From positions 1-64,000 of the forward strand of contig JBGAPX010000003.1 in the NCBI GenBank assembly GCA_044221045.1: a stretch of 64,000 bases of DNA, read 5' to 3'. Position numbers and translations under genes: made by a program. Of the stretch, positions 1-64,000 are shown piece by piece. How positions within the stretch are numbered: the stretch's first letter is position 1; each line of letters opens with the position of its first letter. Below the pieces are notes generated by a model, which searched no databases, was not told the DNA's origin, and worked only from the letters and a program-made list of their open reading frames with translations. This stretch comes from Gemmatimonadales bacterium. GTDB lineage: Bacteria > Gemmatimonadota > Gemmatimonadetes > Gemmatimonadales > GWC2-71-9.

Positions 1-947
1 ATGGCGGCGGGATCGCGGAGCGGCGAGAGCACCATGCGGCGGAGCAGCCGGGCGCCCATGGGCGTCATGGTGGTGTCGAGCACCTCGAGCAGGGTGGTGT
101 TGCGGGCGCCGGCGCGCAGCGGCTCCACCAGCTCGAGGTTGCGGCGGGTCATGTCGTCCACCCAGAGGTGCACCTGGGAGCGGCGCACCTCGGGGCGGTG
201 CAGGTGGGGGAGGCCGGCGGGCTGCAGCTCGTGCACGTAGCGGAGCAGCGCGCCGGCGGCGCCCACCGCGGCGGCGTCCTCGGGGCCCAGGCCCAGCCCG
301 TCGAGGCTCGCCAGGCTGAAGCGGCGCGCCAGCTCGGTGCGGGCCAGCTCCGGGTCGAACTCCCACTTCTCGCGGGTGGTGCGGAGCACGCCGTCCTCGA
401 GCCGGAGCGCGGTGTCGCCGCTCAGCACGACCTCCGCCGGCGCCATCCGCGCCACCGCCTCCTCGAGGCCGCCCTCCGCCAGGCTCTCCATGATGAACTC
501 GCCGGTGGAGAGATCGATGGCGGCGAGGCCGGACGACGGCTCGGCGGCTCGGCGGCTCGGCGGCTCGGCCTCCGGGCTGCCGGCCGCCGAGACAGCGACC
601 AGAAAATTGTTGCGCACGCCGGGGAGGCAATGCTCGTCGAGCACGGCGCCGGGGGTGATGGTCTCGATCACCTCGCGGCGGACGATGCCCTTGGCGAGCT
701 TGGGATCCTCCACCTGCTCGCAGATGGCCACCCGGAAGCCGGCAGCGATGAACTGGCGCAGGTAGTCGGCGGCGGCCTTCACCGGCACGCCGGCGAGCGG
801 CACCCCGTCGCCGCGGGCGGTGAGGGTGATGTTGAGCACCCGCGCCGCCACCTCGGCGTCGTCGAAGAACATCTCGTAGAAGTCGCCCATGCGGAAGAAG
901 AGGATCGCGTCCCGGTGGCGGGACTTGATCTCCCGGTACTGCTGCAT
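1..947 (-). CDS. mutS: DNA mismatch repair protein MutS, N-terminal part. The gene continues past the window start and is not in the ORF track because there is no stop codon inside the window.
   Basis: Manual translation of the reverse complement gives ...TPLMQQYREIKSRHRDAILFFRMGDFYEMFFDDAEVAARVLNITLTARG...DLSTGEF..., the canonical MutS N-terminal mismatch-binding and connector sequence. ATG at 947; an alternative GTG lies at 983. Confidence 0.8.
   Translation of the reverse strand, partial: MQQYREIKSRHRDAILFFRMGDFYEMFFDDAEVAARVLNITLTARGDGVPLAGVPVKAAADYLRQFIAAGFRVAICEQVEDPKLAKGIVRREVIETITPGAVLDEHCLPGVRNNFLVAVSAAGSPEAEPPSRRAAEPSSGLAAIDLSTGEFIMESLAEGGLEEAVARMAPAEVVLSGDTALRLEDGVLRTTREKWEFDPELARTELARRFSLASLDGLGLGPEDAAAVGAAGALLRYVHELQPAGLPHLHRPEVRRSQVHLWVDDMTRRNLELVEPLRAGARNTTLLEVLDTTMTPMGARLLRRMVLSPLRDPAA
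538..569. repeat. 8-bp tandem repeat (GCTCGGCG, about 4 copies) lying in-frame inside mutS; it encodes an EAEPPSRRAAEP loop.
   Basis: Direct reading: tcggcggc tcggcggc tcggcggc tcggcc. The same repeat family recurs at about 1808, 1929 (inverted), 3068 and 13801. Confidence 0.7.
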
Positions 948-979
948 GAGCGGGGTGCCGCTGGCGTCGGCCGCCTTGC

Positions 980-1870
980 TCACGGCTCCGGCACCACGAA
1001 CGGCGAATGGCGGAGCTTGCGGCGGATCTGCTCCGCCGCCGCGGTGGCGGCGGCGCGGTCGGGGTACGGCCCGGCGCGCACCTTGAAGAGGGCGCCTTCC
1101 TTCACCGTATACGCCTGGAATCCGGCGTTGCGCAGGTCGCCCATGACCTTGTCGGCGGCGGCCTGGGTGTTCACCGCGGCCACCTGCACGCCGAAGCCGG
1201 TGCGGGCCGGGGTGGCGGGGGGCGCGGGCGTGGTGGCGGTGTCCGGCGCGGGGCGCGCGGTGTCGGCCGGCTGGGGATTGGTGCAGCGGCCGTTCAGGAA
1301 CTCGAGCCGGTTGCGGAGCTCCACGTCCTCGCCGGCGCGCTCCATGCCGATGGTCACCCAGGCGCAGGCCTCGTCGCGCTTCCGCTGGTCGAAGAAGGCG
1401 CGGGCGGCCCATTCCGCCGCGGCGCCGAGCGCGGGCGAGTCGGGGTAGTCGTTGCGGATGCGCTCGAGCTGCCGGGTGGCGCCGGGGAGGTTGCCGGCGG
1501 CGTAGTCGAGCAGCGCCAGGCGGTAGATGGCGTCGTCGGCCCAGTCGCTGGTGGCGTACTCCACCGACACCCGGGTGTAATTGCGGCGCATCTCGTCGAT
1601 GCTCCGGCTCACCAGCCCCATGGTGTAGAGCGCCTGAGGATAGAGGGTGTCGGTGGGCGGTGTCTGGCGCAGCAGGTTGGTGACGAGCACCCGGGCCGAG
1701 TCGCTGCCCCCTTCCTGCGCGATGCGCAGCGCGTCGACCAGGCGGGGGTCGGACTGGCTCGCCGCGGCCGTGGGGAGGAGGAGGGCGAGGGCGAGGAGTG
1801 CCGCGGCGGCGGCTCGGCGGCTCGGCGGCTGGTCGGCTCGGCAACGCGACTGCGGGAGAGTGTGCCTCAT
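980..1870 (-). CDS. SPOR-domain protein with a signal peptide and a TPR-like region.
   Basis: N-terminus MRHTLPQ...AAAAALLALALLLPTAAASQ looks like a signal peptide. C-terminus GFGVQVAAVNTQAAADKVMGDLRNAGFQAYTVKEGALFKVRAGPYPDRAAATAAAEQI is a SPOR fold. The start ATG overlaps the holA stop (ATGA). Confidence 0.7.
   Translation of the reverse strand: MRHTLPQSRCRADQPPSRRAAAAALLALALLLPTAAASQSDPRLVDALRIAQEGGSDSARVLVTNLLRQTPPTDTLYPQALYTMGLVSRSIDEMRRNYTRVSVEYATSDWADDAIYRLALLDYAAGNLPGATRQLERIRNDYPDSPALGAAAEWAARAFFDQRKRDEACAWVTIGMERAGEDVELRNRLEFLNGRCTNPQPADTARPAPDTATTPAPPATPARTGFGVQVAAVNTQAAADKVMGDLRNAGFQAYTVKEGALFKVRAGPYPDRAAATAAAEQIRRKLRHSPFVVPEP
1808..1842. repeat. 8-bp tandem repeat (GGCTCGGC)n, forward copy. 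It encodes QPPSRRAAAA in the SPOR-protein N-region.
   Basis: ggcggctcggcggctcggcggctggtcggctcggc read directly. It forms an inverted pair with 1929-1954. Confidence 0.65.
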
Positions 1871-2994
1871 CGTGTTGCTCCATGCATGGTCGAACTGTCC
1901 GAACGCCCGGCGGCCGGGCCGCCGGGTCGCCGAGTCGCCGAGCCGCCGAGCCGCAGCACCAGCCCCAGGATCACGCCGGTCTCGTCCGAGACGCGGGTGC
2001 CCTTGAGGGCGGCGTCGGCTTCCAAGGTAGCGCGGAGGGCGGCGCGGAGCCGTGCGCCGGACCACGTCTCGGCCCAGCGGCTCCAGTGGCGGGCGGCGGC
2101 CTTCCAGTCGCCGATGCCGAAGGGGCGGACGGCGCGGAAGCGCTCGAAGAGCACCCGCTCGAGCGCGCCGCCGCGGCTGCCCTTCTCGTAGTGGGCCCGG
2201 GCCAGGCGCACGCCCAGCAGGGTGGTGCCGAGGGTGGTGATCATCTTGACGCCGGTCATGCCGGCCTGGTCCAGCACCTGGCGGCCCAGGGTCACGGCGC
2301 GCGGGGTGTCGTCGTCGAGGAGCGCCTCGACCCAGTCCTCGACGGTCTCGCCGTGGCGGATGCCGACGAGCTCGCCGACGGTCTCCCGGCTCACGGGGCC
2401 CTGGTCGGCGAGGCTGGAGAATTTCTCCAGCTCCGCCCGCAGGGTGCCGAGGTCGTAGCCGGCGGCGAGGGCCAGGTGCTCGGCGGCCCCCTCACCGAAG
2501 GCCAGGCCCATCCCCTTGGCGTGCCAGGCGAGCCAGCGGGCGACGCGATCGGGCGGGAGGGGGTCCATCTGCACCGCGAAGCTCCGGGCGGCGATGGCCG
2601 CATCGGGCTCCCAGTTGCGGTCCTTCTCGGGGTTGGGCGCGCCCTCGACGAGGATGAGCACCGTCTCGGCCGCGGGGTTGGCGAGGTACTGCTGCAGCAC
2701 CTCGTGGATGGCGGCCTTCTTCTTCCACGCCTCGATGTCGCGGATCACCACCACCCGCCGGCTGGCGAGCATGGGCAGGGTGTTCACGAGGGCGTGGAGG
2801 TCCTCGGGGGCGAGACCCTGGGCGGCGCGCTGGTCGAAGTTGAAGTCGCGTTCGTGCGGCTCGAGGGCCCGGTCCACGATGGCGCGGACGGCCTCGTCCT
2901 TGAGGATGTCCTCGGAGCCGCAGAGGTAGTAGACGGGGGCCAGCTCGCCCTTACCCAGTGCGCGGAGGAGGTCATCGTAGGCACGGGCGGACAT
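1867..2994 (-). CDS. holA: DNA polymerase III delta subunit.
   Basis: MSARAYDDLLRALGKGELAPVYYLCGSEDILKDEAVRAIVDRALEP...RVVVIRDIEAW... matches the HolA clamp-loader delta subunit. I prefer the internal Met start at 2994 to the ORF-track start at 3054. Confidence 0.75.
   Translation of the reverse strand: MSARAYDDLLRALGKGELAPVYYLCGSEDILKDEAVRAIVDRALEPHERDFNFDQRAAQGLAPEDLHALVNTLPMLASRRVVVIRDIEAWKKKAAIHEVLQQYLANPAAETVLILVEGAPNPEKDRNWEPDAAIAARSFAVQMDPLPPDRVARWLAWHAKGMGLAFGEGAAEHLALAAGYDLGTLRAELEKFSSLADQGPVSRETVGELVGIRHGETVEDWVEALLDDDTPRAVTLGRQVLDQAGMTGVKMITTLGTTLLGVRLARAHYEKGSRGGALERVLFERFRAVRPFGIGDWKAAARHWSRWAETWSGARLRAALRATLEADAALKGTRVSDETGVILGLVLRLGGSATRRPGGPAAGRSDSSTMHGATR
1929..1954. repeat. 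Same 8-bp repeat in reverse orientation (GCCGAGYC)n. It encodes LRLGGSATRRPGG at the holA C-terminus.
   Basis: gccgagtcgccgagccgccgagccgc. It is an inverted partner of 1808-1842 and flanks the holA-stop / SPOR-start junction. Confidence 0.65.
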
Positions 2995-3067
2995 GGGGGA
3001 ATTGTACCGGGACGGGGCGGTGGGGCGGTAGGGGAAGGACGGTTCGGCATTCAAAGCACGTCACGGC

Positions 3068-3110
3068 GACTCGGCGGCTCGGCGGCTCGGCGACTCGGCG
3101 GCTCGGCCGC
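3068..3110. repeat. 8-bp tandem repeat (TCGGCGGC)n, about 5 copies, in the intergenic region between the anti-sigma gene end and the holA start.
   Basis: gactcggcggctcggcggctcggcgactcggcggctcggccgc read directly. Confidence 0.7.
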
Positions 3111-3115
3111 GGGGG

Positions 3116-3538
3116 TCAGGGGCGGGTGCGCTCGTAGATGATGAAGGGCATGGCCGGGATGACGCGCGGCTGGGCGACGACCATGGGCTGCACTTCGGCG
3201 GCGACGGGCTCGGGGAGGACGGTGAAGTCCCGGAAGTTCATCGCGGCGAGGATGGCGAGCAGGAGCACCGCGGCGGTGGCGGCCCAGGGGGAGACCCGGG
3301 GCGGGATCGGCTCGGGGACGACCTCGCCGCTCTGGATGCGCGCCTCGAGGCCCGCCAGGAAGGCGGGGGAGGGAGCGATCTCGCCACCGCGGAGGATCTC
3401 GGTGCCCTCACGCACGGCACGATCGAAGGCCGCGCAGCGGGCGCAGACCTCGAGGTGATCGTCCATGTCGGCGGCGAGCTCCGGGTCGTGGCCATCACGA
3501 TAGGCGGAGTAGCGGCGCCGGAAGTCCCGGCAGTCCAT
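3116..3538 (-). CDS. Membrane-anchored anti-sigma factor with a zinc-finger-type HxxxCxxC motif.
   Basis: MDCRDFRRRYSAYRDGH...HLEVCARCAAF... followed by one transmembrane helix (AATAAVLLLAILAAM). It lies immediately downstream of the ECF sigma gene. Confidence 0.6.
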   Translation of the reverse strand: MDCRDFRRRYSAYRDGHDPELAADMDDHLEVCARCAAFDRAVREGTEILRGGEIAPSPAFLAGLEARIQSGEVVPEPIPPRVSPWAATAAVLLLAILAAMNFRDFTVLPEPVAAEVQPMVVAQPRVIPAMPFIIYERTRP

Positions 3539-3678
3539 GAGGCTCGGATGTCTCAGTTGGCAATGTGTCGCCGCGAGGGAACCGGCGTCACTTCATGCCC
3601 TTATACCGCTTTTGCCGTCCAATGTTCCGGATATCGGTGGTGACCGGAGATCGGTCGCCCGGGTGTCCTGCGTGCGGC

Positions 3679-4335
3679 TCAGTCCAGGTGCGGGGCGATC
3701 AGTTCCGCGAAGCTCTGCCGGGCCCGGTTGAGCCGGCTCTTCACGGTGCCGAGGTTGCAGTGCATGATCTCGGCGATCTCCTCGTAGCTCTTCCCCTCGA
3801 GCTCCCGCAGCACGAACACCTCGCGATGGTGGCTCGAGAGCCGGGCCACCGTCTGGTCCACGAGGGCGCGCAGGTGGCGCTGCTCGTAGAGGTGGTCGGG
3901 GCGGCTGGCGGTGTCCTCGTACTCGACGGCGCGCGGCTCCTCCTCCTCGACGGCGCGGCCCTGGTCGAAGGCGATGAGCGGGGAGCGGCTGCGGTTGCGG
4001 AGCTCGTTCTTGGCGAGGTTGCTGGCGATGGTGTAGACCCAGGTGCTGAACTTCCGGGTCCGGTCGAAGCGGTCGAGGTGGCGGTAGACGCGGAGGAAGG
4101 CCTCCTGCACCAGGTCCTCCGCCCGCTCCCGGTCGCCGATCATCCGGTACACGAAGTTGAGCAGGCGGACCTGGTAGCGGCTCACGATCTGCCCGAAGGC
4201 GCGCCGGTCCCCCGCGAGATGCGCCTCGATCAGGGCGTTGATCTCGGGCTGGGGGCCGGGCGCGGCGACCGGCGCCGCCGCGGGGAGGCGGCGGCCACCG
4301 TTCAGGGCAGACTTGAGGAACCGCAGCAGCGCCAT
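3679..4335 (-). CDS. ECF (sigma-70 family) RNA polymerase sigma factor.
   Basis: Region 2 motif EDLVQEAFLRVYRHLDRF...TWVYTIASNLAKNELR and region 4 motif EVFVLRELEGKSYEEIAEIMHCNLGTVKSRLNRAR. Confidence 0.85.
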   Translation of the reverse strand: MALLRFLKSALNGGRRLPAAAPVAAPGPQPEINALIEAHLAGDRRAFGQIVSRYQVRLLNFVYRMIGDRERAEDLVQEAFLRVYRHLDRFDRTRKFSTWVYTIASNLAKNELRNRSRSPLIAFDQGRAVEEEEPRAVEYEDTASRPDHLYEQRHLRALVDQTVARLSSHHREVFVLRELEGKSYEEIAEIMHCNLGTVKSRLNRARQSFAELIAPHLD

Positions 4336-4339
4336 CGCG

Positions 4340-4897
4340 TCACCTCGCCTGGCCGCGCCCGGGGGCGCGGAAGGCCTGCAGGTACAACAGCGACACCAGG
4401 GTCTTGCCGTCCTGGATCTCGCCCCGCTCGATCAGGGCGAGCACCTCGGACCAGGGGGTGGGCCGGAGCTCGAGGAACTCGTCCTGCTCCCGCCGGTGCT
4501 GCCCCTCCTCTAATCCGCCGGCCACGAACAGGTGGATCCGTTCATCGGTGAAGCCCGGGGTGGTGTAGATCGTGGTGAGCCGCTCCAGCCGGCCCGCCCG
4601 CATCCCGGTCTCCTCCAGCAGTTCCCGCCGGGCGCACTGTTCCGGCTGCTCGCCCGGGTCCATCCGCCCCGCCGGGATCTCCCAGATGACGCCCCCCGCC
4701 GCGTGGCGGAACTGCCGGATCAGGAGCACCCGGGGGTCCGGGCCGGCCGGGTCATCCAGCATGGGGACGACGGCCGCGGCTCCGGGATGACGGATCATCT
4801 CCAGCTGGCCGGTGCTGCCGTCGGGGAACCGCACCGTTTCGAGGTCCAGGTGGATCACCCGCCCCGCGTACTTCCGCTCCGAGCCGATCAGCGTCAT
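4340..4897 (-). CDS. NUDIX hydrolase (ADP-ribose pyrophosphatase-like).
   Basis: NUDIX box GGVIWEIPAGRMDPGEQPEQCARRELLEETG. Internal Met start at 4897; the N-terminal extension in the ORF track is Arg-rich junk. It ends 4 bp from the sigma-factor start. Confidence 0.8.
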   Translation of the reverse strand: MTLIGSERKYAGRVIHLDLETVRFPDGSTGQLEMIRHPGAAAVVPMLDDPAGPDPRVLLIRQFRHAAGGVIWEIPAGRMDPGEQPEQCARRELLEETGMRAGRLERLTTIYTTPGFTDERIHLFVAGGLEEGQHRREQDEFLELRPTPWSEVLALIERGEIQDGKTLVSLLYLQAFRAPGRGQAR

Positions 4898-4990
4898 GGG
4901 GTGAACATGGACGCCCCGCCCCGGGGTCACAAGAGTACGCCCCGGGAAGGGGAGGGGCAATGTTGGGTAGGGGAAGGTTGGACAACCAAC

Positions 4991-5097
4991 GGGAAGCGGG
5001 AAGCGGCCTTCCCGCATGCGGGGATCAGGGACGACACCTGCCGGGAAACGGGCTCCAACCGGCCGCCGGAGCTCCGCTTCCCGTTTCCCGTTTCCCG
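4991..5097. repeat. Inverted repeats of the GGGAAGCGGGAAGCGG / CCGCTTCCCGTTTCCCG family between the M16 gene end and the NUDIX start.
   Basis: gggaagcgggaagcgg (4991-5006) and ccgcttcccgtttcccgtttcccg (5074-5097). A related pair flanks the gene at 60727. Confidence 0.55.
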
Positions 5098-6606
5098 TCA
5101 GTTCGTCGCCACCCCGTCCAGCCCCACCGCCACCACCGGTCCCAGGTTCAGCGCCTCGATGCCGGCGCGGATGCGGGCGGCGTCGCCGACCACGACCACG
5201 TGGAGGCGTTCGGGGTCGAAGCTGGCGCGGGCCACGCGCTGTACGTCGGCGGCGGTGACGGCCAGGACCTGCTTCACGTAGCCGTCGAACCAGGTGATGG
5301 GGAGGCCGTAGGTGAGCAGGTCGGCGACCTGGTCGCCCATCTGGCCCGCGGTCTCGAACTCGCCCGGGAGGCCGAAGGCGATGTAGTTGCGCGCCCGGGC
5401 CAGCTCGGCGTCGCTCACCGGGGTATCGCGGATGGCGTTGAGTTCCTTGAAGAACTCGACCAGGGAGCTGTCGGTCACGTCGCTGCGGACGGCGGAGCGG
5501 GCCGTGAAGGGTCCGGGGAGCGGGCGCCACGCGAAGCCGGAGCCGGCGCCGTAGGTGTAGCCCTTCGTCTCGCGCAGGTTCTGGTTGAGGCGGGAGGAGA
5601 ACGAGCCGCCGAGGATCGTGTTCATCACCTCGATGGCGGCGTAGTCGGGGGTGGAGCGGTCGAGGCCGGGGCGGCCGATCATGATCACCGACTGCGCGGC
5701 GCCGGGCTTGTCGACGAGGTAGATGACCCGGCGGCTGGGCGGCGTGGCGGCCGGGGGCACCGGGGCGCGGCGCGGCGCCATGCGGCTGGCGCGCCAGGCG
5801 CCGAAGCGGCGGCCGATCTCGGTGCGGGCCTCGGCCAGGGAGATGTCGCCCGTGATGATGAACTCGGCCTGGTCGGGGCGGACCACCCGCTGGTAGAACC
5901 CGCGCACGGTGGCCGAGTCGAGCCGGACGGTGCCGGCGGAGTCGCCATTGATGGGCCGGTGGTAGGGGTGCGCCGCCGGGTAGACGATCGCGCCGAAGGC
6001 CAGGCCGGCCATGCCGTTGGGCTGGTCGCGCGCGGCGAGGATGGCGGCCAGGCGGAGGTCGCGCTCGCGGCGGATGTCGCTGTCGCGGAAGGCGGGGCGG
6101 AGGGCCACGTCGGCCAGCAGGTCGAGCGCCGGGCCGAGGGTGCGGCGCGGGGTGTTGAGGCTGAGGTAGAGGTATTCCCAGTCGGCGCTGACGGAGAGCT
6201 CGGCGCCGAGGAAGGCGGCTTCGGCGGCGATGCCGAGGCCGTCCCGGGCGCCGGCGGCTTCATCGAGCATGCCGGCGGTGAAGGTGGCGAGGCCGGGGAG
6301 GTCACCGTCGAGGCGGCCGCCCCCCTTCACGCGGAGCGTGACCTGCACCAGCGGCACCTCGTGCATGGGGACCACCCGCAGGGCCGCGCCGTTGGGGAGC
6401 TTCGCCTGCTGGATGGCGGGAAGCGTGAGGCCGGCGGGCGGCGTCACCGCGGGGGCCTGGGTGCGGTCGAAGGCCTGGGCGTGGAGGCCGGTGGCGAGCA
6501 GCAGCGCGGAGGCGAGGGCAAGCGGCCGGGCCGCCGAGCCACCGTGGCGCCGGGAGAGGACCTTTCCCGTGGCGCCCGGGAGGACTGCGTTCGTGGGGCG
6601 GTTCAT
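5098..6606 (-). CDS. M16 family peptidase, probably the non-catalytic or second subunit (no HxxEH motif).
   Basis: Signal peptide. Insulinase-like domains with C-terminal RETKGYTYGAGSGF. 4-bp overlap with the upstream M16 gene. Confidence 0.8.
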   Translation of the reverse strand: MNRPTNAVLPGATGKVLSRRHGGSAARPLALASALLLATGLHAQAFDRTQAPAVTPPAGLTLPAIQQAKLPNGAALRVVPMHEVPLVQVTLRVKGGGRLDGDLPGLATFTAGMLDEAAGARDGLGIAAEAAFLGAELSVSADWEYLYLSLNTPRRTLGPALDLLADVALRPAFRDSDIRRERDLRLAAILAARDQPNGMAGLAFGAIVYPAAHPYHRPINGDSAGTVRLDSATVRGFYQRVVRPDQAEFIITGDISLAEARTEIGRRFGAWRASRMAPRRAPVPPAATPPSRRVIYLVDKPGAAQSVIMIGRPGLDRSTPDYAAIEVMNTILGGSFSSRLNQNLRETKGYTYGAGSGFAWRPLPGPFTARSAVRSDVTDSSLVEFFKELNAIRDTPVSDAELARARNYIAFGLPGEFETAGQMGDQVADLLTYGLPITWFDGYVKQVLAVTAADVQRVARASFDPERLHVVVVGDAARIRAGIEALNLGPVVAVGLDGVATN

Positions 6607-7973
6607 GGCGTTCCCTCCACCGGCCGGGCGGCGAGTTCGGGCTTGCCCTGCGGCACCACGCTCAGGGTGACGCGGGGCAGGCTCAGGTAGCGGGTGGCGA
6701 CGCGCTGGATGTCGGCGGCGGTCACCGCGCGGTAGCGGGCCAGGTCGGCGGCGAAGCCGTCGGCGTGGCCGGTGCGGACGAAGTAGCCGTTCAGCATGTC
6801 GGCCTTGCCGTTGACGGTCTCGATCCGGCGGAGGAACTGGGCCTCGAGGGCGTTGGTGGCCTGCTCCAGCTCGCGGGCAGTCGGGCCCTCGGCGGCGAGG
6901 CGGCGCAGCTCCCGGTCGATCGTCGGCTGCAGCCCGGCGAGCGCCTGCTCCGGCTTGGCGGTGGCCACCACCCAGAAGTCGCCGCCGATGCGCTTGCCGT
7001 CCTGGAACGCCCAGACGCTGGAGGCGGTCTGGTCGTTGTGCACCAGCGCCTCGGTGAGGCGGCTGTTCTTCTCGCCGGCGAGCAGGTAGGCGAGCAGCTC
7101 CAGCGGGGCGTCATCGGGGGTGAGCCCGGCGACGGTGGGCCAGACGTAGTAGAGCCGCGCCAGCTGCACCCGGTCCTCGAGCACCGCGGCGGTGTCGCGG
7201 GGGAGGGTCACGGCGGCGGCGGTGCTGCGCTCGATGGCCGGCCCGCGGGGGATCTCGCTGAAGTACTGCCGCGCCAGCCGGAAGACCTCCGCCGGCCGCA
7301 CGTCGCCGGCCACGACCAGCGAGGCGTTGTTGGGTGCGTAGTAGCGGCGGAAGAAGTCCTTCACGTCCTCGGGCGAGGCGGCGGAGAGATCGGCCATGGA
7401 GCCGATGACGGGCCAGGAGTAGGGGTGGCTGGCCGGGTAGAGCAGGGCGAGGATGGTCTCGGTGGCCAGGCCGTAGGGCTGGTTCTCGTAGCTCTGACGG
7501 CGCTCGTTCTTCACCACGTCGCGCTGCAGGTCCACCTTCTCGCCGGTCATGGTGGGGAGCAGCCAGCCCATGCGGTCGGCCTCGAGCCAGAGCATCAGCG
7601 GGAGGGCGGTGGCGGGGCCCCACTCGTAATAGTTGGTGCGGTCCTCGGTGGTGGAGCCGTTGTTGTTGGCGCCGGCGCCCTCGAGGAGGCGGTCGAAGGC
7701 GGGGTACTCGGCGTTCTGGGAGCCCATGAACATCAGGTGCTCGAACAGGTGCGCGAAGCCGGTGCGGCCGGCCTTTTCATCGCCCGAGCCGACGTGGTAC
7801 CAGAGGTTCACGGCCACGGTGGGGACGGAATGATCCTCGTGGACGATCACCGTGAGCCCGTTGGGCAGGGTGTCCACGGTGACGGGCACCCGGAGCGCCG
7901 GCGCCTGGGCCGCGGCCGGAGACGCGAGCAGGGCCGCCAGCAGGGCTGTGCGGGCGGGGGGTCGAAGCGGCAT
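6603..7973 (-). CDS. M16 family zinc peptidase (pitrilysin/insulinase-like), catalytic subunit.
   Basis: HxxEH motif in GFAHLFEHLMFMGS. Signal peptide MPLRPPARTALLAALLASPAAAQA. Internal Met start chosen. Confidence 0.85.
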   Translation of the reverse strand: MPLRPPARTALLAALLASPAAAQAPALRVPVTVDTLPNGLTVIVHEDHSVPTVAVNLWYHVGSGDEKAGRTGFAHLFEHLMFMGSQNAEYPAFDRLLEGAGANNNGSTTEDRTNYYEWGPATALPLMLWLEADRMGWLLPTMTGEKVDLQRDVVKNERRQSYENQPYGLATETILALLYPASHPYSWPVIGSMADLSAASPEDVKDFFRRYYAPNNASLVVAGDVRPAEVFRLARQYFSEIPRGPAIERSTAAAVTLPRDTAAVLEDRVQLARLYYVWPTVAGLTPDDAPLELLAYLLAGEKNSRLTEALVHNDQTASSVWAFQDGKRIGGDFWVVATAKPEQALAGLQPTIDRELRRLAAEGPTARELEQATNALEAQFLRRIETVNGKADMLNGYFVRTGHADGFAADLARYRAVTAADIQRVATRYLSLPRVTLSVVPQGKPELAARPVEGTP

Positions 7974-8080
7974 GGGATGGGCTCTCCTCACGGGACGCGG
8001 CGGGGTGCTGGCGTGAAACCCGCCATGAGCCGAGAATAATAGCGGGCCCGGTTCCCCTCCGGTCCCGGCAAGGATGGTCC

Positions 8081-9832
8081 ATGGCGGCGGTCGCGGGTGC
8101 GCCTGGCCGGCCTCGCGGCGGCGAGGCACGATGGCTGACGGCGGCGGTGGTGATCTGGGGCGGGTGGGCGCTGTTCGCGCTGCTCGGGCCCTTCTCCGCG
8201 TGGAGCATCCCCTGGCGCTACGCCGGGTTCGGCGCCTCCACCACGGTGGAGGGGGTGCTCTTCTGGCTGGCCTCCCGGCGCCCCGACCTGGGCCCGCGGC
8301 TCCGGGTGGCGCTCGGGATCTCCGCGGTGGCGTTCGCGGTGAGCAGCTTCTCCTACCTGTACACCGGCGCCGCCGAACTCGGGGCGCTGCCGCCCTTCCC
8401 CACGCTGCTGGACGACGTGCTCACCTTCGCCACCTACGGCATCGCGGTGGTGGGCCTGCTGTGCTGGCCGCTGGCGCCGCTGCCGCGGGGCCGCTGGTGG
8501 CACTTCGGGCTCGACGCCACGATCGGCATCGGGGGGATGGGCCTCTTCTTCTGGGTGCTCTCCACCCAGCCCGGCGACACCGCCGGCGACCCGTCGGAGC
8601 GGGGCTTCCTGCTGGCGCTGAGCGCGGCGCAGCTGCTGGACCTGGTGGCGATCAACGTGGTGCTGGTGCGGGGACTGCCGCTCCCCACCCGGCGCGCCTT
8701 CCGGTGGTACATGGCCGCGCTGGGCCTCGAGATCGTGAGCCTGGTGGTCATCCAGTACTTCGCGACGACCCTGCCGCCGAACGCCGTGAGCCGGTACGAC
8801 GACGCGCTCTACATCGTGGTCCAGCTGCTCTACGTCAGCGCGGGCCTCCTGATGCTGTTCGACCCGGTGGAGGAGCCGGCGCCGTCGCCGCTGCCGCCGT
8901 GGATGCTCACCTTCAACCCGCTGCCGCTGCTGGCCATCACGGGGGTGGCGGCGCTGTTCCTTTCGGAAGCGGCCCGGGGGGACGGGCCGCTGGAGGGCGT
9001 GCTCGCGCTCGGGCTGGTGGCGCTGGTGGCGCTGCAGACCATCCGCCTGCTGGCGACGGTGTGGGAGAACGCCCGCCTGGTGCGGCACGAGGCGGCGCTG
9101 CAGGCGGAGAAGCTGGAGGCGCTGCGCCGGATCTCGGGCGGGATCTCGCACGAGTTCAACAACATGCTCACGGCGGTGATCGGCCACGCGGAGCTGGGCC
9201 TGTCGGAGGTGGAGCCGAGCAGCCGGGTGGGCCGCGACCTGGAGGGCATCCGGACGGCCGCGGAGCGCGCCGCGGTGCTGACCCGGGAGCTGCTGGCGTA
9301 CAGCGGGGGCCAGTTCACCGGCCGGCAGGGGCTGGACCTGGCGGCGGGACTGCGGCGGCAGGCGCCGGAGCTCCGGCAGGCCGCGGGGAGCCGGGTCGCG
9401 GTGATCCTGCACCTGCCGTCCGACCCTGCCTGGGTGACCGGCGACGCCGCCCAGCTGGCCGAGATGATCCTGGTGCTGGCCCGGAACGCCGAGCGCCGGA
9501 TGCCGTCCGGGGGCACGCTGACGATGGAGCTGCAGCGGGCGCGCCTCGAGGCGCCGATCGGGATCACCGGCGGGGCGCTCCCGCCCGGGGACTACCTCCG
9601 GCTCGCGGTGGCTGACACCGGCCCGCCGGTTGCACGGGCCGCGGTGAACCGGATCTTCGAGCCCTTCTCCGCCGCGGGGAACGGCGGGATCCCGTCGCTC
9701 GGCCTGGCGGCGGTGCAGGGGGTGGTGACAGCGCACGGCGGCGGGATCGTGGCCGCCAGCGAGCCGGGCCAGGGGCTCGTGCTGACGCTGTACCTCCCGG
9801 AGGCCGCCCCGGCCACCGCCGGCCCCGCCTGA
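8081..9832 (+). CDS. Sensor histidine kinase with a multi-pass membrane N-terminal domain and no receiver domain.
   Basis: About 8 hydrophobic helices, then the HisKA H-box ISHEFNNMLTAVIGHAELG and an HATPase_c domain (...GGGIVAASEPGQGLVLTLYLP). Confidence 0.8.
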   Translation: MAAVAGAPGRPRGGEARWLTAAVVIWGGWALFALLGPFSAWSIPWRYAGFGASTTVEGVLFWLASRRPDLGPRLRVALGISAVAFAVSSFSYLYTGAAELGALPPFPTLLDDVLTFATYGIAVVGLLCWPLAPLPRGRWWHFGLDATIGIGGMGLFFWVLSTQPGDTAGDPSERGFLLALSAAQLLDLVAINVVLVRGLPLPTRRAFRWYMAALGLEIVSLVVIQYFATTLPPNAVSRYDDALYIVVQLLYVSAGLLMLFDPVEEPAPSPLPPWMLTFNPLPLLAITGVAALFLSEAARGDGPLEGVLALGLVALVALQTIRLLATVWENARLVRHEAALQAEKLEALRRISGGISHEFNNMLTAVIGHAELGLSEVEPSSRVGRDLEGIRTAAERAAVLTRELLAYSGGQFTGRQGLDLAAGLRRQAPELRQAAGSRVAVILHLPSDPAWVTGDAAQLAEMILVLARNAERRMPSGGTLTMELQRARLEAPIGITGGALPPGDYLRLAVADTGPPVARAAVNRIFEPFSAAGNGGIPSLGLAAVQGVVTAHGGGIVAASEPGQGLVLTLYLPEAAPATAGPA

Positions 9833-9981
9833 CCCGGCGAACCGGTCCCCCACGCAATCGGGAATCCGTCCCGGGGAGATGCACCGGGGGCCCACCTTCT
9901 GCGGCGGCGCGCGCGCGGTAGATTCCCCGGCGCGGCGGTCACGCCAGTGCGCCGCGCCTGCCACCGTCCCCGCGAACGCCG

Positions 9982-11718
9982 ATGACCGACGCCATCGCCG
10001 GATCCACATTGCACCCCGTTCCCCCCCGGACGCGCGCCAGCGCGCCGCCGTGGCTCTGGGCTGGCGGGGCGTTCCTGGTGCTCGCCGGCGTGGCGCTGGC
10101 GCTGCCGCGCTGGGCCCACCCGTCGGATCCCCAGCTGCTCGTGGTCTTCGAGGTGCGGCTGCTCATCGAGGGGGCGGCCTACCTCTGGGCGGCGGGGCGA
10201 CGGGAGCTGCCACCCGCGCTGCGCCGCGTGCTGCTCCTGACGGGCGGCATCTCGATCGTCTCGCTGCTCACGAACCTGCCGCTGCTCGGGCTCACCGGGC
10301 CCGCGCCGGAGTGGGTGGTGGACGCGCTGGACGTCTGGCTGTTCATCTCCTACATGCTCTCGGCGCTGGCGCTGCTGCTGTGGCCGCGCATCGAGACCCG
10401 GCGCTGGGACGCGCTCACCCTGCTGCTCGACCTGGTCATCACCGCCGGGGCGATGGGCGCGCTGGTGCTGATCGAGGTGACCTTCCCGCTCGCAGACGCC
10501 ACGCCCGGCGCGACGGAGGCGCGGTGGTCCCTGATCTACGGGCTGGCGCAGGTGGCCTCGCTGGCGGGCCTGTCGGTCATGGTGGTGCGGGGGCGTCCGC
10601 TGCCCTCGCGGCGGGCGTTCTGGTGGTTCGTGGCGGCGCAGGCGGCCTACCTCCCGGCGCTCCTCCTCTCCCAACTCGGCATGGCCGAGGTGATCACGCA
10701 GGTGGCGGGGCGGGTGCTCTACGTCGTGGGGGTGCTGCCGGCGCTGGTGGCGGCGGTGTTCATCCGGCGCGACCCGGTGACCCTGGACCGGGGTTCGGCG
10801 GGGCCGCCGTGGCTCCGCGACCTGAGCCCCCTCCCGCTGGTGACGCCGGTGCTGGTGGTGGTGGCCCTGCTCAACGCGATGGCCGCCGGCCCGGCCAGCC
10901 GGGTACAGCCGCTGATCGCGATGCTGATCATCACCACGCTGCTGCTGGTGATCCGGGTGCTGCTCTCCGCCGGGGAGAGCGCGGCGCGGCTGCGGGATGA
11001 GGGGGAGCGGGAGCGGCGGCTGCAGCGGGAGAAGCTGGCGACGGTGGGCCGGCTGGCCGGGGGCCTGGCGCACGAGTTCAACAACATGATGACGGTGGTG
11101 GCGGGCCACGCCGAGTTCGCCGAGCAGGCGGTGCCGGCGGGGCACGCGGCGCAGGCCGACCTGGCGGTCATCCGGGAGCAGTCGGAGCGGGCCGCGCGCC
11201 TGACCCGGCAGCTGCTCTCGTTCAGTGGCCAGCAGCTGTTCCAGCTGGAGGCGGTGCCGGTGGCCCGCCTGCTCGCGGAGCTGCGGGCGGCGCTCGAGCC
11301 CGCGGTCACCTGCGAGGCGGCGCCGGGGGTGGAGTTCCTCGCCATCCGGGCGGACCTGCCGCTGCTGGTCGCGGCGGTGCAGCAGCTGACGCGCAACGCG
11401 CTCGAGGCCGGCGGCGCGACGTCACCGGTGCTGCGGCTGGCGGCGGTGGCCTACGCGACCGCGCTCGACAGCCCCTACCTGCCGGTGCCGGCGGGGCGGC
11501 ACCTGTCCCTGTCGGTGCGGGACGCCGGCGGCGGGATCGCGCCCGAGGACCTGCCGCGGCTGTTCGATCCCTTCTTCACCCGCAAGCCGGTGCACAGCGC
11601 CGGGGGACTCGGCCTCGCGGAGGTGTATGGGGTGGCGGTGGGGCACCACGGCGGGATCACGGTGGCCAGCACGGTGGGACAGGGGACCACGGTGACGCTC
11701 TACCTGCCGTTCGCCTAG
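9982..11718 (+). CDS. Sensor histidine kinase, a tandem paralogue of the upstream kinase.
   Basis: Same architecture: multi-transmembrane N-terminus, H-box LAHEFNNMMTVVAGHAEFA, and HATPase_c (GGLGLAEVYGVAVGHHGGITVAS). Confidence 0.8.
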   Translation: MTDAIAGSTLHPVPPRTRASAPPWLWAGGAFLVLAGVALALPRWAHPSDPQLLVVFEVRLLIEGAAYLWAAGRRELPPALRRVLLLTGGISIVSLLTNLPLLGLTGPAPEWVVDALDVWLFISYMLSALALLLWPRIETRRWDALTLLLDLVITAGAMGALVLIEVTFPLADATPGATEARWSLIYGLAQVASLAGLSVMVVRGRPLPSRRAFWWFVAAQAAYLPALLLSQLGMAEVITQVAGRVLYVVGVLPALVAAVFIRRDPVTLDRGSAGPPWLRDLSPLPLVTPVLVVVALLNAMAAGPASRVQPLIAMLIITTLLLVIRVLLSAGESAARLRDEGERERRLQREKLATVGRLAGGLAHEFNNMMTVVAGHAEFAEQAVPAGHAAQADLAVIREQSERAARLTRQLLSFSGQQLFQLEAVPVARLLAELRAALEPAVTCEAAPGVEFLAIRADLPLLVAAVQQLTRNALEAGGATSPVLRLAAVAYATALDSPYLPVPAGRHLSLSVRDAGGGIAPEDLPRLFDPFFTRKPVHSAGGLGLAEVYGVAVGHHGGITVASTVGQGTTVTLYLPFA

Positions 11719-12311
11719 CGCTCCGCGCGGACGCCGAGCAGGACGACGGGGATCTTCCACGCCTCCTGGGCAAAGAAGAAGAGCTCGGAACTCCGGCGCT
11801 GGGAGATGGGGCTGGTGCGGGTGGGGGAGGTGGAGGCGGTGAGCCCGGCGCGGCTGGCCTCGATGCGCAGCCGCAGCATGTGGAAGGGATCGCTCACCAG
11901 CAGGACCCGCGGGGTGCCCCGTTCCAGGGCCCAGTCGGCCACCGAGCGCACCGACGACTGGGTGGAGCGGCCCTCGGGGCGCACCACCACGGCGGTATCC
12001 GGCACGCCGTGACCCACCAGGTACTGCTGCCCCACCGTCGCCTCGCTCACCCGGTCCCCCTCACCGATCCCGCCGGTCACCACCACGGTCGGCGCCAGGC
12101 CCTCACGGTAGAGCGTGAGCGCGTGCTCCAGCCGCGCGCGCAGCACCGGGGAGGGCTTGCCGTTGTACTGCGCGGCGCCGAGGACCACGATGGCGTCCAC
12201 CAGGCGGCGCTGGTCCTCGCGGCTGACGAGGTAGACGGCGAGGAGCGAGACGAGGTAGAGGACGGCCGGCGTGAGGACGGCGGCGAGCAGCAGGCGGCGG
12301 GAGCGAGTCAC
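11715..12311 (-). CDS. DUF218 (YdcF/SanA-like) protein.
   Basis: AIVVLGAAQYNGKPSPVLRARLEHALTLYREGLAPTVVVTGG matches the DUF218 family. N-terminal transmembrane helix. Confidence 0.7.
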   Translation of the reverse strand: MTRSRRLLLAAVLTPAVLYLVSLLAVYLVSREDQRRLVDAIVVLGAAQYNGKPSPVLRARLEHALTLYREGLAPTVVVTGGIGEGDRVSEATVGQQYLVGHGVPDTAVVVRPEGRSTQSSVRSVADWALERGTPRVLLVSDPFHMLRLRIEASRAGLTASTSPTRTSPISQRRSSELFFFAQEAWKIPVVLLGVRAER

Positions 12312-12330
12312 GGGCGGAAGTTAAGCGGGG

Positions 12331-12399
12331 GGGCGGTGGGGCGGTAAAGGCGGTAAGGGCGGTAAAGGCGGTAACTTACCGCCTTTACCGCCCTTACCG
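12331..12399. terminator. 9-bp tandem repeat (GGCGGTAAR)n about 5 copies, followed by its perfect inverted complement: a strong hairpin immediately downstream of the RNase gene stop.
   Basis: ggcggtaaaggcggtaagggcggtaaaggcggtaa|cttaccgcctttaccgcccttaccg read directly. A related array is at 62907-62997. Confidence 0.55.
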
Positions 12400-12400
12400 T

Positions 12401-13792
12401 CTAGGCGAGCTCGAAGCTCTCGCCCTGTGCCGGCACGTCCACCTGGCGCACCCCTTCCTCCTTGAGCAGCTGCGCCATGGCGAGGGTGGCCTCGCGCTCT
12501 CCGTGGACCACGAAGGCGCGCTTGATGGGGCCGCCGAGGCGACGGAGCCAGGCGCGCAGCTCGTTCCGGTCGGCGTGGGCGGAGTAGCCGCCGATGGTCT
12601 CGACGGTGGCGCGGACCGGCAGCTCCTCGCCGAAGATCTTCACCACCCGCGCGCCGTCCTGGATGCGCCGGCCGAGGGTGTTCTCCCCCTGGAAGCCGAC
12701 GAAGAGGACCACGGTCTTGTGGTCGCCGACGTGGTTGGCCAGGTGGTGCAGGATGCGGCCCGACTCGGCCATGCCGCTCGCGGCGATGATGATCGCGGGG
12801 CCGGGCATGCCGTTGAGCTTCTTGGAGTCGCTGACGTCGCGGACGTACTGCACCAGCGGGAAGTCGAACAGCGCGGTGGTGCGCTCGATCAGGCGCTCGT
12901 CGCGGTCGAACAGGTCGGGGTGCAGCCGGAAGACGGCGGTGGCGTCCACCGCGAGCGGGCTGTCCACGAAGATCGGGATGCCGGGGATCTGCCCCGCGCG
13001 GAAGAGCTGGTGCAGGCTGTACACCAGCTCCTGGGTGCGGCCCACCGCGAAGGAGGGGATGAGGATCTTGCCGCCGCGGCCCGCCACCTGGCGCACGATG
13101 CCGCCCAGCCGCGTCTCGGCGTCGGTGACGGTCTCGTGGGTGCGGTTGGCGTAGGTGGACTCGATGATCAGCGTGTCCACCGGGCCGGCCGGCGGGTCGG
13201 GGTCGCGGATGATGGGCAGCCCGGGCCGGCCGATGTCGCCGGAGAAGACCAGCCGGTGGGTGGCGCCCTCGGTGAGGCGCAGGTCCACCGACGCGGAGCC
13301 GAGGATGTGGCCGGCGTCGGTGAACTCGAAGGCGATGTGCTTGCGCAGGTGCTGCACCCGGCGGTAGGGCAGCCCGACCATCAGGTCCTGCACCGCCACG
13401 GCGTCGGCCAGGGTGTAGAGCGGCTCGCTCTCGGGCCCGACCTTCCGGCGCCGCGCCAGGAACTCCGCATCCTTCTCCTGGATGTGGGCCGCGTCGGGGA
13501 GCATCACCGCGGAGAGGTCGCGGGTGGCGGCGGTGGCGTAGATGGGGCCGTGGAAGCCGCGGCGCACCAGCAGCGGCAGCCGTCCCGCGTGATCGATGTG
13601 GGCGTGGGAGAGGATCACCCCATCGAGGGTGCGGGGATCGATGGGGAGGTTGGCGTTCTGCGCGTGCGATTCCGCGCGCCGCCCCTGGAACAGCCCGGCG
13701 TCGAGCAGGAAGCGCGCGCCGGCGGCCTCGAGGAGGTGCATCGAGCCGGTGACCTGGCCGGCGGCGCCGTGAAAGGTGAGGCGGAGGGGCAT
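12401..13792 (-). CDS. MBL-fold metallo-hydrolase of the beta-CASP ribonuclease type.
   Basis: MPLRLTFHGAAGQVTGSMHLL, then the HxHxDH motif (SHAHIDHAG) and C-terminal beta-CASP / RNA-metabolising domains. Internal Met start at 13792. Confidence 0.8.
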   Translation of the reverse strand: MPLRLTFHGAAGQVTGSMHLLEAAGARFLLDAGLFQGRRAESHAQNANLPIDPRTLDGVILSHAHIDHAGRLPLLVRRGFHGPIYATAATRDLSAVMLPDAAHIQEKDAEFLARRRKVGPESEPLYTLADAVAVQDLMVGLPYRRVQHLRKHIAFEFTDAGHILGSASVDLRLTEGATHRLVFSGDIGRPGLPIIRDPDPPAGPVDTLIIESTYANRTHETVTDAETRLGGIVRQVAGRGGKILIPSFAVGRTQELVYSLHQLFRAGQIPGIPIFVDSPLAVDATAVFRLHPDLFDRDERLIERTTALFDFPLVQYVRDVSDSKKLNGMPGPAIIIAASGMAESGRILHHLANHVGDHKTVVLFVGFQGENTLGRRIQDGARVVKIFGEELPVRATVETIGGYSAHADRNELRAWLRRLGGPIKRAFVVHGEREATLAMAQLLKEEGVRQVDVPAQGESFELA

Positions 13793-13800
13793 GGTGGTTC

Positions 13801-13843
13801 GCTCGGCGGCTCGGCGGCTCGGCGGCTCGGCAGCTCGGCGCTT
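13801..13843. repeat. 8-bp tandem repeat (TCGGCGGC)n, about 5 copies, in the 5' region of the RNase gene.
   Basis: gctcggcggctcggcggctcggcggctcggcagctcggcgct read directly. Confidence 0.7.
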
Positions 13844-13866
13844 GGGGTTAGGGGAACGGTGGGCGG

Positions 13867-14787
13867 CTACCGTGCCGCCTGGACCCAATCTGGCACCTCG
13901 GGCTCGCCGCGGAAGGTGCTGCCGGGCATGCCGCGGGTGATGGCCCAGCGGTGCAGCCAGCTGATGCCGGCGGGGCCGGTGTAGCGGTCCGGCGAACGAT
14001 ACACCGGGTCGGCGAGCGCCTGCGCCAGCGGGATGGCGGCGTAGCCGCGGCCGGCGAGCATCGCCGCGAGCCGGGAGAAGGTGGCGGCGTTGAGGGCGTT
14101 GGCGTGCAGGAGCAGCACCTGGGGAATCTCCCGCCCCGTGATGGCCACCGACTGCCCCTCCCAGAAGGCCACCACCCGTTCCATGTAGTCCAGGTACTCC
14201 GTGGCGACGCGGTCCGCGGCGGAGGCGTCGCCGCGGTCCCGCGCCAGGTCGTACGCGCGGGCAAAGAGGTAGTCGCCGTTGTCCATCGTCACCGGCGCCA
14301 CCTGGTAGCCGTGCGCCTCGAGGAAGGCGAGCAGCGCGTCGCGCACCTCGAGGGAGCGCCCGGTGTGCAGGTAGGGGTGGCGGAAGTAGCGGGGCACGGC
14401 GCCGCGCGCGGCGAGCAGCGGCCGGAGCACCGCCTCGCCGGCCAGCAGGTCGGCCTCGACGTCGGCGAGCGGCACCTGGTGCAGGTCGGGGTGGGTGGCG
14501 GTGTGATTGCCCAGCTCGAGCCCGGCGTCGAGCCAGCGGGTGAGCAGCGCCACGCGGCGGGGGTCCACCCGGCGGTCGTCGTCGCGGAGTTTGCCCTCGT
14601 TCACGAAGCCGATCGCGGGGACGCGCGCGGCGGTGATCGCCGCGAGCAGCGCGACGGTGAGCGACTCCTGGGCCGCCACCGGGGTGGCGCTGCGGCTCAG
14701 CGGGAGGTCATCGAAGGTGATCGCGACGCGGCGGCCGGGGTCACCCTGGGTCATGAGCGAGGCCGCCATGAGGGTGGCGGCGAGCAT
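13867..14787 (-). CDS. Polysaccharide deacetylase (NodB homology domain), secreted.
   Basis: Signal peptide [13 protein letters not shown], then VAITFDDLP (TFDD motif) and GNHTATHPDL. The start overlaps the upp stop (TGATG). Confidence 0.75.
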   Translation of the reverse strand: MLAATLMAASLMTQGDPGRRVAITFDDLPLSRSATPVAAQESLTVALLAAITAARVPAIGFVNEGKLRDDDRRVDPRRVALLTRWLDAGLELGNHTATHPDLHQVPLADVEADLLAGEAVLRPLLAARGAVPRYFRHPYLHTGRSLEVRDALLAFLEAHGYQVAPVTMDNGDYLFARAYDLARDRGDASAADRVATEYLDYMERVVAFWEGQSVAITGREIPQVLLLHANALNAATFSRLAAMLAGRGYAAIPLAQALADPVYRSPDRYTGPAGISWLHRWAITRGMPGSTFRGEPEVPDWVQAAR

Positions 14788-15464
14788 CACCGGGTGCCGA
14801 AGAGGCGGTCGCCGGCGTCGCCGAGCCCGGGCACGATGTAGCCCTGGGCGTTGAGGCCGCGGTCGAGCGCCGCGGCGAAGACGCGGACGTCGGGGTGGCC
14901 CTCGAGCATCCGGCGCACCCCCTCGGGGGCGGCCACGATGCACAGCAGCCGGATGCGGCGCGCGCCGGCGGTCTTGAGCGTGGTCACCGCCGCGGTGGCG
15001 GAACCGCCGGTGGCGAGCATCGGGTCGAGGATGAAGAACTCGCGCTCGTGCGCCATGCCGGCGAGCGCGGCGGAGCCCTCGCGCTCATCGCCCGGGATCT
15101 TGGCGTAGTAGTGGTGCGGCTCGAGGCTCTGCTCGTCGCGCGCCACGCCGATGTGCCCGACGCGCGCGGTGGGCAGCAGCTCCGAGACGCCGTCCACCAT
15201 GCCGAGCCCGGCGCGGAGGATGGGGACCAGGGTGAGCTTCTTGTCGGAGACCATGCGCCCCGTCATGTGCTCGAGCGGGGTGTCGATCTCGTGGGCTTCG
15301 GTCGGCAGGTCCTTGGTGGCCTCGTAGGCCATGAGCATCGCGATCTCGCTGACCAGCTGCTTGAAGTCACGGGTGCTGGTGGCCCGGTCGCGCAGCAGGG
15401 TCAGCTTGTGCTGGATGAGCGGGTGCTCGAGGACCGTGAGGTTCGGGTGGCTGGGGTGGGGCAT
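14787..15464 (-). CDS. upp: Uracil phosphoribosyltransferase.
   Basis: Full-length match to UPRTase: [18 protein letters not shown]...ILRAGLGM...[12 protein letters not shown]...[17 protein letters not shown]. Confidence 0.9.
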
Positions 15465-15529
15465 GCCTCAAGATGGGGCGGGGGGCGGGAGGCGGGAAGG
15501 GGCGGCGCGCGTGCAGGAACGGTGAGCAG

Positions 15530-15865
15530 CTATGGAATATCGAAAATGACCGGGCGGCAGACGTACTCGCCGCTGGGGCAGACGGAGGCCACGACGCGGC
15601 CGGCGGTGGGGCCGATGACCAGGGCCACGGGCGGCTCGGCGAAGTAGGCTGAGTCGGGGGTGAGGGCCGTGGCGTCGAAGTGCACCTCGGTGCTGTCGGG
15701 GCGCCGGAGCACGGGCCGTTGCTGGGCGTTGATCCGGGCCCCGGCCGCCGGCACCAGCCGGAGCCGGGTGCCCTCCGGCACCGGCTGCCGCTCCACGGAC
15801 AGGTAGGGATTGGGCGCGGGGGCGCAGCCGAGGATGAGGGCCGCGAGGAGCAGGGGACGGAGCAT
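15530..15865 (-). CDS. Small putative lipoprotein of unknown function.
   Basis: MLRPLLLAALILGCAP has a lipobox-like sequence. It sits in the tail of a 928-aa Arg-rich spurious ORF that I reject. Confidence 0.45.
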   Translation of the reverse strand: MLRPLLLAALILGCAPAPNPYLSVERQPVPEGTRLRLVPAAGARINAQQRPVLRRPDSTEVHFDATALTPDSAYFAEPPVALVIGPTAGRVVASVCPSGEYVCRPVIFDIP

Positions 15866-15997
15866 GGCCGGGAGGATACCCCGCCCGGCGGCCGTGCGGG
15901 AGGCATGGCCCCGTAAGGGTTTGCGGGGGCGGGGTTTCCGGGGTGGCCCCCGCCCCTTTCACCACCCCCCTCCGATCCTTATATTCCCGCCCCTCGC

Positions 15998-16070
<73 letters not shown>

Positions 16071-16111
16071 TGTCGTGACCGACGCCGCTCCCCGTGGGGC
16101 GGCGTTTGGCG

Positions 16112-17923
16112 TTACTTCCCCACCGCTTCCTTCTTCGTGGCGTCCCGCAGCGCCATGGCCAGCAGCACGTCGAGCGGGCCGCCGGAGCCGCCGCCGCCGG
16201 CCACCGCGATGTCCGGCACCAGCCTGAGCTGGCTCGTGGCCAGGTTCCGGAAGATGTCCATCGCCGCGTAGTACTGCGGATCCACCGACTCCACCTTCCG
16301 CTTGAGCACCTCCGCCTCCGCGGCGCCGACGGCCTTGATCCGTCCCGCCTCCGCGGTGCCGGTCACGGTGGTCACCTCGGCGTCGGCGGCGGCGTTGGTG
16401 GTCTTGGCCTCGGCCTCGCCCTTGGCCTTCTTCACCGCCGACTGCGCGTGGAACTCGGCGATCTGCACGCTCCGCTCCGCGTCCACCACCTGCGCCTGGG
16501 TGTTGGCCAGCGCGCGCGACTGCTCCAGCGCCTGCCGGGTGGCCTCGGCCTCGCGCTGGGTCTCGTAGGTGATGCGCTCCTGCTCCGCCAGCTTCCGGTC
16601 GGTCAGGGTCTTCATCAGGCTCTCCGGCGGCGTGATGTCGCCGATGAGCGTGTCCACCGCCTGCACGTCGTACTGCTCCAGCGCGTGCTGGATGTGCTCG
16701 CGCGCCTCGCCCTGCCGCTGGGTGCGCTCCTTGAGGAAGGAGATCGCGTCCGACTTCTGCGCCGCGTTGCGGAAGTAGTTGCCGATGGTCGGCTCCAGCA
16801 CCTGGGTGACCAGGTTGTCCATGCTCCCGAAGCGGGCGATCACCTTGGGCGCGGACGAGCGCGGGATGTGGATGATCTGGGAGACGTCGAGGTTGAAGGT
16901 GAAGCCGTCGGAGGAGCGCACCGTGATGGTGGAGAGCTTGGCGTCGAGCTTGTGGGCCTCGGTCTTTCCGGTGGCCCAGTTGAGCACCACGTTGGTGGTG
17001 GGGACCGCGACGACGTGGTTGGTCTTGGGGTTGATCGGGTACATGCCCGGGTCGAGCGGCTCGACCCACACGCCGCGCTGGCCCGGCTTCACCAGGTTGC
17101 CGTGCTTGAAGCCCTCGCCGGTGACGTCGGCGCCGGGCTCGCCCACGAAGGCGATGACCACGCCGGCGTGCCCGATGGTCACCTCGGTCATGTTGGCCAG
17201 CTCGACCGTGGCGAAGTTGGGATTCAGGTAGTAGGAGCCCGGCATCATCACCTGCGCCTGCAGCCCCTTGGTGCCGCCGCTGGTGACGAAGGCCTCGCCG
17301 TCCTGGAATGTGTTGTGGCCGGGCACCTCGCGGCCGGCGATCTCGCCGGTCTTGAGCGGCGCGCCGTCCTGGGTGGTGACCATGCCCAGCTTGCCCTCGG
17401 GGATCTCCAGCACCGGCACCAGCTTCACCGTGAAGAGCGCGGTGTTCACGCGGTACGTGCCGGGCGGGATGATGGCGATCTGGGGCCCGCGCTGCCCGCC
17501 CTTGAGCAGGAAGCCGCGGGCGTTCTGGAAGGCGTCGCAATCGACCTCGCGGCCGAAGACGCGCTTGGTGAGGGGCGCGCCGTCCTTGGCGTCGACGACG
17601 CCGAGCTTGCCCTCGGGGATGTCGATGAAGGGGACGACGCTGATCTCGTACTGCCAGGGCCAGAAGCCCCAGTGGAGCCCCGGCGCGAGGGTGTCGGCCT
17701 GGAAGCCAGCCTCGCCGTGGAGCGCGATGATCTTGCCGTCGGGGAGGGTGCGGGTGCTGCCGAGGAGGACCCAGCGCTTGCGGACCACGCCGATGGCGGT
17801 GCCGGGGATGATCACCGCGCCGAAGAGCCGCAGCACCACCTTGTAGAAGACCACCAGCACGGCCAGCAGCACCAGCCACCAGGCGCTCGAGAGCACACCT
17901 GCCACCGTGTCCAGGACGTCCAT
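16112..17923 (-). CDS. SPFH/band-7 (flotillin-like, YqiK-type) membrane protein.
   Basis: N-terminal transmembrane helix, repeated EIPEGKLG...DGAPL motifs, and a long coiled-coil C-terminus (EAEATRQALEQSRALANTQAQV...). Confidence 0.75.
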   Translation of the reverse strand: MDVLDTVAGVLSSAWWLVLLAVLVVFYKVVLRLFGAVIIPGTAIGVVRKRWVLLGSTRTLPDGKIIALHGEAGFQADTLAPGLHWGFWPWQYEISVVPFIDIPEGKLGVVDAKDGAPLTKRVFGREVDCDAFQNARGFLLKGGQRGPQIAIIPPGTYRVNTALFTVKLVPVLEIPEGKLGMVTTQDGAPLKTGEIAGREVPGHNTFQDGEAFVTSGGTKGLQAQVMMPGSYYLNPNFATVELANMTEVTIGHAGVVIAFVGEPGADVTGEGFKHGNLVKPGQRGVWVEPLDPGMYPINPKTNHVVAVPTTNVVLNWATGKTEAHKLDAKLSTITVRSSDGFTFNLDVSQIIHIPRSSAPKVIARFGSMDNLVTQVLEPTIGNYFRNAAQKSDAISFLKERTQRQGEAREHIQHALEQYDVQAVDTLIGDITPPESLMKTLTDRKLAEQERITYETQREAEATRQALEQSRALANTQAQVVDAERSVQIAEFHAQSAVKKAKGEAEAKTTNAAADAEVTTVTGTAEAGRIKAVGAAEAEVLKRKVESVDPQYYAAMDIFRNLATSQLRLVPDIAVAGGGGSGGPLDVLLAMALRDATKKEAVGK

Positions 17924-18141
17924 GGGAGACTCCACGACGGAAGAGGGGGACCGCGCCACGCCGCCGGCCGTCGCGGCGGACCGGACGGCGGCAACGCAAT
18001 GGCCGTGGGTACGGCACTAAAGCTATCAGGATCGGCGCCGGAGGGCGCGACGGCGCGCCGCTCGTGGACAGCCTCCGCGGCGCGGGGTAGGTTAGCGGGC
18101 GTCGCAGTCCGCAGCCGACTCCCCACCGCGCGGAGGTCCCC

Positions 18142-18672
18142 GTGGCGACTCCCACGAGTACGGTCCTGAAGGTCCTGGTCCCGGCCGCCATCGCGGTGTT
18201 CGTGGTGGCGCTGGCGCGGCGGCAGCGCCTCGACCCGCGGCAGGACCTCGGCATGCGGTGGCCCGGGGCGCTGCCGGTGCTGGCCTGGCTCGGGGCGTAC
18301 GCCGCCTACATGCTGGGCACCGACGCGCTGTTCCACTGGCGGGGACCATTCGACTTTGCCCCCTGGCGGGCCATCCCGCTGGCGGTGGCGGCGGCGCGGG
18401 TACTGGCGGTCGGGGTGATCGGCCCGACGGCGGAGGAACTCGTCTTCCGGGGATACGGCTACGCCCGGCTTACCCGCACCCGCCTCGGCGTGGGGAGGAG
18501 CATCGGGCTGCTGGCGGCGGCGTGGTCGGTGGTGCACATCGAGTATGGCTGGCAGGTGCTGCTGCTGCTCTTCGGCGCCGGGCTCCTGCTCGGGGCGGCG
18601 CGCCACCGCACCGGCTCGGTGGTGACTCCCGTGGCCATGCACGTCCTCTGGAACCTCTACGCCATCTGGTAG
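18142..18672 (+). CDS. CPBP (CAAX protease / Abi) family intramembrane metalloprotease.
   Basis: PTAEELVFRGYGY (EExxxR motif) plus conserved His residues in later transmembrane helices. Members of this family are often bacteriocin immunity proteins. Confidence 0.7.
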   Translation: MATPTSTVLKVLVPAAIAVFVVALARRQRLDPRQDLGMRWPGALPVLAWLGAYAAYMLGTDALFHWRGPFDFAPWRAIPLAVAAARVLAVGVIGPTAEELVFRGYGYARLTRTRLGVGRSIGLLAAAWSVVHIEYGWQVLLLLFGAGLLLGAARHRTGSVVTPVAMHVLWNLYAIW

Positions 18673-20756
18673 GGCCCGGGTCCGGCCGTCGGCGCTGGCT
18701 CGAACAGCCATCCCGTCCGCTCCGAGCCATAGCGGTCCGCAATCGCCTGGATCCCGGGGATCCTCCGGTAGGTCGCCTCCGAATTCAGTCGCACCGCCGC
18801 CGGGTCGAGGTGACCCGTGATGCGGGCCTCGATGTCGGGGTCGTCCGGAGGCCGGACCTCCAGGAACCGCAGGATCTCCGCCAGGACCGCGCGGCGGCGC
18901 GCGGGATCGTGCGGGTCGTAGAGCGCCTCATACTCCACCGCCAGCAGGCTGCCTCCCCGCGACACCAGCTGTGCCTCCCATGCCTGCAGCTGCGCCAGCT
19001 CATGGTCCAGGTGCCAGGCCACCACTGCCTCGCGTACCGGTGCATAGGCGAACGTCGCCACCCGCTCCCGGTGCGCCGGGCCGAGTGGCGTCCAGACCTG
19101 GGTCTGGCCACTGATCTCGTTGGACACCACCCGCTGCAGCACGTTCCGCCGTCGCAGGAAGACGACGCGCTGCCCTTCGAGGCAGAGCAGCTGGCCGTTC
19201 AGGTCGGGGCGGCCGGGAAAGGGCCAGCCATCCGGCTCGCAGACGTGCTTGATCCCGGTGTGGGTCTGGTGGATGGCCTCGACCGCCCGTGGCAGGCCGT
19301 CGTGCGCGAGCGCGCGGGCATGCCAGGCGCCCTCAAAGTTGAGCGGGTTGAAGGGCTCCTTCATGCACCGGACGCCGGGGCAGAGATTGAGCACCCGCAT
19401 CAGCGTGGTGCTTCCCGAACGTCGCAGGGAGAAGAGCAGGAATGGCGCGGGGCCGCCGCGGGTCGTCCGCGGGGCGGGCGGCGACGGCCGGGGACGGACG
19501 GCGTCCACCAGTCGGGGAAGTGTCTCCGCGGCGATGGCGGCCCATTCCAGGTGGGGGACCGTCTCGCGCCGGCCCGATCGGGCCCAGTCCATGCGGTCGA
19601 GGGCGCCGGCGATCCCGGTCACGCCCGGGTCATCCACGCGGGTGGCGGCTGGCCAGCCCCCGAGATACTCCCCCATCCCGCCGACGTCCGTGTAGAGCAC
19701 GTGACGGCCGTAACTCAGGGCCATCAGCAGCTGGCCGCTGCCTGAACTCTCCCGGTAGGGCAGGGCCACCACGTCGCAGGCCTCGAACAGCTCCGCCGTC
19801 TGCTCGATCCCGAAGGGTCCCGGCAGGAGCCGGATTCGGGCGCCGAGTCCCGCCGCGTCCACCCGTCGCCGCAATCGTCCGAGCCGATCGCCGGGGACGA
19901 GGTCGGGGTATCCCCACTCCCATCCCGCCACCAGGAGCACGAGGTCGCGGCGTCTCGCGGTCGCGAGCGCGTCGACGAGGGCGTCGAGGTTCTTGTAGGG
20001 CCGCACGCCGCCGAAGGCCAGGAGCACACCCGTGCGCTCGTCGACGCCGAGCAGGGCGCGCACGGCGGCGCGCCGCCCGGGGCGCCGGGGGTAGATGGTA
20101 TAGAGGCCGTGCGCCATGCGGAGCGCCCGGGCCCCGGTCCCGGGAAACCGGCGCTCGAGTTCCGCCCTGGCCGTGTCGCTGTGGACCACGAGGGCGCGGG
20201 CGCCGGCATAGAGCGCGGCGGTCCGGCGCGGAGCGTCCGGGGTGGCCTCATGCGGCAGCACGTTGTGCACCGTGTGCGCGAGCGGAAGGCCCGCCGCCGC
20301 CGCCAGCGCCCAGAGGCGCGGGGTGGCGCCGGGGAGTTCGGGCCACTGGCTCCAGACGAGATCATAGGGTCGCAGGCGGCGCAGCCAGTCGTCGTCGGCC
20401 GCCGCCGGCGGCGCTGCAGCGGGGACGTGACTCGGGGGCGGGGGCGGGGTCACCGTCGCTCGCGGCCGCCACCGGGCCAGTCGTTCGAGGTAGGGCGCCA
20501 GCGCCGGTTCCGGCCGGGGCGGCGCGGGAGCGGGCGGTGCCGCGGGGGCCGGCAGCCGCCAGGCCGCGTCGGCGGCGGGGAGTCCCAGCGCGGCGTAGAG
20601 GCGATAGTCGCGGTGCAGCGTCCGGGCGAAGCTGGAGGGCAGGCCGAAGCAGTCGACCTCTGCACCGGCCGTCACCAGGGCCTGGGCGAGCTCGTGGGTG
20701 TAGCCGGCGATGCCGGCGTCGCCGACCGGCTCGAGCAGGGCCACGCGGACGGGCAC
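18657..20756 (-). CDS. Two-domain glycosyltransferase (GT4-like) with a C-terminal sulfotransferase-like domain.
   Basis: N-terminal GT-B fold (GGVRPYKNLDALVDA...LVLLVAGW...ALPYRESSGSGQLLMALSYGRHVL). C-terminal LFSLRRSGSTTLMRVLNLCPGVRCMKEPFNP and VVFLRRRNVLQRVVSNEIS look like sulfotransferase PAPS-binding motifs. Confidence 0.65.
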   Translation of the reverse strand: MPVRVALLEPVGDAGIAGYTHELAQALVTAGAEVDCFGLPSSFARTLHRDYRLYAALGLPAADAAWRLPAPAAPPAPAPPRPEPALAPYLERLARWRPRATVTPPPPPSHVPAAAPPAAADDDWLRRLRPYDLVWSQWPELPGATPRLWALAAAAGLPLAHTVHNVLPHEATPDAPRRTAALYAGARALVVHSDTARAELERRFPGTGARALRMAHGLYTIYPRRPGRRAAVRALLGVDERTGVLLAFGGVRPYKNLDALVDALATARRRDLVLLVAGWEWGYPDLVPGDRLGRLRRRVDAAGLGARIRLLPGPFGIEQTAELFEACDVVALPYRESSGSGQLLMALSYGRHVLYTDVGGMGEYLGGWPAATRVDDPGVTGIAGALDRMDWARSGRRETVPHLEWAAIAAETLPRLVDAVRPRPSPPAPRTTRGGPAPFLLFSLRRSGSTTLMRVLNLCPGVRCMKEPFNPLNFEGAWHARALAHDGLPRAVEAIHQTHTGIKHVCEPDGWPFPGRPDLNGQLLCLEGQRVVFLRRRNVLQRVVSNEISGQTQVWTPLGPAHRERVATFAYAPVREAVVAWHLDHELAQLQAWEAQLVSRGGSLLAVEYEALYDPHDPARRRAVLAEILRFLEVRPPDDPDIEARITGHLDPAAVRLNSEATYRRIPGIQAIADRYGSERTGWLFEPAPTAGPGPYQMA

Positions 20757-20765
20757 GGGCTTTCC

Positions 20766-21938
20766 TCAGTAGCGGGGGCGGGAAGGGTCGACCTCCTCAC
20801 TCCAGCGCTGCATGCCGCCGACCATGTTCCACACCTCCCGGAAGCCCGCACGGTGCAGCTCCCGCGCGGCATCAGCGCTGCGGGCGCCGGTGCGGCAGAT
20901 CAGCACGACCGGGCGGTCGGGATCGAGTTCCCGGCGCCGTGCGTTGAGCTGGCCCAGCGGGAGGAGGCGCGCGCCGAGGTCGGCCAGGTTGGTGATGTCC
21001 CATTCGTGGGGTTCGCGGACATCCACCAGCTGCAGGGCATCGCCCGCGGCGAGCCGGGCGGCGACCTCGCGGGGCGCGAGACCCGGCACGGGCGGTGGCG
21101 TGAGGCTGCAATGGTGGGCCTCGTCGCGCAGGCTGGTGATGCTCGGGGAGGCGCCGCAGATGGGGCAGTCGGGGTCCTTGCGGATGGTGAGCGGCTGCCA
21201 GGCCTGCTCCAGGGCGTCGAAGAGGAGCAGGCTGCCGATCGCGGGCCGGCCGATGCCGAGCAGGAGCTTGAGGGTCTCCAGGGCCTGCATGGTGCCGATG
21301 ATGCCCGGGAGCACGCCGAGCACGCCCCCCTCCGCGCAGCTGGGCACGAGGCCGGGCGGCGGCAGCTCGCGGTAGAGGCAGCGATAGCAGGGGCCGACCC
21401 GGGCATCGAAGACGGCGAGCTGCCCCTCGAAGCGGAAGATGGAGCCGTAGACGTTGGGCTTGCCGAGGAGGACGCAGGCGTCGTTGACGAGGAAGCGCGT
21501 GGGGAAGTTGTCGGTGCCGTCCACGATGACGTCGTAGGGCGCCAGCAGCTCGAGGGCGTTGTCGGCCGCGAGGCGGGTGTCGTGGAGCACCACCCGGACC
21601 TCGGGATTCAGGGCGGTGATCCGGCGGCGCGCGGACTCGAGCTTGGGGCGGCCGACGTCTTCCGTCCCGTGGAGGATCTGCCGCTGCAGGTTGGTGAGGT
21701 CGACGTCGTCGAAGTCGACGAGGCCGATGGTCCCCACGCCGGCGGCGGCGAGGTACAGGGCGAGGGGCGAGCCCAGGCCGCCGGTACCGACGCACAGCAC
21801 GCTGGCGGCCTTGAGCCGGCGCTGCCCGGACATGCCGACCTCGGGGATGATCAGGTGCCGGCTGTAGCGCTGGATTTCCCCGGGGGCCAGGGGCACGGCC
21901 GCCGGGGGCGCGGCGGGCTCGGTCAGGGTGGCGGTCAT
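20766..21938 (-). CDS. moeZ: MoeB/ThiF-type adenylyltransferase with a C-terminal rhodanese domain (MoeZ-like).
   Basis: YSRHLIIPEVGMSGQRRLKAASVLCVGTGGLGSP...CYRC...CPIC. C-terminal rhodanese domain with the active-site Cys in LICRTGARS. Confidence 0.85.
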   Translation of the reverse strand: MTATLTEPAAPPAAVPLAPGEIQRYSRHLIIPEVGMSGQRRLKAASVLCVGTGGLGSPLALYLAAAGVGTIGLVDFDDVDLTNLQRQILHGTEDVGRPKLESARRRITALNPEVRVVLHDTRLAADNALELLAPYDVIVDGTDNFPTRFLVNDACVLLGKPNVYGSIFRFEGQLAVFDARVGPCYRCLYRELPPPGLVPSCAEGGVLGVLPGIIGTMQALETLKLLLGIGRPAIGSLLLFDALEQAWQPLTIRKDPDCPICGASPSITSLRDEAHHCSLTPPPVPGLAPREVAARLAAGDALQLVDVREPHEWDITNLADLGARLLPLGQLNARRRELDPDRPVVLICRTGARSADAARELHRAGFREVWNMVGGMQRWSEEVDPSRPRY

Positions 21939-21962
21939 GGGCGCACTCGCGGGAGGGAGGGT

Positions 21963-22238
21963 TCAGCCACCGGCGATCGTGGGGACGATCGTGAGGACGT
22001 CTTCGGCGTGGACGGCGGTCCGGACGCCGTCCAGGTCGCGGACGTTGTCGCGGTTGCGGAAGACATTGATGAAGCCGCGCAGTTCGCCGTTGTCGGCGAA
22101 GAGGTGGCGACGGAGCGAGGGAAAGCGATCCACGAGCGCGGTCAGCGCCTCGGCCACGGTCGCGGCCTCGGTGGTGAAGCGCTGCTCGCCGGCGGTATAG
22201 GGACGGAAGGTGGACGGGATCGCGAAGGTCACGGCCAT
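21963..22238 (-). CDS. MoaD/ThiS/CysO-type ubiquitin-like sulfur-carrier protein.
   Basis: 91 aa ending in ...IVPTIAGG (C-terminal Gly-Gly). It lies directly upstream of moeZ on the same strand. Confidence 0.75.
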   Translation of the reverse strand: MAVTFAIPSTFRPYTAGEQRFTTEAATVAEALTALVDRFPSLRRHLFADNGELRGFINVFRNRDNVRDLDGVRTAVHAEDVLTIVPTIAGG

Positions 22239-22468
22239 TGGCGGCTCCAGGGTCGGGGGACGGCGGGCACGGCGAGTCGGGGGTCTATCGGATCGAGCGC
22301 AGCCTCTACCAGGCGACGAGGACGCAGGCCCGCGATCTCCCGCCCGCCTCTGGGAACGCGCCGGTCGTCACGTGGCACCCCGCTTGCCCGCCGGAGGTGC
22401 ATCCACCGTGCCACCCGGTTCGAGGCGGGCGGCGGGGCGTGGGACATCCCGGGACCGTGGAGGACACC

Positions 22469-22630
22469 ATGCAGGTCAAGTTCCTGGCGCTGGGCGTGCT
22501 GTTCCTGATTCTGGGCGTGGCGATTCCCCTGCAGCGGTGGCCGGGCCAGCGCCTCCCGCAGGTGCTGCTGCCGCTGCTGGCCGGGGTGCTGGCGGGATTG
22601 CTCCTGGCGCGAGTGCGGCCCAGCGCGTGA
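22469..22630 (+). CDS. Small (53 aa) two-helix membrane protein.
   Basis: MQVKFLALGVLFLILGVAIPLQRW...LLPLLAGVLAGLLLA, preceded by GGAGGA (tggaggacaccATG). It is the first plus-strand gene of the cluster. Confidence 0.45.
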   Translation: MQVKFLALGVLFLILGVAIPLQRWPGQRLPQVLLPLLAGVLAGLLLARVRPSA

Positions 22631-22760
22631 GGCGCCGAGTGCACCCTCTACTGCGTGGAGGCCATGCTCTATCCCCGCCAGCTGCACGTGCCGGGGGCGC
22701 GGCGGGGCCGGCGCGCACAAGTGCCGTGACGGTCCCGTGTTAGGTGCTGCGCGGAGGGTA

Positions 22761-22776
22761 CGGCATGGCGCTTGCC
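22761..22776 (+). promoter_or_regulatory. Candidate sigma-54 (-24/-12) promoter upstream of the Nif11-type precursor gene.
   Basis: cGGCATggcgcTTGCc has a GG-N10-GC spacing like the TGGCAC-N5-TTGC consensus. It lies about 85 bp upstream of the ATG at 22860. A near-identical element is at 34186. Confidence 0.4.
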
Positions 22777-22859
22777 TCCGGGTCGGTACGCCGCACCCGC
22801 CGGGACCCGGCTCGGGTCCCCGCACCCTATCACCCACCTTCTTCACCGGAGTCACCGTC

Positions 22860-23141
22860 ATGCCCATCACTCGCGCGGAAGAGCTCATCCAGAAGCTCGG
22901 CACCGACCAGGCGTTTCGCTCCAAGCTGCAGAACGCGGCGGATCCCGAGGCGCGGCGCAAGGTGCTGAACGAGTACGGGTTCTCGGACGTGCAGCGCGCC
23001 GATCTCGAAGCCTACGCCAAGACGCACGCGACGGAGCTCTCCGACGCCGAGCTCGAGGCGGTCGCCGGTGGCCGCACCACCAGCTGGATCTCGGTGGTGA
23101 TCGAGTCGATCGGGCTGTCGCTGGCGGCGGCGGCGCTGTAG
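22860..23141 (+). CDS. RiPP precursor peptide with a Nif11-like leader (71 aa) and a 22-aa core RTTSWISVVIESIGLSLAAAAL.
   Basis: MPITRAEELIQKLGTDQAFRSKLQNAADPEARRKVLNEYGFSDVQRADLEAYAKTHATELSDAELEAVAGG is a Nif11-family leader ending in the LSDxELExVAGG double-glycine cleavage motif. The core has Ser/Thr but no Cys. Confidence 0.8.
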   Translation: MPITRAEELIQKLGTDQAFRSKLQNAADPEARRKVLNEYGFSDVQRADLEAYAKTHATELSDAELEAVAGGRTTSWISVVIESIGLSLAAAAL

Positions 23142-23280
23142 TCCAGGCCCCGGCCGCGCCGGTCGCCGGGTTCCCGCCGTCCCCCCGGGCGGCGGCACCC
23201 CCGGCCGGCGCCCGGTGCCGCCCGCGGACCGATTCCGGTCCGCGTCCCACATCCGCTTCCCCAGTCGCGAGCACCCGCCG

Positions 23281-24600
23281 ATGACCAGTACCTGCATGCC
23301 GAGGTCCGCGGAGCGGTCGCCGGCGCCGGGCGAACCCGCCCCGGCGCCCCCGATCCGTTTCCGGGGCCAGGACTACCGGGCACGGAAGGAGTTCTTCGGC
23401 GGTACCCACCGGGTCGTCCCGCCCGAGGAGACGCTGGAGCGCGCGCGACCCCACTTCCGGCGCGCGGGAATCACCCGGCTCGGTGACATCACGGGGCTCG
23501 ACGTGATCGGGTTGCCGACGGTGCTGGCGTACCGTCCCAACGGCAAGACGCTCTCGAGCGCGGGGGGCAAGGGCTTCACGACCGTCGCCGCGACGGTCTC
23601 GGCGGTGATGGAGGGGATCGAACTCCACCACGCCGAGAACGTGCGCCTGCCGGTCCGCCGCGCGAGCTACCAGGAGCTGGCGGCCGACGGCGCGGTCATC
23701 CCGCGCGCGCAACTCCCGCTGGCCCGGCACGGCCTGTTCCGGGACCACCGGCCGGAGCTGTGGGTCGAGGGATGGGACCTGCTGGGGCAGCACCCGGTGT
23801 GGGTGCCCTTCATCGGCGTATCGCTGGTCCGGCATCCGGCGCAGAAGCCGCTGTGGGGCCGCCCGTTCGTGTGCGACAGCAACGGCCTGGCCTCGGGCAA
23901 CGTGCTGCTGGAGGCGATGGCCGCCGCGCTCTATGAAGTGATCGAGCGTGACGCGATCTCCAGCTTCAAGTGCGCCGAGCACCGCGGCCTGCTGGAGCCG
24001 CGGCGGGTGCGCCTGGAGACGATCCGCCACCCGCTCGTCCGGCAACTGATCGACCAGTGCCAGCGGGCCGAGATCGAGCCGGTGATCTACGACCGGACGA
24101 CCGACCTCGAGGTGCCGGTCTACGAGGCCCACATCTACGATCGCTACCGCCGCCACACCGGGGTCTTCGGCGGCTATGGCTGCCACCTCGACCCGGAGAT
24201 CGCGATGATCCGGGCCCTGACCGAGGCGGCGCAGTCCCGGCTGGTGATCATCGCCGGCGCCCGCGACGACATCTTCCGCCATGAGGAGCTGTCGATGAAG
24301 CTCGCTGACGACGACGGCGCGGTGGAGCGCTACGAACGGACCCCCGCCACCCTCGACGCCCGGGACCGCGCCGCGGTCACGACGTCCTCGTTCGAGGGCG
24401 ACCTCGGCGTGCTGCTGGCGCGCCTGGCCGGGGCGGGGATCGGCCAGGTGATCGCGGTGGACCTCACCCACGAGGAGATCGGCCTGCCGGTCGTGCGGGT
24501 GATCGTCCCGGGGCTCGAGGGGTACATGTCGCAGCACTACGAGCCGGGGCCGCGGGCCCGCGCCTTCGTCGCGGCCGCCAAGGCCCGGAAGGGGGCCTGA
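23281..24600 (+). CDS. YcaO-domain protein of the TfuA-associated type (thioamide-forming / cyclodehydratase family).
   Basis: FFGGTHRVVPPEETLERARPHFRRAGITRLGDITGLDVIGLP...SNGLASGNVLLEAMAAALYEVIERDA matches YcaO ATP-binding motifs. Its stop overlaps the TfuA start (TGATG). The start (23281 or 23215) is uncertain. Confidence 0.85.
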   Translation: MTSTCMPRSAERSPAPGEPAPAPPIRFRGQDYRARKEFFGGTHRVVPPEETLERARPHFRRAGITRLGDITGLDVIGLPTVLAYRPNGKTLSSAGGKGFTTVAATVSAVMEGIELHHAENVRLPVRRASYQELAADGAVIPRAQLPLARHGLFRDHRPELWVEGWDLLGQHPVWVPFIGVSLVRHPAQKPLWGRPFVCDSNGLASGNVLLEAMAAALYEVIERDAISSFKCAEHRGLLEPRRVRLETIRHPLVRQLIDQCQRAEIEPVIYDRTTDLEVPVYEAHIYDRYRRHTGVFGGYGCHLDPEIAMIRALTEAAQSRLVIIAGARDDIFRHEELSMKLADDDGAVERYERTPATLDARDRAAVTTSSFEGDLGVLLARLAGAGIGQVIAVDLTHEEIGLPVVRVIVPGLEGYMSQHYEPGPRARAFVAAAKARKGA

Positions 24601-26000
24601 TGCGCGCGGTCGTCTTCCTCGGGCCCACCCTGCCGGTCGCGGAGGCCCGCCGCATCCTCGACGCGACCTACCTGCCGCCGGTGCGGCAGTCCGACCTGGT
24701 GAGCGCGGTGGGCATCCACCGCCCGGACGTCATCGCGATCGTCGACGGCGAGTTCCGGCACACCCTGTCGGTATGGCACAAGGAGATCCTGTTCGCCCTG
24801 GAGCGCGGGATCGCAGTCTACGGCGCGAGCAGCATGGGCGCGCTGCGCGCGGCCGAGTGCGACGCCTTCGGCATGGTTGGCGTGGGCGAGGTCTACCGCC
24901 AGTACGCCGACGGGACGATCGTCGACGACGACGAGGTCGCCCTGGCGCACGCACTCGACGAAGACGGCTACCGTCCCTTGTCGGAGCCGATGGTCAACCT
25001 CCGTGCCACCTTCGCCGCGGCGCGGGCCGCGGGCGTGGTGCGTCAGGCCGAACACGACACCCTGGTCCGCGTGGCCAAGGCCCGGTTCTTCGCCGAGCGG
25101 ACCCTGCCGGCGATCCTGCGGGACGCCGGCGCCGCCGGGGTGGCCGAGGCCACCCTCGAGGGGCTGCGGCGGTTCCTCGGCACCGGCTACGTGGACCAGA
25201 AGCGACTCGACGCGATCCGGCTGCTGGAGATGCTGCGGGACCGGCCCGAGCCCGGACCCGCCCCGGTCCCCTGCCGGGTGGAGCGCACCAGCCAGTTCCT
25301 GAGCCTGTACGAGCGTGACCGCCGGGTGCGCCACGACGGCGTCGAGGTGCCCCTGGCCGCGATCGCGAGCCACGCTGCACTCCACGATCCGGACTTCAAC
25401 GAGATCAACGACGCCGCGCTCGGCCGGGAGCTGGTTGCGATCCTGGCCGACCTGCTCGAGGTGAGCCCCACGGAGGAGGAAGTGGCGGAGGAGACCCGGC
25501 GGTTCCGGCTGCGGCGCCGCCTGCGGACCGACGCCGCCCTGGAGGAGTGGCAGGCGAGGAACGACCTGTTCCCGGAGGAGTTCGAGCGCCTGATGGCGCA
25601 GCGCGCCACCACCCGGGTGATGGAACAGTGGCTGGTCACACGGACCGGCTGGATGCGCCCCACCCGCTTCCTGCTGGACGAGCTGCGCCTGCGTGGTCGC
25701 TACGAGCAGGCCGCCGCGGCGGCCGCCGGGCTGGCCCGCACCTGCCAGGAGTACTTCCCGCACTTCGACCAGACCGGCACCGACCCGGCTCCCACGGAGG
25801 CGCTGGTCATCCGGCACCTGCGCGCGACGCGGTGCGCCATGGACACGCACTACTCGCGATGGTCGGAAGAGGCCGGCTTCCCCCGGCTGCTCGACCTGCG
25901 GAACGAACTGATCCGGTCCCAGCGGGTGCGGGAGCGGGTGGAGTCCCTGGCCCTCGAGGTCCTGGCCGGCGACCCCGCGGCCGCTGCGGCGCCGGCATGA
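24600..26000 (+). CDS. TfuA-like protein (YcaO partner) with an extra C-terminal domain of about 230 aa.
   Basis: The N-terminus MRAVVFLGPTLPVAEARRILDATYLPPVRQSDLVSAV...IAIVDGEF...SMGALRAAEC matches the TfuA domain. At 466 aa it is about twice the usual TfuA length. Confidence 0.8.
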   Translation: MRAVVFLGPTLPVAEARRILDATYLPPVRQSDLVSAVGIHRPDVIAIVDGEFRHTLSVWHKEILFALERGIAVYGASSMGALRAAECDAFGMVGVGEVYRQYADGTIVDDDEVALAHALDEDGYRPLSEPMVNLRATFAAARAAGVVRQAEHDTLVRVAKARFFAERTLPAILRDAGAAGVAEATLEGLRRFLGTGYVDQKRLDAIRLLEMLRDRPEPGPAPVPCRVERTSQFLSLYERDRRVRHDGVEVPLAAIASHAALHDPDFNEINDAALGRELVAILADLLEVSPTEEEVAEETRRFRLRRRLRTDAALEEWQARNDLFPEEFERLMAQRATTRVMEQWLVTRTGWMRPTRFLLDELRLRGRYEQAAAAAAGLARTCQEYFPHFDQTGTDPAPTEALVIRHLRATRCAMDTHYSRWSEEAGFPRLLDLRNELIRSQRVRERVESLALEVLAGDPAAAAAPA

Positions 26001-27931
26001 TCTCCCTGCTGCGCATCGCCCGGCCGTCGACGCTGGTGACGGCGCAGGTGTTCGAGGATCTCTTCGCGCGGGAATTCGGCGCGGCGTTCCGCCTGCGCCA
26101 CGTCACCCCCGCCGCCTGGGCGGACGCGATCCTCGGTCCGCCCGGCGCGCCGGCCAGCCCGGCGGCGGCCGCGCGGGCGTTCCGGGAGGCGGTGCGCGGG
26201 GTCGACGTCTGGTGTCCGGGCTACGAATGCCTGTCGCTGGTGCCCGAGTACACCTGGCTGCGCAACCGTGCGGGCGCCCGCGCCCGGCTGCTGCTGATCG
26301 CCCATTCCGGCGGGGCCACGCCCCTCGAGTGGGCGCTTCTCGCGCCGCTGCTGGCGCCCGGCGACGTGGTGGTCGCGCCCAGCGCCTCGGCGCGCGCGGC
26401 GATCGTGGCGCTCCATCCCGGACTCGCGCCCTTCCTGCACGTCATTCACCATCCCATGGCGCCCCTGCCCGGCGGTCCCCGCGCCCCGCAGCCGCTGCTG
26501 GTCAGCCTGGGCCGCCTGCACGCGGGAAAGTTCCTGCACCGGCAGCTCGATGCGCTCGCCTGGCTGCACGACCACGGCCGTGCGGTGCCGGATCTGGTGA
26601 TCGCGGGGCCGCTGGCCGAGGGGGGGCGCACCGAGCCGATGGCCTACGTGCAGGGCCTCCGGGCCCAGGCGGCGCGACTCGGGCTGGGCGGGCGGGTCCG
26701 CTTCAGCGGCGCGGTGATCGGGCCGGCGGCGAAGGGGCAGCTGCTCGGCGCCGCCCACCTGGTGCTCAATCTCTCCGGGACCCTCGAGGAGTCGTTCCCG
26801 AAGACGCCGGTGGAGGCGCTGGGCGTCGGCACGCCGGTGCTCGGGACCTGGTGGAACGGCGTGCGCGATACCGTGGGCGACTGCGGCACCCTGCTGCCGA
26901 TCCAGTTCGCCGGCACGCTCCCCGAGGTGCCCGACGTCGCGGTGCCCGCGCTGGCGGAGGCAATCGAGGCGCTGCTGGACCATCCGGTATCCCCGGAGCG
27001 CTGCCGGGCCCGCGCGGCGCAGTTCACCCCGGAGCGCATGATCGCGGCCTACCAGCGCACCCTCACGGCCGCCCTCGAGGGGGCGGGCCCGGGTCCGGAT
27101 GAGCCGCCGGCGGACCGACCGGCGGCGCCCGCCACGGGCCTGCTCTCGGCGGCCGCCCCGCTGCCCCAGGTGAGCTGGGCCTCGCTGTTCGGGGCGGCCC
27201 GCGCGGCGTCGGGCTGGTGGCGGGCGCAATGGGCGGCGCCGGGGAGCGGCACGCCTCCCGCCATCGAGCTGTATCGCCGCGTCGTGGAGGAAGCCGTGCG
27301 GCCGGCCCTTGAGCGCACCTTCGCCGGGCAGCCGGCGGGAGCGGCCGCCATGGCGTGCGGCGCGCCTGGCCAGCGGTTCGCCGATGCGGCGGATTCGGTG
27401 GCCGTCATGCATGCCGCGGCCACCGGCCGGGGCCTGCCGAGCGGCCGCTGCGCGGCGCTCCGGGTGCTGGTGGCCATGGGCGAAACCTCACGGGCGGCGG
27501 AGGGCCTCGCGTCGGTGCGCGCGGATGGAGCTGACGGTCCGGCCACGAGCCTGATCGCGCGCGACCTGCTCGCGCTGGCGGGCCGGCCGGGCGCGGCGCT
27601 GTCCGAGGCGCTCGCCGCCCTGGCGCCCAGCCGCCTGACGGACCGGGAGGTGGCGCCGCTCCGGCAGCTGGCGGTCCTCGCGCGGCAGGCGGGGGCCCCG
27701 GCCATCGCGATGCCGAGCCTGGCGGAGTGGCTCGACCGCCACCCCGACAGCCAGGAGTCCGGCCCCGTCTGGCTGGAACTCGCGGCCAATGGGCTGCAGG
27801 CGGGAGGCGCCGCCCTGCCGCTCGCGGCGCGGGCGCTGGAGCGGGCCCGCGCCCTGCTCGGCCAGCACCCCGTCGTGCTCCGCCTGACGGCAGCCCTGGA
27901 CCAGGCCCTGTTGCTCCACACCGCGGCCTGA
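25997..27931 (+). CDS. Glycosyltransferase family 1 (GT4-like) with a C-terminal alpha-helical region of about 290 aa.
   Basis: ATGA overlap with the TfuA stop. Glycos_transf_1 core: PDLVIAGPLAEGG...EESFPKTPVEALGVGTPVLGTWWNGVRDTVGD. Confidence 0.75.
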   Translation: MISLLRIARPSTLVTAQVFEDLFAREFGAAFRLRHVTPAAWADAILGPPGAPASPAAAARAFREAVRGVDVWCPGYECLSLVPEYTWLRNRAGARARLLLIAHSGGATPLEWALLAPLLAPGDVVVAPSASARAAIVALHPGLAPFLHVIHHPMAPLPGGPRAPQPLLVSLGRLHAGKFLHRQLDALAWLHDHGRAVPDLVIAGPLAEGGRTEPMAYVQGLRAQAARLGLGGRVRFSGAVIGPAAKGQLLGAAHLVLNLSGTLEESFPKTPVEALGVGTPVLGTWWNGVRDTVGDCGTLLPIQFAGTLPEVPDVAVPALAEAIEALLDHPVSPERCRARAAQFTPERMIAAYQRTLTAALEGAGPGPDEPPADRPAAPATGLLSAAAPLPQVSWASLFGAARAASGWWRAQWAAPGSGTPPAIELYRRVVEEAVRPALERTFAGQPAGAAAMACGAPGQRFADAADSVAVMHAAATGRGLPSGRCAALRVLVAMGETSRAAEGLASVRADGADGPATSLIARDLLALAGRPGAALSEALAALAPSRLTDREVAPLRQLAVLARQAGAPAIAMPSLAEWLDRHPDSQESGPVWLELAANGLQAGGAALPLAARALERARALLGQHPVVLRLTAALDQALLLHTAA

Positions 27932-27974
27932 ACGGCACCCGCCCTTACCGACCCTGCGGGGACGAGAGCTCACG

Positions 27975-29096
27975 ATGCGCAGCCTGGCCATCTGTCATCC
28001 CGCCGATCCGGACCTGGATCTGGCCACCGTCACCATCGCCGGCACGCCAGTCGCCACGGCCGCCCGGGAGATCGCCGACCCGCCCTTCGATCCTGAGGAG
28101 CCGGCCAACCGGTCGCTGGTCCGCCTCCGGGTGCTGGCTTTCTCGTGCAACTATCGGGACCGGGCCCGGATCATCGCCCTGGCGCAGAACATTCCCCCGG
28201 CGCGCTTCGCGACCTTCGGGTCGGAGTTCGTCGCGCTCGTGGAGGAGACCGGGGCCGACGTGACCCGGGTGCGGGCCGGCGAGCGCGTGATCGGGGACAA
28301 CCATTACGACATGCCGTTCCGCCTGGCCCAGCGCGATCCGGCCCGCCCGATCGGCATTCCCTCGGTGCAGGCCTCGCGCCGCTCGCTGCTGCTGCACGAG
28401 CGGGCGGTGGTGCCGGTCCCGAGCGTCATGCCGGATCCGGTCGCGGCGGCGTTCAGCCTGAATGCGCAGACGGCGTACAGCATGGTGCGCAAGCTGAGCC
28501 CCCCGCCCGGCGCGCCGATCCTGGTGACGGCCGGCAGCTCCAACACCTCGCTGTTCCTGCTGTCGGCCCTCTGCACCCGGCAGGCCGAGGTCTACGTGAC
28601 CACGACCTGTCCGCGCTGGATTCCCCGGCTCCGGGAGCTGGGGGCACGGGCGGTGTTCGACGTGCGGCGGGCCCCGAATGCGCTGGAGGAGCACGCCGCC
28701 CTGCGTCAGGCGGCCAACGCCGTCGGCGGGTTCTACGCGGTCTGCGACCCGTTCTTCGACCTCTACCTCCGCCAGTCGCTGCCGCTGGTCGCGCCCGGTG
28801 GGCGCTACATCACGTGCGGGCTGGAACGGCAGGGCCCCAACGCGGATGGGGAAGGCGGGAGCGACCCGGGCGAGGTGGCGATCGCGATGCAGATCGCGCT
28901 GTTCCGCAACCTCCAGCTCATCGGCAACTGCCTCGGGATGAGCGACGACCTGGCGCTGGCGCTGCGCGACTACGAGGCGGGGCGCCTTCCGGTCGTGGTG
29001 GACTCGGCGTTCGGCGGGGAGGATGCGGGCCCGTTCCTGGCCCGGACCTACACCACCGCCGACCGGTTCGGGAAGGTGGTCTTCCGGTATGACTAG
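27975..29096 (+). CDS. Medium-chain dehydrogenase/reductase (zinc-ADH/quinone-oxidoreductase fold); a candidate LanJ-type dehydro-amino-acid reductase.
   Basis: MDR fold: N-terminal GroES-like region (ERVIGD..), then a Rossmann region GAPILVTAGSSNTSLFLLSAL. It sits between the GT and LanM genes; its stop overlaps the LanM start by 8 nt. Confidence 0.65.
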   Translation: MRSLAICHPADPDLDLATVTIAGTPVATAAREIADPPFDPEEPANRSLVRLRVLAFSCNYRDRARIIALAQNIPPARFATFGSEFVALVEETGADVTRVRAGERVIGDNHYDMPFRLAQRDPARPIGIPSVQASRRSLLLHERAVVPVPSVMPDPVAAAFSLNAQTAYSMVRKLSPPPGAPILVTAGSSNTSLFLLSALCTRQAEVYVTTTCPRWIPRLRELGARAVFDVRRAPNALEEHAALRQAANAVGGFYAVCDPFFDLYLRQSLPLVAPGGRYITCGLERQGPNADGEGGSDPGEVAIAMQIALFRNLQLIGNCLGMSDDLALALRDYEAGRLPVVVDSAFGGEDAGPFLARTYTTADRFGKVVFRYD

Positions 29097-32000
29097 CCCG
29101 GCCGCCACGCGCCGCCGTTCCCGCCGCCCGCCACCGCCCGAGGTGGCGCGCATCATCGTCCGGGCGGCATCGCCCTGGGAGCGGGCCTCCCATCCCGCCT
29201 TCGCCCCCTGCGTCCCCGCCGATCCGGCCCTGGTGGGCGCGCGGCGTGCGGCGTGGGCCCGCGCCCTTGGCGTGGGCGACCCGGCGGCGCTGGCGGCGCG
29301 GCTCCGCGACCGGGGCCACGACGCGCCGGACTTCGAGCGCGCGCTCGCCGAGGTCGAGATCGCCCGGCCGGAGCGGCTCCCGCGCTGGGCGAGGGACCTG
29401 GCGCGGCTGCTGGAACCCGGGGTGGACCGGGATCCGATCGCGCCGTTCCGGAACGCGGAGGTGCTTGACGCCCAGACCCTGCGCACCGCCGGCGTGGACC
29501 CCGACCAGCCGTGGGCATGCCAGGGTGCCATCGCCCCGTTCCTGCGGCACGCGCGACGGCGGCTGCGCCGCGCCGCGCGCCGCAGTGGCGAGGCGCTGAC
29601 GCCGCCGGTGGAACGCCAGCTCCTCCTGGCCCTCACCCAACGGCTGGCGATGCTGGTGGGACGGGTCTTCCTGGCCCGGGTCGAGGCCGAGCACCTGCTG
29701 GCCGGCTTTCCCGGCGCGGCGGGCATGACGATCTATCGTGCCTGCTTCGGCGATGATGTCCCCGTGGCGCTGCAATGGCGACGCCTGCTGTTGCACTACC
29801 CGGTGCTCGGCCGTTTGCTTGCCGTGGCCCTCCGGCACTGGGGCGATGCGTCCGCCGAACTGCTGCAGCGGCTGGCGCAGGACCGCCAGGCGCTGACCGA
29901 GGCCTTCGGCGGTGGCGAGCCGCTGGGCCCCCTAGCCTCCATCCGCTCCGACACTGGCGACAGTCACGAACAGGGGCGAGCGGTCGCCATTCTCGGATTT
30001 GCCGGCGGCCAGCGGGTGGTGTACAAGCCCAAGGATCTGCGGATCGCGGCGGCGGCGCTCTCGCTGCTCCGGTGGTGCAATGACGCCGGGCTGTCGCTGC
30101 CGCTGCCGGTGCGGACCATCCTGTTGCGGCGGGATTACGCGTGGGAGGCGTTCGCCGTGGAGCGCCCCTGCGGGAGCCGGGCGGAGGTCGAGCGCTACTA
30201 CCGCCGCATGGGGCAGTACGCGCGCCTGCTGCAGCTCACGGACGGGATGGACTTCACCACCGACAACGTCCTGGCACAGGGGGAAACCCCGGTGCTGGTC
30301 GACCTCGAGATGTTCGTGGCGCCCCGGTACCGGAGCGCGATCGCGGGGGAGGAAGGCCACGGCGGCCTGGGCGCCCTCACCAGCGACCTGCCGCTGCGCA
30401 GCGCCCTGGTCACCAGCAAGGTGTACGGTGAGGCGGGGCGCCGGCCGGCCGACCTCGGCGCGCTGGCCGGGTCGTCCCAGCGCCTTGCGCCGTTCAAGCT
30501 GCCGGTGCCGCTCCGGCGGCCCGGCGAGGCCCCCGCGTTCGAGTGGGGATATCTCCCGTTCTCGGGGGGCTCAGCCGCGCCGGTGATGGATGGGGCCCCC
30601 GTGCCGGTGGAGGAATTCGCGGACCAGGTGATCGCGGGATACGCGGAGATGGCGGCGCTCCTGCGCGATCACCGGCAGGAACTGGCCGCGGCCGACGGAC
30701 CACTCGCGCCGCTCCGGTCCGCGCCGATCCGGGCGCTGTGCCGGGACACTCACATCTACGCCCGGATCCTCGGCGAGAGCCTCTGGCCCGACCGCCTGCG
30801 CGACGGCGTGCTCCGTGAACTCTGCCTGGAGCGGCTCTGGCGGGGACGGTTCGCCGACCCGGCCATCAACGCCGCCGAGATCGAGAGCATCCGCGACCTC
30901 GACATCCCCCTCTTCCGCGCCGTGCCGGACCGCAACGCCCTCTATACGGAGCGGGGACACGAAGTGCCCGACTTCTTCGAGGCCGCGCCGTGGGCGCGGA
31001 TCGCCGCGCACCTCGAGGCACTCGGGGGCCGGACGGTCGGGGCAGAGGTCGAGGAGCTGCGCTCGGCGCTGTTCACGCTGGCGCCGTGGACCCGCGTCAC
31101 CACCACGCCGGTGCCGCGCCCGCCCGCCGCGCCGGACTTCGCCGCCGCCGCGCGCGAGATCGGACGGGAGCTGGTGCGGAGTGAGTCCGTCGGCGGGCAG
31201 GCCGCGGGCTGGCTCGGGCTCCGCTACCAGCCGGAGTTCGACGCCTGGGAGTTCACGGTGCTGCACGCCGACCTGCTGAGCGGGACCGTCGGCATCGCGG
31301 TGCTGCTCGCCGACCTGGCCAGGGGAGCGCGCGGGGCGCCCTCGCCGACGCTCGAGCGCCTGCTGGCGCGCCTCGAGCGCCGGCTCACGCTTCGTCTTGG
31401 CGGCGAGCCCGACGCGGACCCCTGGGAGAGCCCGGGGGCGTTCCACGGCTGGGGCAGCTGGTACTACGGCCTGGTCCGGGCGCACGTGGCGCTGGGGGAC
31501 CGTGCCGCCGTGTCCCGCGCGGTGTCCCTGGTGGAGGGGCTCGACGTCGACCACCTCGACGCGGTGACGGGCGATGTCATCGATGGCCCCGCCGGCCTCC
31601 TCGCCGTCCTCGGCAGTACCCCCGCGTGGGCCATGACCCCGGCGCTCGCGCGCCTGATGCGCGCCGTGGCGCTCCGGGTCGGAGCCCAACTGACCGGAGG
31701 GGATACGCCGGGACCGGCACCCCTGCGGCCCGAGGGCGCCACCGGGCTCGACGCGCTCCCCGCCGGGAGGACTGGCGTGGTCTGGAGCCTCTGCCGGGCC
31801 GCGCGGCAGCTGGGTGATGCCACCCTGGCTCCAGCCGATGCGCTCGTGCAGCAGGCACTTCCGCCCGAGCCCGGAGTCGGGCCCGCCGGCCAGGCCGCGC
31901 TCCTGCTGGATCTCGCGGACCATGCGCCCGTCGCGCGCGATGCGGCGGTCCATCACGCGACGGCTGTGCTCGACCGGATGGGCGCGCCTGCCACCGGCGC

Positions 32001-32256
32001 GGAGTTGCTTGAGGCGGGCGAACTCGCGCTGGGGCTCGCCCGCCTGACGATGGACGCCCGCTATCTCGCGACCGCCCGTCGGTTCGGCGCCGGCCTTGTG
32101 GCCCGGCGCGCGGCGACGGGACGATGGTTTCCGGAGCGCCTTGCCTCCGACCGGCACCTGGTGTCGGCGATCAGCGGCACCGCCTCCGTGGCGCACCTCT
32201 GCCTGCGGCTGGCCGAGCCGGGACGGCACGCCTCGATCCGGCTGCTGGGCTGTTGA
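29089..32256 (+). CDS. Class II lanthipeptide synthetase-like protein (LanM-like): an N-terminal dehydratase domain and a C-terminal LanC-like domain.
   Basis: GDSHEQGRAVAILGFAGGQRVVYKPKDLRIAAA and TTDNVLAQGETPVLVDLEMFVAP match LanM kinase-like dehydratase motifs. The C-terminus has LanC-like Gly-rich repeats (SGTVGIAVLLADL, AFHGWGSWYYG, DGPAGLLAVLG, GTASVAHLCL). Confidence 0.8.
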   Translation: MTSPAATRRRSRRPPPPEVARIIVRAASPWERASHPAFAPCVPADPALVGARRAAWARALGVGDPAALAARLRDRGHDAPDFERALAEVEIARPERLPRWARDLARLLEPGVDRDPIAPFRNAEVLDAQTLRTAGVDPDQPWACQGAIAPFLRHARRRLRRAARRSGEALTPPVERQLLLALTQRLAMLVGRVFLARVEAEHLLAGFPGAAGMTIYRACFGDDVPVALQWRRLLLHYPVLGRLLAVALRHWGDASAELLQRLAQDRQALTEAFGGGEPLGPLASIRSDTGDSHEQGRAVAILGFAGGQRVVYKPKDLRIAAAALSLLRWCNDAGLSLPLPVRTILLRRDYAWEAFAVERPCGSRAEVERYYRRMGQYARLLQLTDGMDFTTDNVLAQGETPVLVDLEMFVAPRYRSAIAGEEGHGGLGALTSDLPLRSALVTSKVYGEAGRRPADLGALAGSSQRLAPFKLPVPLRRPGEAPAFEWGYLPFSGGSAAPVMDGAPVPVEEFADQVIAGYAEMAALLRDHRQELAAADGPLAPLRSAPIRALCRDTHIYARILGESLWPDRLRDGVLRELCLERLWRGRFADPAINAAEIESIRDLDIPLFRAVPDRNALYTERGHEVPDFFEAAPWARIAAHLEALGGRTVGAEVEELRSALFTLAPWTRVTTTPVPRPPAAPDFAAAAREIGRELVRSESVGGQAAGWLGLRYQPEFDAWEFTVLHADLLSGTVGIAVLLADLARGARGAPSPTLERLLARLERRLTLRLGGEPDADPWESPGAFHGWGSWYYGLVRAHVALGDRAAVSRAVSLVEGLDVDHLDAVTGDVIDGPAGLLAVLGSTPAWAMTPALARLMRAVALRVGAQLTGGDTPGPAPLRPEGATGLDALPAGRTGVVWSLCRAARQLGDATLAPADALVQQALPPEPGVGPAGQAALLLDLADHAPVARDAAVHHATAVLDRMGAPATGAELLEAGELALGLARLTMDARYLATARRFGAGLVARRAATGRWFPERLASDRHLVSAISGTASVAHLCLRLAEPGRHASIRLLGC

Positions 32257-32269
32257 GGGCGCAGGGGTC

Positions 32270-33034
32270 GTGCGAATCCTCGACCTGGACCTGGACTTCT
32301 TCCTCGATCGCGTCGGTTTTCGACGGCCGGATGGCGGCCGACTGGACCCGGACCGGTATCACCCCTGGCCGGAGCCGGAACTGGAGTCCTGGCTCGACCG
32401 CTGCCTCCCGCCGAGTGCACCGCGCCCGCGGGGGCGGGTGGTGACCCACCATCGCGAGGCGTTCTACGTCTGGCGGGAGCTGGTGGAGCGGGGCGCGCTC
32501 GTGCCCCCCCTGGAGATCGTCCATGTGGACGCCCATGCGGACCTCGGCGTGAGCAATGATGGCCACCGGTACCTCATGACGGACCTGCTGCACCGGCCGC
32601 CCGCGGACCGGCGCGCCCCCGCCGCGGAGAAGCTCCGCGACGGCAACTACCTGCTCTTCGCCGTGGCGTGCCGATGGGTTGGGGCCCTCACCTACGTGAC
32701 CCACCCGCAGAGGGAGCGGGCCGGCCGGCTGTGGCAGGACGACCGGCCGACCTGTCTCTTCCGCGACGACGACCCGGAGAGCGGCATCCTGGAGCTTCGA
32801 CGCATGGCCTCGCGGGAGCTCGCGTTCCTTCCCCCGGTCCTGCACGGCTATGGCCGGACCGCGACCACCCCCCTCGGGCTCGAGCCCGCGGTGACGTTCC
32901 GGACCATCGCGGCCCGCGAGTTCGCGGTCGAGGCGCCGTTCGACTTCGTGCTGGTGGCGCGATCGCCTGACTACACGCCGGAGACCGCGGACCGCCTGCT
33001 GCCCCGCATCATGGCCCGGCTCGCCCCGGGCTGA
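32270..33034 (+). CDS. Hypothetical protein, possibly a metal-dependent (UPF0489-like) enzyme.
   Basis: GTG start just after the LanM stop. Motifs VVTHHREAFYVWREL and VHVDAHADLG suggest a His/Asp metal site. The family assignment is tentative. Confidence 0.45.
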   Translation: MRILDLDLDFFLDRVGFRRPDGGRLDPDRYHPWPEPELESWLDRCLPPSAPRPRGRVVTHHREAFYVWRELVERGALVPPLEIVHVDAHADLGVSNDGHRYLMTDLLHRPPADRRAPAAEKLRDGNYLLFAVACRWVGALTYVTHPQRERAGRLWQDDRPTCLFRDDDPESGILELRRMASRELAFLPPVLHGYGRTATTPLGLEPAVTFRTIAAREFAVEAPFDFVLVARSPDYTPETADRLLPRIMARLAPG

Positions 33035-33058
33035 TCCCTCCCGGTCCCGAGCGCGCGC

Positions 33059-34099
33059 ATGCACACCCTGCTCGACAGCCTGCTCACCGTCGGTCATCCG
33101 GCCGTCGCGACGCTGGTCTCTCCCGTCGCGTGGGAGCGCATTTCGGCGGTGGCAGACCGACTGCCCGCCCCGCTCGCCCGATGGCTCTACCTCGAGCGGC
33201 GACTGGACCTTTCCGACGAGCGGGTGGACCTGATCGTCGGGGTGGAGCGAACCGAGGCTCGCCGCCTCGCGGAACCGGGCCGGCCTTTCGAGCCGATGCC
33301 GCGCGGCATCCGCCGCCTTGCCCGGGCCTGGTCAACCGACCAGCGGTATCGGTCCATCGAGCGATGCTGGCTGGAATACGATGTCCTGCCCGACGGAGCG
33401 GCGCCTGCGCCGGGCGTCTTCCTCGACCTGGAGCCGGCTGCCGCGGTGCTCGGCCCGGCGGGCCCGTTCCCGGCCGTGCACCCGGGCCTGGCGTGTCTCG
33501 GTCTCCCGCCTGACCGGCTCCGCCCAGCCCTCCAGCTCCTGGCGCGGCTCCAGGGGCGGGCCCCGGGGCTGCTCCTTCCTTATGTAGGGTATTTCCCCGA
33601 TCGCGCCGATGCCCCGCTCCGGGTGTGCCTTTCGGGCGTCGCGGAGGACACCATCGCCGCGCTGCTCACCGACCTGTCGTGGCCGGGTGAGGTCAGCCGG
33701 GTCGTGACCGTGCTGGCCGCGGCCGGCAGGGCCCCGAGCGTGATCCATCTTGATCTCGGTCCGGAGCTCCTGCCGAGTGTCGGGTTCGAGTTCGGGCTGG
33801 ATCACGGCGCGCAGCTCGAAGGCCGGCTGGCCGAGGGGGCCTGGCTCACTGAGTGGGTTCGCCGGGGATGGTGCCGGCCCGAACTGGTCGCCGGACTCTG
33901 CCGCTGGCCCGAGGTGACCACCGGCGTGATGAGCCATGAGGTGTGGCCGAGCCTTCTGGTCCGCCGGGTCAACCACCTCAAGCTGGTCCTGGACGCTGCC
34001 GGTCGACTGGCGTGCAAGGGGTACCTCTGCTTCACGCACGCGCCACTCTCCGCCCACCGCCCGCGGCGGGCCGAGTCGAGGCAGCTCTCTATCCGTTAG
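33059..34099 (+). CDS. Hypothetical protein with no recognisable domain.
   Basis: A 346-aa ORF in the cluster orientation, with GC3 skew consistent with coding. No motif recognised. Confidence 0.45.
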   Translation: MHTLLDSLLTVGHPAVATLVSPVAWERISAVADRLPAPLARWLYLERRLDLSDERVDLIVGVERTEARRLAEPGRPFEPMPRGIRRLARAWSTDQRYRSIERCWLEYDVLPDGAAPAPGVFLDLEPAAAVLGPAGPFPAVHPGLACLGLPPDRLRPALQLLARLQGRAPGLLLPYVGYFPDRADAPLRVCLSGVAEDTIAALLTDLSWPGEVSRVVTVLAAAGRAPSVIHLDLGPELLPSVGFEFGLDHGAQLEGRLAEGAWLTEWVRRGWCRPELVAGLCRWPEVTTGVMSHEVWPSLLVRRVNHLKLVLDAAGRLACKGYLCFTHAPLSAHRPRRAESRQLSIR

Positions 34100-34185
34100 A
34101 TCGAGCGCTCGGCCCGGGCCGGATCCGCCGGGTGGTCCATGCTCGATGTTGTGGCCCTGACAGCAGTTGCTCACCGCGCCCCCGA

Positions 34186-34201
34186 CGGTACGGGCCTTGC
34201 C
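34186..34201 (+). promoter_or_regulatory. Candidate sigma-54 (-24/-12) promoter upstream of the NHLP precursor gene.
   Basis: cGGTACgggccTTGCc, about 60 bp upstream of the ATG at 34261. Same GG-N10-GC TTGC arrangement as at 22761. Confidence 0.4.
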
Positions 34202-34260
34202 TTCCTGCGATCAGCAAGTCGTCTGGTCTCCGCGTCACTGCCACGACATCCGGAGTAGCG

Positions 34261-34635
34261 ATGCCCACGTCCAATGATCGGGAGCGCCAGGTCCTCGAAG
34301 CCGTCGTGGATCGGGCGTCGAAGGACCCAGTGTTCCGCAAGCTGCTGCTCACCGACCCGCGGGGCACCATCGACGCGAACTTCGGCGTCCGGATCCCGGA
34401 GACATTCCGGATCCGGTTCATCGAGCGGGACCCGGATCTCGACGCCCTCATCGTCCTGCCGGACCTGCAGGTCACCAACGCGGAGCTGTCGGACCAGGAC
34501 CTCGAGGCGGTGACTGGCGGTGCCCAGCAGTCGGCATGGGCGGGCGAGCTGGGCCCGATCTCGGTTCCTGCGGCCGGCTTCATCCTCAACGGCGCGTACG
34601 TGCAGAGTCGTGGCACGCTCGGGCGCCGTTCCTAG
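34261..34635 (+). CDS. RiPP precursor peptide with an NHLP (nitrile hydratase leader peptide) leader of 87 aa and a 37-aa core.
   Basis: MPTSNDRERQVLEAVVDRASKDPVFRKLLLTDPRGTIDANFGVRIPETFRIRFIERDPDLDALIVLPDLQVTNAELSDQDLEAVTGG | AQQSAWAGELGPISVPAAGFILNGAYVQSRGTLGRRS. The leader is NHLP-like with a GG cleavage site. The core has no Cys. Confidence 0.8.
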   Translation: MPTSNDRERQVLEAVVDRASKDPVFRKLLLTDPRGTIDANFGVRIPETFRIRFIERDPDLDALIVLPDLQVTNAELSDQDLEAVTGGAQQSAWAGELGPISVPAAGFILNGAYVQSRGTLGRRS

Positions 34636-34669
34636 CGGATTGCCCACCTCCCAACCCAGGAGCATCCCC

Positions 34670-34867
34670 GTGACCCCTCCGTCCGTGAACTCACCGGAGC
34701 GCCCGTCCCAGCCGTCGCCGACCCTGGCCGGGCTGGATGAACTGAGCGACGCGGACCTCGAGCATGCGGTCGGCGGGCTGGCGCGGGTCTGGCTGGGGGC
34801 GGACCTGCCCCGGTCCGAGGACGTCCTGTTCCGGTCCGCGCTGCCGGCGCATCCGGCCGTGTCGTGA
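34670..34867 (+). CDS. Third small precursor-like peptide (65 aa) with a short double-glycine leader.
   Basis: GTG start after AGGAG. VTPPSVNSPERPSQPSPTLAGLDELSDADLEHAVGG | LARVWLGADLPRSEDVLFRSALPAHPAVS. LSDADLEHAVGG resembles class-II bacteriocin GG leaders. The core has no Cys. Confidence 0.5.
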   Translation: MTPPSVNSPERPSQPSPTLAGLDELSDADLEHAVGGLARVWLGADLPRSEDVLFRSALPAHPAVS

Positions 34868-34874
34868 GGATGTG

Positions 34875-36434
34875 ATGACGGTCGCATCGTCCTGCGTCGT
34901 GCGACGGTCCGGCGCTGGCTGGTGGCTGCGCGGCGTCCCGCTCGGGCCGCTGTTCTGGCTGCTGTTGCCCACGGCGCTGGCCGCACAGGAGGAGGCGCCG
35001 CCCGGGGCCCTGCACCTGCGGGACGCGCTGCGACTGGCCCGCGGCGGGAACACCGCCATCCGCCTGGCGACGGAGCAGACCCGTGTGGCCTGGGCGGGCT
35101 CGCTGCAGGCGAGCGCCCCCTACGACCTCAACTTCACGACGTCGTTCACCTCGGTCACCAGCCGCAGCCCGGTGCAGGTGCCGGGGGCCGTCGCCTCGCT
35201 GCCGGACGTGAGCGCGCTGAAGCAGCTGGACTACAGCGTGGGACTGAGCAAGACCTTCCGCTCCGGCCTGCAGCTCTCGCCTTCGGTCACGGTGCAGCGG
35301 ATCGACCTCTCGACGACGCCGGGCGCCCCGGTGGCGCGCTCCACCGTGGCGCTCAATGCGCTGGTGCCGTTGCTGCGCGACCGGGCCGCCCTGAACCTCC
35401 GCGCGTCCGGCGAGGTAGCCGACGCCGAGGTGCTCGCGTCGGAGGATGACCGGCGGCACGCGACGGCGGTGGCGCTGCAGTCGGTGGCGGCGGCCTACTG
35501 GACCTACGTGGGAGGGGTGCGGCGACTCGCCGCGCAGCAGGCCGCCGAGGCGCGGGCCCAGCGCACGGTGGAGGTGACCCGCCGGCTCATCGAGGCGGAC
35601 GAAAGGACCCCGTCCGACCTCGACCAGGTGATCGCCAACGCGACCCAGAAGACGGTGCTGCGGCTGGCGGCGGAACAGGCGCTGGTCCAGGCCCGCCAGC
35701 AGCTCGGGGTCGCGATGGGGCTCGACCCCGGGGCGATCGCCACGCTGCCGCTGCCGGCGGACAGCTTCCCCATGGCCGCCGGGAATGCCGCGGTGCCGCG
35801 CCTGGCCGATTGGCAGGCGCAGGCGGTGGCGGGGCGGCGCGACCTGTCGGCCGCCACGACGCGGGCCCGTGCCACTGACTGGCTGGAGCGGTCGGCCGCG
35901 AACGACCTGCGACCCCGGCTCGACCTCTCGGTCGGGGTGGGCTACCAGGGCATCGACCAGGGCAACGAGGCCGACCACACCCTGGGCGCGCTGTTTCGGA
36001 ACGTGCCCGGGCTGCAGGCCACCGTGCAGGTCCGCTTCCAGCAACCGACGAGCGGGACCCTCGGTCACGCGCGGCTGGTCCAGGCGGAGGCCACCACGGC
36101 CCAGCGGGAGGCCACCCTGGCAGACCTGCGCCGGCGCGTCCTCTCGTCGGTGGAGGTGGCGGCGCGGGGCCTCGATAACGCCCGGGTCAGCGTGGACGCG
36201 GCCGGCACGGCGGTGGCGATGGCGCGCCGCGGCGTGGACCACCAGGAGCGCAAGTTTGCGCTCGGGTTGGCCACGCTCTTCGACGTCATCCAGGCCCAGG
36301 ACGCGCTCACCGCGGCCGAACTGAGCGAGATCACCAGCCAGCAGGCCTTCGCCGTCGCGATCGCGCAGCTCCGCCTCGAAACGGCCACCCTGGTGCTGGA
36401 CGACGCGCCGGTGGACCTGCTGCAGGCGCCGTAG
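34875..36434 (+). CDS. TolC-like outer-membrane efflux protein.
   Basis: Signal peptide (LGPLFWLLLPTALAAQEE), then two repeats of the OEP fold with conserved coiled regions (LATLFDVIQAQDALTAAE...). Confidence 0.8.
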   Translation: MTVASSCVVRRSGAGWWLRGVPLGPLFWLLLPTALAAQEEAPPGALHLRDALRLARGGNTAIRLATEQTRVAWAGSLQASAPYDLNFTTSFTSVTSRSPVQVPGAVASLPDVSALKQLDYSVGLSKTFRSGLQLSPSVTVQRIDLSTTPGAPVARSTVALNALVPLLRDRAALNLRASGEVADAEVLASEDDRRHATAVALQSVAAAYWTYVGGVRRLAAQQAAEARAQRTVEVTRRLIEADERTPSDLDQVIANATQKTVLRLAAEQALVQARQQLGVAMGLDPGAIATLPLPADSFPMAAGNAAVPRLADWQAQAVAGRRDLSAATTRARATDWLERSAANDLRPRLDLSVGVGYQGIDQGNEADHTLGALFRNVPGLQATVQVRFQQPTSGTLGHARLVQAEATTAQREATLADLRRRVLSSVEVAARGLDNARVSVDAAGTAVAMARRGVDHQERKFALGLATLFDVIQAQDALTAAELSEITSQQAFAVAIAQLRLETATLVLDDAPVDLLQAP

Positions 36435-36474
36435 CCGCCGACCGATCCGGACGACCCATCCCCGTGAGGATTCC

Positions 36475-37731
36475 GTGAGCCAGATCTTCCGCAAAGTCTC
36501 GCTCGACCGCCTGGCCTCACCCGAGCAGCTGGACCAACTGATGCGCGTCACCGACTCGCGCGGGTGGATCGCGCTGGCCGGGATCGCGCTGGTACTGCTG
36601 ACCGGCGTGGTCTGGGGCTGGCTGGGGCGGCTGCCCGAGCGGGTCGTGGGCCAGGGCATGCTGGTGCGCAGCGGCGGCGTGCTGCAGGTCATTCCCTCGG
36701 CCGGCGGACGAGTGGTCGACGTAGCCGTCGGGGTGGGGGACCATGTCACCGAGGGCCAGGTGGTGGCGCGGGTGGAACAGCCGGGGCTGGCGGACCGCCT
36801 GCGGAGCGCCCGGGCGACGCTCGCCAACCTGCAGGAGGCCGGGCGGGTGGCGGCGATGTACGGCCGCCGGGACAGCGACCTTCGCGGCACCATCCTGGCG
36901 CAGCAGCGGGCCAACCTGGAACGGGCGATCACCGCGGCCCGGGAGGATCTCGGGTGGCTCGGCGAGAAGATCACGAGCCAGGAACGCCTGGTGGCGGAGG
37001 GGCTGCTGACACGCACGACGCTGCTGGGGACCCGGCAGCAGTACGAGGCGACCCGCTCGCGCATCGCGGAATCAGAGAACCAGCTCACCCAGCTGGCCCA
37101 GCAGGGGCTGGCGCTGCAGAACCAGGCCGAAGGCGACGCCATCGCGGCCGGATTCCGGTTGCGCGAAGCGGCGGCGCAGGTGGAGCAGCTGGAGCGGGAG
37201 CTGAACGAAAGCTCGCGGGTGACCGCGCCGGCGACGGGGCGGATCCTGGAGCTGCTGACCGAGCGGGGCAGCCTGGTGGCCCCGGGCGAGCCGATCCTGG
37301 CGCTCGACCTCGTGGGCAAGGAAGTGAAGGACCTGGAGGCGGTGCTGTACGTGCCCGCCATCCATGGCAAGCAGATCCGGCCCGGCATGACCATCCAGAT
37401 CGCCCCCTCGACGGTGAAGCAGGAGGAGTACGGCCTGATGCTGGGGCGGGTGACCTACGTCTCCGACTTCCCCGCGACGAGCAAGGGCATGATGCGGGTG
37501 CTCAAGAACGACAAGCTGGTGTCGGCCCTGTCCGGGGGCGGCGCGCCCTACGAGGTGCACGCCGACCTGATCGTGGACCCGACCACCGTCAGCCAGTACC
37601 GGTGGTCGTCGTCCCAGGGCCCGCCGGTCAAGATCGAGAGCGGCACGCTCGCCATGGGCAACATCGTGGTGTCGTCGAAGCGTCCGCTGGAGATGGTGAT
37701 CCCGCTGGTTCGCAAGTCCACGGGCCTGTAG
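36475..37731 (+). CDS. HlyD-family secretion (membrane fusion) protein of the NHLP/Nif11 bacteriocin export-system type.
   Basis: N-terminal transmembrane helix, then LVRSGGVLQVIPSAGGRVVDVAVGVGDHVTEGQVVARVEQP (a biotinyl-lipoyl-like barrel) and a long coiled coil. Confidence 0.85.
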   Translation: MSQIFRKVSLDRLASPEQLDQLMRVTDSRGWIALAGIALVLLTGVVWGWLGRLPERVVGQGMLVRSGGVLQVIPSAGGRVVDVAVGVGDHVTEGQVVARVEQPGLADRLRSARATLANLQEAGRVAAMYGRRDSDLRGTILAQQRANLERAITAAREDLGWLGEKITSQERLVAEGLLTRTTLLGTRQQYEATRSRIAESENQLTQLAQQGLALQNQAEGDAIAAGFRLREAAAQVEQLERELNESSRVTAPATGRILELLTERGSLVAPGEPILALDLVGKEVKDLEAVLYVPAIHGKQIRPGMTIQIAPSTVKQEEYGLMLGRVTYVSDFPATSKGMMRVLKNDKLVSALSGGGAPYEVHADLIVDPTTVSQYRWSSSQGPPVKIESGTLAMGNIVVSSKRPLEMVIPLVRKSTGL

Positions 37732-37750
37732 CCCCGCTCCCGGTGCCCTC

Positions 37751-40042
37751 ATGACTGCACCCATCGCCGAACCCACCCTGGCGGGCCGCCTGCAGCGGGT
37801 CGTGGCCGGGGGCCGGGCCCGCATGGAGGCCTGGCTGCCGGGCGGCCGCCCCGCGTCGCCAGCCGGGGACGAACCGGCCCCGCCGCCGGCCCGTCCGCAC
37901 CGACGGGTGCGGACGCCGACGGTGCTCCAGATGGAAGCGGTCGAGTGCGGCGCGGCCTCGCTGGCCATGATCCTCGCGCATTTCGGCCGGCACGTGCCGC
38001 TGGAGGAACTGCGGCTGGCCTGCGGGGTGTCCCGCGACGGCAGCAAGGCCAACAACGTGCTCAAGGCGGCCCGGGAATACGGGCTGGTGGCGAAGGGGTT
38101 CAAGCGGGAGCCGGCCGACCTGGCGACGATGCCGGTCCCGATGATCCTGCACTGGAACTTCAACCACTTCATCGTCTTCGAGGGATTCCGGAAGGGGCGG
38201 GCGTACCTCAACGACCCCAACTCCGGCCCGGCGTCGACCACGCTCGAGGAGTTCGACCAGGCCTTCACCGGGGTGTGCCTGACCTTCAGTCCGGGGCCGG
38301 CGTTCGCGCCGGGTGGGGAGTCGCCCAGCCTGCTGGCGCCGCTGCGCCGGCGGCTCGCGGGCTCGGGCGGCGCGGTGGTGTTCGTGGTGCTGGCCGGCTT
38401 GTCGCTGCTGCTGCCCGGGCTGGTGGCGCCGACCTTCAACCGCATCTACCTCGACGACCTCCTGGTGAAGGGGCTGCACGAGTGGCTGCGTCCGCTGCTG
38501 TGGGTCATGGGCCTCACGGCGACGGTCACCTTCGGGCTGGTGCTCCTGCAGCAGCGCTACCTGCTGCGCTTCGAGAGCAAGCTGTCGCTGGATACCTCCG
38601 GCAAGTTCCTGTGGCACGTCCTGCGGCTCCCGGTGGAGTTCTTCACCCAGCGGTACGCGGGCGAGATCGGGAACCGGGTGGGGATCAACGACAAGATCGC
38701 CCGGCTGCTGTCCGGCGACCTGGCCACCACCACCCTGAACGTCCTGGTGATCGCGGGCTACGCCGCGCTGCTGGTGCAGTACGACGGGCTGCTGACGGCG
38801 CTGTGCGTGGGCACGGCGGTGCTCAACATCCTGGCGCTGCGTTACGTCTCGCGGCGGCGCACCGACCTGAACCAGCGGATCCTGCAGGACCGCGGCAAGC
38901 TGATGGGGACCGCGATGGGCGGGCTGCAGACCATCGAGACCCTGAAGGCGACGGGCTCGGAGTCGGACTTCTTCGCCCGCTGGTCGGGGTACCAGGCGAA
39001 GGTCTCCAATGCCTTCCAGGACCTGCAGCTCACCACGCTCTTCCTCTCCAACGTCCCGCCGCTCCTGCTGGGCGTGACCACGGCGCTGGTGCTGGGCGTG
39101 GGCGGGGCGCGGGTGATGGACGGCTACCTGACGATGGGCATGCTGATCGCCTTCCAGTCGCTGATGTTCGCGTTCCTGGCGCCGGTCAACAAGCTGGTGG
39201 AGCTGGGCAGCACGCTGCAGGAGGTCCGCGGCGACATGAACCGGCTCGACGACGTGCTGCGCTACCGCACCGATCCCGGCCTGGAGGCGCTCGCCCCGGT
39301 GCCCGCGGAGGGCCACGTCAAGCTCGAGGGCTACCTGGAGCTGCGCGGGGTCACCTTCGGGTACAACCGGCTCGACCCGCCGCTCATCCAGGACTTCAAC
39401 CTCCGGCTGACACCGGGCATGCGGGTGGCGCTGGTCGGCGGCTCCGGCTGCGGCAAGACCACCGTGGCCAAGCTGGTCGCGGGGCTGTACCAGCCGTGGA
39501 GCGGCGAGATCCTCTTCGACGGCAAGCCGCGGACCGAGGTGCCGCGGCCGGTCCTGGTCAACTCGTTCGCCGTGGTGGATCAGGAAGTGAGCATGTTCGA
39601 GGAGTCGATCAAGGACAACCTGACGCTCTGGAACCACACCGTGCAGGAGCATGACCTGGTGCAGGCGGCCCGCGACGCGGCGATCCACGCCGACCTGGCC
39701 GACCGCCCGGGCGGCTACGCCTCGATGGTCGAGGAGGGCGGCCGGAACTTCAGCGGCGGGCAGCGCCAGCGCATGGAGATCGCGCGAGCGCTGGTGCTCA
39801 ATCCCGCGATCATGGTGCTCGACGAGGCGACCAGCGCGCTCGACGCCACGACGGAGAAGGAGATCGATGAGAGCCTGCGACGTCGCGGCTGCACCTGCCT
39901 CATCGTGGCGCACCGGCTGAGCACCATCCGCGACTGCGACGAGATCCTGGTGCTGGACAAGGGCCGCATCGCGCAGCGCGGCACCCATGCCGAGCTGATG
40001 GCGGTGGCCGGCCACTACCGTGACCTGATCGCCGCCGAGTAA
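37751..40042 (+). CDS. ABC transporter with an N-terminal C39 peptidase domain (double-glycine leader peptidase, permease and ATPase).
   Basis: C39 catalytic Cys in LQMEAVECGAASLAMIL and His in NHFIVFEG. Six-helix transmembrane domain. Walker A GGSGCGKTT, signature FSGGQRQR, Walker B MVLDEATSALD. Confidence 0.9.
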   Translation: MTAPIAEPTLAGRLQRVVAGGRARMEAWLPGGRPASPAGDEPAPPPARPHRRVRTPTVLQMEAVECGAASLAMILAHFGRHVPLEELRLACGVSRDGSKANNVLKAAREYGLVAKGFKREPADLATMPVPMILHWNFNHFIVFEGFRKGRAYLNDPNSGPASTTLEEFDQAFTGVCLTFSPGPAFAPGGESPSLLAPLRRRLAGSGGAVVFVVLAGLSLLLPGLVAPTFNRIYLDDLLVKGLHEWLRPLLWVMGLTATVTFGLVLLQQRYLLRFESKLSLDTSGKFLWHVLRLPVEFFTQRYAGEIGNRVGINDKIARLLSGDLATTTLNVLVIAGYAALLVQYDGLLTALCVGTAVLNILALRYVSRRRTDLNQRILQDRGKLMGTAMGGLQTIETLKATGSESDFFARWSGYQAKVSNAFQDLQLTTLFLSNVPPLLLGVTTALVLGVGGARVMDGYLTMGMLIAFQSLMFAFLAPVNKLVELGSTLQEVRGDMNRLDDVLRYRTDPGLEALAPVPAEGHVKLEGYLELRGVTFGYNRLDPPLIQDFNLRLTPGMRVALVGGSGCGKTTVAKLVAGLYQPWSGEILFDGKPRTEVPRPVLVNSFAVVDQEVSMFEESIKDNLTLWNHTVQEHDLVQAARDAAIHADLADRPGGYASMVEEGGRNFSGGQRQRMEIARALVLNPAIMVLDEATSALDATTEKEIDESLRRRGCTCLIVAHRLSTIRDCDEILVLDKGRIAQRGTHAELMAVAGHYRDLIAAE

Positions 40043-40054
40043 CCCTCCGGTCCC

Positions 40055-43045
40055 TTGCGGGAGCCCACGCGCATGGCTGACACGCTTTCGACATCCCCCG
40101 ACGCGCCCGCGGTCGACGCCCGGCTCTTCGACGCCGATGGCGGGCAGTCGCTCGACGTGGGCAGCGACCAGCCGTTCCTGCTCGATGACGACCGGATGTG
40201 GCTGGTGCAGCAGGGCCACGTGGAGGTCTTCTGCGTCCGGCTGGACCGGGGGAAGGCCACCGGCGCGCGCCACCACCTGCTGCGGGTCGGCGCCGGGCAG
40301 CCCCTGTTCGGGCTCGGGCCCGAGGCCACCGGGGGCGAGTGGGGCCTCCTCGCCGTCGGGACGTCGGGGACGCGGCTGCTACCGGTCCGCCGGGCCGCGC
40401 TGCGCGCGCTGGGCCGCGATCCGGCGCACGCCGGGGAAGTGGCGGCCCTGCTCGATCACTGGATCCACGCCCTGTGCGCCGCGATCACCGGCGACCTGCG
40501 GCCGAAGCGCGTCACCGAGCTCGCCGCGGGTGAGCCCCACGTGGTCGAGGAACGCGGCGCCGCCCGGCCCCGGCCGCCGATCGGCTGGATCCGGCACTCG
40601 GCGGGGCACGCCCTCCTGCTGGGGCGGCCCGAACTCGAGGTGAACGGGCACGGGTTCACCCCCGTGGCGCGGTCGGCCTGGCTCGAGCTGCTGCCGGAGA
40701 GCCGCTTCGAACTGGTGGAGACGGGGACCCTGGTGGCGGACGACGATGCCTGGTTCGGGCTGAGCCGGCTGCATGCCCTCGTGCTCCGCTATATGGGGCT
40801 CCAGATCCTGGAGTCGCAGGGCCGGGAGCGCGAGCGGCTGGAAGCGAAGGCGGCGCACGACCGGTCGGCGCTGCAGCAGGCCTGCGCCCGGCTGGCGGTG
40901 AGTCTCGACCCGGAGCTGGCCGAGGGCGAGGAGCTCGCCGGCCCCACGGAGGCCGAGCGCCGAACCGACCCGCGCGCGCCAGACGCCCTGTTCCTCGCCT
41001 GCCGCCTGGTGGGCCGGGCCGCCGGCGTCACCGTCGTGCCGCACCCGGCCGGTGAGGGGTCGGCCGTGCCGCGGGATCCGCTGGAGGCGATCGCGCGGGC
41101 CAGCCGCCTGCGGATGCGCCGCCTGGCGCTGCGCGGCGAGTGGTGGCGGGAGGACAACGGGCCGATGGTCGCCCGGCTGGCCGACGGCGACCACCCCGTG
41201 GCCCTGCTGCGCGACCGGAAGGGACAGTACCGGCTGCACCATCCGGTCGACCGCACCGAGGTCACGGTCACCCGTGAGGTGGCCGACACGCTCCACCCCT
41301 TCGCCCATGCCTTCTACCGTCCGTTCGCCGCCACCCGGCTCGGCGTGCGGGATGTGCTCCAGTTCGGCTTCCGCGGCTGCCAGCGCGACCTGTGGATGCT
41401 GCTCGCCTGTGGCCTCGCGGCCGCGGCGCTCGGCATGGTCCCGTCGATCGCCACCGGGGTGCTGTTCAACGACGTCATCCCCGCGGCCGCGCGCCCGGCG
41501 CTGGTGCAGATGACCGTCATCCTGATCGTCTGCGCGCTCGTCACCAGCCTGTTCACCGTGGCCCGCGGCATCGCCCTCCTCCGCATCGAAAGCCGGATGG
41601 GTGCCAGTGTCCAGGCGGCGGTCTGGGACCGGCTGCTGGGGCTGCCGCTGGCGTTCTTCCGGCCGTACACCGCCGGCGACCTCGCGGTGCGGGCGATGTC
41701 CATCGACGCCATGCGCCAGGTCATCTCGGGCACCACGGTGACCGCGCTGATGGGCGGCCTCTTCTCGGTTGGCAACGTCGCCCTGATGTTCTGGTACAGC
41801 GCCTCGATGGCGTGGCGGGCCTCCCTGCTGATCGGACTGGTGATCCTGCTGACCGGCATCGGCAGCTACTTCCAGCTCCGCTACAACCGGCAGATCTACA
41901 CCCTGCAGTCCAAGGTCTCGGGCCTGGTCCTGCAGCTCCTGGGCGCGATCGCGAAGCTCCGGGTGGCCGGCGCCGAGGTCCAGGCGTTCGCCCGCTGGGC
42001 CGACCGCTTCGCCGAGCAGCGCCGGCTCCAGTACGGCGTGCGCCGGATCCAGAACTGGGTCAGCGCCCTCAATGCCGCATTCCCGGTCCTGGCCTACCTG
42101 GTCATCTTCTGGATCGCCCTCCCGCTGATCACCGAGGGCCAGGAGATGCGGACCGGCGACTTCATGGCCTTCCTCTCCGCCTACGCTTCGTCCTCGGCCG
42201 CTCTCCTCTCCACCTGCATGGCGCTGCTCTCGACCCTCAACATCGTGCCGCTGTACGAGCAGGCGCGGCCGATCCTCGAGGCCCTGCCCGAGGTCGGCGC
42301 CGGCAAGGCGGACCCCGGGGTGCTCACCGGCGAGATCGAGGTCCAGCACGCCGTGTTCCGCTACAACCCGGATGGCCCGCCGGTGCTCCGCGACGTGACG
42401 CTGCAGATCCAGCCGGGGCAGTTCCTCGCCCTGGTCGGACCCTCCGGTTCCGGCAAGTCGACGATCCTCCGGCTGCTGCTGGGCTTCGAGACCCTGGAGT
42501 CGGGCGCCATCTACTTCGACGGGCAGGAGCTCGGTGGCCTCGACGTTCAGGCGGTGCGGCGCCAGATCGGGGTGGTGCTGCAGAGCGGGCGGCTGATGTC
42601 CGGGGACATCTTCACGAACATCGTCGGGTCCTCGCTGGCCACCCTGGACGAGGCGTGGGACGCGGCCCGCATGGCGGGCCTCGACGACGACGTCCGGGCC
42701 ATGCCGATGGGGATGCACACCGTGATCAGCGAGGGGGGAGGCACCCTCTCCGGCGGCCAGCGGCAGCGGCTCCTGATCGCCCGGGCCATCGTGCACCGGC
42801 CCCGGCTGCTGTTCTTCGACGAGGCGACGAGCGCGCTGGACAACCGCACGCAGGCGATCGTCAGCCGAAGCCTGGAGCAGCTGCAGGCCACCCGGATCGT
42901 GGTGGCCCACCGGCTCAGTACCATCGTGAACGCGGACCGGATCATCGTCCTGGACCGTGGCCGCATCGTCCAGAGCGGCCGCTACGAGGAGCTGATGGCC
43001 CGCGAGGGACTGTTTCGCGAACTCGCTCGACGGCAGATCGCCTGA
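40055..43045 (+). CDS. ABC transporter permease/ATPase with an N-terminal cyclic-nucleotide-binding-like domain (NHLP export-system second ABC subunit).
   Basis: The N-terminal roughly 330 aa are cNMP-binding-like (no peptidase motifs). Then a transmembrane domain, Walker A GPSGSGKST, LSGGQRQR and FFDEATSALD. Confidence 0.85.
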   Translation: MREPTRMADTLSTSPDAPAVDARLFDADGGQSLDVGSDQPFLLDDDRMWLVQQGHVEVFCVRLDRGKATGARHHLLRVGAGQPLFGLGPEATGGEWGLLAVGTSGTRLLPVRRAALRALGRDPAHAGEVAALLDHWIHALCAAITGDLRPKRVTELAAGEPHVVEERGAARPRPPIGWIRHSAGHALLLGRPELEVNGHGFTPVARSAWLELLPESRFELVETGTLVADDDAWFGLSRLHALVLRYMGLQILESQGRERERLEAKAAHDRSALQQACARLAVSLDPELAEGEELAGPTEAERRTDPRAPDALFLACRLVGRAAGVTVVPHPAGEGSAVPRDPLEAIARASRLRMRRLALRGEWWREDNGPMVARLADGDHPVALLRDRKGQYRLHHPVDRTEVTVTREVADTLHPFAHAFYRPFAATRLGVRDVLQFGFRGCQRDLWMLLACGLAAAALGMVPSIATGVLFNDVIPAAARPALVQMTVILIVCALVTSLFTVARGIALLRIESRMGASVQAAVWDRLLGLPLAFFRPYTAGDLAVRAMSIDAMRQVISGTTVTALMGGLFSVGNVALMFWYSASMAWRASLLIGLVILLTGIGSYFQLRYNRQIYTLQSKVSGLVLQLLGAIAKLRVAGAEVQAFARWADRFAEQRRLQYGVRRIQNWVSALNAAFPVLAYLVIFWIALPLITEGQEMRTGDFMAFLSAYASSSAALLSTCMALLSTLNIVPLYEQARPILEALPEVGAGKADPGVLTGEIEVQHAVFRYNPDGPPVLRDVTLQIQPGQFLALVGPSGSGKSTILRLLLGFETLESGAIYFDGQELGGLDVQAVRRQIGVVLQSGRLMSGDIFTNIVGSSLATLDEAWDAARMAGLDDDVRAMPMGMHTVISEGGGTLSGGQRQRLLIARAIVHRPRLLFFDEATSALDNRTQAIVSRSLEQLQATRIVVAHRLSTIVNADRIIVLDRGRIVQSGRYEELMAREGLFRELARRQIA

Positions 43046-43066
43046 TCCGCCGATCCCATCCGGAGA

Positions 43067-44248
43067 ATGCCCATGCCGCGCCCGCTCTCGTCCCCGTCAC
43101 TCCGCCTGCTGCTGCCGGCGCTCGCCGCGCTCCTGGGTTGCCAGGGGGGCCCGGCGCGCGGCCCGAACGACCCGATCGTCCTGGGGGTGGCGTGGCCCTG
43201 GCAGGCCCGGCAGGGCCTGCGCTTCGAGGACGGCCTGACCCTGGCGATCGAGGAGACCAACGCGGCGGGCGGGGTGCTGGGCCGGCCGCTGTCCCTGCGG
43301 CGGGTCGATGACGAGGAGTCCGTGGACGCCGGGCGCCTCGCAGCCCAGGCGCTCGCGGCCGATCCCGAGGTGACGGCGGTGATCGGGCACCTGCAGTCGT
43401 ACGTGGCCGTGCCCGCGGCGGCGATCTACGACCTGGCGGGCAAGGTCCTCCTGGCGCCGGCGGCCACCGACCCGCGCCTCACCGCCCTGGGCTACCCGCG
43501 GGTGTTCCGGGCCACCTTCACCGACCGGGTCGTCGGTGAGACCCTGGCGAGCTACGCCCGGGCGCAGGGCTATCGCCGGATCGCGATCTGCTACATCCGC
43601 AACACCTACGGCCGCAACCTGGCCAACGCCTTCGAGGAGGACGCCATCGCCCATGGCCTGCAGATCGTGGCCCGCCAATCCTACGATCCCAGCGACCAGG
43701 TGAGCGAGCGCACGTTCAGCGAGATGGTGGCCGACTGGCGGCACGAACCGCTCGATGCCGTGTTCCTCGCCGGTGAAACCCCCTCGGCCGGCCACTTCCT
43801 GGTCGAGGCCCGCCGCCAGGGGCTGCAGGTGCCCGTCCTCGGTGGTGACGCGCTGAGTTCCCCCGAACTGCTGCAGGTGGCCGGCGCCGACGCCGAGGGG
43901 GTGGTGGTCGCCACGATCTTCCATCCCGACGATCCGCGCCCCGAAGTCCGCCGCTTCACGGACGCCTTCCGCCGACGCTTCGGCATCGCCCCGGACCCGG
44001 GCGCGGCGATCGGCTACGACGCGGTCCGCCTGCTCGCGGACGCCATGACGCGCGCCGGCTCGGTGGACCCGGCCCCCCTGGCCACGGCCCTGCACGCCAC
44101 GCGCGACTTCACGGGGGTGACCGGCACCTTCACCTTCGGCCCCGACGGCGACCTGATCGGCAAGGCACCGGTCATCGTCCAGGTGCGCCAGGGCGAGTTC
44201 GCCTTCCGGGGCGCGCCCGCGCCCGGCGCGCAGATGGCCGCGCGATGA
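43067..44248 (+). CDS. Periplasmic substrate-binding lipoprotein (type I PBP, LivK / branched-chain amino acid-binding-like); an orphan with no permease genes.
   Basis: Lipobox ALLGCQGG. Peripla_BP_6-type sequence IVLGVAWPWQARQG...AVIGHLQSYVAV... Confidence 0.75.
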   Translation: MPMPRPLSSPSLRLLLPALAALLGCQGGPARGPNDPIVLGVAWPWQARQGLRFEDGLTLAIEETNAAGGVLGRPLSLRRVDDEESVDAGRLAAQALAADPEVTAVIGHLQSYVAVPAAAIYDLAGKVLLAPAATDPRLTALGYPRVFRATFTDRVVGETLASYARAQGYRRIAICYIRNTYGRNLANAFEEDAIAHGLQIVARQSYDPSDQVSERTFSEMVADWRHEPLDAVFLAGETPSAGHFLVEARRQGLQVPVLGGDALSSPELLQVAGADAEGVVVATIFHPDDPRPEVRRFTDAFRRRFGIAPDPGAAIGYDAVRLLADAMTRAGSVDPAPLATALHATRDFTGVTGTFTFGPDGDLIGKAPVIVQVRQGEFAFRGAPAPGAQMAAR

Positions 44249-45417
44249 CGAGCGCCAGGGCCTGCCCCGCCGGCGCGCAGCACGACCCGGACTACCGCGC
44301 AGCCATCCTGCGGCGCCACGGGGCCGATGCCGGCACCCTCGCGGAGCTGCTGGCGTACACGGCGAGTGCGTTCTCGCGGCCCGACGTGATGCCGGCCGAC
44401 TATCCCCTGCCCGACGAGCGATTCGTTGCGGCCTGGGAGCGCTACGCCGCGTCGGCCGCGGAGCGCGGCGTGGTGCCCGTGCTCCGCGAGGCGCTGGTAC
44501 AGCTGCGCTTTCCCATCGTCGAGGGCATCAGCCAGACCGAGGCCTACCGCGCCGCGACCCAGCGGGGCGCAGGCCCGACGGAGGGGGCAGTGCATCCGGG
44601 GCTGGCCTTCGTCGCCCCCGACCGGATCGAGCTGCTGCTCTATCCCACGCCCGCGGGCCGGATCCCGGTGATCATCGCCCGGGAGCGCGCCGATTTCGAG
44701 ACCCTGGTCCGCGCCCTCACGCGGAAGAATGAGCCGGCGCCGGTGCCCCCGTCCATGGGCGCGTGCATCGTGGGCGGCTACAACAACTGGGAACGGGTGG
44801 CCCGGCTGCGGGAGGCGTGGCAGGCGGAGGTGGCGGAGCCGTCGGAGGCGGCGTGGGCGGAGGAATTCCGGGCCCTCGTGCCGCGAAAGGAGATGTACCA
44901 GGACCGGTTCATCCTGCTGAGCGCCGGCCCCTACAGCGCCGTGCCCGGCGCCGCCCTCGGCCTGAGCGCCACCGCCTGGGCCGAGCGCTCCCTGGTCCTG
45001 CGGCTGGAGCATGAATGCGCCCACTACTTCACGCGGCGGGTCTTCCAGTCCATGAGGAACGTGCTGCTCGACGAGCTGCTCGCCGATTTCATGGGAATCG
45101 TGGCGGTCCGCGGACGTTACTCTGCTGGCTGGTTCCTCCACTTCCTCGGGCTGGAGCAGTACCCCCAGTGCCGCGCCGGCGGCCGGATGGAGAACTACCG
45201 TGGCTCCCCGCCGCTCTCCGCCGCTGCCCTCGACGTGCTGTCGTCGCTGGTCCGGGCCGCAGCCTTCAACCTTGAACGGCTGGACCTGGAGCGATCCGCG
45301 CCGGCCTGGGGGCTGGTGGAAAAGGGCCGCACGCTCGCGACACTGACCGAAATGTCACTCGAGGCCCTCGGCGACCCGGCGATGGTCACGAGGGTGTGGA
45401 AAACGGCGCTGGGATGA
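44245..45417 (+). CDS. Hypothetical protein with an HExxH motif (putative metallopeptidase).
   Basis: RLEHECAHYFTRRVF contains HECAH. 4-bp overlap with the upstream gene. It is the last plus-strand gene before the regulatory gap. Confidence 0.55.
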   Translation: MTSARACPAGAQHDPDYRAAILRRHGADAGTLAELLAYTASAFSRPDVMPADYPLPDERFVAAWERYAASAAERGVVPVLREALVQLRFPIVEGISQTEAYRAATQRGAGPTEGAVHPGLAFVAPDRIELLLYPTPAGRIPVIIARERADFETLVRALTRKNEPAPVPPSMGACIVGGYNNWERVARLREAWQAEVAEPSEAAWAEEFRALVPRKEMYQDRFILLSAGPYSAVPGAALGLSATAWAERSLVLRLEHECAHYFTRRVFQSMRNVLLDELLADFMGIVAVRGRYSAGWFLHFLGLEQYPQCRAGGRMENYRGSPPLSAAALDVLSSLVRAAAFNLERLDLERSAPAWGLVEKGRTLATLTEMSLEALGDPAMVTRVWKTALG

Positions 45418-45419
45418 GA

Positions 45420-45757
45420 ACTGCCACGGAGGTGGCGAGATAGGCGCCTCACCGCACGCTGCGTGTTGACAGTGATTGTCGTGGATGTGGGTTTGTTGAC
45501 AGGCGGCGACTTCATGAACGCGCCGTTGCTGTGGATAACGAGCGTGAGGGAGCCTCGACGACGCGTCGTGCTGTGGATATGTACGCGCTTGACGAGTCTC
45601 AGGCTGAATCGAATATTGCGAACCGCTCCCACTGGCTAACAAGTCACGCCGGTGCATGTCCACGGACGGACACCCCCATCCTGCCGGCCCAGTCCACCGA
45701 AGGTCACCACCCTCGCGTGCTGGCGAACGGACGGATTCCCCACAGATCGGAGCCGCC
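45420..45757. promoter_or_regulatory. 338-bp lower-GC intergenic regulatory region upstream of the sigma-54 activator gene.
   Basis: Two TTGACA hexamers (gtgTTGACAgtg, gtttgTTGACAgg), a direct repeat GCTGTGGATA x2 (about 45527 and 45572), and A/T-rich tracts that are rare in this genome. Confidence 0.5.
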
Positions 45758-46897
45758 ATGCTAGCATCTGCCGTTCCCACGACGTACGACCGGATGCAGG
45801 CGCAGCTGCCGCTGGCACGCACCATCGGCGCGCTGGCGGAGCGGGAGTGGGGAGGGCAGCGACCCACCGTGATCATCGGGCGCCATCCGTCCCTCGAGGA
45901 CGCGCTGCAGCGGGCGGAGAAGTACTCCAAGGCGTCGAGCCCGATCCTGCTCACCGGAGAGACCGGCACGGGCAAGGAGCTGTTCGCCCAGGCCATTTAC
46001 CTGCTCTCCAACCGCGCCCACGGACCCTACATCAGCGTCAACTGCGCCCAGTACCATGAGTCCCACCTCATGGCCAGCGAACTGTTCGGGCACCGCAAGG
46101 GGAGCTTCACCGGCGCGGTGGCCGACCATCGCGGCATCTTCGAGGAGGCGGACGGGGGCGTGGTGTTCCTGGACGAGATCGGGGAGCTCTCGGCCCAGGC
46201 CCAGGCCATGCTGCTGCGGGCGCTGAGCGAGGGCGAGATCATGCCGGTGGGCGCCACCCGGCCCAAGCGGGTGAATGTCCGCGTCATCGCGGCGACCAGC
46301 CGGGACCTGTCGGTCATGATCGAGCAGGGGACCTTCCGCCCCGACCTGTACTACCGCCTGCGTCACCTGCGGATCTGCGTGCCGCCGGTGCGGGCTCGGG
46401 GGACGGACTGGGGGCTCATCACGCAGCACTTCCTGGCGGAGCAGCGGGATCAGAGCGAGATCGACAAGCGCTTCTCGTTGCGGGCCCAGGACCTGCTGGC
46501 GGCCTATCACTGGCCGGGCAACGTACGCGAGATCCGCAGCGTGGTGGACACCGGGTTCCACATGAGCGACAAGACCATCATCGAGCCCTCCGACTTCGCG
46601 GAGGCGCTCGAGCGGGTCACCAGCGTGGCGGAGTTCTCGCGGGCCCTCGCCGCTACGGAGGTCGCCGTCCGGTTCGAGCGGATGGTGGGAGGCGGCGAGA
46701 CCTTCTGGGAGGTGGTGCACCGGCCGTACCTCGACCGCCAGATCAGCCGCGACGACGCCCGCGCCATCGTGAGTCGGGGACTCGACCAGACACGCGGGAG
46801 CTTCAAGCGGTTGCTGCCGCTGTTCCACATCCGTCCCGAAGAGTATCTCCGCTTCATGGATTTCCTTCGCCACCAGCGCCTGAAGCCCGAGCCCTGA
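45758..46897 (+). CDS. Sigma-54-dependent transcriptional activator (AAA+ domain), lacking an N-terminal receiver domain.
   Basis: Walker A ILLTGETGTGKELFA. GAFTGA-type motif (GSFTGA). Walker B VVFLDEIGEL. R-finger region. RBS GGAG 5 nt upstream of the ATG. Confidence 0.85.
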   Translation: MLASAVPTTYDRMQAQLPLARTIGALAEREWGGQRPTVIIGRHPSLEDALQRAEKYSKASSPILLTGETGTGKELFAQAIYLLSNRAHGPYISVNCAQYHESHLMASELFGHRKGSFTGAVADHRGIFEEADGGVVFLDEIGELSAQAQAMLLRALSEGEIMPVGATRPKRVNVRVIAATSRDLSVMIEQGTFRPDLYYRLRHLRICVPPVRARGTDWGLITQHFLAEQRDQSEIDKRFSLRAQDLLAAYHWPGNVREIRSVVDTGFHMSDKTIIEPSDFAEALERVTSVAEFSRALAATEVAVRFERMVGGGETFWEVVHRPYLDRQISRDDARAIVSRGLDQTRGSFKRLLPLFHIRPEEYLRFMDFLRHQRLKPEP

Positions 46898-46911
46898 CCC
46901 CCGGAGGTCCC

Positions 46912-48144
46912 GTGCCCGAACCACACGCGGACGGCGTCGCGGTGTATTGCGACTACGCGGCCACCACGCCGGTCCATCCCGAAGTGCTCGAGGCCATGGC
47001 GCCGTACTTCCACGGCGGTTTCGGCAACCCCTCGAGCGCGCACCACTTCGGCCGCCGCGCGCGGGCCGCGCTGGAAGACGCTCGCGCCCGCCTCGCGGCC
47101 GCGCTCGAGGCCGAGCCCGACGAGATCGTCTTCACCGGCGGCGGGACCGAGGCGGACAACCTCGCCATCCTGGGCGTCAGCCGCGGGCTCGCACGCGCGG
47201 GAGCCCGGCCCTTCGTCTGTTGCTCGCCCATCGAGCACAAGGCCGTGCTCGCCGCGGTCGAGCGGGCGGCGGCCGCCGGCGCCCGCACGGCGCTGCTCCC
47301 GCTGCGACCCACCGGCGTCGTCGACCTCGCCGGCTTCGATGCCCTGGCCCCGTCGGCCCCCGGACTCTGTTCCCTCATGTGGGTGAACAACGAAGTCGGG
47401 ACGCTGCAGCCGGTGCCGGCGCTCGTCGCGCGCTGCCGTGCCCGCGGGCTGCTCTGCCACACCGACGCCGTGCAGGCCTTCGGCAAGCTCCCGATCAGCG
47501 TCCGGCAGACGCCGGTCGACCTGCTCTCGCTGTCCGGCCACAAGATCGGGGCCCCCAAGGGCGTTGGCGCCCTCTACCTGCGGCGCGGTACCCCGATCGA
47601 GCCGATGGTGGTCGGAGGCGGCCAGGAGTCCGGGCTGCGTCCCGGTACCGAGAACGTCGCCTTCGCCATCGGGCTGGCCCGGGCGGCGGAGCTGGCGCTG
47701 GCGGACCGGGACCGGGAACAGGCCCGACTGGGCGAATTGCGCGACGGCTTCGAGGCGGCCCTCCGCGCCTGCTGCCCCGAGGTCCAGGTGCACGGCGCCG
47801 CGGGCGACCGGGTCCCCTACATCTCCAGCCTGGCCCTGCCGAACCCCTCGGGGCAGTCGCCCACGGTGCTGCTCGACCAGCTGGGCGTGGCCTGTTCCGC
47901 CGGGTCGGCCTGTTCCGCCCGCTCCCCGAAGCCCTCCCACGTGCTGACGGCCATGGGAGTGAGTACGGAGGTGGCCCGCAACACGGTGCGGGTCAGCTTC
48001 GGGCGCGAGACCACCAGCGCCCACGTCGACCGCCTGGTCGCAGCCATGATCGATGTCATCGCCCAGCTGCGGGACGCCCCCGCACCGCTCACGGGCGACT
48101 GGAACCAGGTCGAGCCCGAATCCCGTGAGGTCCTCGCGCGCTGA
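46912..48144 (+). CDS. Cysteine desulfurase (NifS/IscS family, class V aminotransferase).
   Basis: VYCDYAATTPVHPEVLEAM...GNPSSAHHFGRRA...LSGHKIGAPKGVGALYLRRG (PLP-lysine motif SGHK). Active-site Cys region GSACSA. Confidence 0.85.
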   Translation: MPEPHADGVAVYCDYAATTPVHPEVLEAMAPYFHGGFGNPSSAHHFGRRARAALEDARARLAAALEAEPDEIVFTGGGTEADNLAILGVSRGLARAGARPFVCCSPIEHKAVLAAVERAAAAGARTALLPLRPTGVVDLAGFDALAPSAPGLCSLMWVNNEVGTLQPVPALVARCRARGLLCHTDAVQAFGKLPISVRQTPVDLLSLSGHKIGAPKGVGALYLRRGTPIEPMVVGGGQESGLRPGTENVAFAIGLARAAELALADRDREQARLGELRDGFEAALRACCPEVQVHGAAGDRVPYISSLALPNPSGQSPTVLLDQLGVACSAGSACSARSPKPSHVLTAMGVSTEVARNTVRVSFGRETTSAHVDRLVAAMIDVIAQLRDAPAPLTGDWNQVEPESREVLAR

Positions 48145-48244
48145 TGGCGAGGGTCACAGCGGTCTCTTGCGCGGGCGGGGACGACTCCCCACCTTCCTGC
48201 CCCATTTGCCGTTCCGGCCCTCGACCCATGTTCCGTCACCAGCC

Positions 48245-48652
48245 ATGACCACGACGACCGACGACATCCTGCTCGAAACCCCATCCCTCCTGGTCCGCCG
48301 GGATCCGCTCAAGGGCCGCGGGGTGTACGCCGCCCGGGCCATCGCCGAGGGGGAGATCCTCGACCTCGCCCCGGTCTCGATCATCACGACCGCGGAGGCC
48401 GAGCTGCTGGAGCGCACCCCCCTGGCGCACCACTACTTCCATTGGGATGGGGACGAGGCCAACGAGGCGGAGTGGCGCGGGGCGATCGCCTACGGGCTGG
48501 TGAGCCTGGTGAACCACGCCGAGGAGGCCAACGCGGGCGTGTGGCCTGAATACGAGCGGGAACTGGTGGTGCTCGAGGCGCTGCGGCCCATCGCGGCCGG
48601 CGAGGAGATCACCATCCACTACGACGTGGAACTCTGGTTCGACGCGGTCTAG
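48245..48652 (+). CDS. SET-domain protein (putative protein lysine methyltransferase).
   Basis: GRGVYAARAIAEGEIL..., NHAEEANA (NHSxxPN-like) and GEEITIHY, the SET signature order. Internal Met start chosen. Confidence 0.65.
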   Translation: MTTTTDDILLETPSLLVRRDPLKGRGVYAARAIAEGEILDLAPVSIITTAEAELLERTPLAHHYFHWDGDEANEAEWRGAIAYGLVSLVNHAEEANAGVWPEYERELVVLEALRPIAAGEEITIHYDVELWFDAV

Positions 48653-49368
48653 CGATTCTCCGCCAGCACCTGCCGCGCCACCTCCTGCAGTCGGCGCACC
48701 GCCCCGGCGCCGATCTCCGGGTGGCCCGGCACCGCGGCGGGGAGCATCACGGGATCGGCGCCGGTGAGCACCGCCACCAGCACCACCGCCGCCAGGTACG
48801 TCCCCGCCACCGAGGGGTGGAAGCCATCCCCTGAGGCCACGCCCGGGCTGGGCGCCGCGGTGAGCGCCAGCCGCCAGCCGGCGCCCACCGGCGCGAACCG
48901 CCCCGCCACCGCGCGCGCCGCGTCCCGGTAGTTCACCCGCGCATCCTCCGTCGCCGCCACCCGCTCCACCCCCGGCCAGACCATGTAGAGCACCGGCTCC
49001 GCCCCGGCCTGCCGGACGAGCGGGGCCCACTGCCGCGTCCACTCGATCAGGTGCACGCGACTGTCGGGCTGGGTCGAGGGCCCCTGCTGCAGCACCACGA
49101 AGTCCCACCGCGCCGCCTGCAGCCGCGCCCGCGCCGACCCTTCCGCCATCAGGTCCTCGAGCGACGCGTTGGGCAGCGCCACCATGTCGGTGACAGGCCG
49201 CGGCACCCCCGCCTGCTCCGCGACCGCGGCGACCATCGCGGGGAGGTCGTTGACGTAGGTGAACGAGTTGCCGAGGAACAGGATCCGGGCCGGCTCGGCG
49301 GGCGCGCCATCGGCTGGGGCCTGGCAGCCGAGGAGCGTGAGGCAGAGCGAGAGGAGGGCGAAGGGCAT
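48649..49368 (-). CDS. SGNH/GDSL-type hydrolase lipoprotein.
   Basis: Lipobox LTLLGCQA. ILFLGNSFTY (GDS(L)-like block I). DxxH near the C-terminus (GDGFHPS). Confidence 0.7.
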   Translation of the reverse strand: MPFALLSLCLTLLGCQAPADGAPAEPARILFLGNSFTYVNDLPAMVAAVAEQAGVPRPVTDMVALPNASLEDLMAEGSARARLQAARWDFVVLQQGPSTQPDSRVHLIEWTRQWAPLVRQAGAEPVLYMVWPGVERVAATEDARVNYRDAARAVAGRFAPVGAGWRLALTAAPSPGVASGDGFHPSVAGTYLAAVVLVAVLTGADPVMLPAAVPGHPEIGAGAVRRLQEVARQVLAENR

Positions 49369-49432
49369 GCGCCAAACTACGGCGCCGCCCGCCGCCAGGC
49401 GTGTTCGAGTCCGGTAAGCCGCGCACGGCGGC

Positions 49433-50278
49433 TCAGTCGTCCCCGCCGCCCTCGTGGTCGCTGGCCGAGCGGTGACAGCGGACGCAGTCGGCGAGGTTGC
49501 GGATCCCTTCCTCGCGGTGCTCGCCCAGGATGTTCTGCGGGGTGTGCTCGTGGCAGCCGTAGCAGGTGTAGCTGCGGTAGCTGCCGGGCTGGTCGTGGCA
49601 GGTGGCGCAGCGGGCGTTGTGGTCGCGGTCGAGCACGAAGTACCGCTCATGGGCGAAATCGGCGGGCGACCAGGCGCGGGTGGTGTGGCAGTCGGCGCAG
49701 CTGGCGGCGGCGTCCGCATGGAGGCCGTCGTCGGGGCGGTCGGAGTCGTGGCAGGCGGCGCAGCGGCGCGTCCCGGCGTAGCGCTGGTGGTCGAACTGCG
49801 CCGGGGTCCACGCCTCGGTGGTGTGGCAGTCGCCGCACTCGCCGGGGAGCCGCTCGTGGGTGGCGTCGGCGGGGCGGCTGGCCTCGTGGCAGGTGCCGCA
49901 GCGCTGGCGGTCGGCGGCGGCGAGGCCGTCGTGCGCGAAGGGCCGCGTGGCCCGGGCCGGGTCGGCGCCGGCATGGTCGGTGTGGCACGCCAGGCAGTCG
50001 GCGGCGCCGGGCGAGCGGTGCAGTCCCACCAGACCCGGCCGCGGTTCCCACCCGGCCGGGCGGACGGTGCGCGCGAGCCCGATGCTGTCGGGGGCGTGGC
50101 AGGCGGTGCAGCGCGCGGCCGGCGTGCCCTGGAATGGTGCGTGGCAGCCGAGGCAGTCGGCGGCGATGGCCGCGTGACCGGCCACCAGCGGGCCCGGGTT
50201 GAGGGCGGAGGCGGGGGTGAGCAGGGCGAGCGCGGTGCCGAGCACCAGGGTCAGCAGGAAGACGGTCCGGGCGCGCAT
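49433..50278 (-). CDS. Deca-haem c-type cytochrome.
   Basis: Ten CxxCH motifs (CLGCH, CTACH, CLACH, CGTCH, CGDCH, CAACH, CADCH, CATCH, CYGCH, CVRCH) after a signal peptide. Confidence 0.8.
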   Translation of the reverse strand: MRARTVFLLTLVLGTALALLTPASALNPGPLVAGHAAIAADCLGCHAPFQGTPAARCTACHAPDSIGLARTVRPAGWEPRPGLVGLHRSPGAADCLACHTDHAGADPARATRPFAHDGLAAADRQRCGTCHEASRPADATHERLPGECGDCHTTEAWTPAQFDHQRYAGTRRCAACHDSDRPDDGLHADAAASCADCHTTRAWSPADFAHERYFVLDRDHNARCATCHDQPGSYRSYTCYGCHEHTPQNILGEHREEGIRNLADCVRCHRSASDHEGGGDD

Positions 50279-50281
50279 GGG

Positions 50282-50833
50282 CTACCAGTCCCGCAGCACG
50301 ACGACGCTCAGGATGTGCACCAGCGCGAGGGCCACGAAGACGGCGTTGAGCGGCATGTGGATCACCCGCCACTGCCGCATGAGGTCCACGGTGGTGGCGT
50401 CGAGGAGGCGGTTGTCCTCCGGCTCGGGCCGGGCCTCCTGCGCCTTGAGGGTATCGACCGCGCGGCGGAGCAGCACCGCGCCGGTGATGCCGCTCGCCAC
50501 GACGATGAGCATGGCCGCGAGCGCGAGCCACGGCAGGATCGCGTTGAAGTGAATGCCGCTGTGCAGGATGATGCAGAGGGTGCCGAGCCAGCCCAGGGTC
50601 TCATGCAGCTCGAGCAGCCGCTTGGGCGAGCCGGTGCGGAGCAGCTTCCGCTTGCGGAGCGAGTAGAGGAACGAGACGATGACCAGCAGGGTCCCGACGG
50701 GCCCGAGGTACCACCCGATGGCGGCCAGGCCGGCGAGGTGCAGGGCGTAGTCGAATGCGATCCCGGCGAGGATCAGGCCCAGGAAGAGTGCGGCGTTGGG
50801 CAGCAGCTGTCGGACCACGAGCGAGCGGTGCAT
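50282..50833 (-). CDS. Four-helix integral membrane protein; candidate cytochrome partner (b-type or DUF4405-like).
   Basis: Four hydrophobic helices with conserved His (HLAG, HSGIH, VHIL). Its stop lies 4 bp from the cytochrome start. Confidence 0.5.
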   Translation of the reverse strand: MHRSLVVRQLLPNAALFLGLILAGIAFDYALHLAGLAAIGWYLGPVGTLLVIVSFLYSLRKRKLLRTGSPKRLLELHETLGWLGTLCIILHSGIHFNAILPWLALAAMLIVVASGITGAVLLRRAVDTLKAQEARPEPEDNRLLDATTVDLMRQWRVIHMPLNAVFVALALVHILSVVVLRDW

Positions 50834-50896
50834 CGGCGGAAGCCTCCGGGACGTGGCCCAAGGCTAGTCCCGGTGGATGAACCCACGATGAGCGCG

Positions 50897-51742
50897 CTAG
50901 CGTCCCTCCACCAGGACGCCCAGCGGCACCTTGCGCCAGCCGCGCCAGGCCTGCCAGTCGCCGGCGGGTGCGCGCACGGCGAGCTGGGCCGAGATGCCGC
51001 CGTCGAGCGCGACCGCGCGCCGGCAGCCCTCATCCCGCAGCAGCCGCGCGGTCTCCGCGAGGGTGAGGCCGAAGGGGATCGCGCCGCCGGCCTCGCCCAG
51101 GCCGTCGAAGCGGGTCAGCAGCACCAGGAGGCGGCCGTCGGCCAGGTGGCAGATGGCGAGGCGCGCGTCCCGATGGGTGATGCCCACGCCGCTCCCCGGC
51201 GTAGTGAGCGCCGCCGGCACCTCGCCCTCGCCGACGAGCAGGGCGGGGTAGGACTGGAACGCGAGCGCGATCCCCCCGGCGGCGCGCACGGCGGCGATGC
51301 TGTCCGGCGGCAGGAAGCGCACGCCGCCGGCGCTATCCACGGCCACCGCCTGCGAGAGGGGGCCGCTCCCCGGCGGGCGGAGCTCCACGCCGTCCATCAC
51401 GGTCCAGCCCCAGGGCGCGATGCCGCTGAACTGGCCGGCATTGAACGCGGCGAGCGCGGTGGCGGGCGCGCTGTCGACCGTCCACACGCCCTGGTCGAAC
51501 CCGGCGCTGAGCCGGGGTTGCAGCCGCAGGCGCACCCGCACCGGGTCGAGCCGGAGCAGGCGCAGCTCGGTCCAGCGACCCTCACCCGCCGCCGCGACCG
51601 TGCGATCCCCCAGCTCGACGCCGGGGCGCACCGCCCGCCACCGGGTGACGCCCGCCGTGGCGGGCGCGCGGCTCCCCGCGCCGGTAAAGAGCAGCAACGC
51701 TCCCCCCAGCGCGGCGAGCAGCAGGCTCCGGCCGGTGGTCAC
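50897..51742 (-). CDS. Phosphodiester glycosidase family (DUF2233) protein, secreted.
   Basis: Signal peptide. NAGQFSG...GWTVMDG and ALDGGIS resemble DUF2233 / NAGPA motifs. Confidence 0.55.
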   Translation of the reverse strand: MTTGRSLLLAALGGALLLFTGAGSRAPATAGVTRWRAVRPGVELGDRTVAAAGEGRWTELRLLRLDPVRVRLRLQPRLSAGFDQGVWTVDSAPATALAAFNAGQFSGIAPWGWTVMDGVELRPPGSGPLSQAVAVDSAGGVRFLPPDSIAAVRAAGGIALAFQSYPALLVGEGEVPAALTTPGSGVGITHRDARLAICHLADGRLLVLLTRFDGLGEAGGAIPFGLTLAETARLLRDEGCRRAVALDGGISAQLAVRAPAGDWQAWRGWRKVPLGVLVEGR

Positions 51743-52455
51743 CCGAGCCCCACGGCCTTGAGCCGCTCACGCAGCTCACGCTTCTTCGCGTCGACGGCCT
51801 GCTTCTCCTTGTCGGCCAGGCCGGCACGATTGCCCGCGTTGAGGTAGGTGAAGATCAGCTCCTTGAACTGGGCGTAGTCCGTGAGCGACATCCCCGCCGC
51901 CCGCGCGCCGGCCTCCTCCGGATTGCCCGCCGGCTGCCGCTGCATGGCCTGCTGCTCGGCGGTGGGCTGGGCCGGCGCGGCGCAGGCGGCCTGGATGCGC
52001 GCCTGCATCTCGTTGGCCAGCACCGCCATCCGCTGCCCGATCTGGGAGGCCTTGGCGTAGTCGCCCTTGTCGGCGGCTTCCTTCCCCTGGGCCTCGAGCC
52101 GCTGCAGCTCGGGCCACGCGGGGTCGCTGGCCTTCTTGTCCTCGAAACATTGCGATTGCTGCGAGGAGGCGTTGCGCGCCGCCTCCTCCCGTTCGTGCCG
52201 CAGCCGTTCCTGCTCCGCCTGCTGCTGGCGCACGGTGGCCTCGGCCTTGAGCCCGGCGAGCAGGTGGTCAACGGATTCGGGAGTGGCCTCCGGCCCGGCC
52301 ATCCGGGCCGGCTGGTCGGTGGACTGGATGCCCGCGGCCTGGGTGGCCTTCTCCTTGGCCTTCCGGGTGAGGCCGCCGAGCTGGGCCTCCGCGGGCTGGG
52401 CAACGAGGGACAGGGCGACCAGCAGGCTGGTCAGGGCGAGCGAACGGCCGAACAT
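51739..52455 (-). CDS. Secreted coiled-coil hypothetical protein.
   Basis: Signal peptide MFGRSLALTSLLVALSLVAQPAEA, then Ala/Glu/Gln-rich helical sequence. Internal Met start chosen. Confidence 0.45.
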   Translation of the reverse strand: MFGRSLALTSLLVALSLVAQPAEAQLGGLTRKAKEKATQAAGIQSTDQPARMAGPEATPESVDHLLAGLKAEATVRQQQAEQERLRHEREEAARNASSQQSQCFEDKKASDPAWPELQRLEAQGKEAADKGDYAKASQIGQRMAVLANEMQARIQAACAAPAQPTAEQQAMQRQPAGNPEEAGARAAGMSLTDYAQFKELIFTYLNAGNRAGLADKEKQAVDAKKRELRERLKAVGLG

Positions 52456-52752
52456 GGTGCGGCTCCGAGGAATGGGTGACGGGCGAAAGGTACTCAACCA
52501 CATCACCCGCAGGTCACCCCCGGATCACCCGGGGTGATGAGGGGTAAGCCCATGACGATTAAAGACATAGGATAAACACCCTCGAGCGGTTGGCCGGCGC
52601 TTTCGGGGGCTGGCTGGCGCCGGTTCTGACCCGCTCGATCAGCGATCGTGATGGCGCCGTGACGCCGCGTGGCGTGATTCACCCCCGTGCCGAAGTCCCG
52701 GGTGCTCCGCCCGGACCTGGCCGGCCATGCGGAACCGAGACGGGAGTAAGCG

Positions 52753-53355
52753 ATGCTCCTCATTGCCCTGGCCGGATCGCCCGGCCCGACCCCGAGTCCG
52801 TTGTTGCTGCTAGCGGGCGCGGGAGCCGTCAGCGCGGTGGGATGGGCCACGCTGGCGGTAGCCAGGTCACATGCCAGGCTCCGGACCGAGCTCGAGGAGT
52901 ACAAGGAATCCCAGCGGCCGGCGCCGGCAGCGGCCCCGCCGGGACACCCGCGGCGACCGAGTGCGCCGACCTTTGGTGCGCTGTACCAGGCGCGCCCATC
53001 CCCGATCGCCGGCCTGGGTGAGCATCCTTGGACACTTCCCCTGGTCGGGGGCGGCGCCTGCATCATGCTGACCCTGCTGCTCGGCTTCTCGAGCCGGCAG
53101 GCGGCCCCTGAGGGTGCGGACCCGTCGCGGGAGGTCGCGGCGGTCCGCAATGCGCTCGACTCGGTTGCGAGCCGAGTGAAGCTCCTGGAGGATTCACTGC
53201 AGAGGCTGCGGACCGTTCCGGTTGCCGCCCCCGCGCGTACCACGCTCGCGGCGCGGACGCCGCGCCAGTCGGCGGAGATCCCGCCGGCGCCCGTCCTTCC
53301 TCCCGCGCCCACCATCCGCCCCGCGCCGGCCACGCCCTCCAGCATCACGCCGTGA
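52753..53355 (+). CDS. Hypothetical membrane-anchored protein.
   Basis: Good RBS (GGGAGTAAgcgATG). Two hydrophobic segments and a helical region ELEEYKESQ / VKLLEDSLQRL. The overlapping minus ORF looks spurious. Confidence 0.4.
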   Translation: MLLIALAGSPGPTPSPLLLLAGAGAVSAVGWATLAVARSHARLRTELEEYKESQRPAPAAAPPGHPRRPSAPTFGALYQARPSPIAGLGEHPWTLPLVGGGACIMLTLLLGFSSRQAAPEGADPSREVAAVRNALDSVASRVKLLEDSLQRLRTVPVAAPARTTLAARTPRQSAEIPPAPVLPPAPTIRPAPATPSSITP

Positions 53356-53469
53356 GGCCGGCGCGACGCGGCCGCTGGTTTCGGAGGGTTCGAGACGGAA
53401 CATCCAAACCGGGAGGCGACGGGCCTCGTAGGTGCCCGGGTCCCGTCCACGCCACTTCCCGGAGGCTCC

Positions 53470-54519
53470 ATGCTGACTCGCCGTCGGCCGTTGCTGCTGT
53501 GCGTCCTGCTCCTCGGCACATCCCTCCCCGCCGCCGCCCAGCAGGGCGCCCCCACGATGGTCCTCCCCTGGGCGAGCCAGCGGGCGGGGGTGCGGCAGAC
53601 CATCGGGCTCACCGACATCTCGATCGACTACAGTCGTCCGGCGGTGAAGGGCCGCAAGGTCTGGGGCGACCTGGTCCCCTTCGACTCGGTCTGGCGCGCG
53701 GGCGCCAACATGAACACGGTGCTGGCGGTGACCTCGCCGTTCACGGTGGGGGGCACGCGGCTGGCGGCGGGGCGGTACGGGCTGCACACCATCCCGGGCC
53801 CGCAGGAGTGGACGATCATCCTCAACCGGGAGGCGGAGAACTGGGGCAGCTTCAGCTATGACGCGACGCGCGACGCGCTGCGCTTCACGGTGACGCCGCA
53901 CCCCGCCGACCACGTCGAATTCCTGCAGTACACCCTCGACGCCCCCGGCGACTCCTCGGTGACGGTGACGCTGCGCTGGGAGAAACTGGCAGTGGCCTTC
54001 CCGCTTGGCGTGCCCACCAACGAGGTGGTCCTCGACAGCCTGAGCCACCAGCTGGCGGGGATCCAGCAGTTCTGGCCCACCGGGTGGCTCGAGGCGGCGC
54101 GCTGGGCGCTGGCGCACAACACGGGGCTGGACCGCGCCGCGGCGTGGGCGGACCGCGCCGTCGCCATCCAGCCGAGCTTCGCGACGCTGCGGACCAAGGC
54201 GGCGGTGCTGGAGCGGCAGGGACGGAAGGCGCAGGCCGATTCGCTGCGCGCGCGGGCGCTCACGCTGGCCACCGAGGCGGACGTGAACGTGCTGGGCTAC
54301 CAGTACCTGGGCGAGCGGAAGGTGGACGAGGCGATCGCGCTCTTCCGGCAGAACGTGCGCGACTACCCGCGGTCGTGGAACGTCTACGACAGCCTGGCGG
54401 AGGCGCTGGCGGTGAAGGGGGAGAAGAAGGACGCGCTGGCCAACTACCAGAAGGCGCTCGACCTGGCGCCGCCGGGCCAGCACGCCCGGATCCGGGCGGC
54501 GATGGCGGCGCTGCGGTAG
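53470..54519 (+). CDS. DUF2911 family protein with C-terminal TPR repeats, secreted.
   Basis: Signal peptide. DISIDYSRPAVKGRKVWGDLVPFDSVWRAGAN is the DUF2911 signature. C-terminal TPR-like sequence (NVYDSLAEALAVKGEKKDALANYQKALDL). Confidence 0.7.
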   Translation: MLTRRRPLLLCVLLLGTSLPAAAQQGAPTMVLPWASQRAGVRQTIGLTDISIDYSRPAVKGRKVWGDLVPFDSVWRAGANMNTVLAVTSPFTVGGTRLAAGRYGLHTIPGPQEWTIILNREAENWGSFSYDATRDALRFTVTPHPADHVEFLQYTLDAPGDSSVTVTLRWEKLAVAFPLGVPTNEVVLDSLSHQLAGIQQFWPTGWLEAARWALAHNTGLDRAAAWADRAVAIQPSFATLRTKAAVLERQGRKAQADSLRARALTLATEADVNVLGYQYLGERKVDEAIALFRQNVRDYPRSWNVYDSLAEALAVKGEKKDALANYQKALDLAPPGQHARIRAAMAALR

Positions 54520-54540
54520 GACCGGTCGGGAGCGGGGCGC

Positions 54541-54870
54541 TCAGCCGTTGAAGAGCTTCTTCCGGCTGTGCGCCTCCTTCTCCAGGCGGCCGCACATCAG
54601 CTCGCAGAGCCTGAGCACGTCGTTGTCGGCCAGGCGGTAGTAGGTGCTGACGCCGTCCTTGCGCCGCTCCACGAAGCCGGCGGCGTGGAGCAGCTGCAGG
54701 TGCTTGGAGACGTTGGCCTGGCCGAAGCCGGTCAGGGTGAGGATCTCCGAGACGTTCCGCTCGCCGGCCTTGAGCGCCTGGAGGATCTCCAGGCGCGAGG
54801 GCTCGGCCAGCGCCTTGAAGCGATCGGCGATGTGGAGCAGCTGGTCCTGGGTCAGTGCCTTGCCGGCCAT
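54541..54870 (-). CDS. ArsR/SmtB-family metalloregulator.
   Basis: LAEPSRLEILQALKAGERNVSEILTLTGFGQANVSKHLQLLHAAGFV is an ArsR-type winged helix. C-terminal Cys pair (LCELMCG). Confidence 0.8.
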   Translation of the reverse strand: MAGKALTQDQLLHIADRFKALAEPSRLEILQALKAGERNVSEILTLTGFGQANVSKHLQLLHAAGFVERRKDGVSTYYRLADNDVLRLCELMCGRLEKEAHSRKKLFNG

Positions 54871-55037
54871 GGGATCGGGGCAGTCCCCGCGGTTGATGAC
54901 CATATAATGATGTAGTGAAAGCGGGCCGCCCGGCAACCGGCCCCCGTCCGCGGCCGTGGGCGGGGGTTGACGTGTTGTATATATGACTATATGGTTATAT
55001 GGTCTTTCGCAAGGGGCTGACGCCCCGGGTCGCCGCC
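54871..55037. promoter_or_regulatory. Divergent promoter/operator region between the arsR-like gene and the RND efflux operon.
   Basis: AT-rich catataatgatgtag; TTGACG-N17-TATATA; direct repeats tatatgac / tatatggt / tatatggt that could serve as an operator. Confidence 0.5.
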
Positions 55038-56405
55038 ATGCCGCTCCTGTTCCGCCGTGCACCGTTCCGCCTGGCCCTTGGCGCCCTGCTGGCCGCCGCG
55101 CCCCTGGCGGCCCAGCAGCCGCTCACCTTGGGCGAGGCCCTCGCCCGCGCCGACACGGCCGGCTACGCCAACCGGATCGCCGCCGGGGCCACCCAGGCCC
55201 GCGCCGGGGACGCGCTGGCGCCCTATCGCGGCATCCTGCCGTCGGTCCGCCTGGAGGCTGCGTACCTCCGCACCACCGACCCGCTCAACAGCTTCGGCTT
55301 CCTGCTCCGGCAGCGGGCGGTCACCCCGGCCGCGTTCAACCCGGCCACGCTCAATGATCCCGCCGCGATCGGCAACCTGATGACCGGGGTCGTGGTGGAA
55401 CAGCCGCTGCTCAACGCCGACGCGTGGCTGGGACGGACGGCGGCGCGGGCGGCCCGCGACGCGACGGCCGCCGCCGAGGCGTGGACCCGGGGCGGCACGG
55501 CGGTGCAGGTGGTGCAGGCGTACTTCGGGGCGGTCCTGGCCGCGGAGCAGGTGACGACGCTGCGCGCGGCGAGTGCCGCCGGCGCGGCGCACGTGCGGCA
55601 GGCGGAGGCGATGGTGCGGCAGGGCATGGCCACCCGCTCCGACGCACTGCTGGCCGCGGTGAAGGCCGGCGAGGTCGACGCCCAGCTGCTCGAGGCCGAG
55701 AGCCGGGCGCGGCTGGCGCGGCGGGGCCTCGCCACGCTCCTCGGCCAGCCGGGCGACACCGGGTGGACGCTGCCAGACTCGTTGCCGCCGGCGGACGCGG
55801 TGCGGGCGGTGGCCGCCGTGGCGGCGGAGGGGCAGGGCGGCGCGGCCGCCCGGGCTGACGTACGGGCCGCGGAGCGGGGTCGCGCCGCCGCGGAGGCCGA
55901 CGCCCGCCGGGCGGCGGCTCTCTACCTGCCGCGCCTCAACGGGTTCGGCCGGCTGGACTGGAACTCCGCGGACGCCCCCTTCAACGGCAAGAGCGCCTGG
56001 ACGCTGGGCGTGATGCTCTCCTGGTCGCCGTTCGCGGGGGCGCAGGAGCTGGCGGAGCGGCGCAGCGCGGCGGGCCGCCGGGCAGGGGCGCGGGCGATGG
56101 CCGAGGCGGCGACGGCGCAGGCGGACCTCGAGATCGCGACGGCCCGCGATCGTCAGGCAGTGACGCTGGCGCGGCTGGCGATCGCGGAGCGGTCGGTGGC
56201 GCAGACGGCGGAGGCGCACCGGATCGTAGGACGGAAGTACGACGGCGGGCTGGCCACGGTGAGCGAGCTCCTGGACGCGGCCACCATGGAGACCGCCACC
56301 CGCCTGGGGCTGTCGGCGGCGCGCTACGACCTGATCGTGGCGGCGGCTGAAGCGCGGCAGGCCCAGGGACTCGACCTCGGCGCGCTCGTCGCGCTCGATC
56401 GCTGA
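55038..56405 (+). CDS. Outer-membrane efflux protein (TolC/OprM family).
   Basis: Signal peptide, then two OEP repeats and the conserved C-terminus (LDAATMETATRLGLSAARYDLIVAAAEARQAQG). Confidence 0.8.
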   Translation: MPLLFRRAPFRLALGALLAAAPLAAQQPLTLGEALARADTAGYANRIAAGATQARAGDALAPYRGILPSVRLEAAYLRTTDPLNSFGFLLRQRAVTPAAFNPATLNDPAAIGNLMTGVVVEQPLLNADAWLGRTAARAARDATAAAEAWTRGGTAVQVVQAYFGAVLAAEQVTTLRAASAAGAAHVRQAEAMVRQGMATRSDALLAAVKAGEVDAQLLEAESRARLARRGLATLLGQPGDTGWTLPDSLPPADAVRAVAAVAAEGQGGAAARADVRAAERGRAAAEADARRAAALYLPRLNGFGRLDWNSADAPFNGKSAWTLGVMLSWSPFAGAQELAERRSAAGRRAGARAMAEAATAQADLEIATARDRQAVTLARLAIAERSVAQTAEAHRIVGRKYDGGLATVSELLDAATMETATRLGLSAARYDLIVAAAEARQAQGLDLGALVALDR

Positions 56406-56441
56406 CACTTTGAGCCGGGCCGCTGGCCCGGGAGCATACGC

Positions 56442-57464
56442 ATGCGGACGCAGAACTGGCTGGTTCCGATGATGGTGGTGATGGCGCAGGCCTGCGGCGG
56501 GTCCGGCGAGGCCGAACCGGCCGTGAGCCCGGGGGGGACCGTGGCGGGCGCCACGCTCACCGTCCGGGACACCACGATCACCGCCGGGTTCGACGCCACC
56601 GGGGTGGCGGAGCCGGTGGAGCGCGCCACCCTGAGCACGAAACTCATGGGCAGCGTCACCGCGGTCCTGGTGCAGGAGGGCGACCAAGTGCGCCGGGGCC
56701 AGGTCCTGGTCCGGATCGACGCGCGCGACGTCGAGGCGAAGCGCGCTCAGGTGGAGGCGGGCATCGCCGCGGCCGAAGCCATGTACGCCGACGCGGAGAC
56801 CCAGGCCGGCCGCTTCCGCGCGCTGTACGCCGACAGCGCGGCCACCCGCTACCAGCTGGACCAGGTGGAGACGGGGCTCGCCCGGGCCGAGGCCGGGCTG
56901 CGGACGGCGCGGGCGGCCCGCAGCGAACTCGACGCGGTGGGTTCCTACGCCGCGGTGGTGGCGCCGTTCGGCGGCGTGGTCACCATGCGGCACGTGGACC
57001 CGGGCGCGTTCGCCGCGCCGGGGGCGCCGCTCGTGGAGGTGCAGGACGCGAGCCGCCTGCGGGTGAGTGTCAGCGTGCCGGCGCGGGTCGCGCGGGGCCT
57101 GCGGGCGGGGCAGGCGCTCGAGGCCATGATCGAGGGCCGGCCCGCCTCCGCGGTGCTCGAGGGACTGGTGCCGGCGCCCGCGGGCGGGGTCTACACCGTG
57201 AACGCGCTGGTGCGGAACCCCGACGGCGCGTTCCTCCCCGGAGGCGCCGCGACGCTGCGGGTGCCGGACGGGACCCGCACGGCGATCCTCGTGCCGGCGC
57301 GCGCGCTGGTGCGCGAGGGCGACCTCGTCGGGGTGCGGGTGATGTCGGGCGGCACTCCCATGCTGCGCTGGGTGCGCCCCGGCGGCGAGACCCCGGCGGC
57401 GGGCCTGGTCGAGGTGCTCTCGGGGCTCACCGCGGGTGACGTGATCCTGGCCGGGAGTAACTGA
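56442..57464 (+). CDS. RND efflux membrane fusion (periplasmic adaptor) protein.
   Basis: Lipoyl/barrel motif GSVTAVLVQEGDQVRRGQVLVRID, a coiled-coil hairpin, and beta-barrel segments. Confidence 0.85.
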   Translation: MRTQNWLVPMMVVMAQACGGSGEAEPAVSPGGTVAGATLTVRDTTITAGFDATGVAEPVERATLSTKLMGSVTAVLVQEGDQVRRGQVLVRIDARDVEAKRAQVEAGIAAAEAMYADAETQAGRFRALYADSAATRYQLDQVETGLARAEAGLRTARAARSELDAVGSYAAVVAPFGGVVTMRHVDPGAFAAPGAPLVEVQDASRLRVSVSVPARVARGLRAGQALEAMIEGRPASAVLEGLVPAPAGGVYTVNALVRNPDGAFLPGGAATLRVPDGTRTAILVPARALVREGDLVGVRVMSGGTPMLRWVRPGGETPAAGLVEVLSGLTAGDVILAGSN

Positions 57465-57465
57465 C

Positions 57466-60636
<3,171 letters not shown>

Positions 60637-60643
60637 GGGAAGA

Positions 60644-60660
60644 GGGAAACGGGAAGCGGG
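60644..60660. repeat. GGGAAACGGGAAGCGGG repeat, the left arm flanking the DUF2892 gene.
   Basis: Partner ccgcttcccgcttcccttttccccgtttcccgg at 60991-61023 (inverted). Same family as 4991-5097. Confidence 0.55.
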
Positions 60661-60726
60661 CAGAGGGGAATGGGGAACGGAACACGGGGCAGGGTCGTGC
60701 CCGTCACGGAATACAAGGAGGCACCG

Positions 60727-60939
60727 GTGTGCAATGAAATGGTCATCCGGCGGATCGCCGGCACGTTCATCCTGCTGTCGCTGGCGCTGGCGCACTGGGT
60801 GAATCCCTACTGGCTGCTGTTCACGGCGTTCGTGGGCTTCAACCTGATCCAGTCGAGCCTCACCGGGTTCTGCCCGCTGGAGCGGATCCTGGGGCGGTTC
60901 GGGCTGTTCGGTTGCAGCCCCCACACGCCGACGCGCTGA
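60727..60939 (+). CDS. DUF2892 (YgaP-like) small membrane protein.
   Basis: IRRIAGTFILLSLALAHWVNPYWLLFTAFVGFNLIQSSLTGFCPLERIL is the DUF2892 signature with GFCP. RBS AAGGAGG 7 nt before a GTG at 60727; an alternative ATG is at 60739. Confidence 0.6.
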   Translation: MCNEMVIRRIAGTFILLSLALAHWVNPYWLLFTAFVGFNLIQSSLTGFCPLERILGRFGLFGCSPHTPTR

Positions 60940-60990
60940 GGGAGAAGCGCGAACAGGGGAAGGGCGAAGGGGGAGTCTGGAGGTAGCCGA

Positions 60991-61023
60991 CCGCTTCCCG
61001 CTTCCCTTTTCCCCGTTTCCCGG
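60991..61023. repeat. CCGCTTCCCGCTTCCC...CCGTTTCCCGG inverted partner of 60644-60660.
   Basis: Read directly. Together the pair bracket a 330-bp segment carrying only the DUF2892 gene. Confidence 0.55.
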
Positions 61024-61147
61024 CTCATGCCCGGTGCTCCACCGGCCAGGAAGTGTGATGCAGGTCACGACTTAACACGGGTGGTGGGACGGCGTCTCCG
61101 GGGCAGATGGTTGGCCGCGATCCCCGATGACCCTGAAGGAGTGTCCC

Positions 61148-62062
61148 ATGACTGGAACCCGTTTCCCGCGGCGGCTCGCCCTGGCGGCGACGCTCACCCT
61201 GCTCCTCGGCGCGTGCGCCGACGGCAGCGCTCCCTCCGGCAGCAGTGGCAACATCCTCACCCAGGTCCAGGCCAACGACATCAGCGCCGACGTGACGTCG
61301 GATCTCGACGAGCTGGCCGAGCTGTCCACCTATGACGCGGCGAACGGCGTGCCGCTGTCGGCCCCGGCCCCGGCCGCGATCCTGGGGGCGCCGCCGGCGC
61401 CATGCGTGACCATTGCGCCGAACCCGCCGGTCAACAGCGACGGCGACGCGGTGCCCGACTCGGTGCGCTTCGGCTATGACGCCTGCGTCTTCACGCGCGG
61501 GGCGGGTGTGGTGACCGATTCGCTCGGCGGCACGATCGACTTCATCGATCCGCTGCCGAACACGACCAGCCTCGGCGTCCGCCACGTCTTCACCAACTTC
61601 ACCCGCGCCCGGATCAACACCGCCGTCCCGCTGCGCAGCTTCATGGCGGTGCACAACGGCACCCGCGAGTGGGGCGGCAACGCCGACACCCTGGGGCACA
61701 CCATCACCGGCTTCACCTCGGTGTGGACCCATCCGAGCGGCCGGACCACGACCCACACCAAGGACTGGGTGGCGACCTTCACCGCCACCACCCCGGGCAC
61801 GATCTCGCTGCTCACCCCGCTCCCGGCCGGCAGCTTCGTGGTCGGCGGGACCGGCAGCTGGGCCACCGCCAACCGCAGCTGGAGCGTGAGCACCAGCACC
61901 GTGACGCCGCTGGCGTACGATCCCAGCTGCACGGTGGCGCCGCGGTTCACCGCGGGCGAGCTCGACCTGGTGGTGACCCGCGGCGGCGAGACGACCTACG
62001 TGAACATCCTCTTCACCCAGTGCGGGCAGTACCTGGTGACGCGCACGACGGGGGCGGTGTAG
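61148..62062 (+). CDS. Hypothetical lipoprotein.
   Basis: Lipobox LLLGACADG. Thr/Ser-rich beta-type sequence. No family recognised. Confidence 0.45.
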   Translation: MTGTRFPRRLALAATLTLLLGACADGSAPSGSSGNILTQVQANDISADVTSDLDELAELSTYDAANGVPLSAPAPAAILGAPPAPCVTIAPNPPVNSDGDAVPDSVRFGYDACVFTRGAGVVTDSLGGTIDFIDPLPNTTSLGVRHVFTNFTRARINTAVPLRSFMAVHNGTREWGGNADTLGHTITGFTSVWTHPSGRTTTHTKDWVATFTATTPGTISLLTPLPAGSFVVGGTGSWATANRSWSVSTSTVTPLAYDPSCTVAPRFTAGELDLVVTRGGETTYVNILFTQCGQYLVTRTTGAV

Positions 62063-62275
62063 GCGGTTCGGCGGCGACCGAGCGCCCGTCAGGCGCCGCG
62101 CCGCGGCGACCCGGGCGCGAGGGAGTGGGCGGCAGGGCAGCAGGACGGTAGCGAGGGGGCGGGGCGGGGCAGGTTCCCGCGCCGCCCCCTCGTACGTTGC
62201 GACCCTACCGGATCGGGAAGGGGGGCCCTAAGCTCGGTGCGAGCGCAGGCGACCATCGGTCCGGGGAGGTGCGTG

Positions 62276-62905
62276 GTGCAGATCGCGATCATCGGTGCGG
62301 GCAGCGTGGGCGGAACCCTGGCGATCGGCTGGTCGGGGTGCGGCCACCAGGTGCGGCTCGGGGTCCGGAACCCCGCCGACCCGAAGGTGCAGGCGCTGCT
62401 CGGCAAGTTCGCCGCCCCCGGGGTGGCATTGCCGCCGGCGGAAGCAGTGGCGGATGCGCCGGTCGTGGTGCTGGCCACGCCATGGGACGCGACGCTCGAG
62501 GTGGTGCGCGGGCTGCCGCTCGCGGGGAAGGTGGTCATCGACACCACCAACCCGCTGCTGCCCAACCTGGCGGGGCTCGCGGTGGCGGGCGGGACGTCGG
62601 GGGCGGAGGAGATCGCCCGCGCGGCACCGGGGGCCCGGGTGGTCAAGTGCTTCAACACGACCGGCGCCAACAACTTCCTGGCCCCCGACTACCCGGAGGG
62701 CGCGGTGACGATGCTCTACGCCGGGGACGACCCGGAGGCCAAGGGCACCGTGGCGGAGCTGGGCCGAGAGCTGGGCTTCGCGATGCTCGATGCCGGGCCA
62801 CTGGCGCGGGCGCGCCTGCTCGAGCCCTTCGCGATGCTGTGGATCACGCTGGCATACCCGCAGGGGCAGGGCCGCGAGATCGCGTGGCGGCTGATGCGGC
62901 GCTAG
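62276..62905 (+). CDS. NADP-binding Rossmann-fold oxidoreductase (NADPH-dependent F420 reductase / ProC-like).
   Basis: VQIAIIGAGSVGGTLAIGWSGCGHQVRLGVRNP is a GxGxxG Rossmann motif. GTG start with GGGGAGG 6 nt upstream. Confidence 0.65.
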   Translation: MQIAIIGAGSVGGTLAIGWSGCGHQVRLGVRNPADPKVQALLGKFAAPGVALPPAEAVADAPVVVLATPWDATLEVVRGLPLAGKVVIDTTNPLLPNLAGLAVAGGTSGAEEIARAAPGARVVKCFNTTGANNFLAPDYPEGAVTMLYAGDDPEAKGTVAELGRELGFAMLDAGPLARARLLEPFAMLWITLAYPQGQGREIAWRLMRR

Positions 62906-62906
62906 A

Positions 62907-62997
62907 CGGTAAAGGCGGTAAGGGCGGTAAAGGCGGTAAAGGCGGTAGAGGCGGTAGGGGCGGTACGGATGGTGGCCTGGTGCCCCGCCGTACCGCC
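62907..62997. terminator. 9-bp tandem repeat (GGCGGTARR)n about 7 copies, followed by a hairpin, directly after the oxidoreductase stop.
   Basis: acggtaaaggcggtaagggcggtaaaggcggtaaaggcggtagaggcggtaggggcggtacgg...ccgtaccgcc. Same family as 12331-12399. Confidence 0.55.
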
Positions 62998-63066
62998 CTC
63001 CTGCGTTCCCGCCTATATTCCCGCCCGTCCAAGGCAGTCCCCAGACCCCCTGATTTCGGAGTTTCC

Positions 63067-63762
63067 ATGAAGATCCTGGCCCTTGCCGCCATCGGATCGC
63101 TTGCGTTCGGCGCGTGCCAGGGAGGCGGCGCGGTCGGCGGTGGCAGCCTTGCCACCCAGGACGACAGCGTCAGCTACATCCTCGGCTACAAGATGGGCGA
63201 GAACCTGAAGCAGCAGTCCGTGCCGGTGAAGCCGGAGCTCATCTTCCGGGGGCTCAAGGAGGGGATGGCGGGGACGCTGGCCTCGATCCCGGATTCCGCG
63301 ATGCAGGCCACCATGATGGCCTTCCAGGTGCGCATGATGGGGATCCAGCACCAGAAGGACTCGGTGGCCGCGATCAGCAACCGGACCGACGGCGAGAAGT
63401 TCCTGGCCGACAACAAGGGCAAGGACGGCGTGAAGACCACGCCGAGCGGGCTGCAGTACAAGGTGCTCAAGGAAGGCACCGGCCCGCGGCCCAAGGCCAC
63501 CAGCACGGTGACCGTGAACTACAAGGGCACCCTGATCGACGGCACCAAGTTCGACGCCTCCGAGGACCATGGCGGCCCGGCGTCGCTGCTGCTCAACCAG
63601 ATGATCCCGGGCTGGACCGAGGGGCTGCAGCTGATGAACGTGGGCTCCAAGTACGAGTTCTGGATCCCGGCCGAGCTCGGGTGGGGACCGCAGGGTTCCC
63701 CCCCGACGATCCCGCCCAACGCGGTGGTGTACTTCGAGGTCGAGCTCCTCTCCTTCAAGTGA
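63067..63762 (+). CDS. FKBP-type peptidyl-prolyl cis-trans isomerase (FkpA/Mip-like), lipoprotein.
   Basis: Lipobox FGACQGG. N-terminal dimerisation helix. FKBP domain GLQYKVLKEGTGPRPKATSTVTVNYKGTLIDGTKFDAS...FEVELLSF. Confidence 0.85.
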   Translation: MKILALAAIGSLAFGACQGGGAVGGGSLATQDDSVSYILGYKMGENLKQQSVPVKPELIFRGLKEGMAGTLASIPDSAMQATMMAFQVRMMGIQHQKDSVAAISNRTDGEKFLADNKGKDGVKTTPSGLQYKVLKEGTGPRPKATSTVTVNYKGTLIDGTKFDASEDHGGPASLLLNQMIPGWTEGLQLMNVGSKYEFWIPAELGWGPQGSPPTIPPNAVVYFEVELLSFK

Positions 63763-63783
63763 GCCACGACCAGGCTCCGGGCC

Positions 63784-64000
63784 ATGGCTGAGGCCCTGCC
63801 GCAGGAACTGACCGACGCGCTCGCGGGGCGATACGCCCTCGAGCGCGTTGTCGGTCGCGGGGGCATGGCGGTGGTGTACCGGGCCCGCGACGTGCGCCAC
63901 AACCGCCCGGTCGCGGTGAAGGTCCTGCACGACGAGCTGTCCGCCACCCTCGGCGCCGAGCGCTTCCAGCGCGAGATCCAGATCGCGGCGCGGTTGCAGC
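63784..64000 (+). CDS. Serine/threonine protein kinase, N-terminal fragment that continues beyond the window.
   Basis: YALERVVGRGGMAVVYRARDVRHNRPVAVKVL has the Gly-rich loop GxGxxG and the VAVK lysine. Not in the ORF track because no stop falls in the window. Confidence 0.7.
   Translation, partial: MAEALPQELTDALAGRYALERVVGRGGMAVVYRARDVRHNRPVAVKVLHDELSATLGAERFQREIQIAARLQ

Follow-up and report, generated by a model that had tools for sequence, protein, structure and literature searches.

Tandem octamer arrays lie within and between minus-strand genes

The window (the whole 64-kb stretch of DNA analysed here) has a G+C content of 69-77% and begins with the 5' part of mutS (1-983, minus strand), which runs off the left end and whose GTG start codon at 983 overlaps the stop codon of a SPOR-domain gene (1870 to 980, minus strand). 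Beyond it are holA (2994 to 1867, minus strand), whose stop codon overlaps the SPOR ATG (ATGA), an anti-sigma gene and a gene encoding a beta-CASP/RNase J-like protein. All genes at the array loci are on the minus strand, according to gene calls also made on the same species. Tandem Repeats Finder identified period-8 arrays at all five sites (5/5) proposed in the initial annotation, with 4-5.5 copies, 85-100% match and limits within a few bases of those proposed. They are found in mutS (537-569, plus strand, (CGGCTCGG)4.1, 100% match), in the SPOR gene (1807-1842, plus strand, 4.5 copies), in holA in the opposite orientation (1913-1954, minus strand, 5.2 copies), between the anti-sigma gene and holA (3064-3107, plus strand, 5.5 copies) and upstream of the RNase J-like gene (13801-13840, plus strand, 5.0 copies). 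The holA array was present as annotated, except that it starts at 1913, 16 nt earlier. One further array locus is located just beyond the window edge. The unit first described, TCGGCGGC, is a rotation of CGGCTCGG, a non-palindromic octamer that is free of stop codons in all six frames.

The arrays are real and non-random. Two-unit matches with up to 2 mismatches were found 18 times, versus 1.39 +/- 1.25 times in shuffled sequences, and 0/100 shuffles reached 18. Outside the arrays, CGGCTCGG occurs 15 times in the window and ranks about 777th among 8-mers, indicating that it is not simply the commonest one, as had been raised as an objection. GC-rich low-complexity sequence is common, but both the shuffles and the modest rank of the octamer argue against a by-product of base composition.

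Array pairs are predicted to form hairpins at gene junctions

The mutS array contributes 33 bp to the open reading frame and is in frame (..SPEAEPPSRRAAEPSSG..). Its 8-bp unit is no multiple of 3; in the mRNA the array reads (CCGAGCCG)n, which encodes EAEPPSRRAAEPS. The resulting insert of 13 aa falls where the connector domain begins, in the loop of a beta-hairpin; alignment with E. coli MutS (1E3M) placed it between residues about 138 and 139, in a beta-hairpin turn. The length of this loop varies widely among 120 Gemmatimonadales MutS proteins. Judged by this variation and by the mapping to a turn, the insertion site appears to be a tolerant one. A short degenerate inverted partner (gccggccgccgagac, 579-593, plus strand) forms a quasi-palindrome with 537-569, with a predicted fold of -51 kcal/mol (z = -3.6).

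The SPOR array corresponds to residues 10-21 (RADQPPSRRAAA), in the N-terminal portion of a sequence that resembles a signal peptide, and no alternative start codon was found 3' of it in the SPOR gene. The holA array, read as (CGGCUCGG)n in the mRNA, lies within a 28-aa C-terminal tail past the conserved domain. The initial annotation suggested that a long mRNA hairpin could span the holA stop and the SPOR start. Folding of the inverted pair (1807-1842 and 1913-1954) agreed with this proposal: the holA array is predicted to provide the 5' arm and the SPOR array the 3' arm of a structure of -106.7 kcal/mol (z = -5.2).

The two remaining arrays are C-rich in the mRNA sense. The array at 3064-3107 follows the anti-sigma stop codon (3116) by 8 nt and precedes the holA ATG (2994) by about 70 nt. 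The array at 13801-13840, first listed as in the RNase 5' region, is not in the coding sequence but intergenic, 8 nt upstream of the RNase J-like ATG (13792) and 26 nt downstream of the preceding stop codon; it is predicted to be unstructured, no more folded than shuffled sequences (z = -0.4). Related families are present at other gene ends. A (GGCGGTAAA)n array and its inverted complement (12340-12399, plus strand) make a perfect 23-bp hairpin that begins 2 nt past the RNase J-like stop codon (predicted z = -7.8), and a (CGGTAAAGG)6.6 array (62907-62965, plus strand), which starts at a TAG stop codon, is followed after about 20 nt by a short inverted partner. Sister unit families comprise GGCGGTAAA, GGCGGTAG, GGGCGGTT and CGGGAAG.

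Arrays are dispersed across Gemmatimonadales and show a strand polarity

Scanning for exact (CGGCTCGG)3 returned at least 109 loci, and 56 of the 109 listed came from Gemmatimonadales/Gemmatimonadaceae MAGs, with at least 9 loci from one MAG; in Streptomyces and other taxa, a genome usually contributed a single array to the matches listed. The motif is a dispersed family, as the initial annotation had considered, with several loci per Gemmatimonadales MAG. Period 7-8 arrays were counted 82 times in 403 kb of Gemmatimonadales loci versus 16 times in 379 kb of other high-GC loci. Among the matches listed, 78 arrays could be classified: 72 were noncoding or at a gene edge and 5 were in frame inside coding sequence.

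The arrays have a preferred orientation. In the CGGCTCGG reading, coding sequence adjoins the 5' side of 28/67 arrays and the 3' side of 4/67 (matches listed); 72 arrays of other units followed the same direction (32 vs 8). When real gene calls were used, 10/11 of the arrays that start no more than 10 nt from a stop codon were purine-rich in the mRNA sense, and among those within 60 nt of a start codon pyrimidine-rich arrays prevailed by 10 to 1. In all 11 close inverted pairs among the matches listed (11/11), the G-rich arm was the 5' one and the C-rich arm the 3' one; no pair had the opposite order. The orthologous holA/SPOR, anti-sigma/holA and post-mutS junctions keep an array while its unit changes among CCGAGCCG, TACCGCCC and AACCGCCC. 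This strand rule and the turnover of units at orthologous sites hint at a putative function.

These observations raise the possibility, tentative and of somewhat less than even probability, that the arrays are selected gene-border elements acting on RNA or DNA, and that the copies inside genes, the mutS array among them, are spill-over. Possible roles would include hairpins that end or protect transcripts in a genome lacking U-tract terminators, unstructured pyrimidine-rich leaders that aid access to the start codon, and arrayed binding sites for nucleoid proteins or global regulators. In addition to the polarity, the arm order and the retention of arrays with changing units, this reading is supported by the very stable hairpins predicted at array pairs, by a lone C-rich array that is as unstructured as its shuffles, and by the lack of canonical terminators above chance level in 15 kb. 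Tandem hepta- and octanucleotide sites that occur in pairs in Geobacter metallireducens have been proposed to serve global regulators (PMC2700814). On the other side, copy number varies freely between populations, arrays are missing at the anti-sigma/holA site of L127 and at the holA/SPOR site of L128, and the arrays matched no Rfam family (the sole match in the window was a tRNA at 15998-16070). The polarity could also partly reflect the orientations tolerated beside genes and not a positive function.

A stronger version appears unlikely: Gemmatimonadales would mark gene borders by strand-polar arrays, purine-rich at stops and pyrimidine-rich into starts, which pair as intercistronic hairpins and whose unit is rapidly replaced while position and polarity are kept, the mutS tract being both spill-over and a natural reversible mutator switch. 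If true, such border marking would imply a dedicated process that installs or copies sequences, or strong selection for a new transcription/translation punctuation, in the setting of a high-GC genome where terminators and Shine-Dalgarno sites are scarce.

It is very unlikely that the arrays are termini or copies of a non-autonomous mobile element (a MITE-like element or a REPIN-like doublet) inserting at borders and occasionally in genes. An identical unit at many loci in many MAGs would fit such an element, as would the inverted doublets, which resemble REPINs with predicted hairpin z-scores of -3.6 to -7.8, and the mutS insert, which holds both arms. Local clustering would fit as well, all five arrays of the 64-kb window being confined to 13.3 kb (post hoc P of about 0.008 under random placement), and so would L119, where, within one species, a different repeat family takes the place of the array at the same site. 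However, the loops between paired arms (5-139 nt) are unrelated, even within one MAG, there is no fixed length, the unit is not a palindrome, and precisely where the mutS array sits the sister lineage carries one proto-unit, which fits in-situ expansion. The MITE or REP identity considered in the initial annotation is not supported by these data. The REP, BIME and REPIN sequences of proteobacteria are extragenic, highly repeated inverted doublets that form hairpins at gene ends, with proposed roles in mRNA stability and termination; REPs are imperfect palindromes of 20-40 nt with a conserved 5' tetranucleotide and are mobilised by RAYT transposases. Unlike these, the arrays described here are tandem non-palindromic octamers with variable unit number and do not have the form of a REP/REPIN unit. 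The unrelated loops, the unit-step lengths and the proto-unit at the sister site do not fit a MITE, with its terminal inverted repeats, fixed core and target-site duplication.

Array length varies by whole units between populations

Polymorphism was analysed in 16 independent ENA metagenome assemblies of the species, which differ by 20-120 SNPs. Intergenic arrays differed by whole 8-bp units between assemblies, a variation that the initial annotation had proposed to look for. The holA-upstream array had 4, 5 or 6 units (spacers of 85, 93 or 101 nt), the spacer past the mutS stop codon had 2, 3 or 4 units, and the RNase-upstream array equalled the window in 12/13 assemblies and was one unit shorter in 1/13. 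The spacer with the GGCGGTAAA 9-mer array ranged from 89 to 174 nt in steps of about 9 bp. The SPOR array was constant in length in 15 assemblies, and the holA array did not change in length either, showing only G/A point differences.

That the arrays simply result from the base composition (73% G+C) or from errors in metagenome assembly is extremely improbable. Frameshifts at homopolymers were found elsewhere in the same assemblies, and long-read contigs carry error-like mutS frameshifts at G-runs. Against an error, every difference in array length is an exact multiple of the unit, and the alleles go together with flanking haplotypes. The arrays are also shorter than the final assembly k-mer (k141, according to the contig names), so that their collapse would not be expected.

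The mutS array is young and has a natural frameshift allele

The mutS array was 33 bp long (4.1 units) in the window and in 15/16 assemblies, and 25 bp long (3.1 units) in ERZ27258516. As anticipated for a unit of 8 bp, the change of one copy shifts the reading frame: everything beyond about residue 146 is lost, the gene caller returned only a 707-aa ORF without MutS_I, and the original frame continues into 802 aa of nonsense. This allele, found in 1/16 independent assemblies, is a single case read from a consensus assembly. It has 12 private substitutions, 7 of them nonsynonymous, whereas eight other alleles have 0-1 nonsynonymous changes each. From its nonsynonymous load, the ERZ27258516 mutS may be an older pseudogene and not a fresh slip; however, 7 of the 12 private changes lie together in a stretch of 14 nt.

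The tract was present in all sequences of the species (17/17). It is missing from a sister lineage whose MutS is 95.7% identical, which has a single proto-unit instead, and from P0083 (MutS 89% identical). Within the 90% identity cluster, the insert is found in the MutS proteins of 871 aa; those of 858/846 aa (95.7% identical) have the sequence ATEPSSGL, and their DNA holds one CCGAGCCG unit. Since the insert is absent from a lineage this close, it is young, and the tract is not kept by selection across the lineage.

It is decidedly unlikely that the mutS tract is an evolved contingency locus, that is, a selected and reversible ON/OFF switch maintaining a standing mutator subpopulation, as the initial annotation had contemplated. 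Simple-sequence contingency loci generate phase variation by slipped-strand mispairing, for example in Haemophilus and Neisseria. The mutS tract resembles them by its location in an ORF of a gene with an essential domain and by its unit not divisible by 3, and, going by the one allele with one unit fewer, may share their length polymorphism and natural out-of-frame alleles; it is also perfect (100% match), unlike the degenerate SPOR and holA copies. In L127, a related species with 78% identical MutS, the same loop contains an array pair, more clearly inverted, that is off by one nucleotide modulo 3, equal to one unit. The mutS of L127 is, however, split by two further frameshifts of doubtful quality. 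Unlike contingency loci, the tract is short (4 units only), young, and resides in a housekeeping repair gene instead of a surface or restriction gene. It belongs to a genome-wide family and is not specific to mutS. Its variant frequency (1/16) matches that of the neutral, similar-sized intergenic array upstream of the RNase gene (1/13), and no other tract length, whether a +1 or a revertant allele, was seen among the 16 assemblies. Outside mutS, the ERZ27258516 contig has 5 singletons in 11.5 kb compared with 4-18 in other assemblies; with no excess of private SNPs, this contig has no mutator footprint.

Such a switch would resemble the repeat-mediated mutL/mutS allele conversion described for Salmonella. 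A precedent for repeats acting in a mismatch-repair gene exists in Salmonella and E. coli, where slippage of 6-bp repeats inactivates mutL and has been proposed to modulate mutability (Chen et al. 2010, PMC2955026). The change in mutL is in frame and deletes two residues of the ATP-binding region, and the conversion was demonstrated experimentally (PMC2955026). Both cases involve tandem repeats inside a mismatch-repair gene and an inactivating change in copy number, which is predicted for mutS; they differ in the gene, in the 8-bp unit and in the frameshift, with one natural allele observed here.

Slippage-prone repeats probably account for the arrays

The arrays probably represent a lineage-wide family of dispersed, slippage-prone 7-9 bp repeats, and the mutS copy an incidental hotspot with no demonstrated adaptive switch. 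Replication slippage would grow and shrink the arrays in whole units, and template switching at quasi-palindromes would create inverted arms or keep the arms alike, leading to pairs that fold into hairpins, the G-rich arm being the 5' one and the C-rich arm the 3' one. The octamer encodes flexible Pro/Ser/Arg/Ala/Glu or Arg/Leu/Gly/Ser/Ala peptides. Because it also lacks stop codons in all six frames, it can persist in frame in tolerant protein regions; candidate hosts would be the MutS surface loop, the N-region of a signal peptide and a C-terminal tail. The mutS copy probably arose recently and in place, when a single proto-unit (ACCGAGCCG, coding for TEP) expanded. As the 8-bp unit is no multiple of 3, adding or removing one or two units shifts the mutS frame after about residue 146, which should abolish mismatch repair, and the array would throw off mutator alleles at a low rate. 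Local slippage alone fails to explain why one unit recurs across many loci and many species, why a strand rule applies at gene ends, and why units differ at orthologous junctions of related lineages. The recurring unit, the strand rule and the unit turnover suggest that selection, a sequence-specific process or copying between loci acts on top of slippage.

Arrays resemble short tandem repeats of other bacteria

The arrays are STRR-like in consisting of tandem 7-9 bp units at many loci, mostly extragenic and restricted to a lineage. STRRs (short tandemly repeated repetitive sequences) are lineage-restricted and occur as several unit families per genome; the heptamers of heterocystous cyanobacteria were reportedly described by Mazel and colleagues in 1990. 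Both groups form dispersed, mostly intergenic arrays in which 7-9 bp units follow head to tail, from a few copies up to about a dozen, but the host here is Gemmatimonadota and the unit a GC-rich 8-mer. We know of no STRR with fixed-order inverted pairing, a strand rule at stops and starts, in-frame genic copies or copy-number polymorphism between natural populations, all of which were observed in the Gemmatimonadales arrays.

Elements of Geobacter metallireducens consist of 3-5 tandem units of 7-9 nt, are species-specific and mostly form pairs whose members lie on opposite strands, separated by varying distances (Aklujkar et al. 2009, PMC2700814). One family, GGGACCG x4, has 49 copies between and within genes (PMC2700814). 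Their unit number is fixed, they were read as sites for unidentified IHF/HU-type regulators, and neither copy-number variation nor frameshift effects are reported for them (PMC2700814). The Gemmatimonadales arrays share their short tandem units and opposite-strand pairs; the unit sequences differ and homology is not expected.

Period-8 arrays are present at five sites

Tandem Repeats Finder, run on the window, called period-8 arrays at 5/5 sites for which the initial annotation had claimed an 8-bp repeat. The repeat observation is confirmed; the interpretation first placed on it is partly supported. The unit reads CGGCTCGG on one strand and CCGAGCCG on the other. Arrays were found in mutS (537-569; 4.1 copies, 100% match), in a SPOR-domain protein gene (1807-1842; 4.5 copies), on the opposite strand in holA (1913-1954; 5.2 copies), in the intergenic region between an anti-sigma gene and holA (3064-3107; 5.5 copies, 8 nt 3' of the anti-sigma stop) and before a beta-CASP/RNase J-like gene (13801-13840; 5.0 copies, 8 nt 5' of the ATG at 13792). 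A two-unit octamer probe with up to 2 mismatches gave 18 matches, versus 1.39 +/- 1.25 in dinucleotide-preserving shuffles. The window has a G+C content of 69-77%. With the arrays masked, the octamer occurred 15 times in 64 kb and ranked about 777th among 8-mers; the possibility, raised at the outset, that it is simply the most common 8-mer therefore does not hold. All five arrays (5/5) fall in the first 13.8 kb, with a probability of about 0.008 under random placement, calculated post hoc.

Every gene in this part of the window is on the minus strand, and independent gene calls from the same species agree. As initially proposed, three arrays lie within coding sequence, the mutS, SPOR and holA copies all being translated. 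The mutS gene (minus strand) starts with a GTG at 983 that overlaps the preceding gene's stop, and is cut off by the left end of the window; its array is in frame and its translation reads ..VAVSAAGSPEAEPPSRRAAEPSSGLAAIDLSTGEF.. The SPOR-domain protein (minus strand, 1870 to 980) reads MRHTLPQSRCRADQPPSRRAAAAALLALALLLPTAAASQ..., and its signal-peptide-like sequence takes its N-region from the array; direct reading of the sequence revealed no alternative start codon between the array and the hydrophobic core. The holA product (minus strand, 2994 to 1867) has a C-terminal tail of 28 aa past the conserved domain, LGGSATRRPGGPAAGRSDSSTMHGATR, where translation crosses the inverted array and stops at a TGA overlapping the SPOR ATG. 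In the stretch separating the holA and SPOR arrays, no coding signal was detected with a model of codon usage trained on long ORFs.

The array before the RNase J-like gene lies outside coding sequence, as indicated by the conserved N-terminus (MPLRLTFHGAAGQVTGS) and gene calls of 463 aa. A 495-aa ORF was rejected as the real gene on the same grounds; it exists because the array contains no stop codons. The octamer has a stop codon in no frame, so it can survive in tolerant parts of proteins. It is not the sole unit that is stop-free in six frames, since CGGGAAG and GGGCGGTT are as well.

Upstream of holA (2995-3010), a TACAAT hexamer ends 7 nt 5' of the ATG, without a Shine-Dalgarno-like sequence. 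The relative L127 (GCA_044221505.1) has the same layout, with TATACT as the hexamer. This placement, read from sequence, suggests that the holA transcript may be leaderless.

Related arrays in the window and in other genomes

A scan for exact (CGGCTCGG)3, using one genome per species, listed at least 109 loci, among which the window's own genome was absent. Fifty-six of the listed loci were from Gemmatimonadales/Gemmatimonadaceae MAGs, one of which gave at least 9; among the matches listed, Streptomyces and other high-GC genomes mostly had one array each, often long and noncoding. The 56 loci contained 80 arrays. When these arrays and the five of the window were considered together, 72/78 classifiable arrays were noncoding or at a gene edge and 5/78 were in frame inside coding sequence. 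A further ~100 arrays were found in the 56 loci, made of diverse units with a period that was nearly always 7, 8 or 9 bp; arrays of period 7-8 numbered 82 in 403 kb of listed Gemmatimonadales loci versus 16 in 379 kb of listed non-Gemmatimonadales loci. The sister lineage (MutS 95.7% identical) had ~13 arrays within 22.5 kb. The suggestion of a REP/MITE-like dispersed element thus holds for its dispersal; a MITE-type element was rejected, given that the arrays share no conserved flanks or loops.

Arrays of other units were also found in the window. A GGCGGTAAA array and its inverted complement (12340-12399) form a perfect 23-bp hairpin 2 nt 3' of the RNase J-like stop, followed by a C-rich tail without a U-tract. 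Grouped with the GGCGGTAAA arrays, (CGGTAAAGG)6.6 (62907-62965) starts at the TAG codon that terminates a plus-strand gene; a short inverted partner follows at ~62985-63000, an architecture like that of the octamer pairs. Stop codons are also adjoined by a CCGTTTC 7-mer array (5074-5098) and by purine-rich 7-mer arrays (GGGAAGA/GGGAAAC; 60628-60692 and 60939-61022), the one after the stop at ~60938 having a C/T-rich inverted partner at 60991-61022. An Rfam scan of the window gave no match at the arrays; its sole match was a tRNA gene (15998-16070, plus strand).

The cyanobacterial STRR heptamers are among the closest known relatives in kind of the octamer family. So are the paired tandem hepta- and octanucleotide elements of Geobacter metallireducens (PMC2700814). 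A literature search for tandem repeats in Gemmatimonadetes gave nothing relevant.

In the sister lineage, the second peptidase M16 gene contains an in-frame (CCGAGCCC)5.4 array (L143, 5252-5293). Tandem Repeats Finder called no array in its counterpart in L110, a same-species assembly (gene lengths 481 vs 502 aa).

Array pairs have a fixed arm order and follow a strand rule

Close pairs were ordered 5'-(CGGCTCGG)n-loop-(CCGAGCCG)n-3' in 11/11 cases (opposite order, 0), with loops of 5-139 nt that were unrelated to each other even inside a single MAG. Fold prediction agreed with the mRNA hairpin anticipated in the initial annotation for the inverted pair at the holA stop and SPOR start: the junction RNA has a predicted fold of -106.7 kcal/mol (z = -5.2 relative to shuffles), its loop containing both the stop of holA and the start of SPOR. 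Predicted folds were -51 kcal/mol (z = -3.6) for the mutS array and its short degenerate partner at 579-593, and -47.4 kcal/mol (z = -7.8) for the 9-mer pair after the RNase J-like stop. The single C-rich array before the RNase J-like start had no predicted structure beyond that of shuffles (z = -0.4).

The arrays are polarised with respect to genes. Coding sequence was present within 60 nt on the 5' side of 28/67 CGGCTCGG-oriented arrays and on the 3' side of 4/67. An independent set of arrays of other units (n = 72), oriented by their purine-rich strand, displayed the same polarity (32 vs 8). With real gene calls, 10/11 arrays starting at most 10 nt after a stop were purine-rich in the mRNA sense, and those within 60 nt of a start were pyrimidine-rich (10 vs 1). 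This strand rule covers all 7-9 bp arrays in the gene-called L110, L127, L130 and L143 and in the 56 listed Gemmatimonadales loci, and in their pairs the G-rich arm is always 5'. No canonical hairpin-plus-U terminators were found beyond chance in the first 15 kb of the window, and no canonical promoters beyond chance.

Orthologous sites keep their arrays with changed units, indicating that position and polarity persist while the sequence turns over. The holA/SPOR junction has an inverted pair in three lineages, each with its own units: CGGCTCGG in this species, GGCGGT-type/TACCGCC in the relative L129 and GGCGGTTA/AACCGCCC in L127. The anti-sigma/holA spacer contains (CCGAGCCG)n in this species versus (TACCGCCC)8 in the sister lineage. 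Different units were found after the peptidase stop even in sister-lineage MAGs with identical MutS, a GCGGTAGG/TACCGCCC pair being replaced by CGGGAAG (L145 5870-5900 vs L143 5915-5984).

Collectively, the arrays are best explained as belonging to a family of short tandem repeats that are dispersed and driven by slippage, which would change their length. Slippage alone is insufficient for the strand rule, the fixed arm order and the unit turnover at conserved positions. With these features, a real function of the arrays at gene borders is conceivable, through termination or stabilisation by hairpins, as unstructured leaders or by binding proteins, a role that we consider possible although somewhat improbable. 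If confirmed genome-wide, the strand rule and unit turnover would indicate that gene boundaries in Gemmatimonadota have a layer of organisation that has gone unrecognised, and would warn annotators that ORFs there run through stop-free arrays, as in the 495-aa versus 463-aa RNase J-like ORFs and the holA tail. A repeat family of this kind can also seed new peptide insertions in conserved proteins, as seen here in a loop of MutS, in a signal peptide and in a C-terminal tail. The value of these observations would rise sharply if array action as gene-border punctuation, or recurrent mutS switching, proved true.

The mutS array and its broken allele

In a 90% identity cluster, 871-aa MutS proteins have a 13-aa insert, and in 858/846-aa proteins (95.7% identical, NCBI MAGs) the loop reads ..FLLAVAATEPSSGLAAID.. 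The DNA of the latter has a single ACCGAGCCG at the insert position, which argues that the array, along with a short quasi-palindromic partner, expanded in situ from this proto-unit. Alignment to E. coli MutS places the insert between residues about 138 and 139, in a beta-hairpin turn where the connector domain begins. Across 120 Gemmatimonadales MutS proteins this loop differs greatly in length, and array-like inserts occur in it again in two more distant species, as a degenerate copy in frame (L128) and as a clear inverted pair whose frame is off by one nucleotide modulo 3 (L127). In the best-supported interpretation, the mutS copy is a young, incidental insertion that leaves the gene prone to frameshifts whenever one or two units are gained or lost.

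The mutS gene of L127 (6001-8635) is broken into three ORFs of 402, 310 and 153 aa, the first break being at the array pair, and ten neighbour genes are intact. This may be a natural pseudogene or poor sequence, two further breaks being of uncertain quality, and is kept as a lead.

The mutS tract is 33 bp long in the window and in 15/16 independent assemblies. In ERZ27258516 it is 25 bp, one unit less, and this is the sole indel of the gene. The gene call is a single 707-aa ORF without the mismatch-binding domain, and the original mutS frame continues as 802 aa of Arg/Pro-rich nonsense. The final k-mer length (contig names begin with k141) greatly exceeds that of the tract, which would make assembler collapse unlikely. 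The initial annotation had envisaged a slipped-strand switch giving a mutator phenotype. The naturally shorter allele, in 1/16 assemblies, bore out the change in length. The frameshifted gene, which loses everything beyond about residue 146, would be predicted to confer a mutator phenotype and might revert; adaptive maintenance of the tract is improbable.

No excess of private SNPs, as a mutator footprint, was found outside mutS on the ERZ27258516 contig. Its mutS carries 12 private substitutions, 7 of them nonsynonymous, versus 0-1 nonsynonymous in each of eight other alleles; 7/12 are clustered within 14 nt, so this excess is not robust and is treated only as a hint that constraint on the gene may be relaxed. 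Two MutS proteins truncated in the loop region, P0046 and P0056, were rejected as array frameshifts: their frameshifts are at G-runs in long-read contigs with fused neighbouring genes and no arrays, and are probable sequencing errors.

The shortened allele parallels the repeat-mediated inactivation of mismatch-repair genes in Salmonella (PMC2955026). It represents a natural, population-level case of a mismatch-repair gene broken by a one-unit loss in an uncultured environmental bacterium, and the question of repeat-made mutators in wild bacteria is now testable with existing read sets.

Copy number varies among natural populations

Exact-protein look-ups recovered the same species in many assemblies of ENA metagenomes as well as in two NCBI MAGs, and repeating the anti-sigma look-up with less flanking sequence contributed one more sample. 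Besides ERZ27258516, roughly 78 samples carry the species. Near-complete MAGs exist both for it (GCA_046327715.1, GCA_964426055.1) and for the sister lineage, for example GCA_016709265.1, with a contig of 2.7 Mb. An exact look-up of the window's holA protein found no record. A variable-gap scan of JGI metagenomes for the tract in mutS gave no match, so the species is evidently absent from that collection. Same-species contigs differ by ~20-120 SNPs over shared kilobases, indicating that the assemblies represent different populations.

The copy-number variation between strains that had been suggested as a check was found in these assemblies. The holA-upstream array has 4, 5 or 6 units (spacers of 85, 93 and 101 nt), linked to flanking haplotypes, and the RNase J-like-upstream array has one unit fewer in 1/13 assemblies. 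Just outside the window, the spacer from the mutS stop to the next ATG reads TAG(GCCGAGCC)2-4GCCGCCCATG; in one same-species assembly (L119, 9886-9934), the (CCGAGCCG)n after mutS is replaced by (TACCGCCC)5. The spacer containing the 9-mer array at 12340-12399 ranges from 89 to 174 nt. The translated SPOR and holA arrays are constant in length, with G/A point changes only. The arrays are usable as VNTR strain-typing markers for the lineage.

Individual assemblies (L116 and L118) also contain single-base indels, of which one, in L116, lies in a G-run, as well as a deletion of two bases (GG); these changes split a peptidase M16 gene and a histidine kinase gene and lengthen the ECF sigma gene. 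They reflect either real pseudogenes or errors of assembly and call for caution when frameshifts in these assemblies are interpreted. Same-species assemblies also display a 13-nt indel polymorphism between the ECF sigma and anti-sigma genes (~3539-3678), with CGCACGCAGGACA either present or absent.

Follow-up and report, generated by a model that had tools for sequence, protein, structure and literature searches.

The window analysed here, a 64-kb stretch of DNA from the Gemmatimonadales MAG STL-GEM4, contains a genuine, uncharacterised RiPP gene cluster that is conserved in Gemmatimonadota and combines known peptide-tailoring enzymes as in no described natural-product family. Its gene content makes a new natural-product family plausible: the literature searched contained neither a characterised family with the same genes nor any account of such an enzyme combination or of the core motif x-(S/T)-x-x-W, in line with the initial annotation, which could not place the cluster in any described RiPP class. 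Genes were called by third-position GC content, given 72-77% GC across the window, and families were assigned by Pfam and NCBIfam profile searches with scores compared to curated cut-offs. YcaO, TfuA, DUF4135/LanM, Nif11, NHLP, HlyD, ABC1, ABC2, ThiS, ThiF and UPF0489 all scored above these cut-offs, and the YcaO (PF02624), TfuA (PF07812) and LanM-type (DUF4135/TIGR03897) assignments proposed initially were thereby borne out. Gene identities, conserved synteny, zinc-ligand loss, cysteine absence, promoter-element conservation and the prenyltransferase fold are computed results. We consider it probable that the locus comprises two sigma-54-driven RiPP biosynthetic modules, one leading to a Nif11 product with thioamide, dehydro, reduced and glycosylated features and the other to a prenylated NHLP product.

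Seven further distinct loci keep the gene order, at 39-59% protein identity. Because of this recurrence, the genes on the window represent more than a chance arrangement. Module A was present in all eight distinct Gemmatimonadota loci examined. Its genes encode a Nif11-leader precursor, YcaO, TfuA (long, and coupled to YcaO), an MDR reductase, a LanM-like dehydratase, two glycosyltransferases, the first of them long, and the ThiS/ThiF-rhodanese pair as a sulfur relay. With ThiS, ThiF and GT4 included, identities for this cassette range from 39 to 75% across the eight loci, and in L006 these three genes are located within the operon. Module B (an ABBA-fold prenyltransferase-like gene, an NHLP precursor, a short GG-leader peptide and a TolC/HlyD/two-ABC NHLP exporter) adjoins module A in four of the eight, and no exporter was found within 10 kb in 4/8 loci. 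The initial description of one large hybrid cluster thus stands as far as a RiPP cluster with the named enzyme types is concerned, but half of the loci have the core cassette and no export module, which favours a reading in two parts, a conserved core cassette and a prenyltransferase/NHLP/export module that can be separated from it, over a monolithic hybrid. As annotated initially, the reported genes between 22.4 and 45.4 kb are collinear on the plus strand, to which coordinates below refer unless marked (−).

The Nif11-leader precursor (22,860-23,141; PF07862, E = 5.8e-9; TIGR03798, 56.3 bits vs a cut-off of 32.3) has a leader ending in ELSDAELEAVAGG, followed by the core RTTSWISVVIESIGLSLAAAAL. 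Orthologous cores share x-[ST]-x-x-W, with an invariant Trp, and then a hydrophobic tail of 10-22 residues; the only invariant Ser/Thr is that at position 2, too little to predict where and how far the core is dehydrated, reduced and glycosylated. All three GG-leader precursors announced initially exist, and their cores are indeed free of cysteine, but they are not grouped at the 5′ end: the Nif11 gene alone precedes YcaO, while the NHLP and short GG precursor genes adjoin TolC on its upstream side. Positions 22,238-22,860 contain, instead of precursors, a 53-aa hydrophobic small ORF (22,469-22,630; translation and GC3 frame support), a putative membrane peptide with a putative immunity or accessory role. 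Small membrane ORFs occupy the equivalent position in L001, L002 and L005, without sequence homology among them. Overlooked in the initial annotation, a CPBP/Rce1-like intramembrane protease family protein (18,091-18,672; PF02517, E = 6.8e-19) has a 56% identical homologue between the ThiS and Nif11 genes of the Longimicrobium locus L004 and is a candidate immunity protein.

Upstream of the precursor, the sigma-54 promoter-like element TGGCAC-N5-TTGC (22,373-22,387) is the sole exact match in the 64-kb window, with 0.07 expected by chance. A near-match on the opposite strand (22,398-22,413) faces the ThiS operon, and a second −24/−12-like element, CGGCAT-N5-TTGC (22,761-22,775), precedes the ATG of the Nif11 precursor by 99 nt. 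The pattern GGCA[CT]N5TTGC occurs twice in the whole window, namely in the elements at 22,373 and 22,761, and recurs 59-131 nt before the Nif11 gene of L001, L002, L005 (one mismatch), L006, L008 and L010 (twice). A sigma-54-dependent transcriptional activator (enhancer-binding protein; 45,656-46,897; PF00158, E = 7e-63), whose 54% identical homologues in L008 and L073 are located within or next to the clusters, fits these conserved elements.

YcaO (23,281-24,600; PF02624, E = 1.5e-76) is of the thioamidation type: among NCBIfam models, that for the McrA-glycine thioamidation YcaO fits it best, and its best matches among solved structures are the thioamide-forming MJ1094 (5e-37) and the M. kandleri YcaO, whereas the azoline-forming TruD, LynD and MusD reach only about 1e-15. 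Its stop codon overlaps the start codon of TfuA (24,600-26,000; PF07812, E = 9.8e-46) in the sequence cTGATGc, and the translational coupling claimed initially is therefore real; start and stop codons also overlap at TfuA/glycosyltransferase and MDR/LanM. TfuA aligns full-length with the solved TfuA 6XP8 (E = 1e-40). Its TfuA domain (residues 1-213) is followed by a C-terminal extension of ~250 aa that has no Pfam match, though it is conserved, and a length of 460-543 aa is kept across the family loci.

The ThiS/ThiF-rhodanese pair (20,766-22,238, −) had escaped the initial annotation. The ThiS/MoaD/SAMP-like sulfur-carrier protein (21,963-22,238, −; PF02597, E = 1.1e-9; NF041918, 65.9 bits vs a cut-off of 60) ends in Gly-Gly (...TIAGG) and is conserved in all family loci. 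Next to it, a ThiF/MoeZ-type adenylyltransferase-rhodanese fusion (20,766-21,938, −; PF00899, E = 5.4e-81; PF00581, E = 8e-15; MoeZ/MoeB models), found at 61-75% identity in all family loci except L010, where the retrieved sequence does not extend to that side, would activate and sulfurate ThiS. TfuA reportedly hydrolyses the ThiS thiocarboxylate, providing sulfur to YcaO, and known TfuA clusters with Nif11 precursors, MoeB and GT4 form a close conceptual precedent. ThiF/MoeZ and ThiS families are also used in molybdopterin and thiamin pathways, GT4 enzymes are frequent in envelope biosynthesis, and McrA in methanogens offers a comparison for protein modification by YcaO-TfuA. Nevertheless, it is scarcely credible that YcaO-TfuA-ThiS-ThiF serves a housekeeping protein or cofactor and the glycosyltransferases the envelope, with their adjacency coincidental and no natural product involved: the Nif11-containing gene order is kept across eight loci with coding overlaps, a conserved core motif lies downstream of the GG cleavage site, the precursor operon and the sulfur-relay (ThiS/GT4) operons have sigma-54 elements in common, and dedicated C39 exporters adjoin.

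The LanM-like protein (29,089-32,256), whose length of 1055 aa had been given exactly, combines a DUF4135 kinase/lyase dehydratase (E = 2e-90) with a LanC-like domain, is alignable with LicM2 and CylM, and scores 427 bits against TIGR03897 (cut-off 304), in a match that spans profile positions 3-778 of 932 only. Of its initial assignment as a LanM-like synthetase, the dehydratase part holds, but PF05147 (LanC) gave no Pfam match in the protein, and the SWCxG and CHG zinc-ligand motifs are absent throughout its clade. Because the cyclase zinc ligands are lost and no core contains Cys, a lanthipeptide system was rejected; judging by its sequence, the protein is of the zinc-less LanMbC type and cannot act as a canonical lanthionine cyclase.

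Within this zinc-less clade, the protein groups with myxobacterial enzymes including that of Cystobacter fuscus, whose cluster is listed among LanMbC/YcaO clusters, in which YcaO always co-occurs with LanMbC enzymes (PMC10676384). The pairing resembles that of the dehydrazoles, where, however, zinc-less LanMbC requires an adjacent azole. By this likeness, YcaO might be a cyclodehydratase forming (methyl)oxazolines from Ser/Thr, with the LanM-like enzyme dehydrating neighbouring Ser/Thr. We judge this very improbable, as the highest-scoring models and structures for YcaO are those of thioamidation and it is coupled to TfuA, with ThiS and ThiF, at every locus; moreover, Pfam/NCBIfam scans of all ORFs detected no E1-like/docking partner and no FMN dehydrogenase, and the cores are poor in Ser/Thr and devoid of Cys.

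The medium-chain dehydrogenase/reductase named initially is an MDR-superfamily oxidoreductase (27,975-29,096) with ADH_N above cut-off and ADH_zinc_N (25.9 bits) and ADH_zinc_N_2 (21.2 bits) below theirs. Its closest solved relatives are the enoyl reductases CurF, CurK, PpsC and ETR1, and it belongs to a distinct, well-conserved subfamily with an atypical, conserved nucleotide-binding motif (TAGSSNTS). In a cyanobacterium (L088) and in Thiorhodovibrio (L087), members of this subfamily adjoin LanM genes whose NHLP cores lack Cys. By analogy, the MDR enzyme is a candidate LanJA-type Dha/Dhb reductase, for which NpnJA, where LanM and LanJA act on Cys-free peptides, sets a precedent. A different use of the same enzymes would be a Cys-independent thiazoline, in which the sulfur of a thioamide at residue i-1 attacks Dha/Dhb or phospho-Ser/Thr at i, the zinc-less LanC-like domain catalyses or templates this Michael-type addition, and the MDR adjusts the ring oxidation state. 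Such a route would account for the inseparable thioamide system, zinc-less LanC-fold dehydratase and redox enzyme in eight loci plus Thiorhodovibrio, all without Cys, and the invariant Ser/Thr does sit at core position 2. Yet the proposal is purely chemical and we deem it improbable: we know of no enzymatic precedent for thioamide sulfur adding to Dha/Dhb to give thiazoline, MDR enzymes are not known as azoline oxidoreductases, and LanJA-type reduction is simpler, with direct precedent.

Two glycosyltransferases exist, consistent with the plural used initially, but the second lies outside the interval then given to the cluster. The first (25,997-27,931; PF00534, E = 2.7e-13) overlaps TfuA by ATGA, joins a GT1/GT4-type catalytic domain to a ~300-aa C-terminal extension with a sub-threshold Pfam TPR match only, and has orthologues (42-51% identity) at the equivalent position in all family loci. 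The second, a GT4 family member (18,657-20,756, −; Glyco_trans_1_4, Glycos_transf_1, Glyco_transf_4), carries a ~250-aa C-terminal extension with weak sulfotransferase-like matches (Sulfotransfer_3, E = 0.0016), and proteins homologous to it (45-61% identity) are encoded on the flanks of the cassette in L001, L002, L005, L006 and L008. One or both could act on a non-peptide acceptor.

Both genes initially listed as unknowns could be assigned. One encodes a UPF0489-family protein (32,267-33,034; PF12640, 34.5 bits vs a cut-off of 27), from a superfamily containing peptide arginases, with weak matches to the peptide-arginase model (23.9 vs a cut-off of 350) and OspR 8BRP; it has the motifs THHRE, DAHAD and DLDLD, though not in the canonical order, and all seven related loci lack the gene. 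The other encodes a 346-aa ABBA (PT-barrel) prenyltransferase-like protein (33,059-34,099) without any sequence-family match, whose fold, modelled from a 4-sequence alignment (pLDDT 74), matches aromatic prenyltransferases only. The model makes it a candidate leader-dependent Trp prenyltransferase, reminiscent of MppC, a characterised enzyme of this ABBA type that acts on a Nif11-leader peptide. The NHLP-leader precursor (34,261-34,635; TIGR03793, 54.1 bits vs a cut-off of 50.9) has the core AQQSAWAGELGPISVPAAGFILNGAYVQSRGTLGRRS, with a single Trp, and Trp is found in each of the orthologous cores QQTDWAEGLG, GDLDLAHW (L008) and DSGDWAPPPPPPGGP. Downstream, a short double-glycine-leader peptide (34,670-34,867; translation, AGGAG ribosome-binding site; TIGR03898, the lantibiotic-leader model, 24.8 bits vs a cut-off of 23.5) consists of a leader ending in ...ELSDADLEHAVGG and the core LARVWLGADLPRSEDVLFRSALPAHPAVS, and has homologues that immediately precede TolC in L006, L010 and L073, the last an unrelated LanM locus.

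The NHLP/Nif11 export set is complete, as reported initially: a TolC-like outer-membrane efflux protein (OEP; 34,875-36,434; PF02321, E = 3.7e-19), an NHLP bacteriocin-system HlyD-type adaptor (36,475-37,731; TIGR03794, 362.5 bits vs 156), an NHLP export ABC transporter with an N-terminal C39 peptidase (37,751-40,042; TIGR03796, 1076 bits vs 853; PF03412, E = 1e-33) and a second ABC permease/ATPase (40,073-43,045; TIGR03797, 934 bits vs 709). The ~300-aa N-terminal domain of the latter, described initially as a cNMP domain, gave no Pfam match, cNMP or other, even at E ≤ 10. The last two genes, previously taken for glycosyltransferases, encode a Leu/Ile/Val-type periplasmic solute-binding protein (43,067-44,248; PF13458, E = 1.2e-50), with a protein of matching Pfam domains after the second ABC gene in L006, and, overlapping it by ATGA, a DUF7005 protein (44,245-45,417; PF22541, E = 8.9e-138). 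The invariant HExxH motif of DUF7005, within RLEHECxHYFTRR...DEL[IL]AD, is retained in 43-50% identical homologues near cyanobacterial LanM/NHLP-export loci and suggests a candidate metallopeptidase.

All three precursors share the leader tail ELSDxxLE..GG, and the genes occupy one strand with short gaps or with overlaps, as might be expected of a single integrated hybrid pathway in which all tailoring enzymes act on all three precursors to give one hypermodified peptide family. Likewise, Thiorhodovibrio winogradskyi (L087) has LanM, MDR, YcaO, TfuA and prenyltransferase-like genes around one NHLP precursor type whose hydrophobic cores lack Cys and end in W(G)K, and Trp is invariant in the Nif11 core, too. 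We nonetheless regard this as rather unlikely: 4/8 loci have the core cassette without prenyltransferase, NHLP and export genes, NHLP cores contain no conserved Ser/Thr (as in the L008 core), the different LanM cluster L073 has the same exporter type and a similar short GG peptide, and UPF0489 is limited to one locus.

For the two-module reading, we infer the chemical steps, their order, the modification sites and any bioactivity as follows. Sigma-54 promoters would drive both modules. In module A (about 18.1-32.3 kb), which would mature the Nif11-leader precursor with its Cys-free core, ThiF-rhodanese would convert ThiS to its thiocarboxylate, and TfuA would hand the sulfur to ATP-dependent YcaO, turning at least one backbone amide into a thioamide. 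The zinc-less LanM-like enzyme would then phosphorylate Ser/Thr and eliminate phosphate to give Dha/Dhb, at core residue 2 at minimum and presumably with lanthionine formation impossible; the MDR would reduce dehydro residues to D-Ala or D-Abu, as LanJA/NpnJA do, and the two glycosyltransferases would attach sugar(s). In module B (33.1-45.4 kb), the ABBA-fold enzyme may lipidate the one Trp in the short core of the NHLP precursor. A single exporter, TolC/HlyD/ABC1(C39)/ABC2, would serve both modules, cutting the GG leaders and secreting both products; the locus-specific UPF0489 protein may turn Arg into Orn, and immunity may be provided by the CPBP and small membrane proteins.

The first product is thus most likely a hydrophobic peptide that is thioamidated and glycosylated and contains dehydro or D-residues, and the second most likely a Trp-prenylated peptide, both most likely leaving the cell once cut at GG. 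All of these chemistries are known from elsewhere, namely from the thioamitides, the dehydrazole LanMbC, NpnJA and MppC; the cluster is a good discovery lead rather than a new kind of biology.

Because the window is 70-77% GC throughout and mechanical ORF lists consist mostly of spurious frames, genes were called by third-position GC content and then translated, which placed all real genes between 22.4 and 45.4 kb on the plus strand. Pfam and NCBIfam profile searches recovered the families named in the initial annotation, which had proposed a hybrid RiPP cluster here: YcaO (PF02624, E=1.5e-76), TfuA (PF07812, E=9.8e-46), a group-1 glycosyltransferase (GT) in the main operon, an MDR oxidoreductase (ADH_N/ADH_zinc_N), a LanM-like protein of 1055 aa (DUF4135, PF13575, E=2e-90; TIGR03897 at 427 bits, cut-off 304), a TolC-like OEP gene preceding the NHLP export genes, and the NHLP export proteins themselves (TIGR03794, TIGR03796, and TIGR03797, each far above the curated cut-off). 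The TfuA start is overlapped by the YcaO stop codon, bearing out the suggested translational coupling of this pair, and coding overlaps also occur at the TfuA/GT and MDR/LanM junctions. TIGR03793 and TIGR03798 likewise exceeded their curated cut-offs, and the NHLP/Nif11 set is indeed complete. One other assignment did not hold: the N-terminus of the second ABC transporter, previously read as a cNMP domain, matches neither this nor any other Pfam domain. The last two genes are not glycosyltransferases; Pfam places one product among the periplasmic binding proteins and the other in DUF7005.

The initial annotation had missed three minus-strand genes directly upstream: one for a ThiS/MoaD-like sulfur carrier with a Gly-Gly C-terminus (21963-22238), one for a fusion of a ThiF/MoeZ adenylyltransferase with rhodanese (20766-21938), and one for a GT4 glycosyltransferase (18657-20756). 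The GT4 protein has 699 aa, against 424-449 aa elsewhere; the additional ~250 aa at its C-terminus are peculiar to this genome and weakly match sulfotransferase families (Sulfotransfer_3, E=0.0016; Stf0, E=0.004). A CPBP/Rce1-like membrane protease (18091-18672), belonging to a family that often serves bacteriocin immunity, is a candidate immunity protein. Just beyond the cluster boundary, the minus strand encodes a large SPFH/Band-7 (flotillin-like) membrane protein (16112-18016); related loci gave no sign that it is connected with the cluster. Downstream of the cluster lies a sigma-54 activator gene (45656-46897) and, directly 3′ of it, a class-V aminotransferase/cysteine desulfurase-like gene (46912-48144; PF00266, E=2e-66), which in turn is followed by a gene for a SET-domain protein (48242-48652). 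The desulfurase-like protein, whose gene has no counterpart in related loci, could supply sulfur to the rhodanese-ThiS relay.

We examined the neighborhoods of LanM-like homologs and compared all window proteins with 88 fetched loci by local tblastn. The LanM-like protein has no close relatives, its best non-identical matches reaching 39-42% identity. Scanning one genome per species matched the window, at 100%, to contig JAXLXY010000011.1 (L007) of the MAG Gemmatimonadales bacterium STL-GEM4. The gene neighborhood is conserved, as the same cassette recurs in eight distinct loci, namely the window, L001/L011, L002/L003, L004/L009 (Longimicrobium), L005, L006, L008, and L010, which belong to Gemmatimonadota or are unassigned metagenome contigs of similarly high GC content (66-74%). 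It comprises GT4, ThiF-rhodanese, and ThiS on one side of the intergenic region and, on the other, the Nif11 precursor, YcaO, a long TfuA (460-543 aa), a long GT (528-660 aa), MDR, and the LanM-like gene, with YcaO present in all family loci at 45-59% identity. In L006, ThiS, ThiF, and GT4 are relocated inside the operon, between MDR and LanM, which argues strongly for including both the sulfur relay and the second GT in the pathway. A further set of genes (an ABBA prenyltransferase-like gene, the NHLP precursor, and the TolC/HlyD/two-ABC exporter) adjoins the cassette in only four of the eight loci (window, L006, L008, and L010), export genes being counted where the fetched sequence extends that far. 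Thus, the locus divides into a conserved core cassette (module A) and a separable module B. The short GG peptide of module B was seen in the window, L006, and L010, and the UPF0489 gene in the window only among the eight loci. L004 and L005 have an extra gene of 380-420 aa between GT and MDR (7511-8773 and 7732-8871, respectively) that has no Pfam match and whose sequence pattern suggests a SAM methyltransferase-like fold; it is a putative additional, lineage-specific tailoring step. A small P-loop (AAA_28/AAA_33-like) kinase-type protein accompanies GT4/ThiS/ThiF in four related loci (L001/L002, 1-400; L006, 6526-7140; L008, 841-1437) but has no counterpart in the window.

The 64 kb contain a single match to the sigma-54 core consensus TGGCAC-N5-TTGC, against 0.07 expected, at position 22373 in the divergent intergenic region. 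The relaxed form of this consensus, GGCA[CT]-N5-TTGC, has only two occurrences in the window (22374 and 22762), the second of which lies 99 nt upstream of the Nif11 ATG. Among the related loci, the same element precedes the Nif11 genes by 59-131 nt in L001, L002, L005 (one mismatch), L006, and L008 and, for both copies, in L010. It also lies upstream of the NHLP gene in L008, of the NHLP genes in Thiorhodovibrio, and, in each of L001, L002, and L006, of the operon with ThiS or GT4. A sigma-54 activator gene is present in both the window and L008. Together with the activator, the shared elements indicate co-regulation of the precursor, tailoring, and sulfur-relay operons. Searches for sigma-70 promoters and intrinsic terminators between 21.9 and 48.5 kb returned nothing above shuffled expectation.

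The three GG-leader precursors previously proposed all exist but are not contiguous. The Nif11 precursor (22860-23141, plus strand; TIGR03798 above cut-off) stops 140 nt before YcaO begins, an arrangement kept in the eight loci, and the NHLP precursor (34261-34635, plus strand; TIGR03793 above cut-off) and the short GG peptide (34670-34867, plus strand) are both encoded just 5′ of TolC. An ORF at 34274-34513, considered as a precursor, was rejected as it lies in the wrong GC3 frame, the NHLP gene occupying another. All three leaders end in ELSDxxLE..GG and contain an L(X)4L motif. In line with the initial annotation, none of the three window cores contains Cys; all contain Arg, and the cores hold 2-7 Ser/Thr. 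Orthologous Nif11 cores (RTTSWISVVIESIGLSLAAAAL, RTATWTVVIATTVAATIVGAATVGLIP, TSASWVLVSLAAIALAVA, ESASWAAVIIAAVALALM, KTSTWILVSLAAVALL, ATTAWLTAIILILVA, and RTAIW.../ATAIWVIAISTTVLAAVSAL) invariably have Ser/Thr at position 2 and Trp at position 5, followed by a very hydrophobic tail (GRAVY 1.9-3.2). The NHLP cores (AQQSAW..., QQTDWAEGLG, GDLDLAHW, and DSGDWAPPPPPPGGP) are short and have only Trp in common. No Cys was found in any of the orthologous Nif11 or NHLP cores. L010 carries two tandem Nif11 copies (~1200-2600), each with its own sigma-54-like element; they are identical except for core position 1, where one has R and the other A. The short GG peptide recurs at 14440-14619 in L006, ~15422 in L010, and ~19469 in L073, its core beginning LAR(V/T)(W/L), or LTRRF in L006. 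It is always encoded directly upstream of the exporter's TolC gene, even in the otherwise different LanM cluster of L073, and may be an exporter-associated signaling or co-secreted peptide rather than a tailored product.

The window YcaO obtained its best NCBIfam score with the McrA-glycine thioamidation model. Its best solved relatives are thioamide-forming (MJ1094, 5e-37; M. kandleri, 7e-19), and the azoline-forming TruD, LynD, and MusD score lower (about 1e-15). Residues 1-213 of TfuA give an end-to-end alignment with 6XP8, a solved TfuA (1e-40), and no Pfam domain was found in its conserved C-terminal extension of 250 aa or in that of the main-operon GT. Features of thioamidated RiPPs are thus present, with YcaO adjoining TfuA and a precursor gene in the cluster; a thioamide in the product is putative.

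For the LanM-like synthetase, the DUF4135 dehydratase domain was upheld, but the LanC part has neither a PF05147 match nor zinc ligands. The kinase/lyase blocks VYKPKDL, D..DN, DLE, and R.T can be aligned with those of CylM and LicM2, and the clade shows no variation in them; the N-terminal 234 aa match no Pfam domain. In an alignment, neither this protein nor any of its 13 closest relatives retained the SWCxG and CHG zinc-ligand motifs of canonical LanMs, which were missing or replaced by gaps. This zinc-less clade includes an enzyme of Cystobacter fuscus, whose cluster is listed among the LanMbC clusters (DUF4135 plus zinc-independent cyclase) of the dehydrazole paper (PMC10676384), and the window protein has a C-terminal motif, RWFPERL..D.H.LS, in common with the myxobacterial zinc-less members. 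The myxobacterial relatives, at 32-36% identity, come from Vitiosangium, Myxococcus, and Pyxidicoccus (L017, L026, and L042) and from C. fuscus (L018/L019). Their zinc-less LanM-like genes are adjoined by a giant Ser/Thr kinase-like gene. Directly 3′ comes a YcaO-TfuA pair in L017, L026, and L042, and L017 encodes a fused YcaO as well.

The MDR, whose nearest solved relatives are enoyl reductases and which belongs to a tightly conserved subfamily, neighbors LanM in all eight family loci and in two others, L087 (Thiorhodovibrio winogradskyi) and L088, a cyanobacterial contig. MDR matches in L064 and L048 overlap a different, 578-aa gene family and were not counted. In L088, the subfamily member lies beside LanM and multiple Cys-free NHLP precursors, and in L087 beside LanM, YcaO, TfuA, and a prenyltransferase-like gene, contexts that match the published NpnJA logic. 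The LanM, MDR, YcaO, and TfuA quartet therefore exists outside Gemmatimonadota. The L087 locus (CP121472.1, 1567981-1583099), from a cultured purple sulfur bacterium, encodes an MDR and a YcaO with 46% and 38% identity to those of the window as well as LanM, TfuA, an ABBA prenyltransferase-like homolog, and a 578-aa protein of no assigned family. These genes surround five NHLP precursors with Cys-free, Ala/Val/Ser/Thr-rich cores ending in W(G)K.

In module B, the 346-aa protein (33059..34099) has the predicted fold of an alpha-beta-beta-alpha PT-barrel prenyltransferase-like protein and no Pfam or NCBIfam match to prenyltransferase sequence families at E<=0.01. Each of the four cognate NHLP cores contains Trp, the putative acceptor, as do the cores from Thiorhodovibrio. 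The UPF0489 protein (32267-33034; PF12640, 34.5 bits vs a cut-off of 27) belongs to a superfamily that contains the RiPP peptide arginases OspR, BipC, and FlmR (PMC12707348), and scores 23.9 with the curated arginase model NF052474 against a cut-off of 350. The motifs THHRE, DAHAD, and DLDLD are present, with DLDLD(FF) N-terminal to the other two, an order reversed relative to OspR and human C5orf22 that points to circular permutation or rearrangement of an arginase-like fold. A single-sequence AF2 model of this protein had a pLDDT of 35, too low for use. The DUF7005 protein (44245-45417) carries an invariant block with an HExxH motif (RLEHECxHYFTRR...SMRN...DEL[IL]AD), and homologs with 43-50% identity adjoin cyanobacterial LanM/NHLP-export loci (L025, L030, L041, L045, L052, L055, L063, and L066). 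It may be an unrecognized RiPP-associated metallopeptidase.

The following pathway, from sulfur relay to export, is the most likely reading that we infer from these data. ThiS would be thiocarboxylated by the ThiF-rhodanese protein, and TfuA would hand the sulfur to YcaO for thioamidation of the Nif11-derived core, a step that rests on work by Liu and colleagues from 2021, in which TfuA and ThiS reportedly supply sulfur to YcaO. The zinc-less LanM-like enzyme would dehydrate Ser/Thr, at position 2 at least, and the MDR would reduce the dehydro residues to D-residues, with both glycosyltransferases glycosylating the peptide. The ABBA-fold enzyme would prenylate Trp of the NHLP peptide. Finally, the C39 ABC transporter would cut off the shared GG leaders, and the products would leave via TolC/HlyD/ABC, with immunity possibly provided by the CPBP protein and small membrane proteins. 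By analogy with dehydrazoles, the dehydratase may require prior modification by YcaO. An alternative, to which we assign very little weight, is that YcaO-TfuA, the zinc-less LanM-like enzyme, and the MDR build a thiazol(in)e or another sulfur heterocycle or crosslink without cysteine. Here, the thioamide sulfur would add to a neighboring Dha/Dhb generated by the LanM-like enzyme, or displace phosphate, with the retained LanC-like fold acting as cyclase and the MDR setting the oxidation state of the ring. In a milder form of this alternative, the LanMbC-type dehydratase would recognize the core only once it is thioamidated, much as the azole serves in dehydrazoles.

Every enzyme type of the cluster has a characterized precedent. 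Dehydrazoles (carnazolamide; CcaM plus YcaO; PMC10676384) likewise combine a YcaO, long NHLP/Nif11-type leaders, and a DUF4135 dehydratase whose fused LanC-like domain lacks zinc ligands, with no lanthionine formed; the LanM-like enzyme of the window and its myxobacterial counterparts form part of one zinc-less clade. Unlike in dehydrazoles, however, the only YcaO is of the TfuA-dependent thioamidation type, azoline dehydrogenase, radical SAM epimerase, and methyltransferase are lacking, and the cores are Cys-free and Ser/Thr-poor; the cluster also has an MDR reductase, ThiS/ThiF, and two glycosyltransferases that dehydrazoles do not. As neither an azoline-forming YcaO nor a partner dehydrogenase was found with Pfam/NCBIfam, we exclude a dehydrazole. 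Thioamitides (thioviridamide family) have an adjacent YcaO-TfuA pair and Ser/Thr dehydration, as proposed for the window, where the cores have hydrophobic stretches rich in Ala and Val, similar to known thioamidation sites. The thioamitide hallmarks of a C-terminal Cys/AviCys and His methylation are missing from the cluster, and Pfam/NCBIfam scans of the 18-48 kb ORFs found neither a LanD-like decarboxylase nor a phosphotransferase/HopA1-like lyase pair. Dehydration is assigned to a LanM-type enzyme instead, and the lack of AviCys machinery excludes a thioamitide. A canonical class II lanthipeptide is excluded by the absence of zinc ligands and Cys.

Analogous to the proposed dehydration and reduction are the NpnJA/LanJA systems (Nostoc punctiforme npn, lacticin 3147 LtnJ, and rodencin RodJA), in which NHLP/Nif11-type precursors are modified by a class II-type dehydratase together with an MDR reductase that depends on NADPH; the npn precursors have no Cys, and their predicted products are linear D-amino-acid peptides. 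These systems lack the thioamidation, glycosylation, and sulfur relay proposed here. MppC from Moorena producens (JACS 2025, PMC12715784), a precedent for the candidate prenyltransferase of the window, is a soluble ABBA prenyltransferase in a Nif11/NHLP-leader RiPP cluster, which modifies the Trp indole and needs the leader including its L(X)4L motif; the 346-aa protein differs in being known by predicted fold only, and its cognate cores in having neither Cys nor a macrocycle. Precursor and three-gene exporter are arranged as in the NHLP/Nif11 system (Haft, Basu & Mitchell 2010, PMC2887384); the operon here further encodes the DUF7005 HExxH protein, a periplasmic binding protein, and a TolC-like protein. 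TfuA clusters with Nif11-like GG precursors, MoeB, GT4, and dedicated transporters have been noted in other phyla, without a reported LanM and MDR (Malit et al. 2021, PMC8120280), and earlier genome mining also contained one LanMbC cluster with an extra YcaO-TfuA pair. In the non-subscription full texts searched, we found no description of YcaO-TfuA combined with zinc-less LanM, MDR, two GTs, and ThiS/ThiF, nor of an x-(S/T)-x-x-W core family or such a Gemmatimonadota product. Thus, the earlier view that the cluster falls outside described RiPP classes stands as far as canonical lanthipeptides, thioamitides, and dehydrazoles are concerned, but the locus is a well-delimited discovery lead rather than a categorically new system.

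To our knowledge, Gemmatimonadota have almost no characterized natural products. Three or more of their lineages (Gemmatimonadales, Gemmatimonadaceae, and Longimicrobium) carry the cassette, and this conservation suggests that it probably makes an ecologically relevant peptide. The cassette joins four predicted tailoring chemistries on an easily engineered Nif11 scaffold: thioamidation with in-cluster ThiS/ThiF, LanMbC-type dehydration, LanJA-type reduction, and glycosylation. The related locus of Thiorhodovibrio winogradskyi offers a cultured entry point with a complete genome. The cluster is a possible source of leader-dependent thioamidation and prenylation tools, and its characterization would define the product of the x-(S/T)-x-x-W-hydrophobic core and could reveal whether zinc-less LanM enzymes generally depend on prior YcaO modification.

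Follow-up and report, generated by a model that had tools for sequence, protein, structure and literature searches.

Predicted sigma-54-dependent control of RiPP precursor genes by a cluster-encoded enhancer-binding protein in a Gemmatimonadales bacterium

Overview of the locus

How are the precursor genes of a gene cluster for ribosomally synthesized, modified peptides (RiPPs) switched on when the cluster itself encodes a protein resembling activators of the sigma-54 RNA polymerase? This question is raised by a 64-kb stretch of DNA, here called the window, which was analysed at its full length. It comes from an uncultured soil member of the Gemmatimonadota phylum and contains a Gemmatimonadales RiPP gene cluster. 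The initial annotation of the window had predicted sigma-54- and enhancer-dependent expression of the precursors, and matrix ranks, palindromic upstream activator sequences (UAS), and conservation in approximately 20 loci speak in favor of this prediction. With a probability of about 0.82, the RiPP precursor genes are transcribed from sigma-54 (-24/-12) promoters that are activated by the cluster-encoded enhancer-binding protein. The biosynthesis and export operons behind the peptide genes probably use the same promoters. The features of the locus are compiled in Table 1.

TABLE 1. Genes, promoter-like sites, and upstream activator sequences of the RiPP locus (positions refer to the window).
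Feature	Position	Strand	Remarks
Module 1	22283 to 22373	+	Precedes small membrane ORF
UAS 1, GTCTATCGGATCGAG	22283..22308	+	Palindrome 22283-22297 and third half-site CTCTA 22304-22308
Promoter P1, sigma-54-type, TGGCACCCCGCTTGCC	22373..22388	+	GG from 22374; predicted start near 22399; UAS 84 bp upstream
Sigma-54-like site, TGGCACGGTGGATGCA	22398..22413	-	Face to face with P1, toward ThiS-like/ThiF-rhodanese genes; status uncertain
Small two-helix membrane ORF, 53 aa	22469..22630	+	Downstream of P1; codon-position GC 0.83/0.43/0.91
Module 2	22646 to 22761	+	Precedes Nif11 precursor and, probably, YcaO/TfuA/LanM operon
UAS 2, CTCTACTGCGTGGAG	22646..22671	+	Palindrome 22646-22660 and third half-site CTCTA 22667-22671
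Promoter P2, sigma-54-type, CGGCATGGCGCTTGCC	22761..22776	+	GG 22762-63; GC 22774-75; predicted start near 22787
Nif11-type leader precursor, 93 aa, ...ELEAVAGG/RTTSW...	22860..23141	+	TIGR03798 56.3 bits (cut-off 32.3); Pfam Nif11
Module 3	34087 to 34186	+	Precedes NHLP precursor, third leader peptide and, probably, export operon
UAS 3, CTCTATCCGTTAGAT	34087..34112	+	Palindrome 34087-34101 and third half-site CTCGG 34108-34112
Promoter P3, sigma-54-type, CGGTACGGGCCTTGCC	34186..34201	+	GG 34187-88; GC 34199-200; predicted start near 34212
NHLP-type leader precursor, 124 aa, ...DLEAVTGG/AQQS...	34261..34635	+	TIGR03793 54.1 bits (cut-off 50.9)
Third double-glycine-leader peptide, 65 aa, ...DADLEHAVGG/LARVWLGADL...	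34670..34867	+	Just before outer-membrane export gene
OEP, NHLM HlyD, C39-ABC, ABC2, lipoprotein periplasmic binding protein, DUF7005 (HExxH)	34875..45417	+	Pfam, NCBIfam; synteny in at least 20 loci
Low-GC intergenic region	45418..45757		340 bp; repeats and sigma-70-like TTGACG-17-AATATT (45589-45617)
Receiver-less enhancer-binding protein, 379 aa	45758..46897	+	AAA+ sigma-54 interaction domain with GSFTGA; helical C-terminal domain

Precursor, tailoring, and export genes

The Nif11- and NHLP-type precursors named in the initial annotation both scored above the cut-offs of their families, TIGR03798 and TIGR03793, respectively. Behind the Nif11 precursor gene lie, on its strand, genes for YcaO, TfuA, a glycosyltransferase, a dehydrogenase, LanM, and UPF0489, and an unknown gene. 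A third peptide with a double-glycine leader (34670-34867) had been overlooked; its GTG start codon is preceded at 8 nt by AGGAG, and homologous cores of the form L-x-R-x-W were found in seven other loci. The NHLM export trio exceeded its cut-offs (given in brackets) with scores of 362 (156) for TIGR03794, 1076 (853) for TIGR03796, and 934 (709) for TIGR03797. The export and accessory genes at 34875..45417 are probably co-transcribed from P3; the extents of this and the other operons are predictions. The small membrane ORF downstream of P1 has a counterpart in locus L008, where a membrane ORF similar in sequence, also of 53 aa, is placed between the precursor genes and LanM.

Promoter-like sites upstream of the precursor genes

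The two promoter-like sites P2 and P3 were found exactly where they had been annotated, with an exact GG-N10-GC geometry, and their described resemblance amounts to 12 identical positions out of 16. P2 ends (22776) 84 nt upstream of the ATG of the Nif11 precursor gene at 22860, and P3 (34201) 60 nt upstream of that of the NHLP precursor gene at 34261. Among the 127,970 window positions scored with a generic sigma-54 matrix, whose frequencies approximate the general consensus and do not stem from a published table, P2, P1, and P3 ranked second, fourth, and seventh, respectively. A clade matrix was trained without the window on 24 sites, all from other loci and chosen with a selection pattern partly inspired by the window; it placed P3 first (19.0 bits), P2 second (16.4 bits), and P1 fourth. 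When scoring was confined to the positions left open by this selection pattern, P2 and P3 occupied ranks 1 and 3 and P1 rank 4 among 143. The matrix scan that the initial annotation had proposed as a check thus placed both of its sites far above the background of the window, and not at background level. The best generic-matrix match of the window (15.8 bits) is the minus-strand site at 22398..22413, which has no UAS of its own and no counterpart in the other loci compared.

These -24/-12-like motifs could be chance matches in a genome of 73% GC, in which case sigma-70-type promoters would drive the precursor genes and the activator would regulate something else. The plain counts in the window, which are at or below shuffle expectation, agree with such a reading: TGGCACGNNNNTTGCW with at most three mismatches was matched 70 times (90 expected) and GG-N8-TTGC 28 times (33 expected), without enrichment of either. 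Since plain consensus counting does not exceed chance, each window site is weak in isolation; each departs from the consensus at three of the 12 specified bases, having C instead of T at -26 and C instead of A/T at -11. Similar clade-matrix scores also occur at the clearly intragenic positions 25007 (-) and 39137 (+). The support for the sites consists of matrix rank, position, and conservation, not of consensus counting. It is against a chance origin that a matrix derived from other loci assigns the two precursor-associated sites ranks 1 and 2, and that no sigma-70-like promoter was found in the upstream regions of P2 (22200-23400) and P3 (33900-34900). GG and GC are spaced by exactly 10 nt within a TGGCACG-N4-TTGCW framework that exceeds background by matrix. 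These sequence features and their statistical exceptionality are direct observations.

Upstream activator sequences

A search for palindromes 80–150 bp upstream of the two sites, likewise suggested by the initial annotation, revealed CTCTA-N5-TAGAG at 93 bp (NHLP) and 109 bp (Nif11) from the -24 GG. With at most one mismatch this palindrome is present only twice in the whole 64 kb, each time upstream of one of these two sites. The center of UAS 2 is 109 bp from the GG at 22762 and that of UAS 3 is 93 bp from the GG at 34187; their UAS matrix scores are 11.1 bits, which is above the 99th percentile of the null, and 17.3 bits, respectively. The Nif11 module has an off-peak spacing and a weaker palindrome. 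With 19.2 bits, UAS 1 fits the clade UAS matrix better than any other site of the window, and its center is found 84 bp upstream of the GG at 22374; the module that it forms with P1 (22283/22373) is additional to the two sites of the initial annotation, in which it had been overlooked. A third half-site follows exactly 21 bp after the first in all three window modules and in 15 of 24 modules elsewhere. Among the eight best promoter matches, a UAS above the 99th percentile of the null was found for the three modules only, and this restriction of correctly spaced UAS to the module sites also argues against chance matches.

Conservation of the module in other Gemmatimonadota

A palindrome, a phased spacer (most often 93-96 bp), and GG(C/T)A(C/T)G-N4-TTGCC were found in approximately 20 independent Gemmatimonadota loci, all of which carry orthologues of the activator; in unrelated activator loci the module was looked for and was absent. 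The genes downstream of the module in these loci encode double-glycine-leader precursors and occasionally an OEP or an oxidase. Across 83 orthologue loci, the distance to a GG-N10-GC element was 82, 85, 93-96 (11 cases), 109, 115, 116, and 120 bp for palindromes with no more than one mismatch, a helical phasing near 83, 94, 105, and 116 bp, whereas palindromes with three mismatches in the same loci had a flat distance distribution. A generic-matrix site 79-97 bp away accompanies 8 of the 27 palindromes outside the window, compared to a chance expectation of 0.0126 per palindrome (binomial P 1e-9). Conservation and phasing across loci are observed directly, and the recurrence of this bipartite module before precursor genes with sharply peaked spacing argues further against a chance origin of the motifs, which is very unlikely.

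Conservation as such could also reflect a palindromic operator, GG(C/T)A...TGCC, of a dimeric factor, or binding of CTCTA-N5-TAGAG by a regulator other than the cluster's activator. The clade motif core, GGCA-N8-TGCC, is a 4+4 inverted repeat, so that a dimeric factor could in principle bind, and the reverse strand has modest sigma-54 matrix scores 14 nt away; the link between activator and palindrome, for its part, is an inferred one. However, the conserved positions within and next to the element are not symmetric: G stands at +5, T at +10, and C(C/T)T follows the GC, all of which fits the sigma-54 consensus TGGCACG-N4-TTGC. The element is always oriented toward the downstream gene, with 58-104 nt between the -24 GG and the start codon in the other loci. 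The palindrome, moreover, is situated at a classical enhancer distance with the helical phasing described above, and the activator is the only conserved candidate for a DNA-binding protein in the compared loci. An operator or a foreign regulator is therefore decidedly unlikely, and the preferred interpretation remains that P1-P3-type promoters would be used by the sigma-54 holoenzyme and that the palindrome would be bound by the activator.

The cluster-encoded activator

The gene at 45758 had been annotated as encoding a receiver-less sigma-54 activator with a GSFTGA motif, an assignment confirmed by domain search and sequence motifs. The protein matches PF00158 (Sigma54_activat) with 212 bits (cut-off 20.2) at residues 39-206, and its closest solved relatives are NifA, NtrC1, ZraR, and PspF (E 1e-54 to 1e-60). 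Walker A (GETGTGKE, residues 67-74) and Walker B (VVFLDE, 135-140) are invariant in 31 family members, as are F117, T118, G119, and A120 of the GSFTGA loop (residues 115-120). No N-terminal regulatory domain (receiver, GAF, PAS, or V4R) was detected, the AAA+ domain being preceded by about 38 residues. Such a domain is typical of enhancer-binding proteins, but not obligatory; since PspF likewise has none, its absence does not exclude membership in the family. The conserved C-terminal 75 aa are confidently predicted to form a five-helix domain (pLDDT 92). A Pfam HTH (HTH_8) match was not obtained for the activator and no sequence relative of its C-terminal domain was found in the PDB, but the best fold matches, all weak, include the DNA-binding domains of NtrC4, NtrC1, NtrX, TyrR, and Fis, and this helical domain is presumed to bind DNA. 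The gene order HlyD-C39ABC-ABC2-PBP-DUF7005-activator is conserved in at least 20 loci; this synteny and the domain make-up of the protein are again direct observations. Contrary to the initial annotation, the activator gene is not strictly the last gene of the locus, because 15 nt behind it, in the same orientation, comes a gene for a NifS-like class-V aminotransferase.

The GSFTGA loop, which deviates from the canonical GAFTGA, together with the lack of HTH_8, the TyrR domain among the weak fold matches, and the fact that rpoN was not seen within the 64-kb window, might suggest a regulator that works without sigma-54, as those of the TyrR, DhaR, or VpsR type do, and that binds the palindrome and acts on sigma-70 holoenzyme. 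Yet the phenylalanine and threonine of the loop, reported as critical residues (PMC3162934), are invariant, canonical GAFTGA is present in 6 of the 31 orthologues, and the GSFTGA variant does not appear in the text-form supplementary files of PMC3162934, including their list of defective loops. The presumed targets have an exact GG-N10-GC element and no sigma-70-like hexamers, and the type species of the phylum has sigma-54: additional file 1 of PMC3162934 lists a homologue (YP_002761129.1) for Gemmatimonas aurantiaca T-27, and the same table row contains counts that appear to be those of its enhancer-binding proteins. Independence of sigma-54 is thus very unlikely for the activator.

The stretch preceding the activator gene is atypically AT-rich, as initially annotated: the GC content of its 340 bp is 0.621, compared to 0.729 for the window, and falls within the lowest 0.3% of 340-nt windows. 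It contains TGCTGTGGATA twice (45527 and 45569) and TGTTGACAG twice (45464 and 45494). The GCTGTGGATA and TTGACA repeats reported for this region do exist, but they are not conserved in orthologous loci and are not part of the sigma-54 logic. A sigma-54 module was absent upstream of the activator gene at 51 orthologous activator genes, and the gene looks sigma-70-driven and not autoregulated.

Proposed mechanism and comparison with known systems

In the proposed model, the activator gene would be expressed from its own sigma-70-type promoter, and the conserved C-terminal helical domain of the activator would bind the tripartite site CTCTA-N5-TAGAG-N6-CTC, centered approximately 84-109 bp upstream of the -24 GG. 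The activator would then oligomerize and contact, by DNA looping, the closed complex of sigma-54 holoenzyme at GG(C/T)A(C/T)G-N4-TTGCC, and would open the promoter through ATP hydrolysis and its G(S/A)FTGA loop.

The circuits of PspF-pspA in E. coli and HrpR/HrpS in Pseudomonas syringae have the same basic layout: the activator has an AAA+ domain with Walker A/B motifs and a loop of the GAFTGA type, lacks receiver and sensory domains, and carries a helical domain at its C terminus, and an inverted repeat is situated upstream, roughly 100 bp from the GG-N10-GC promoter. The system described here differs in its C-terminal domain, which has no Pfam HTH_8 match or PDB sequence relative, in its G(S/A)FTGA loop and tripartite upstream site, and in its predicted regulon of RiPP precursor and export genes. 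In the known receiver-less cases, activity is controlled by the partner proteins PspA and HrpV.

Natural-product genes under sigma-54 control have been reported before. Nla28 and sigma-54 are reported to control genes for polyketides and non-ribosomal peptides in Myxococcus xanthus (Ma, Welch and Garza 2021, PMC7910581), and sigma-54 promoters are reported from clusters for natural products (Stevens et al. 2013, PMC3665592), those of M. xanthus being mostly intragenic. Both systems share direct sigma-54 control of natural-product genes and enhancer-binding-protein half-sites upstream of -24/-12 elements, predicted from sequence in our case. Whereas Nla28 is a global activator of the response-regulator type encoded outside the clusters, the Gemmatimonadales cluster encodes a dedicated, receiver-less activator and has putative intergenic promoters directly before RiPP precursor genes, and it belongs to a different phylum. 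Its precursors and its HlyD, C39-ABC, and ABC2 proteins, all above curated cut-offs, and its LanM and YcaO/TfuA tailoring enzymes correspond to NHLP/Nif11 systems with NHLM export. In the searchable literature, a sigma-54 activator, a periplasmic binding protein, or DUF7005 is not described as part of such a system, whereas in Gemmatimonadota all three are syntenic with it.

A peptide autoinduction loop of a two-membrane bacterium, composed of peptide, export, sensor, and relay, might have the sigma-54 circuit as its output; we regard this extension as unlikely. The conserved L-x-R-x-W peptide (34670-34867 and seven other loci), which is poor in Cys, Ser, and Thr and in locus L165 lies behind its own UAS-promoter module, would be the signal. 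It would be cleaved and exported by the C39-ABC/OEP machinery and sensed outside the cell by the conserved lipoprotein periplasmic binding protein, and a relay, to which DUF7005 (HExxH) might contribute by proteolysis, would alter the activity of the receiver-less activator. As the sensor genes lie within the presumably activator-dependent operon, positive feedback would result. If true, RiPP production would be governed by a quorum-sensing-like switch that makes use of sigma-54.

The regulation predicted for the RiPP cluster itself follows a classical sigma-54 scheme whose setting is new, and the module pattern suggests a practical route to switching on silent clusters of this type.

Gene content of the cluster

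The window has a GC content of 73% and is matched by metagenome contigs of the ENA series ERZ272585xx, and the closest named relatives of its proteins stem from Gemmatimonadales and Gemmatimonadaceae genome bins. The RiPP (ribosomally made, modified peptide) cluster spans approximately 20.7-48.7 kb. The Nif11-leader precursor is followed, in this order, by genes for YcaO, TfuA, a glycosyltransferase, a zinc dehydrogenase, a class II lanthipeptide synthetase (DUF4135), UPF0489 and an unknown product; the NHLP-leader precursor precedes an outer-membrane efflux protein and the NHLM trio of HlyD, C39-ABC and ABC2, all three of which scored above the curated cut-offs. A lipoprotein periplasmic binding protein, DUF7005 and the sigma-54 activator lie downstream of this trio, and a NifS-like aminotransferase and a SET-domain gene are located 3' of the activator.

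Positions of features in the window and in related Gemmatimonadota loci carrying activator orthologues (handles L007 to L165)
Feature	Sequence	Position	Strand	Remark
ECF sigma factor	window	3679-4431	-
Two tandem histidine kinases	window	7883-11718	+	no adjacent response regulator
CAAX/Rce1-like protease	window	18091-18672	+	adjoins cluster
ThiF-rhodanese and ThiS-like genes	window	20766-22238	-	first in cluster order
Promoter-like site P1	window	22373-22388	+	before membrane ORF
Minus-strand site	window	22398-22413	-	TGGCACGGTGGATGCA
Small membrane ORF	window	22469-22630	+	after ThiS-like gene
Promoter-like site P2	window	22761-22776	+	before Nif11 precursor
Nif11-leader precursor	window	22860-23141
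Hairpin	window	23146-23219	+
Promoter-like site P3	window	34186-34201	+	before NHLP precursor
NHLP-leader precursor	window	34261-34635
Third leader peptide	window	34670-34867	+
Extra N-terminal part of ABC2 transporter	window	40055-40980	+
DUF7005	window	44245-45417	+
TTGACG-17-AATATT	window	45589-45617		sigma-70-like
Sigma-54 activator	window	45758-46897	+	340-bp gap after DUF7005
NifS-like gene	window	46912-48144	+
Separate RND efflux operon	window	54987-60636	+
Small membrane ORF	L008	16347-16508	-
CGCAA / CAA-N4-TTG patch	L007	~11715
CGCAA / CAA-N4-TTG patch	L138	~1285
CGCAA / CAA-N4-TTG patch	L128	~7725
L-x-R-x-W/Y/H peptide	L007	~20791
L-x-R-x-W/Y/H peptide	L009	~17523
L-x-R-x-W/Y/H peptide	L119	~771
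L-x-R-x-W/Y/H peptide	L146	~7058	-
L-x-R-x-W/Y/H peptide	L161	~16700
L-x-R-x-W/Y/H peptide	L162	~6854	-
L-x-R-x-W/Y/H peptide	L165	~183	-

The cluster is flanked by a ThiS/MoaD-like carrier ending in GG with a ThiF-rhodanese fusion on one side and the NifS-like cysteine desulfurase on the other, which look like a dedicated sulfur relay for the YcaO/TfuA thioamide step; in other loci the NifS-like gene is not located beside the activator. The small membrane ORF (53 amino acids, two helices, central W-x-x-P loop) recurs in this cluster type, has a predicted enhancer and promoter of its own in the window, and may encode an immunity or accessory protein. The ABC2 transporter carries approximately 300 additional N-terminal residues without Pfam match (its TIGR03797 match begins at residue 310), which by eye resemble a cyclic-nucleotide-binding-like barrel. 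Between the Nif11 precursor stop and YcaO lies a GC-rich hairpin of very high stability (-59 kcal/mol, z -3.35); as an attenuator or through transcript stabilisation, it may set the precursor-to-enzyme ratio. It lacks a T tract, and no rho-independent terminator was found after either precursor.

Promoter-like sites upstream of the precursor genes

The initial annotation had proposed sigma-54-type elements upstream of the Nif11 (P2) and NHLP (P3) precursors, and both motifs were recovered exactly where it had placed them, with the GG-N10-GC geometry. Plain consensus counting was undecisive, as it gave chance-level numbers in the window (70 matches versus 90 expected for TGGCACGNNNNTTGCW with up to three mismatches, and 28 versus 33 for GG-N8-TTGC), and a global alignment of the two precursor upstream regions left the motifs out of register and did not help. 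In a position weight matrix scan, which the initial annotation had suggested, a generic sigma-54 matrix (built from the published consensus, with approximate frequencies) ranked the two sites 2 and 7 among 127,970 positions, and a further two sites of the intergenic region that holds P2 took ranks 1 and 4. A clade promoter matrix trained on 24 sites, all from other loci, ranked P3 first (19.0 bits) and P2 second (16.4 bits) in the window, and placed fourth a site missed by the initial annotation, P1. When scoring was restricted to the 15 positions left free by the selection pattern in order to control for circularity, the three sites ranked 1, 3 and 4 among the 143 pattern-satisfying window positions. 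No sigma-70-like promoter was detected upstream of either precursor.

The top generic match of the window (15.8 bits) is located on the minus strand facing P1 and is oriented towards the ThiS-like/ThiF-rhodanese genes, whose products could provide the sulfur for YcaO/TfuA thioamidation. This match was considered as a divergent promoter of these genes and left as uncertain, because it has neither an upstream activator sequence (UAS) of its own nor a counterpart in other loci.

A conserved putative enhancer-promoter module

The search for upstream palindromes had also been suggested beforehand, and it identified exactly two copies of CTCTA-N5-TAGAG with at most one mismatch in the window, one upstream of P2 and one upstream of P3. 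Among the eight best promoter matches, the UAS-matrix score in the zone 60-135 bp upstream exceeded the 99th percentile of the null only at P1 (19.2 bits), P2 (11.1 bits) and P3 (17.3 bits). A third half-site (CTC..) follows exactly 21 bp past the first at all three of these and at 15 of 24 sites elsewhere, and the predicted enhancer is therefore tripartite.

In other loci, the element GG(C/T)A(C/T)G-N4-TTGCC(C/T)T occurs before the first precursor of each array, with the palindrome approximately 95 bp further upstream. For palindromes with no or one mismatch, the distances from the centre to the first G of GG are 82, 85, 93, 93, 94, 94, 94, 95, 95, 95, 95, 96, 96, 109, 115, 116 and 120 bp; preferred distances lie near 83, 94, 105 and 116 bp, in steps of about one helical turn, and the distribution is flat for three-mismatch palindromes. 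Eight of the 27 near-perfect palindromes outside the window have a generic-matrix match 79-97 bp away (chance expectation 0.0126 per palindrome; binomial P ~1e-9). In about 20 loci, the gene 58-104 nt after GG codes for a double-glycine-leader precursor; occasionally, it codes for the outer-membrane export protein or an oxidase. Loci with unrelated activators from other phyla (1.29 Mb) served as negative controls: the 1.29 Mb contained no perfect palindrome, 460 kb of high-GC control loci contained no module, and three loose control matches were AT-rich chance matches in Bacteroidota. That the sites are chance matches, the level at which the consensus counts lie, is contradicted by this conservation and is very improbable. 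Their asymmetric conserved positions and fixed orientation speak against the reading that a palindromic operator has been mistaken for a promoter, or that the palindrome is occupied by some other protein, either of which appears improbable.

An AT-richer, moderately conserved CGCAA / CAA-N4-TTG patch is found in many loci about 60 bp past the palindrome, midway to the promoter, and is not evident in the modules of the window. It could be the site of a bending protein, reminiscent of the IHF type.

The activator and its family

The receiver-less sigma-54 activator with a GSFTGA motif reported by the initial annotation was confirmed: the 379-aa protein matches Sigma54_activat with 212 bits, only about 38 residues precede the AAA+ domain, and the Walker A motif reads GETGTGKE. 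No Pfam HTH was found in it. A search of 5.8 billion proteins retrieved a tight family of approximately 375 aa with 54-62% identity over the full length, every named member of which is from Gemmatimonadota. In a profile search of genome contigs with the full alignment, the generic GETGTGKE pattern dominated and the matches were unrelated activators of other phyla; metagenome contigs searched with a C-terminus-only alignment yielded 80 more orthologue loci. On three long contigs the orthologue directly follows OEP-HlyD-C39ABC-ABC2-binding protein-DUF7005 and precedes arrays of small double-glycine-leader genes and LanM. The same synteny was detected by tblastn in at least 20 of the 80 loci, and L130 additionally carries LanM, a dehydrogenase, TfuA and YcaO. 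Judged by sequence, the activator is part of the cluster.

The loop residues F, T, G and A do not vary among 31 aligned members, six of which have the canonical GAFTGA, whose F and T are described as critical in a passage of Francke et al. (PMC3162934); GSFTGA was not found in the supplementary text files of that paper, including its list of defective loops. With the loop intact and the -24/-12 elements exact, a homologue of the TyrR type that acts on sigma-70 is very improbable. In the same alignment, conservation is high over the C-terminal 75 residues (...FW..V..P...R.L.R......GL....GSYK.LL..F.....YL.FMDFLRH..LKP). A sequence search against solved structures gave no relative and only noise, and an AlphaFold2 model confidently predicts five helices (pLDDT 92).

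The region upstream of the activator gene is AT-rich as described (GC 0.621 versus 0.729 for the window; lowest 0.3% of 340-nt windows). The repeats noted there are likewise present, but TGCTGTGGATA is not enriched in orthologous regions, and they therefore are real but local and no part of the sigma-54 logic. Conservation of the GCTGTGGATA and GTGGAT repeats ahead of the activator genes was rejected (no enrichment, ratio 1.3); in a comparison with whole loci, TTGACA is 7-fold enriched there. Autoregulation through a module was dismissed, as 0 of 51 orthologous upstream regions carry one. The sigma-70-like element in the window had no equivalent in shuffles.

DUF7005 and a third leader peptide

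In every case the DUF7005 gene lies between those of the periplasmic binding protein and the activator, and the RLEHECAHYFTRR (HExxH) motif of its product is invariant in 30 of 30 homologues from related loci. Because of this motif, a function as anti-activator was discarded; the sequence suggests an uncharacterised zinc metallopeptidase instead.

A third double-glycine-leader peptide (...DADLEHAVGG/LARVWLGADLPRSEDVLFRSALPAHPAVS), whose core contains few Cys, Ser and Thr, is encoded after the NHLP precursor and ahead of the outer-membrane export gene. Small peptides with a core L-x-R-x-W/Y/H straight after GG occur in seven other loci; that of L165 is preceded by a UAS-promoter module of its own, and so is a related GG-leader peptide without the core motif in L140. 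The third peptide could act as a signal and not as an antibiotic.

Proposed circuit and its significance

The system is regarded, on sequence grounds, as a classical enhancer-dependent sigma-54 circuit. The activator would be produced from a sigma-70 promoter, bind the tripartite site approximately 120 bp upstream of the start, loop to the closed complex and open it with ATP. It is apparently constitutive. As it has no sensory domain, it must be controlled through its abundance or by a partner protein. No rpoN was found within the 64-kb window. A table of Francke et al. (PMC3162934) lists a sigma-54 homologue in Gemmatimonas aurantiaca T-27 (YP_002761129.1, E 8e-57), with counts in the same row that appear to be its enhancer-binding proteins, and a passage of that paper describes sigma-54 as almost always present in two-membrane, lipopolysaccharide bacteria.

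Direct control by sigma-54 and an activator is established, according to passages of two reports, for polyketide and non-ribosomal-peptide genes of Myxococcus xanthus (PMC7910581, PMC3665592). The targets predicted here are ribosomal peptides in another phylum, to which sigma-54 control of natural-product genes would be extended. In the incompletely covered literature, no account was found of RiPP precursors served by a sigma-54 activator from their own cluster, nor of the present system in Gemmatimonadota. The circuit, as predicted, is of a known type with a new activator subfamily, a defined putative enhancer and a new target class.

Gemmatimonadota are abundant in soil and almost uncultured, and to our knowledge their biosynthetic clusters are known solely via metagenomes. 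For heterologous expression, the 379-aa activator may be co-expressed in a sigma-54 host, or P1-P3 swapped for other promoters. The palindrome and promoter also provide a mining signature that reveals precursor genes missed by gene callers; module scanning in the window led to the third leader peptide and the small membrane ORF. The dedicated activator, the predicted site CTCTA-N5-TAGAG-N6-CTC and the promoter type together suggest how these RiPP clusters may be turned on.
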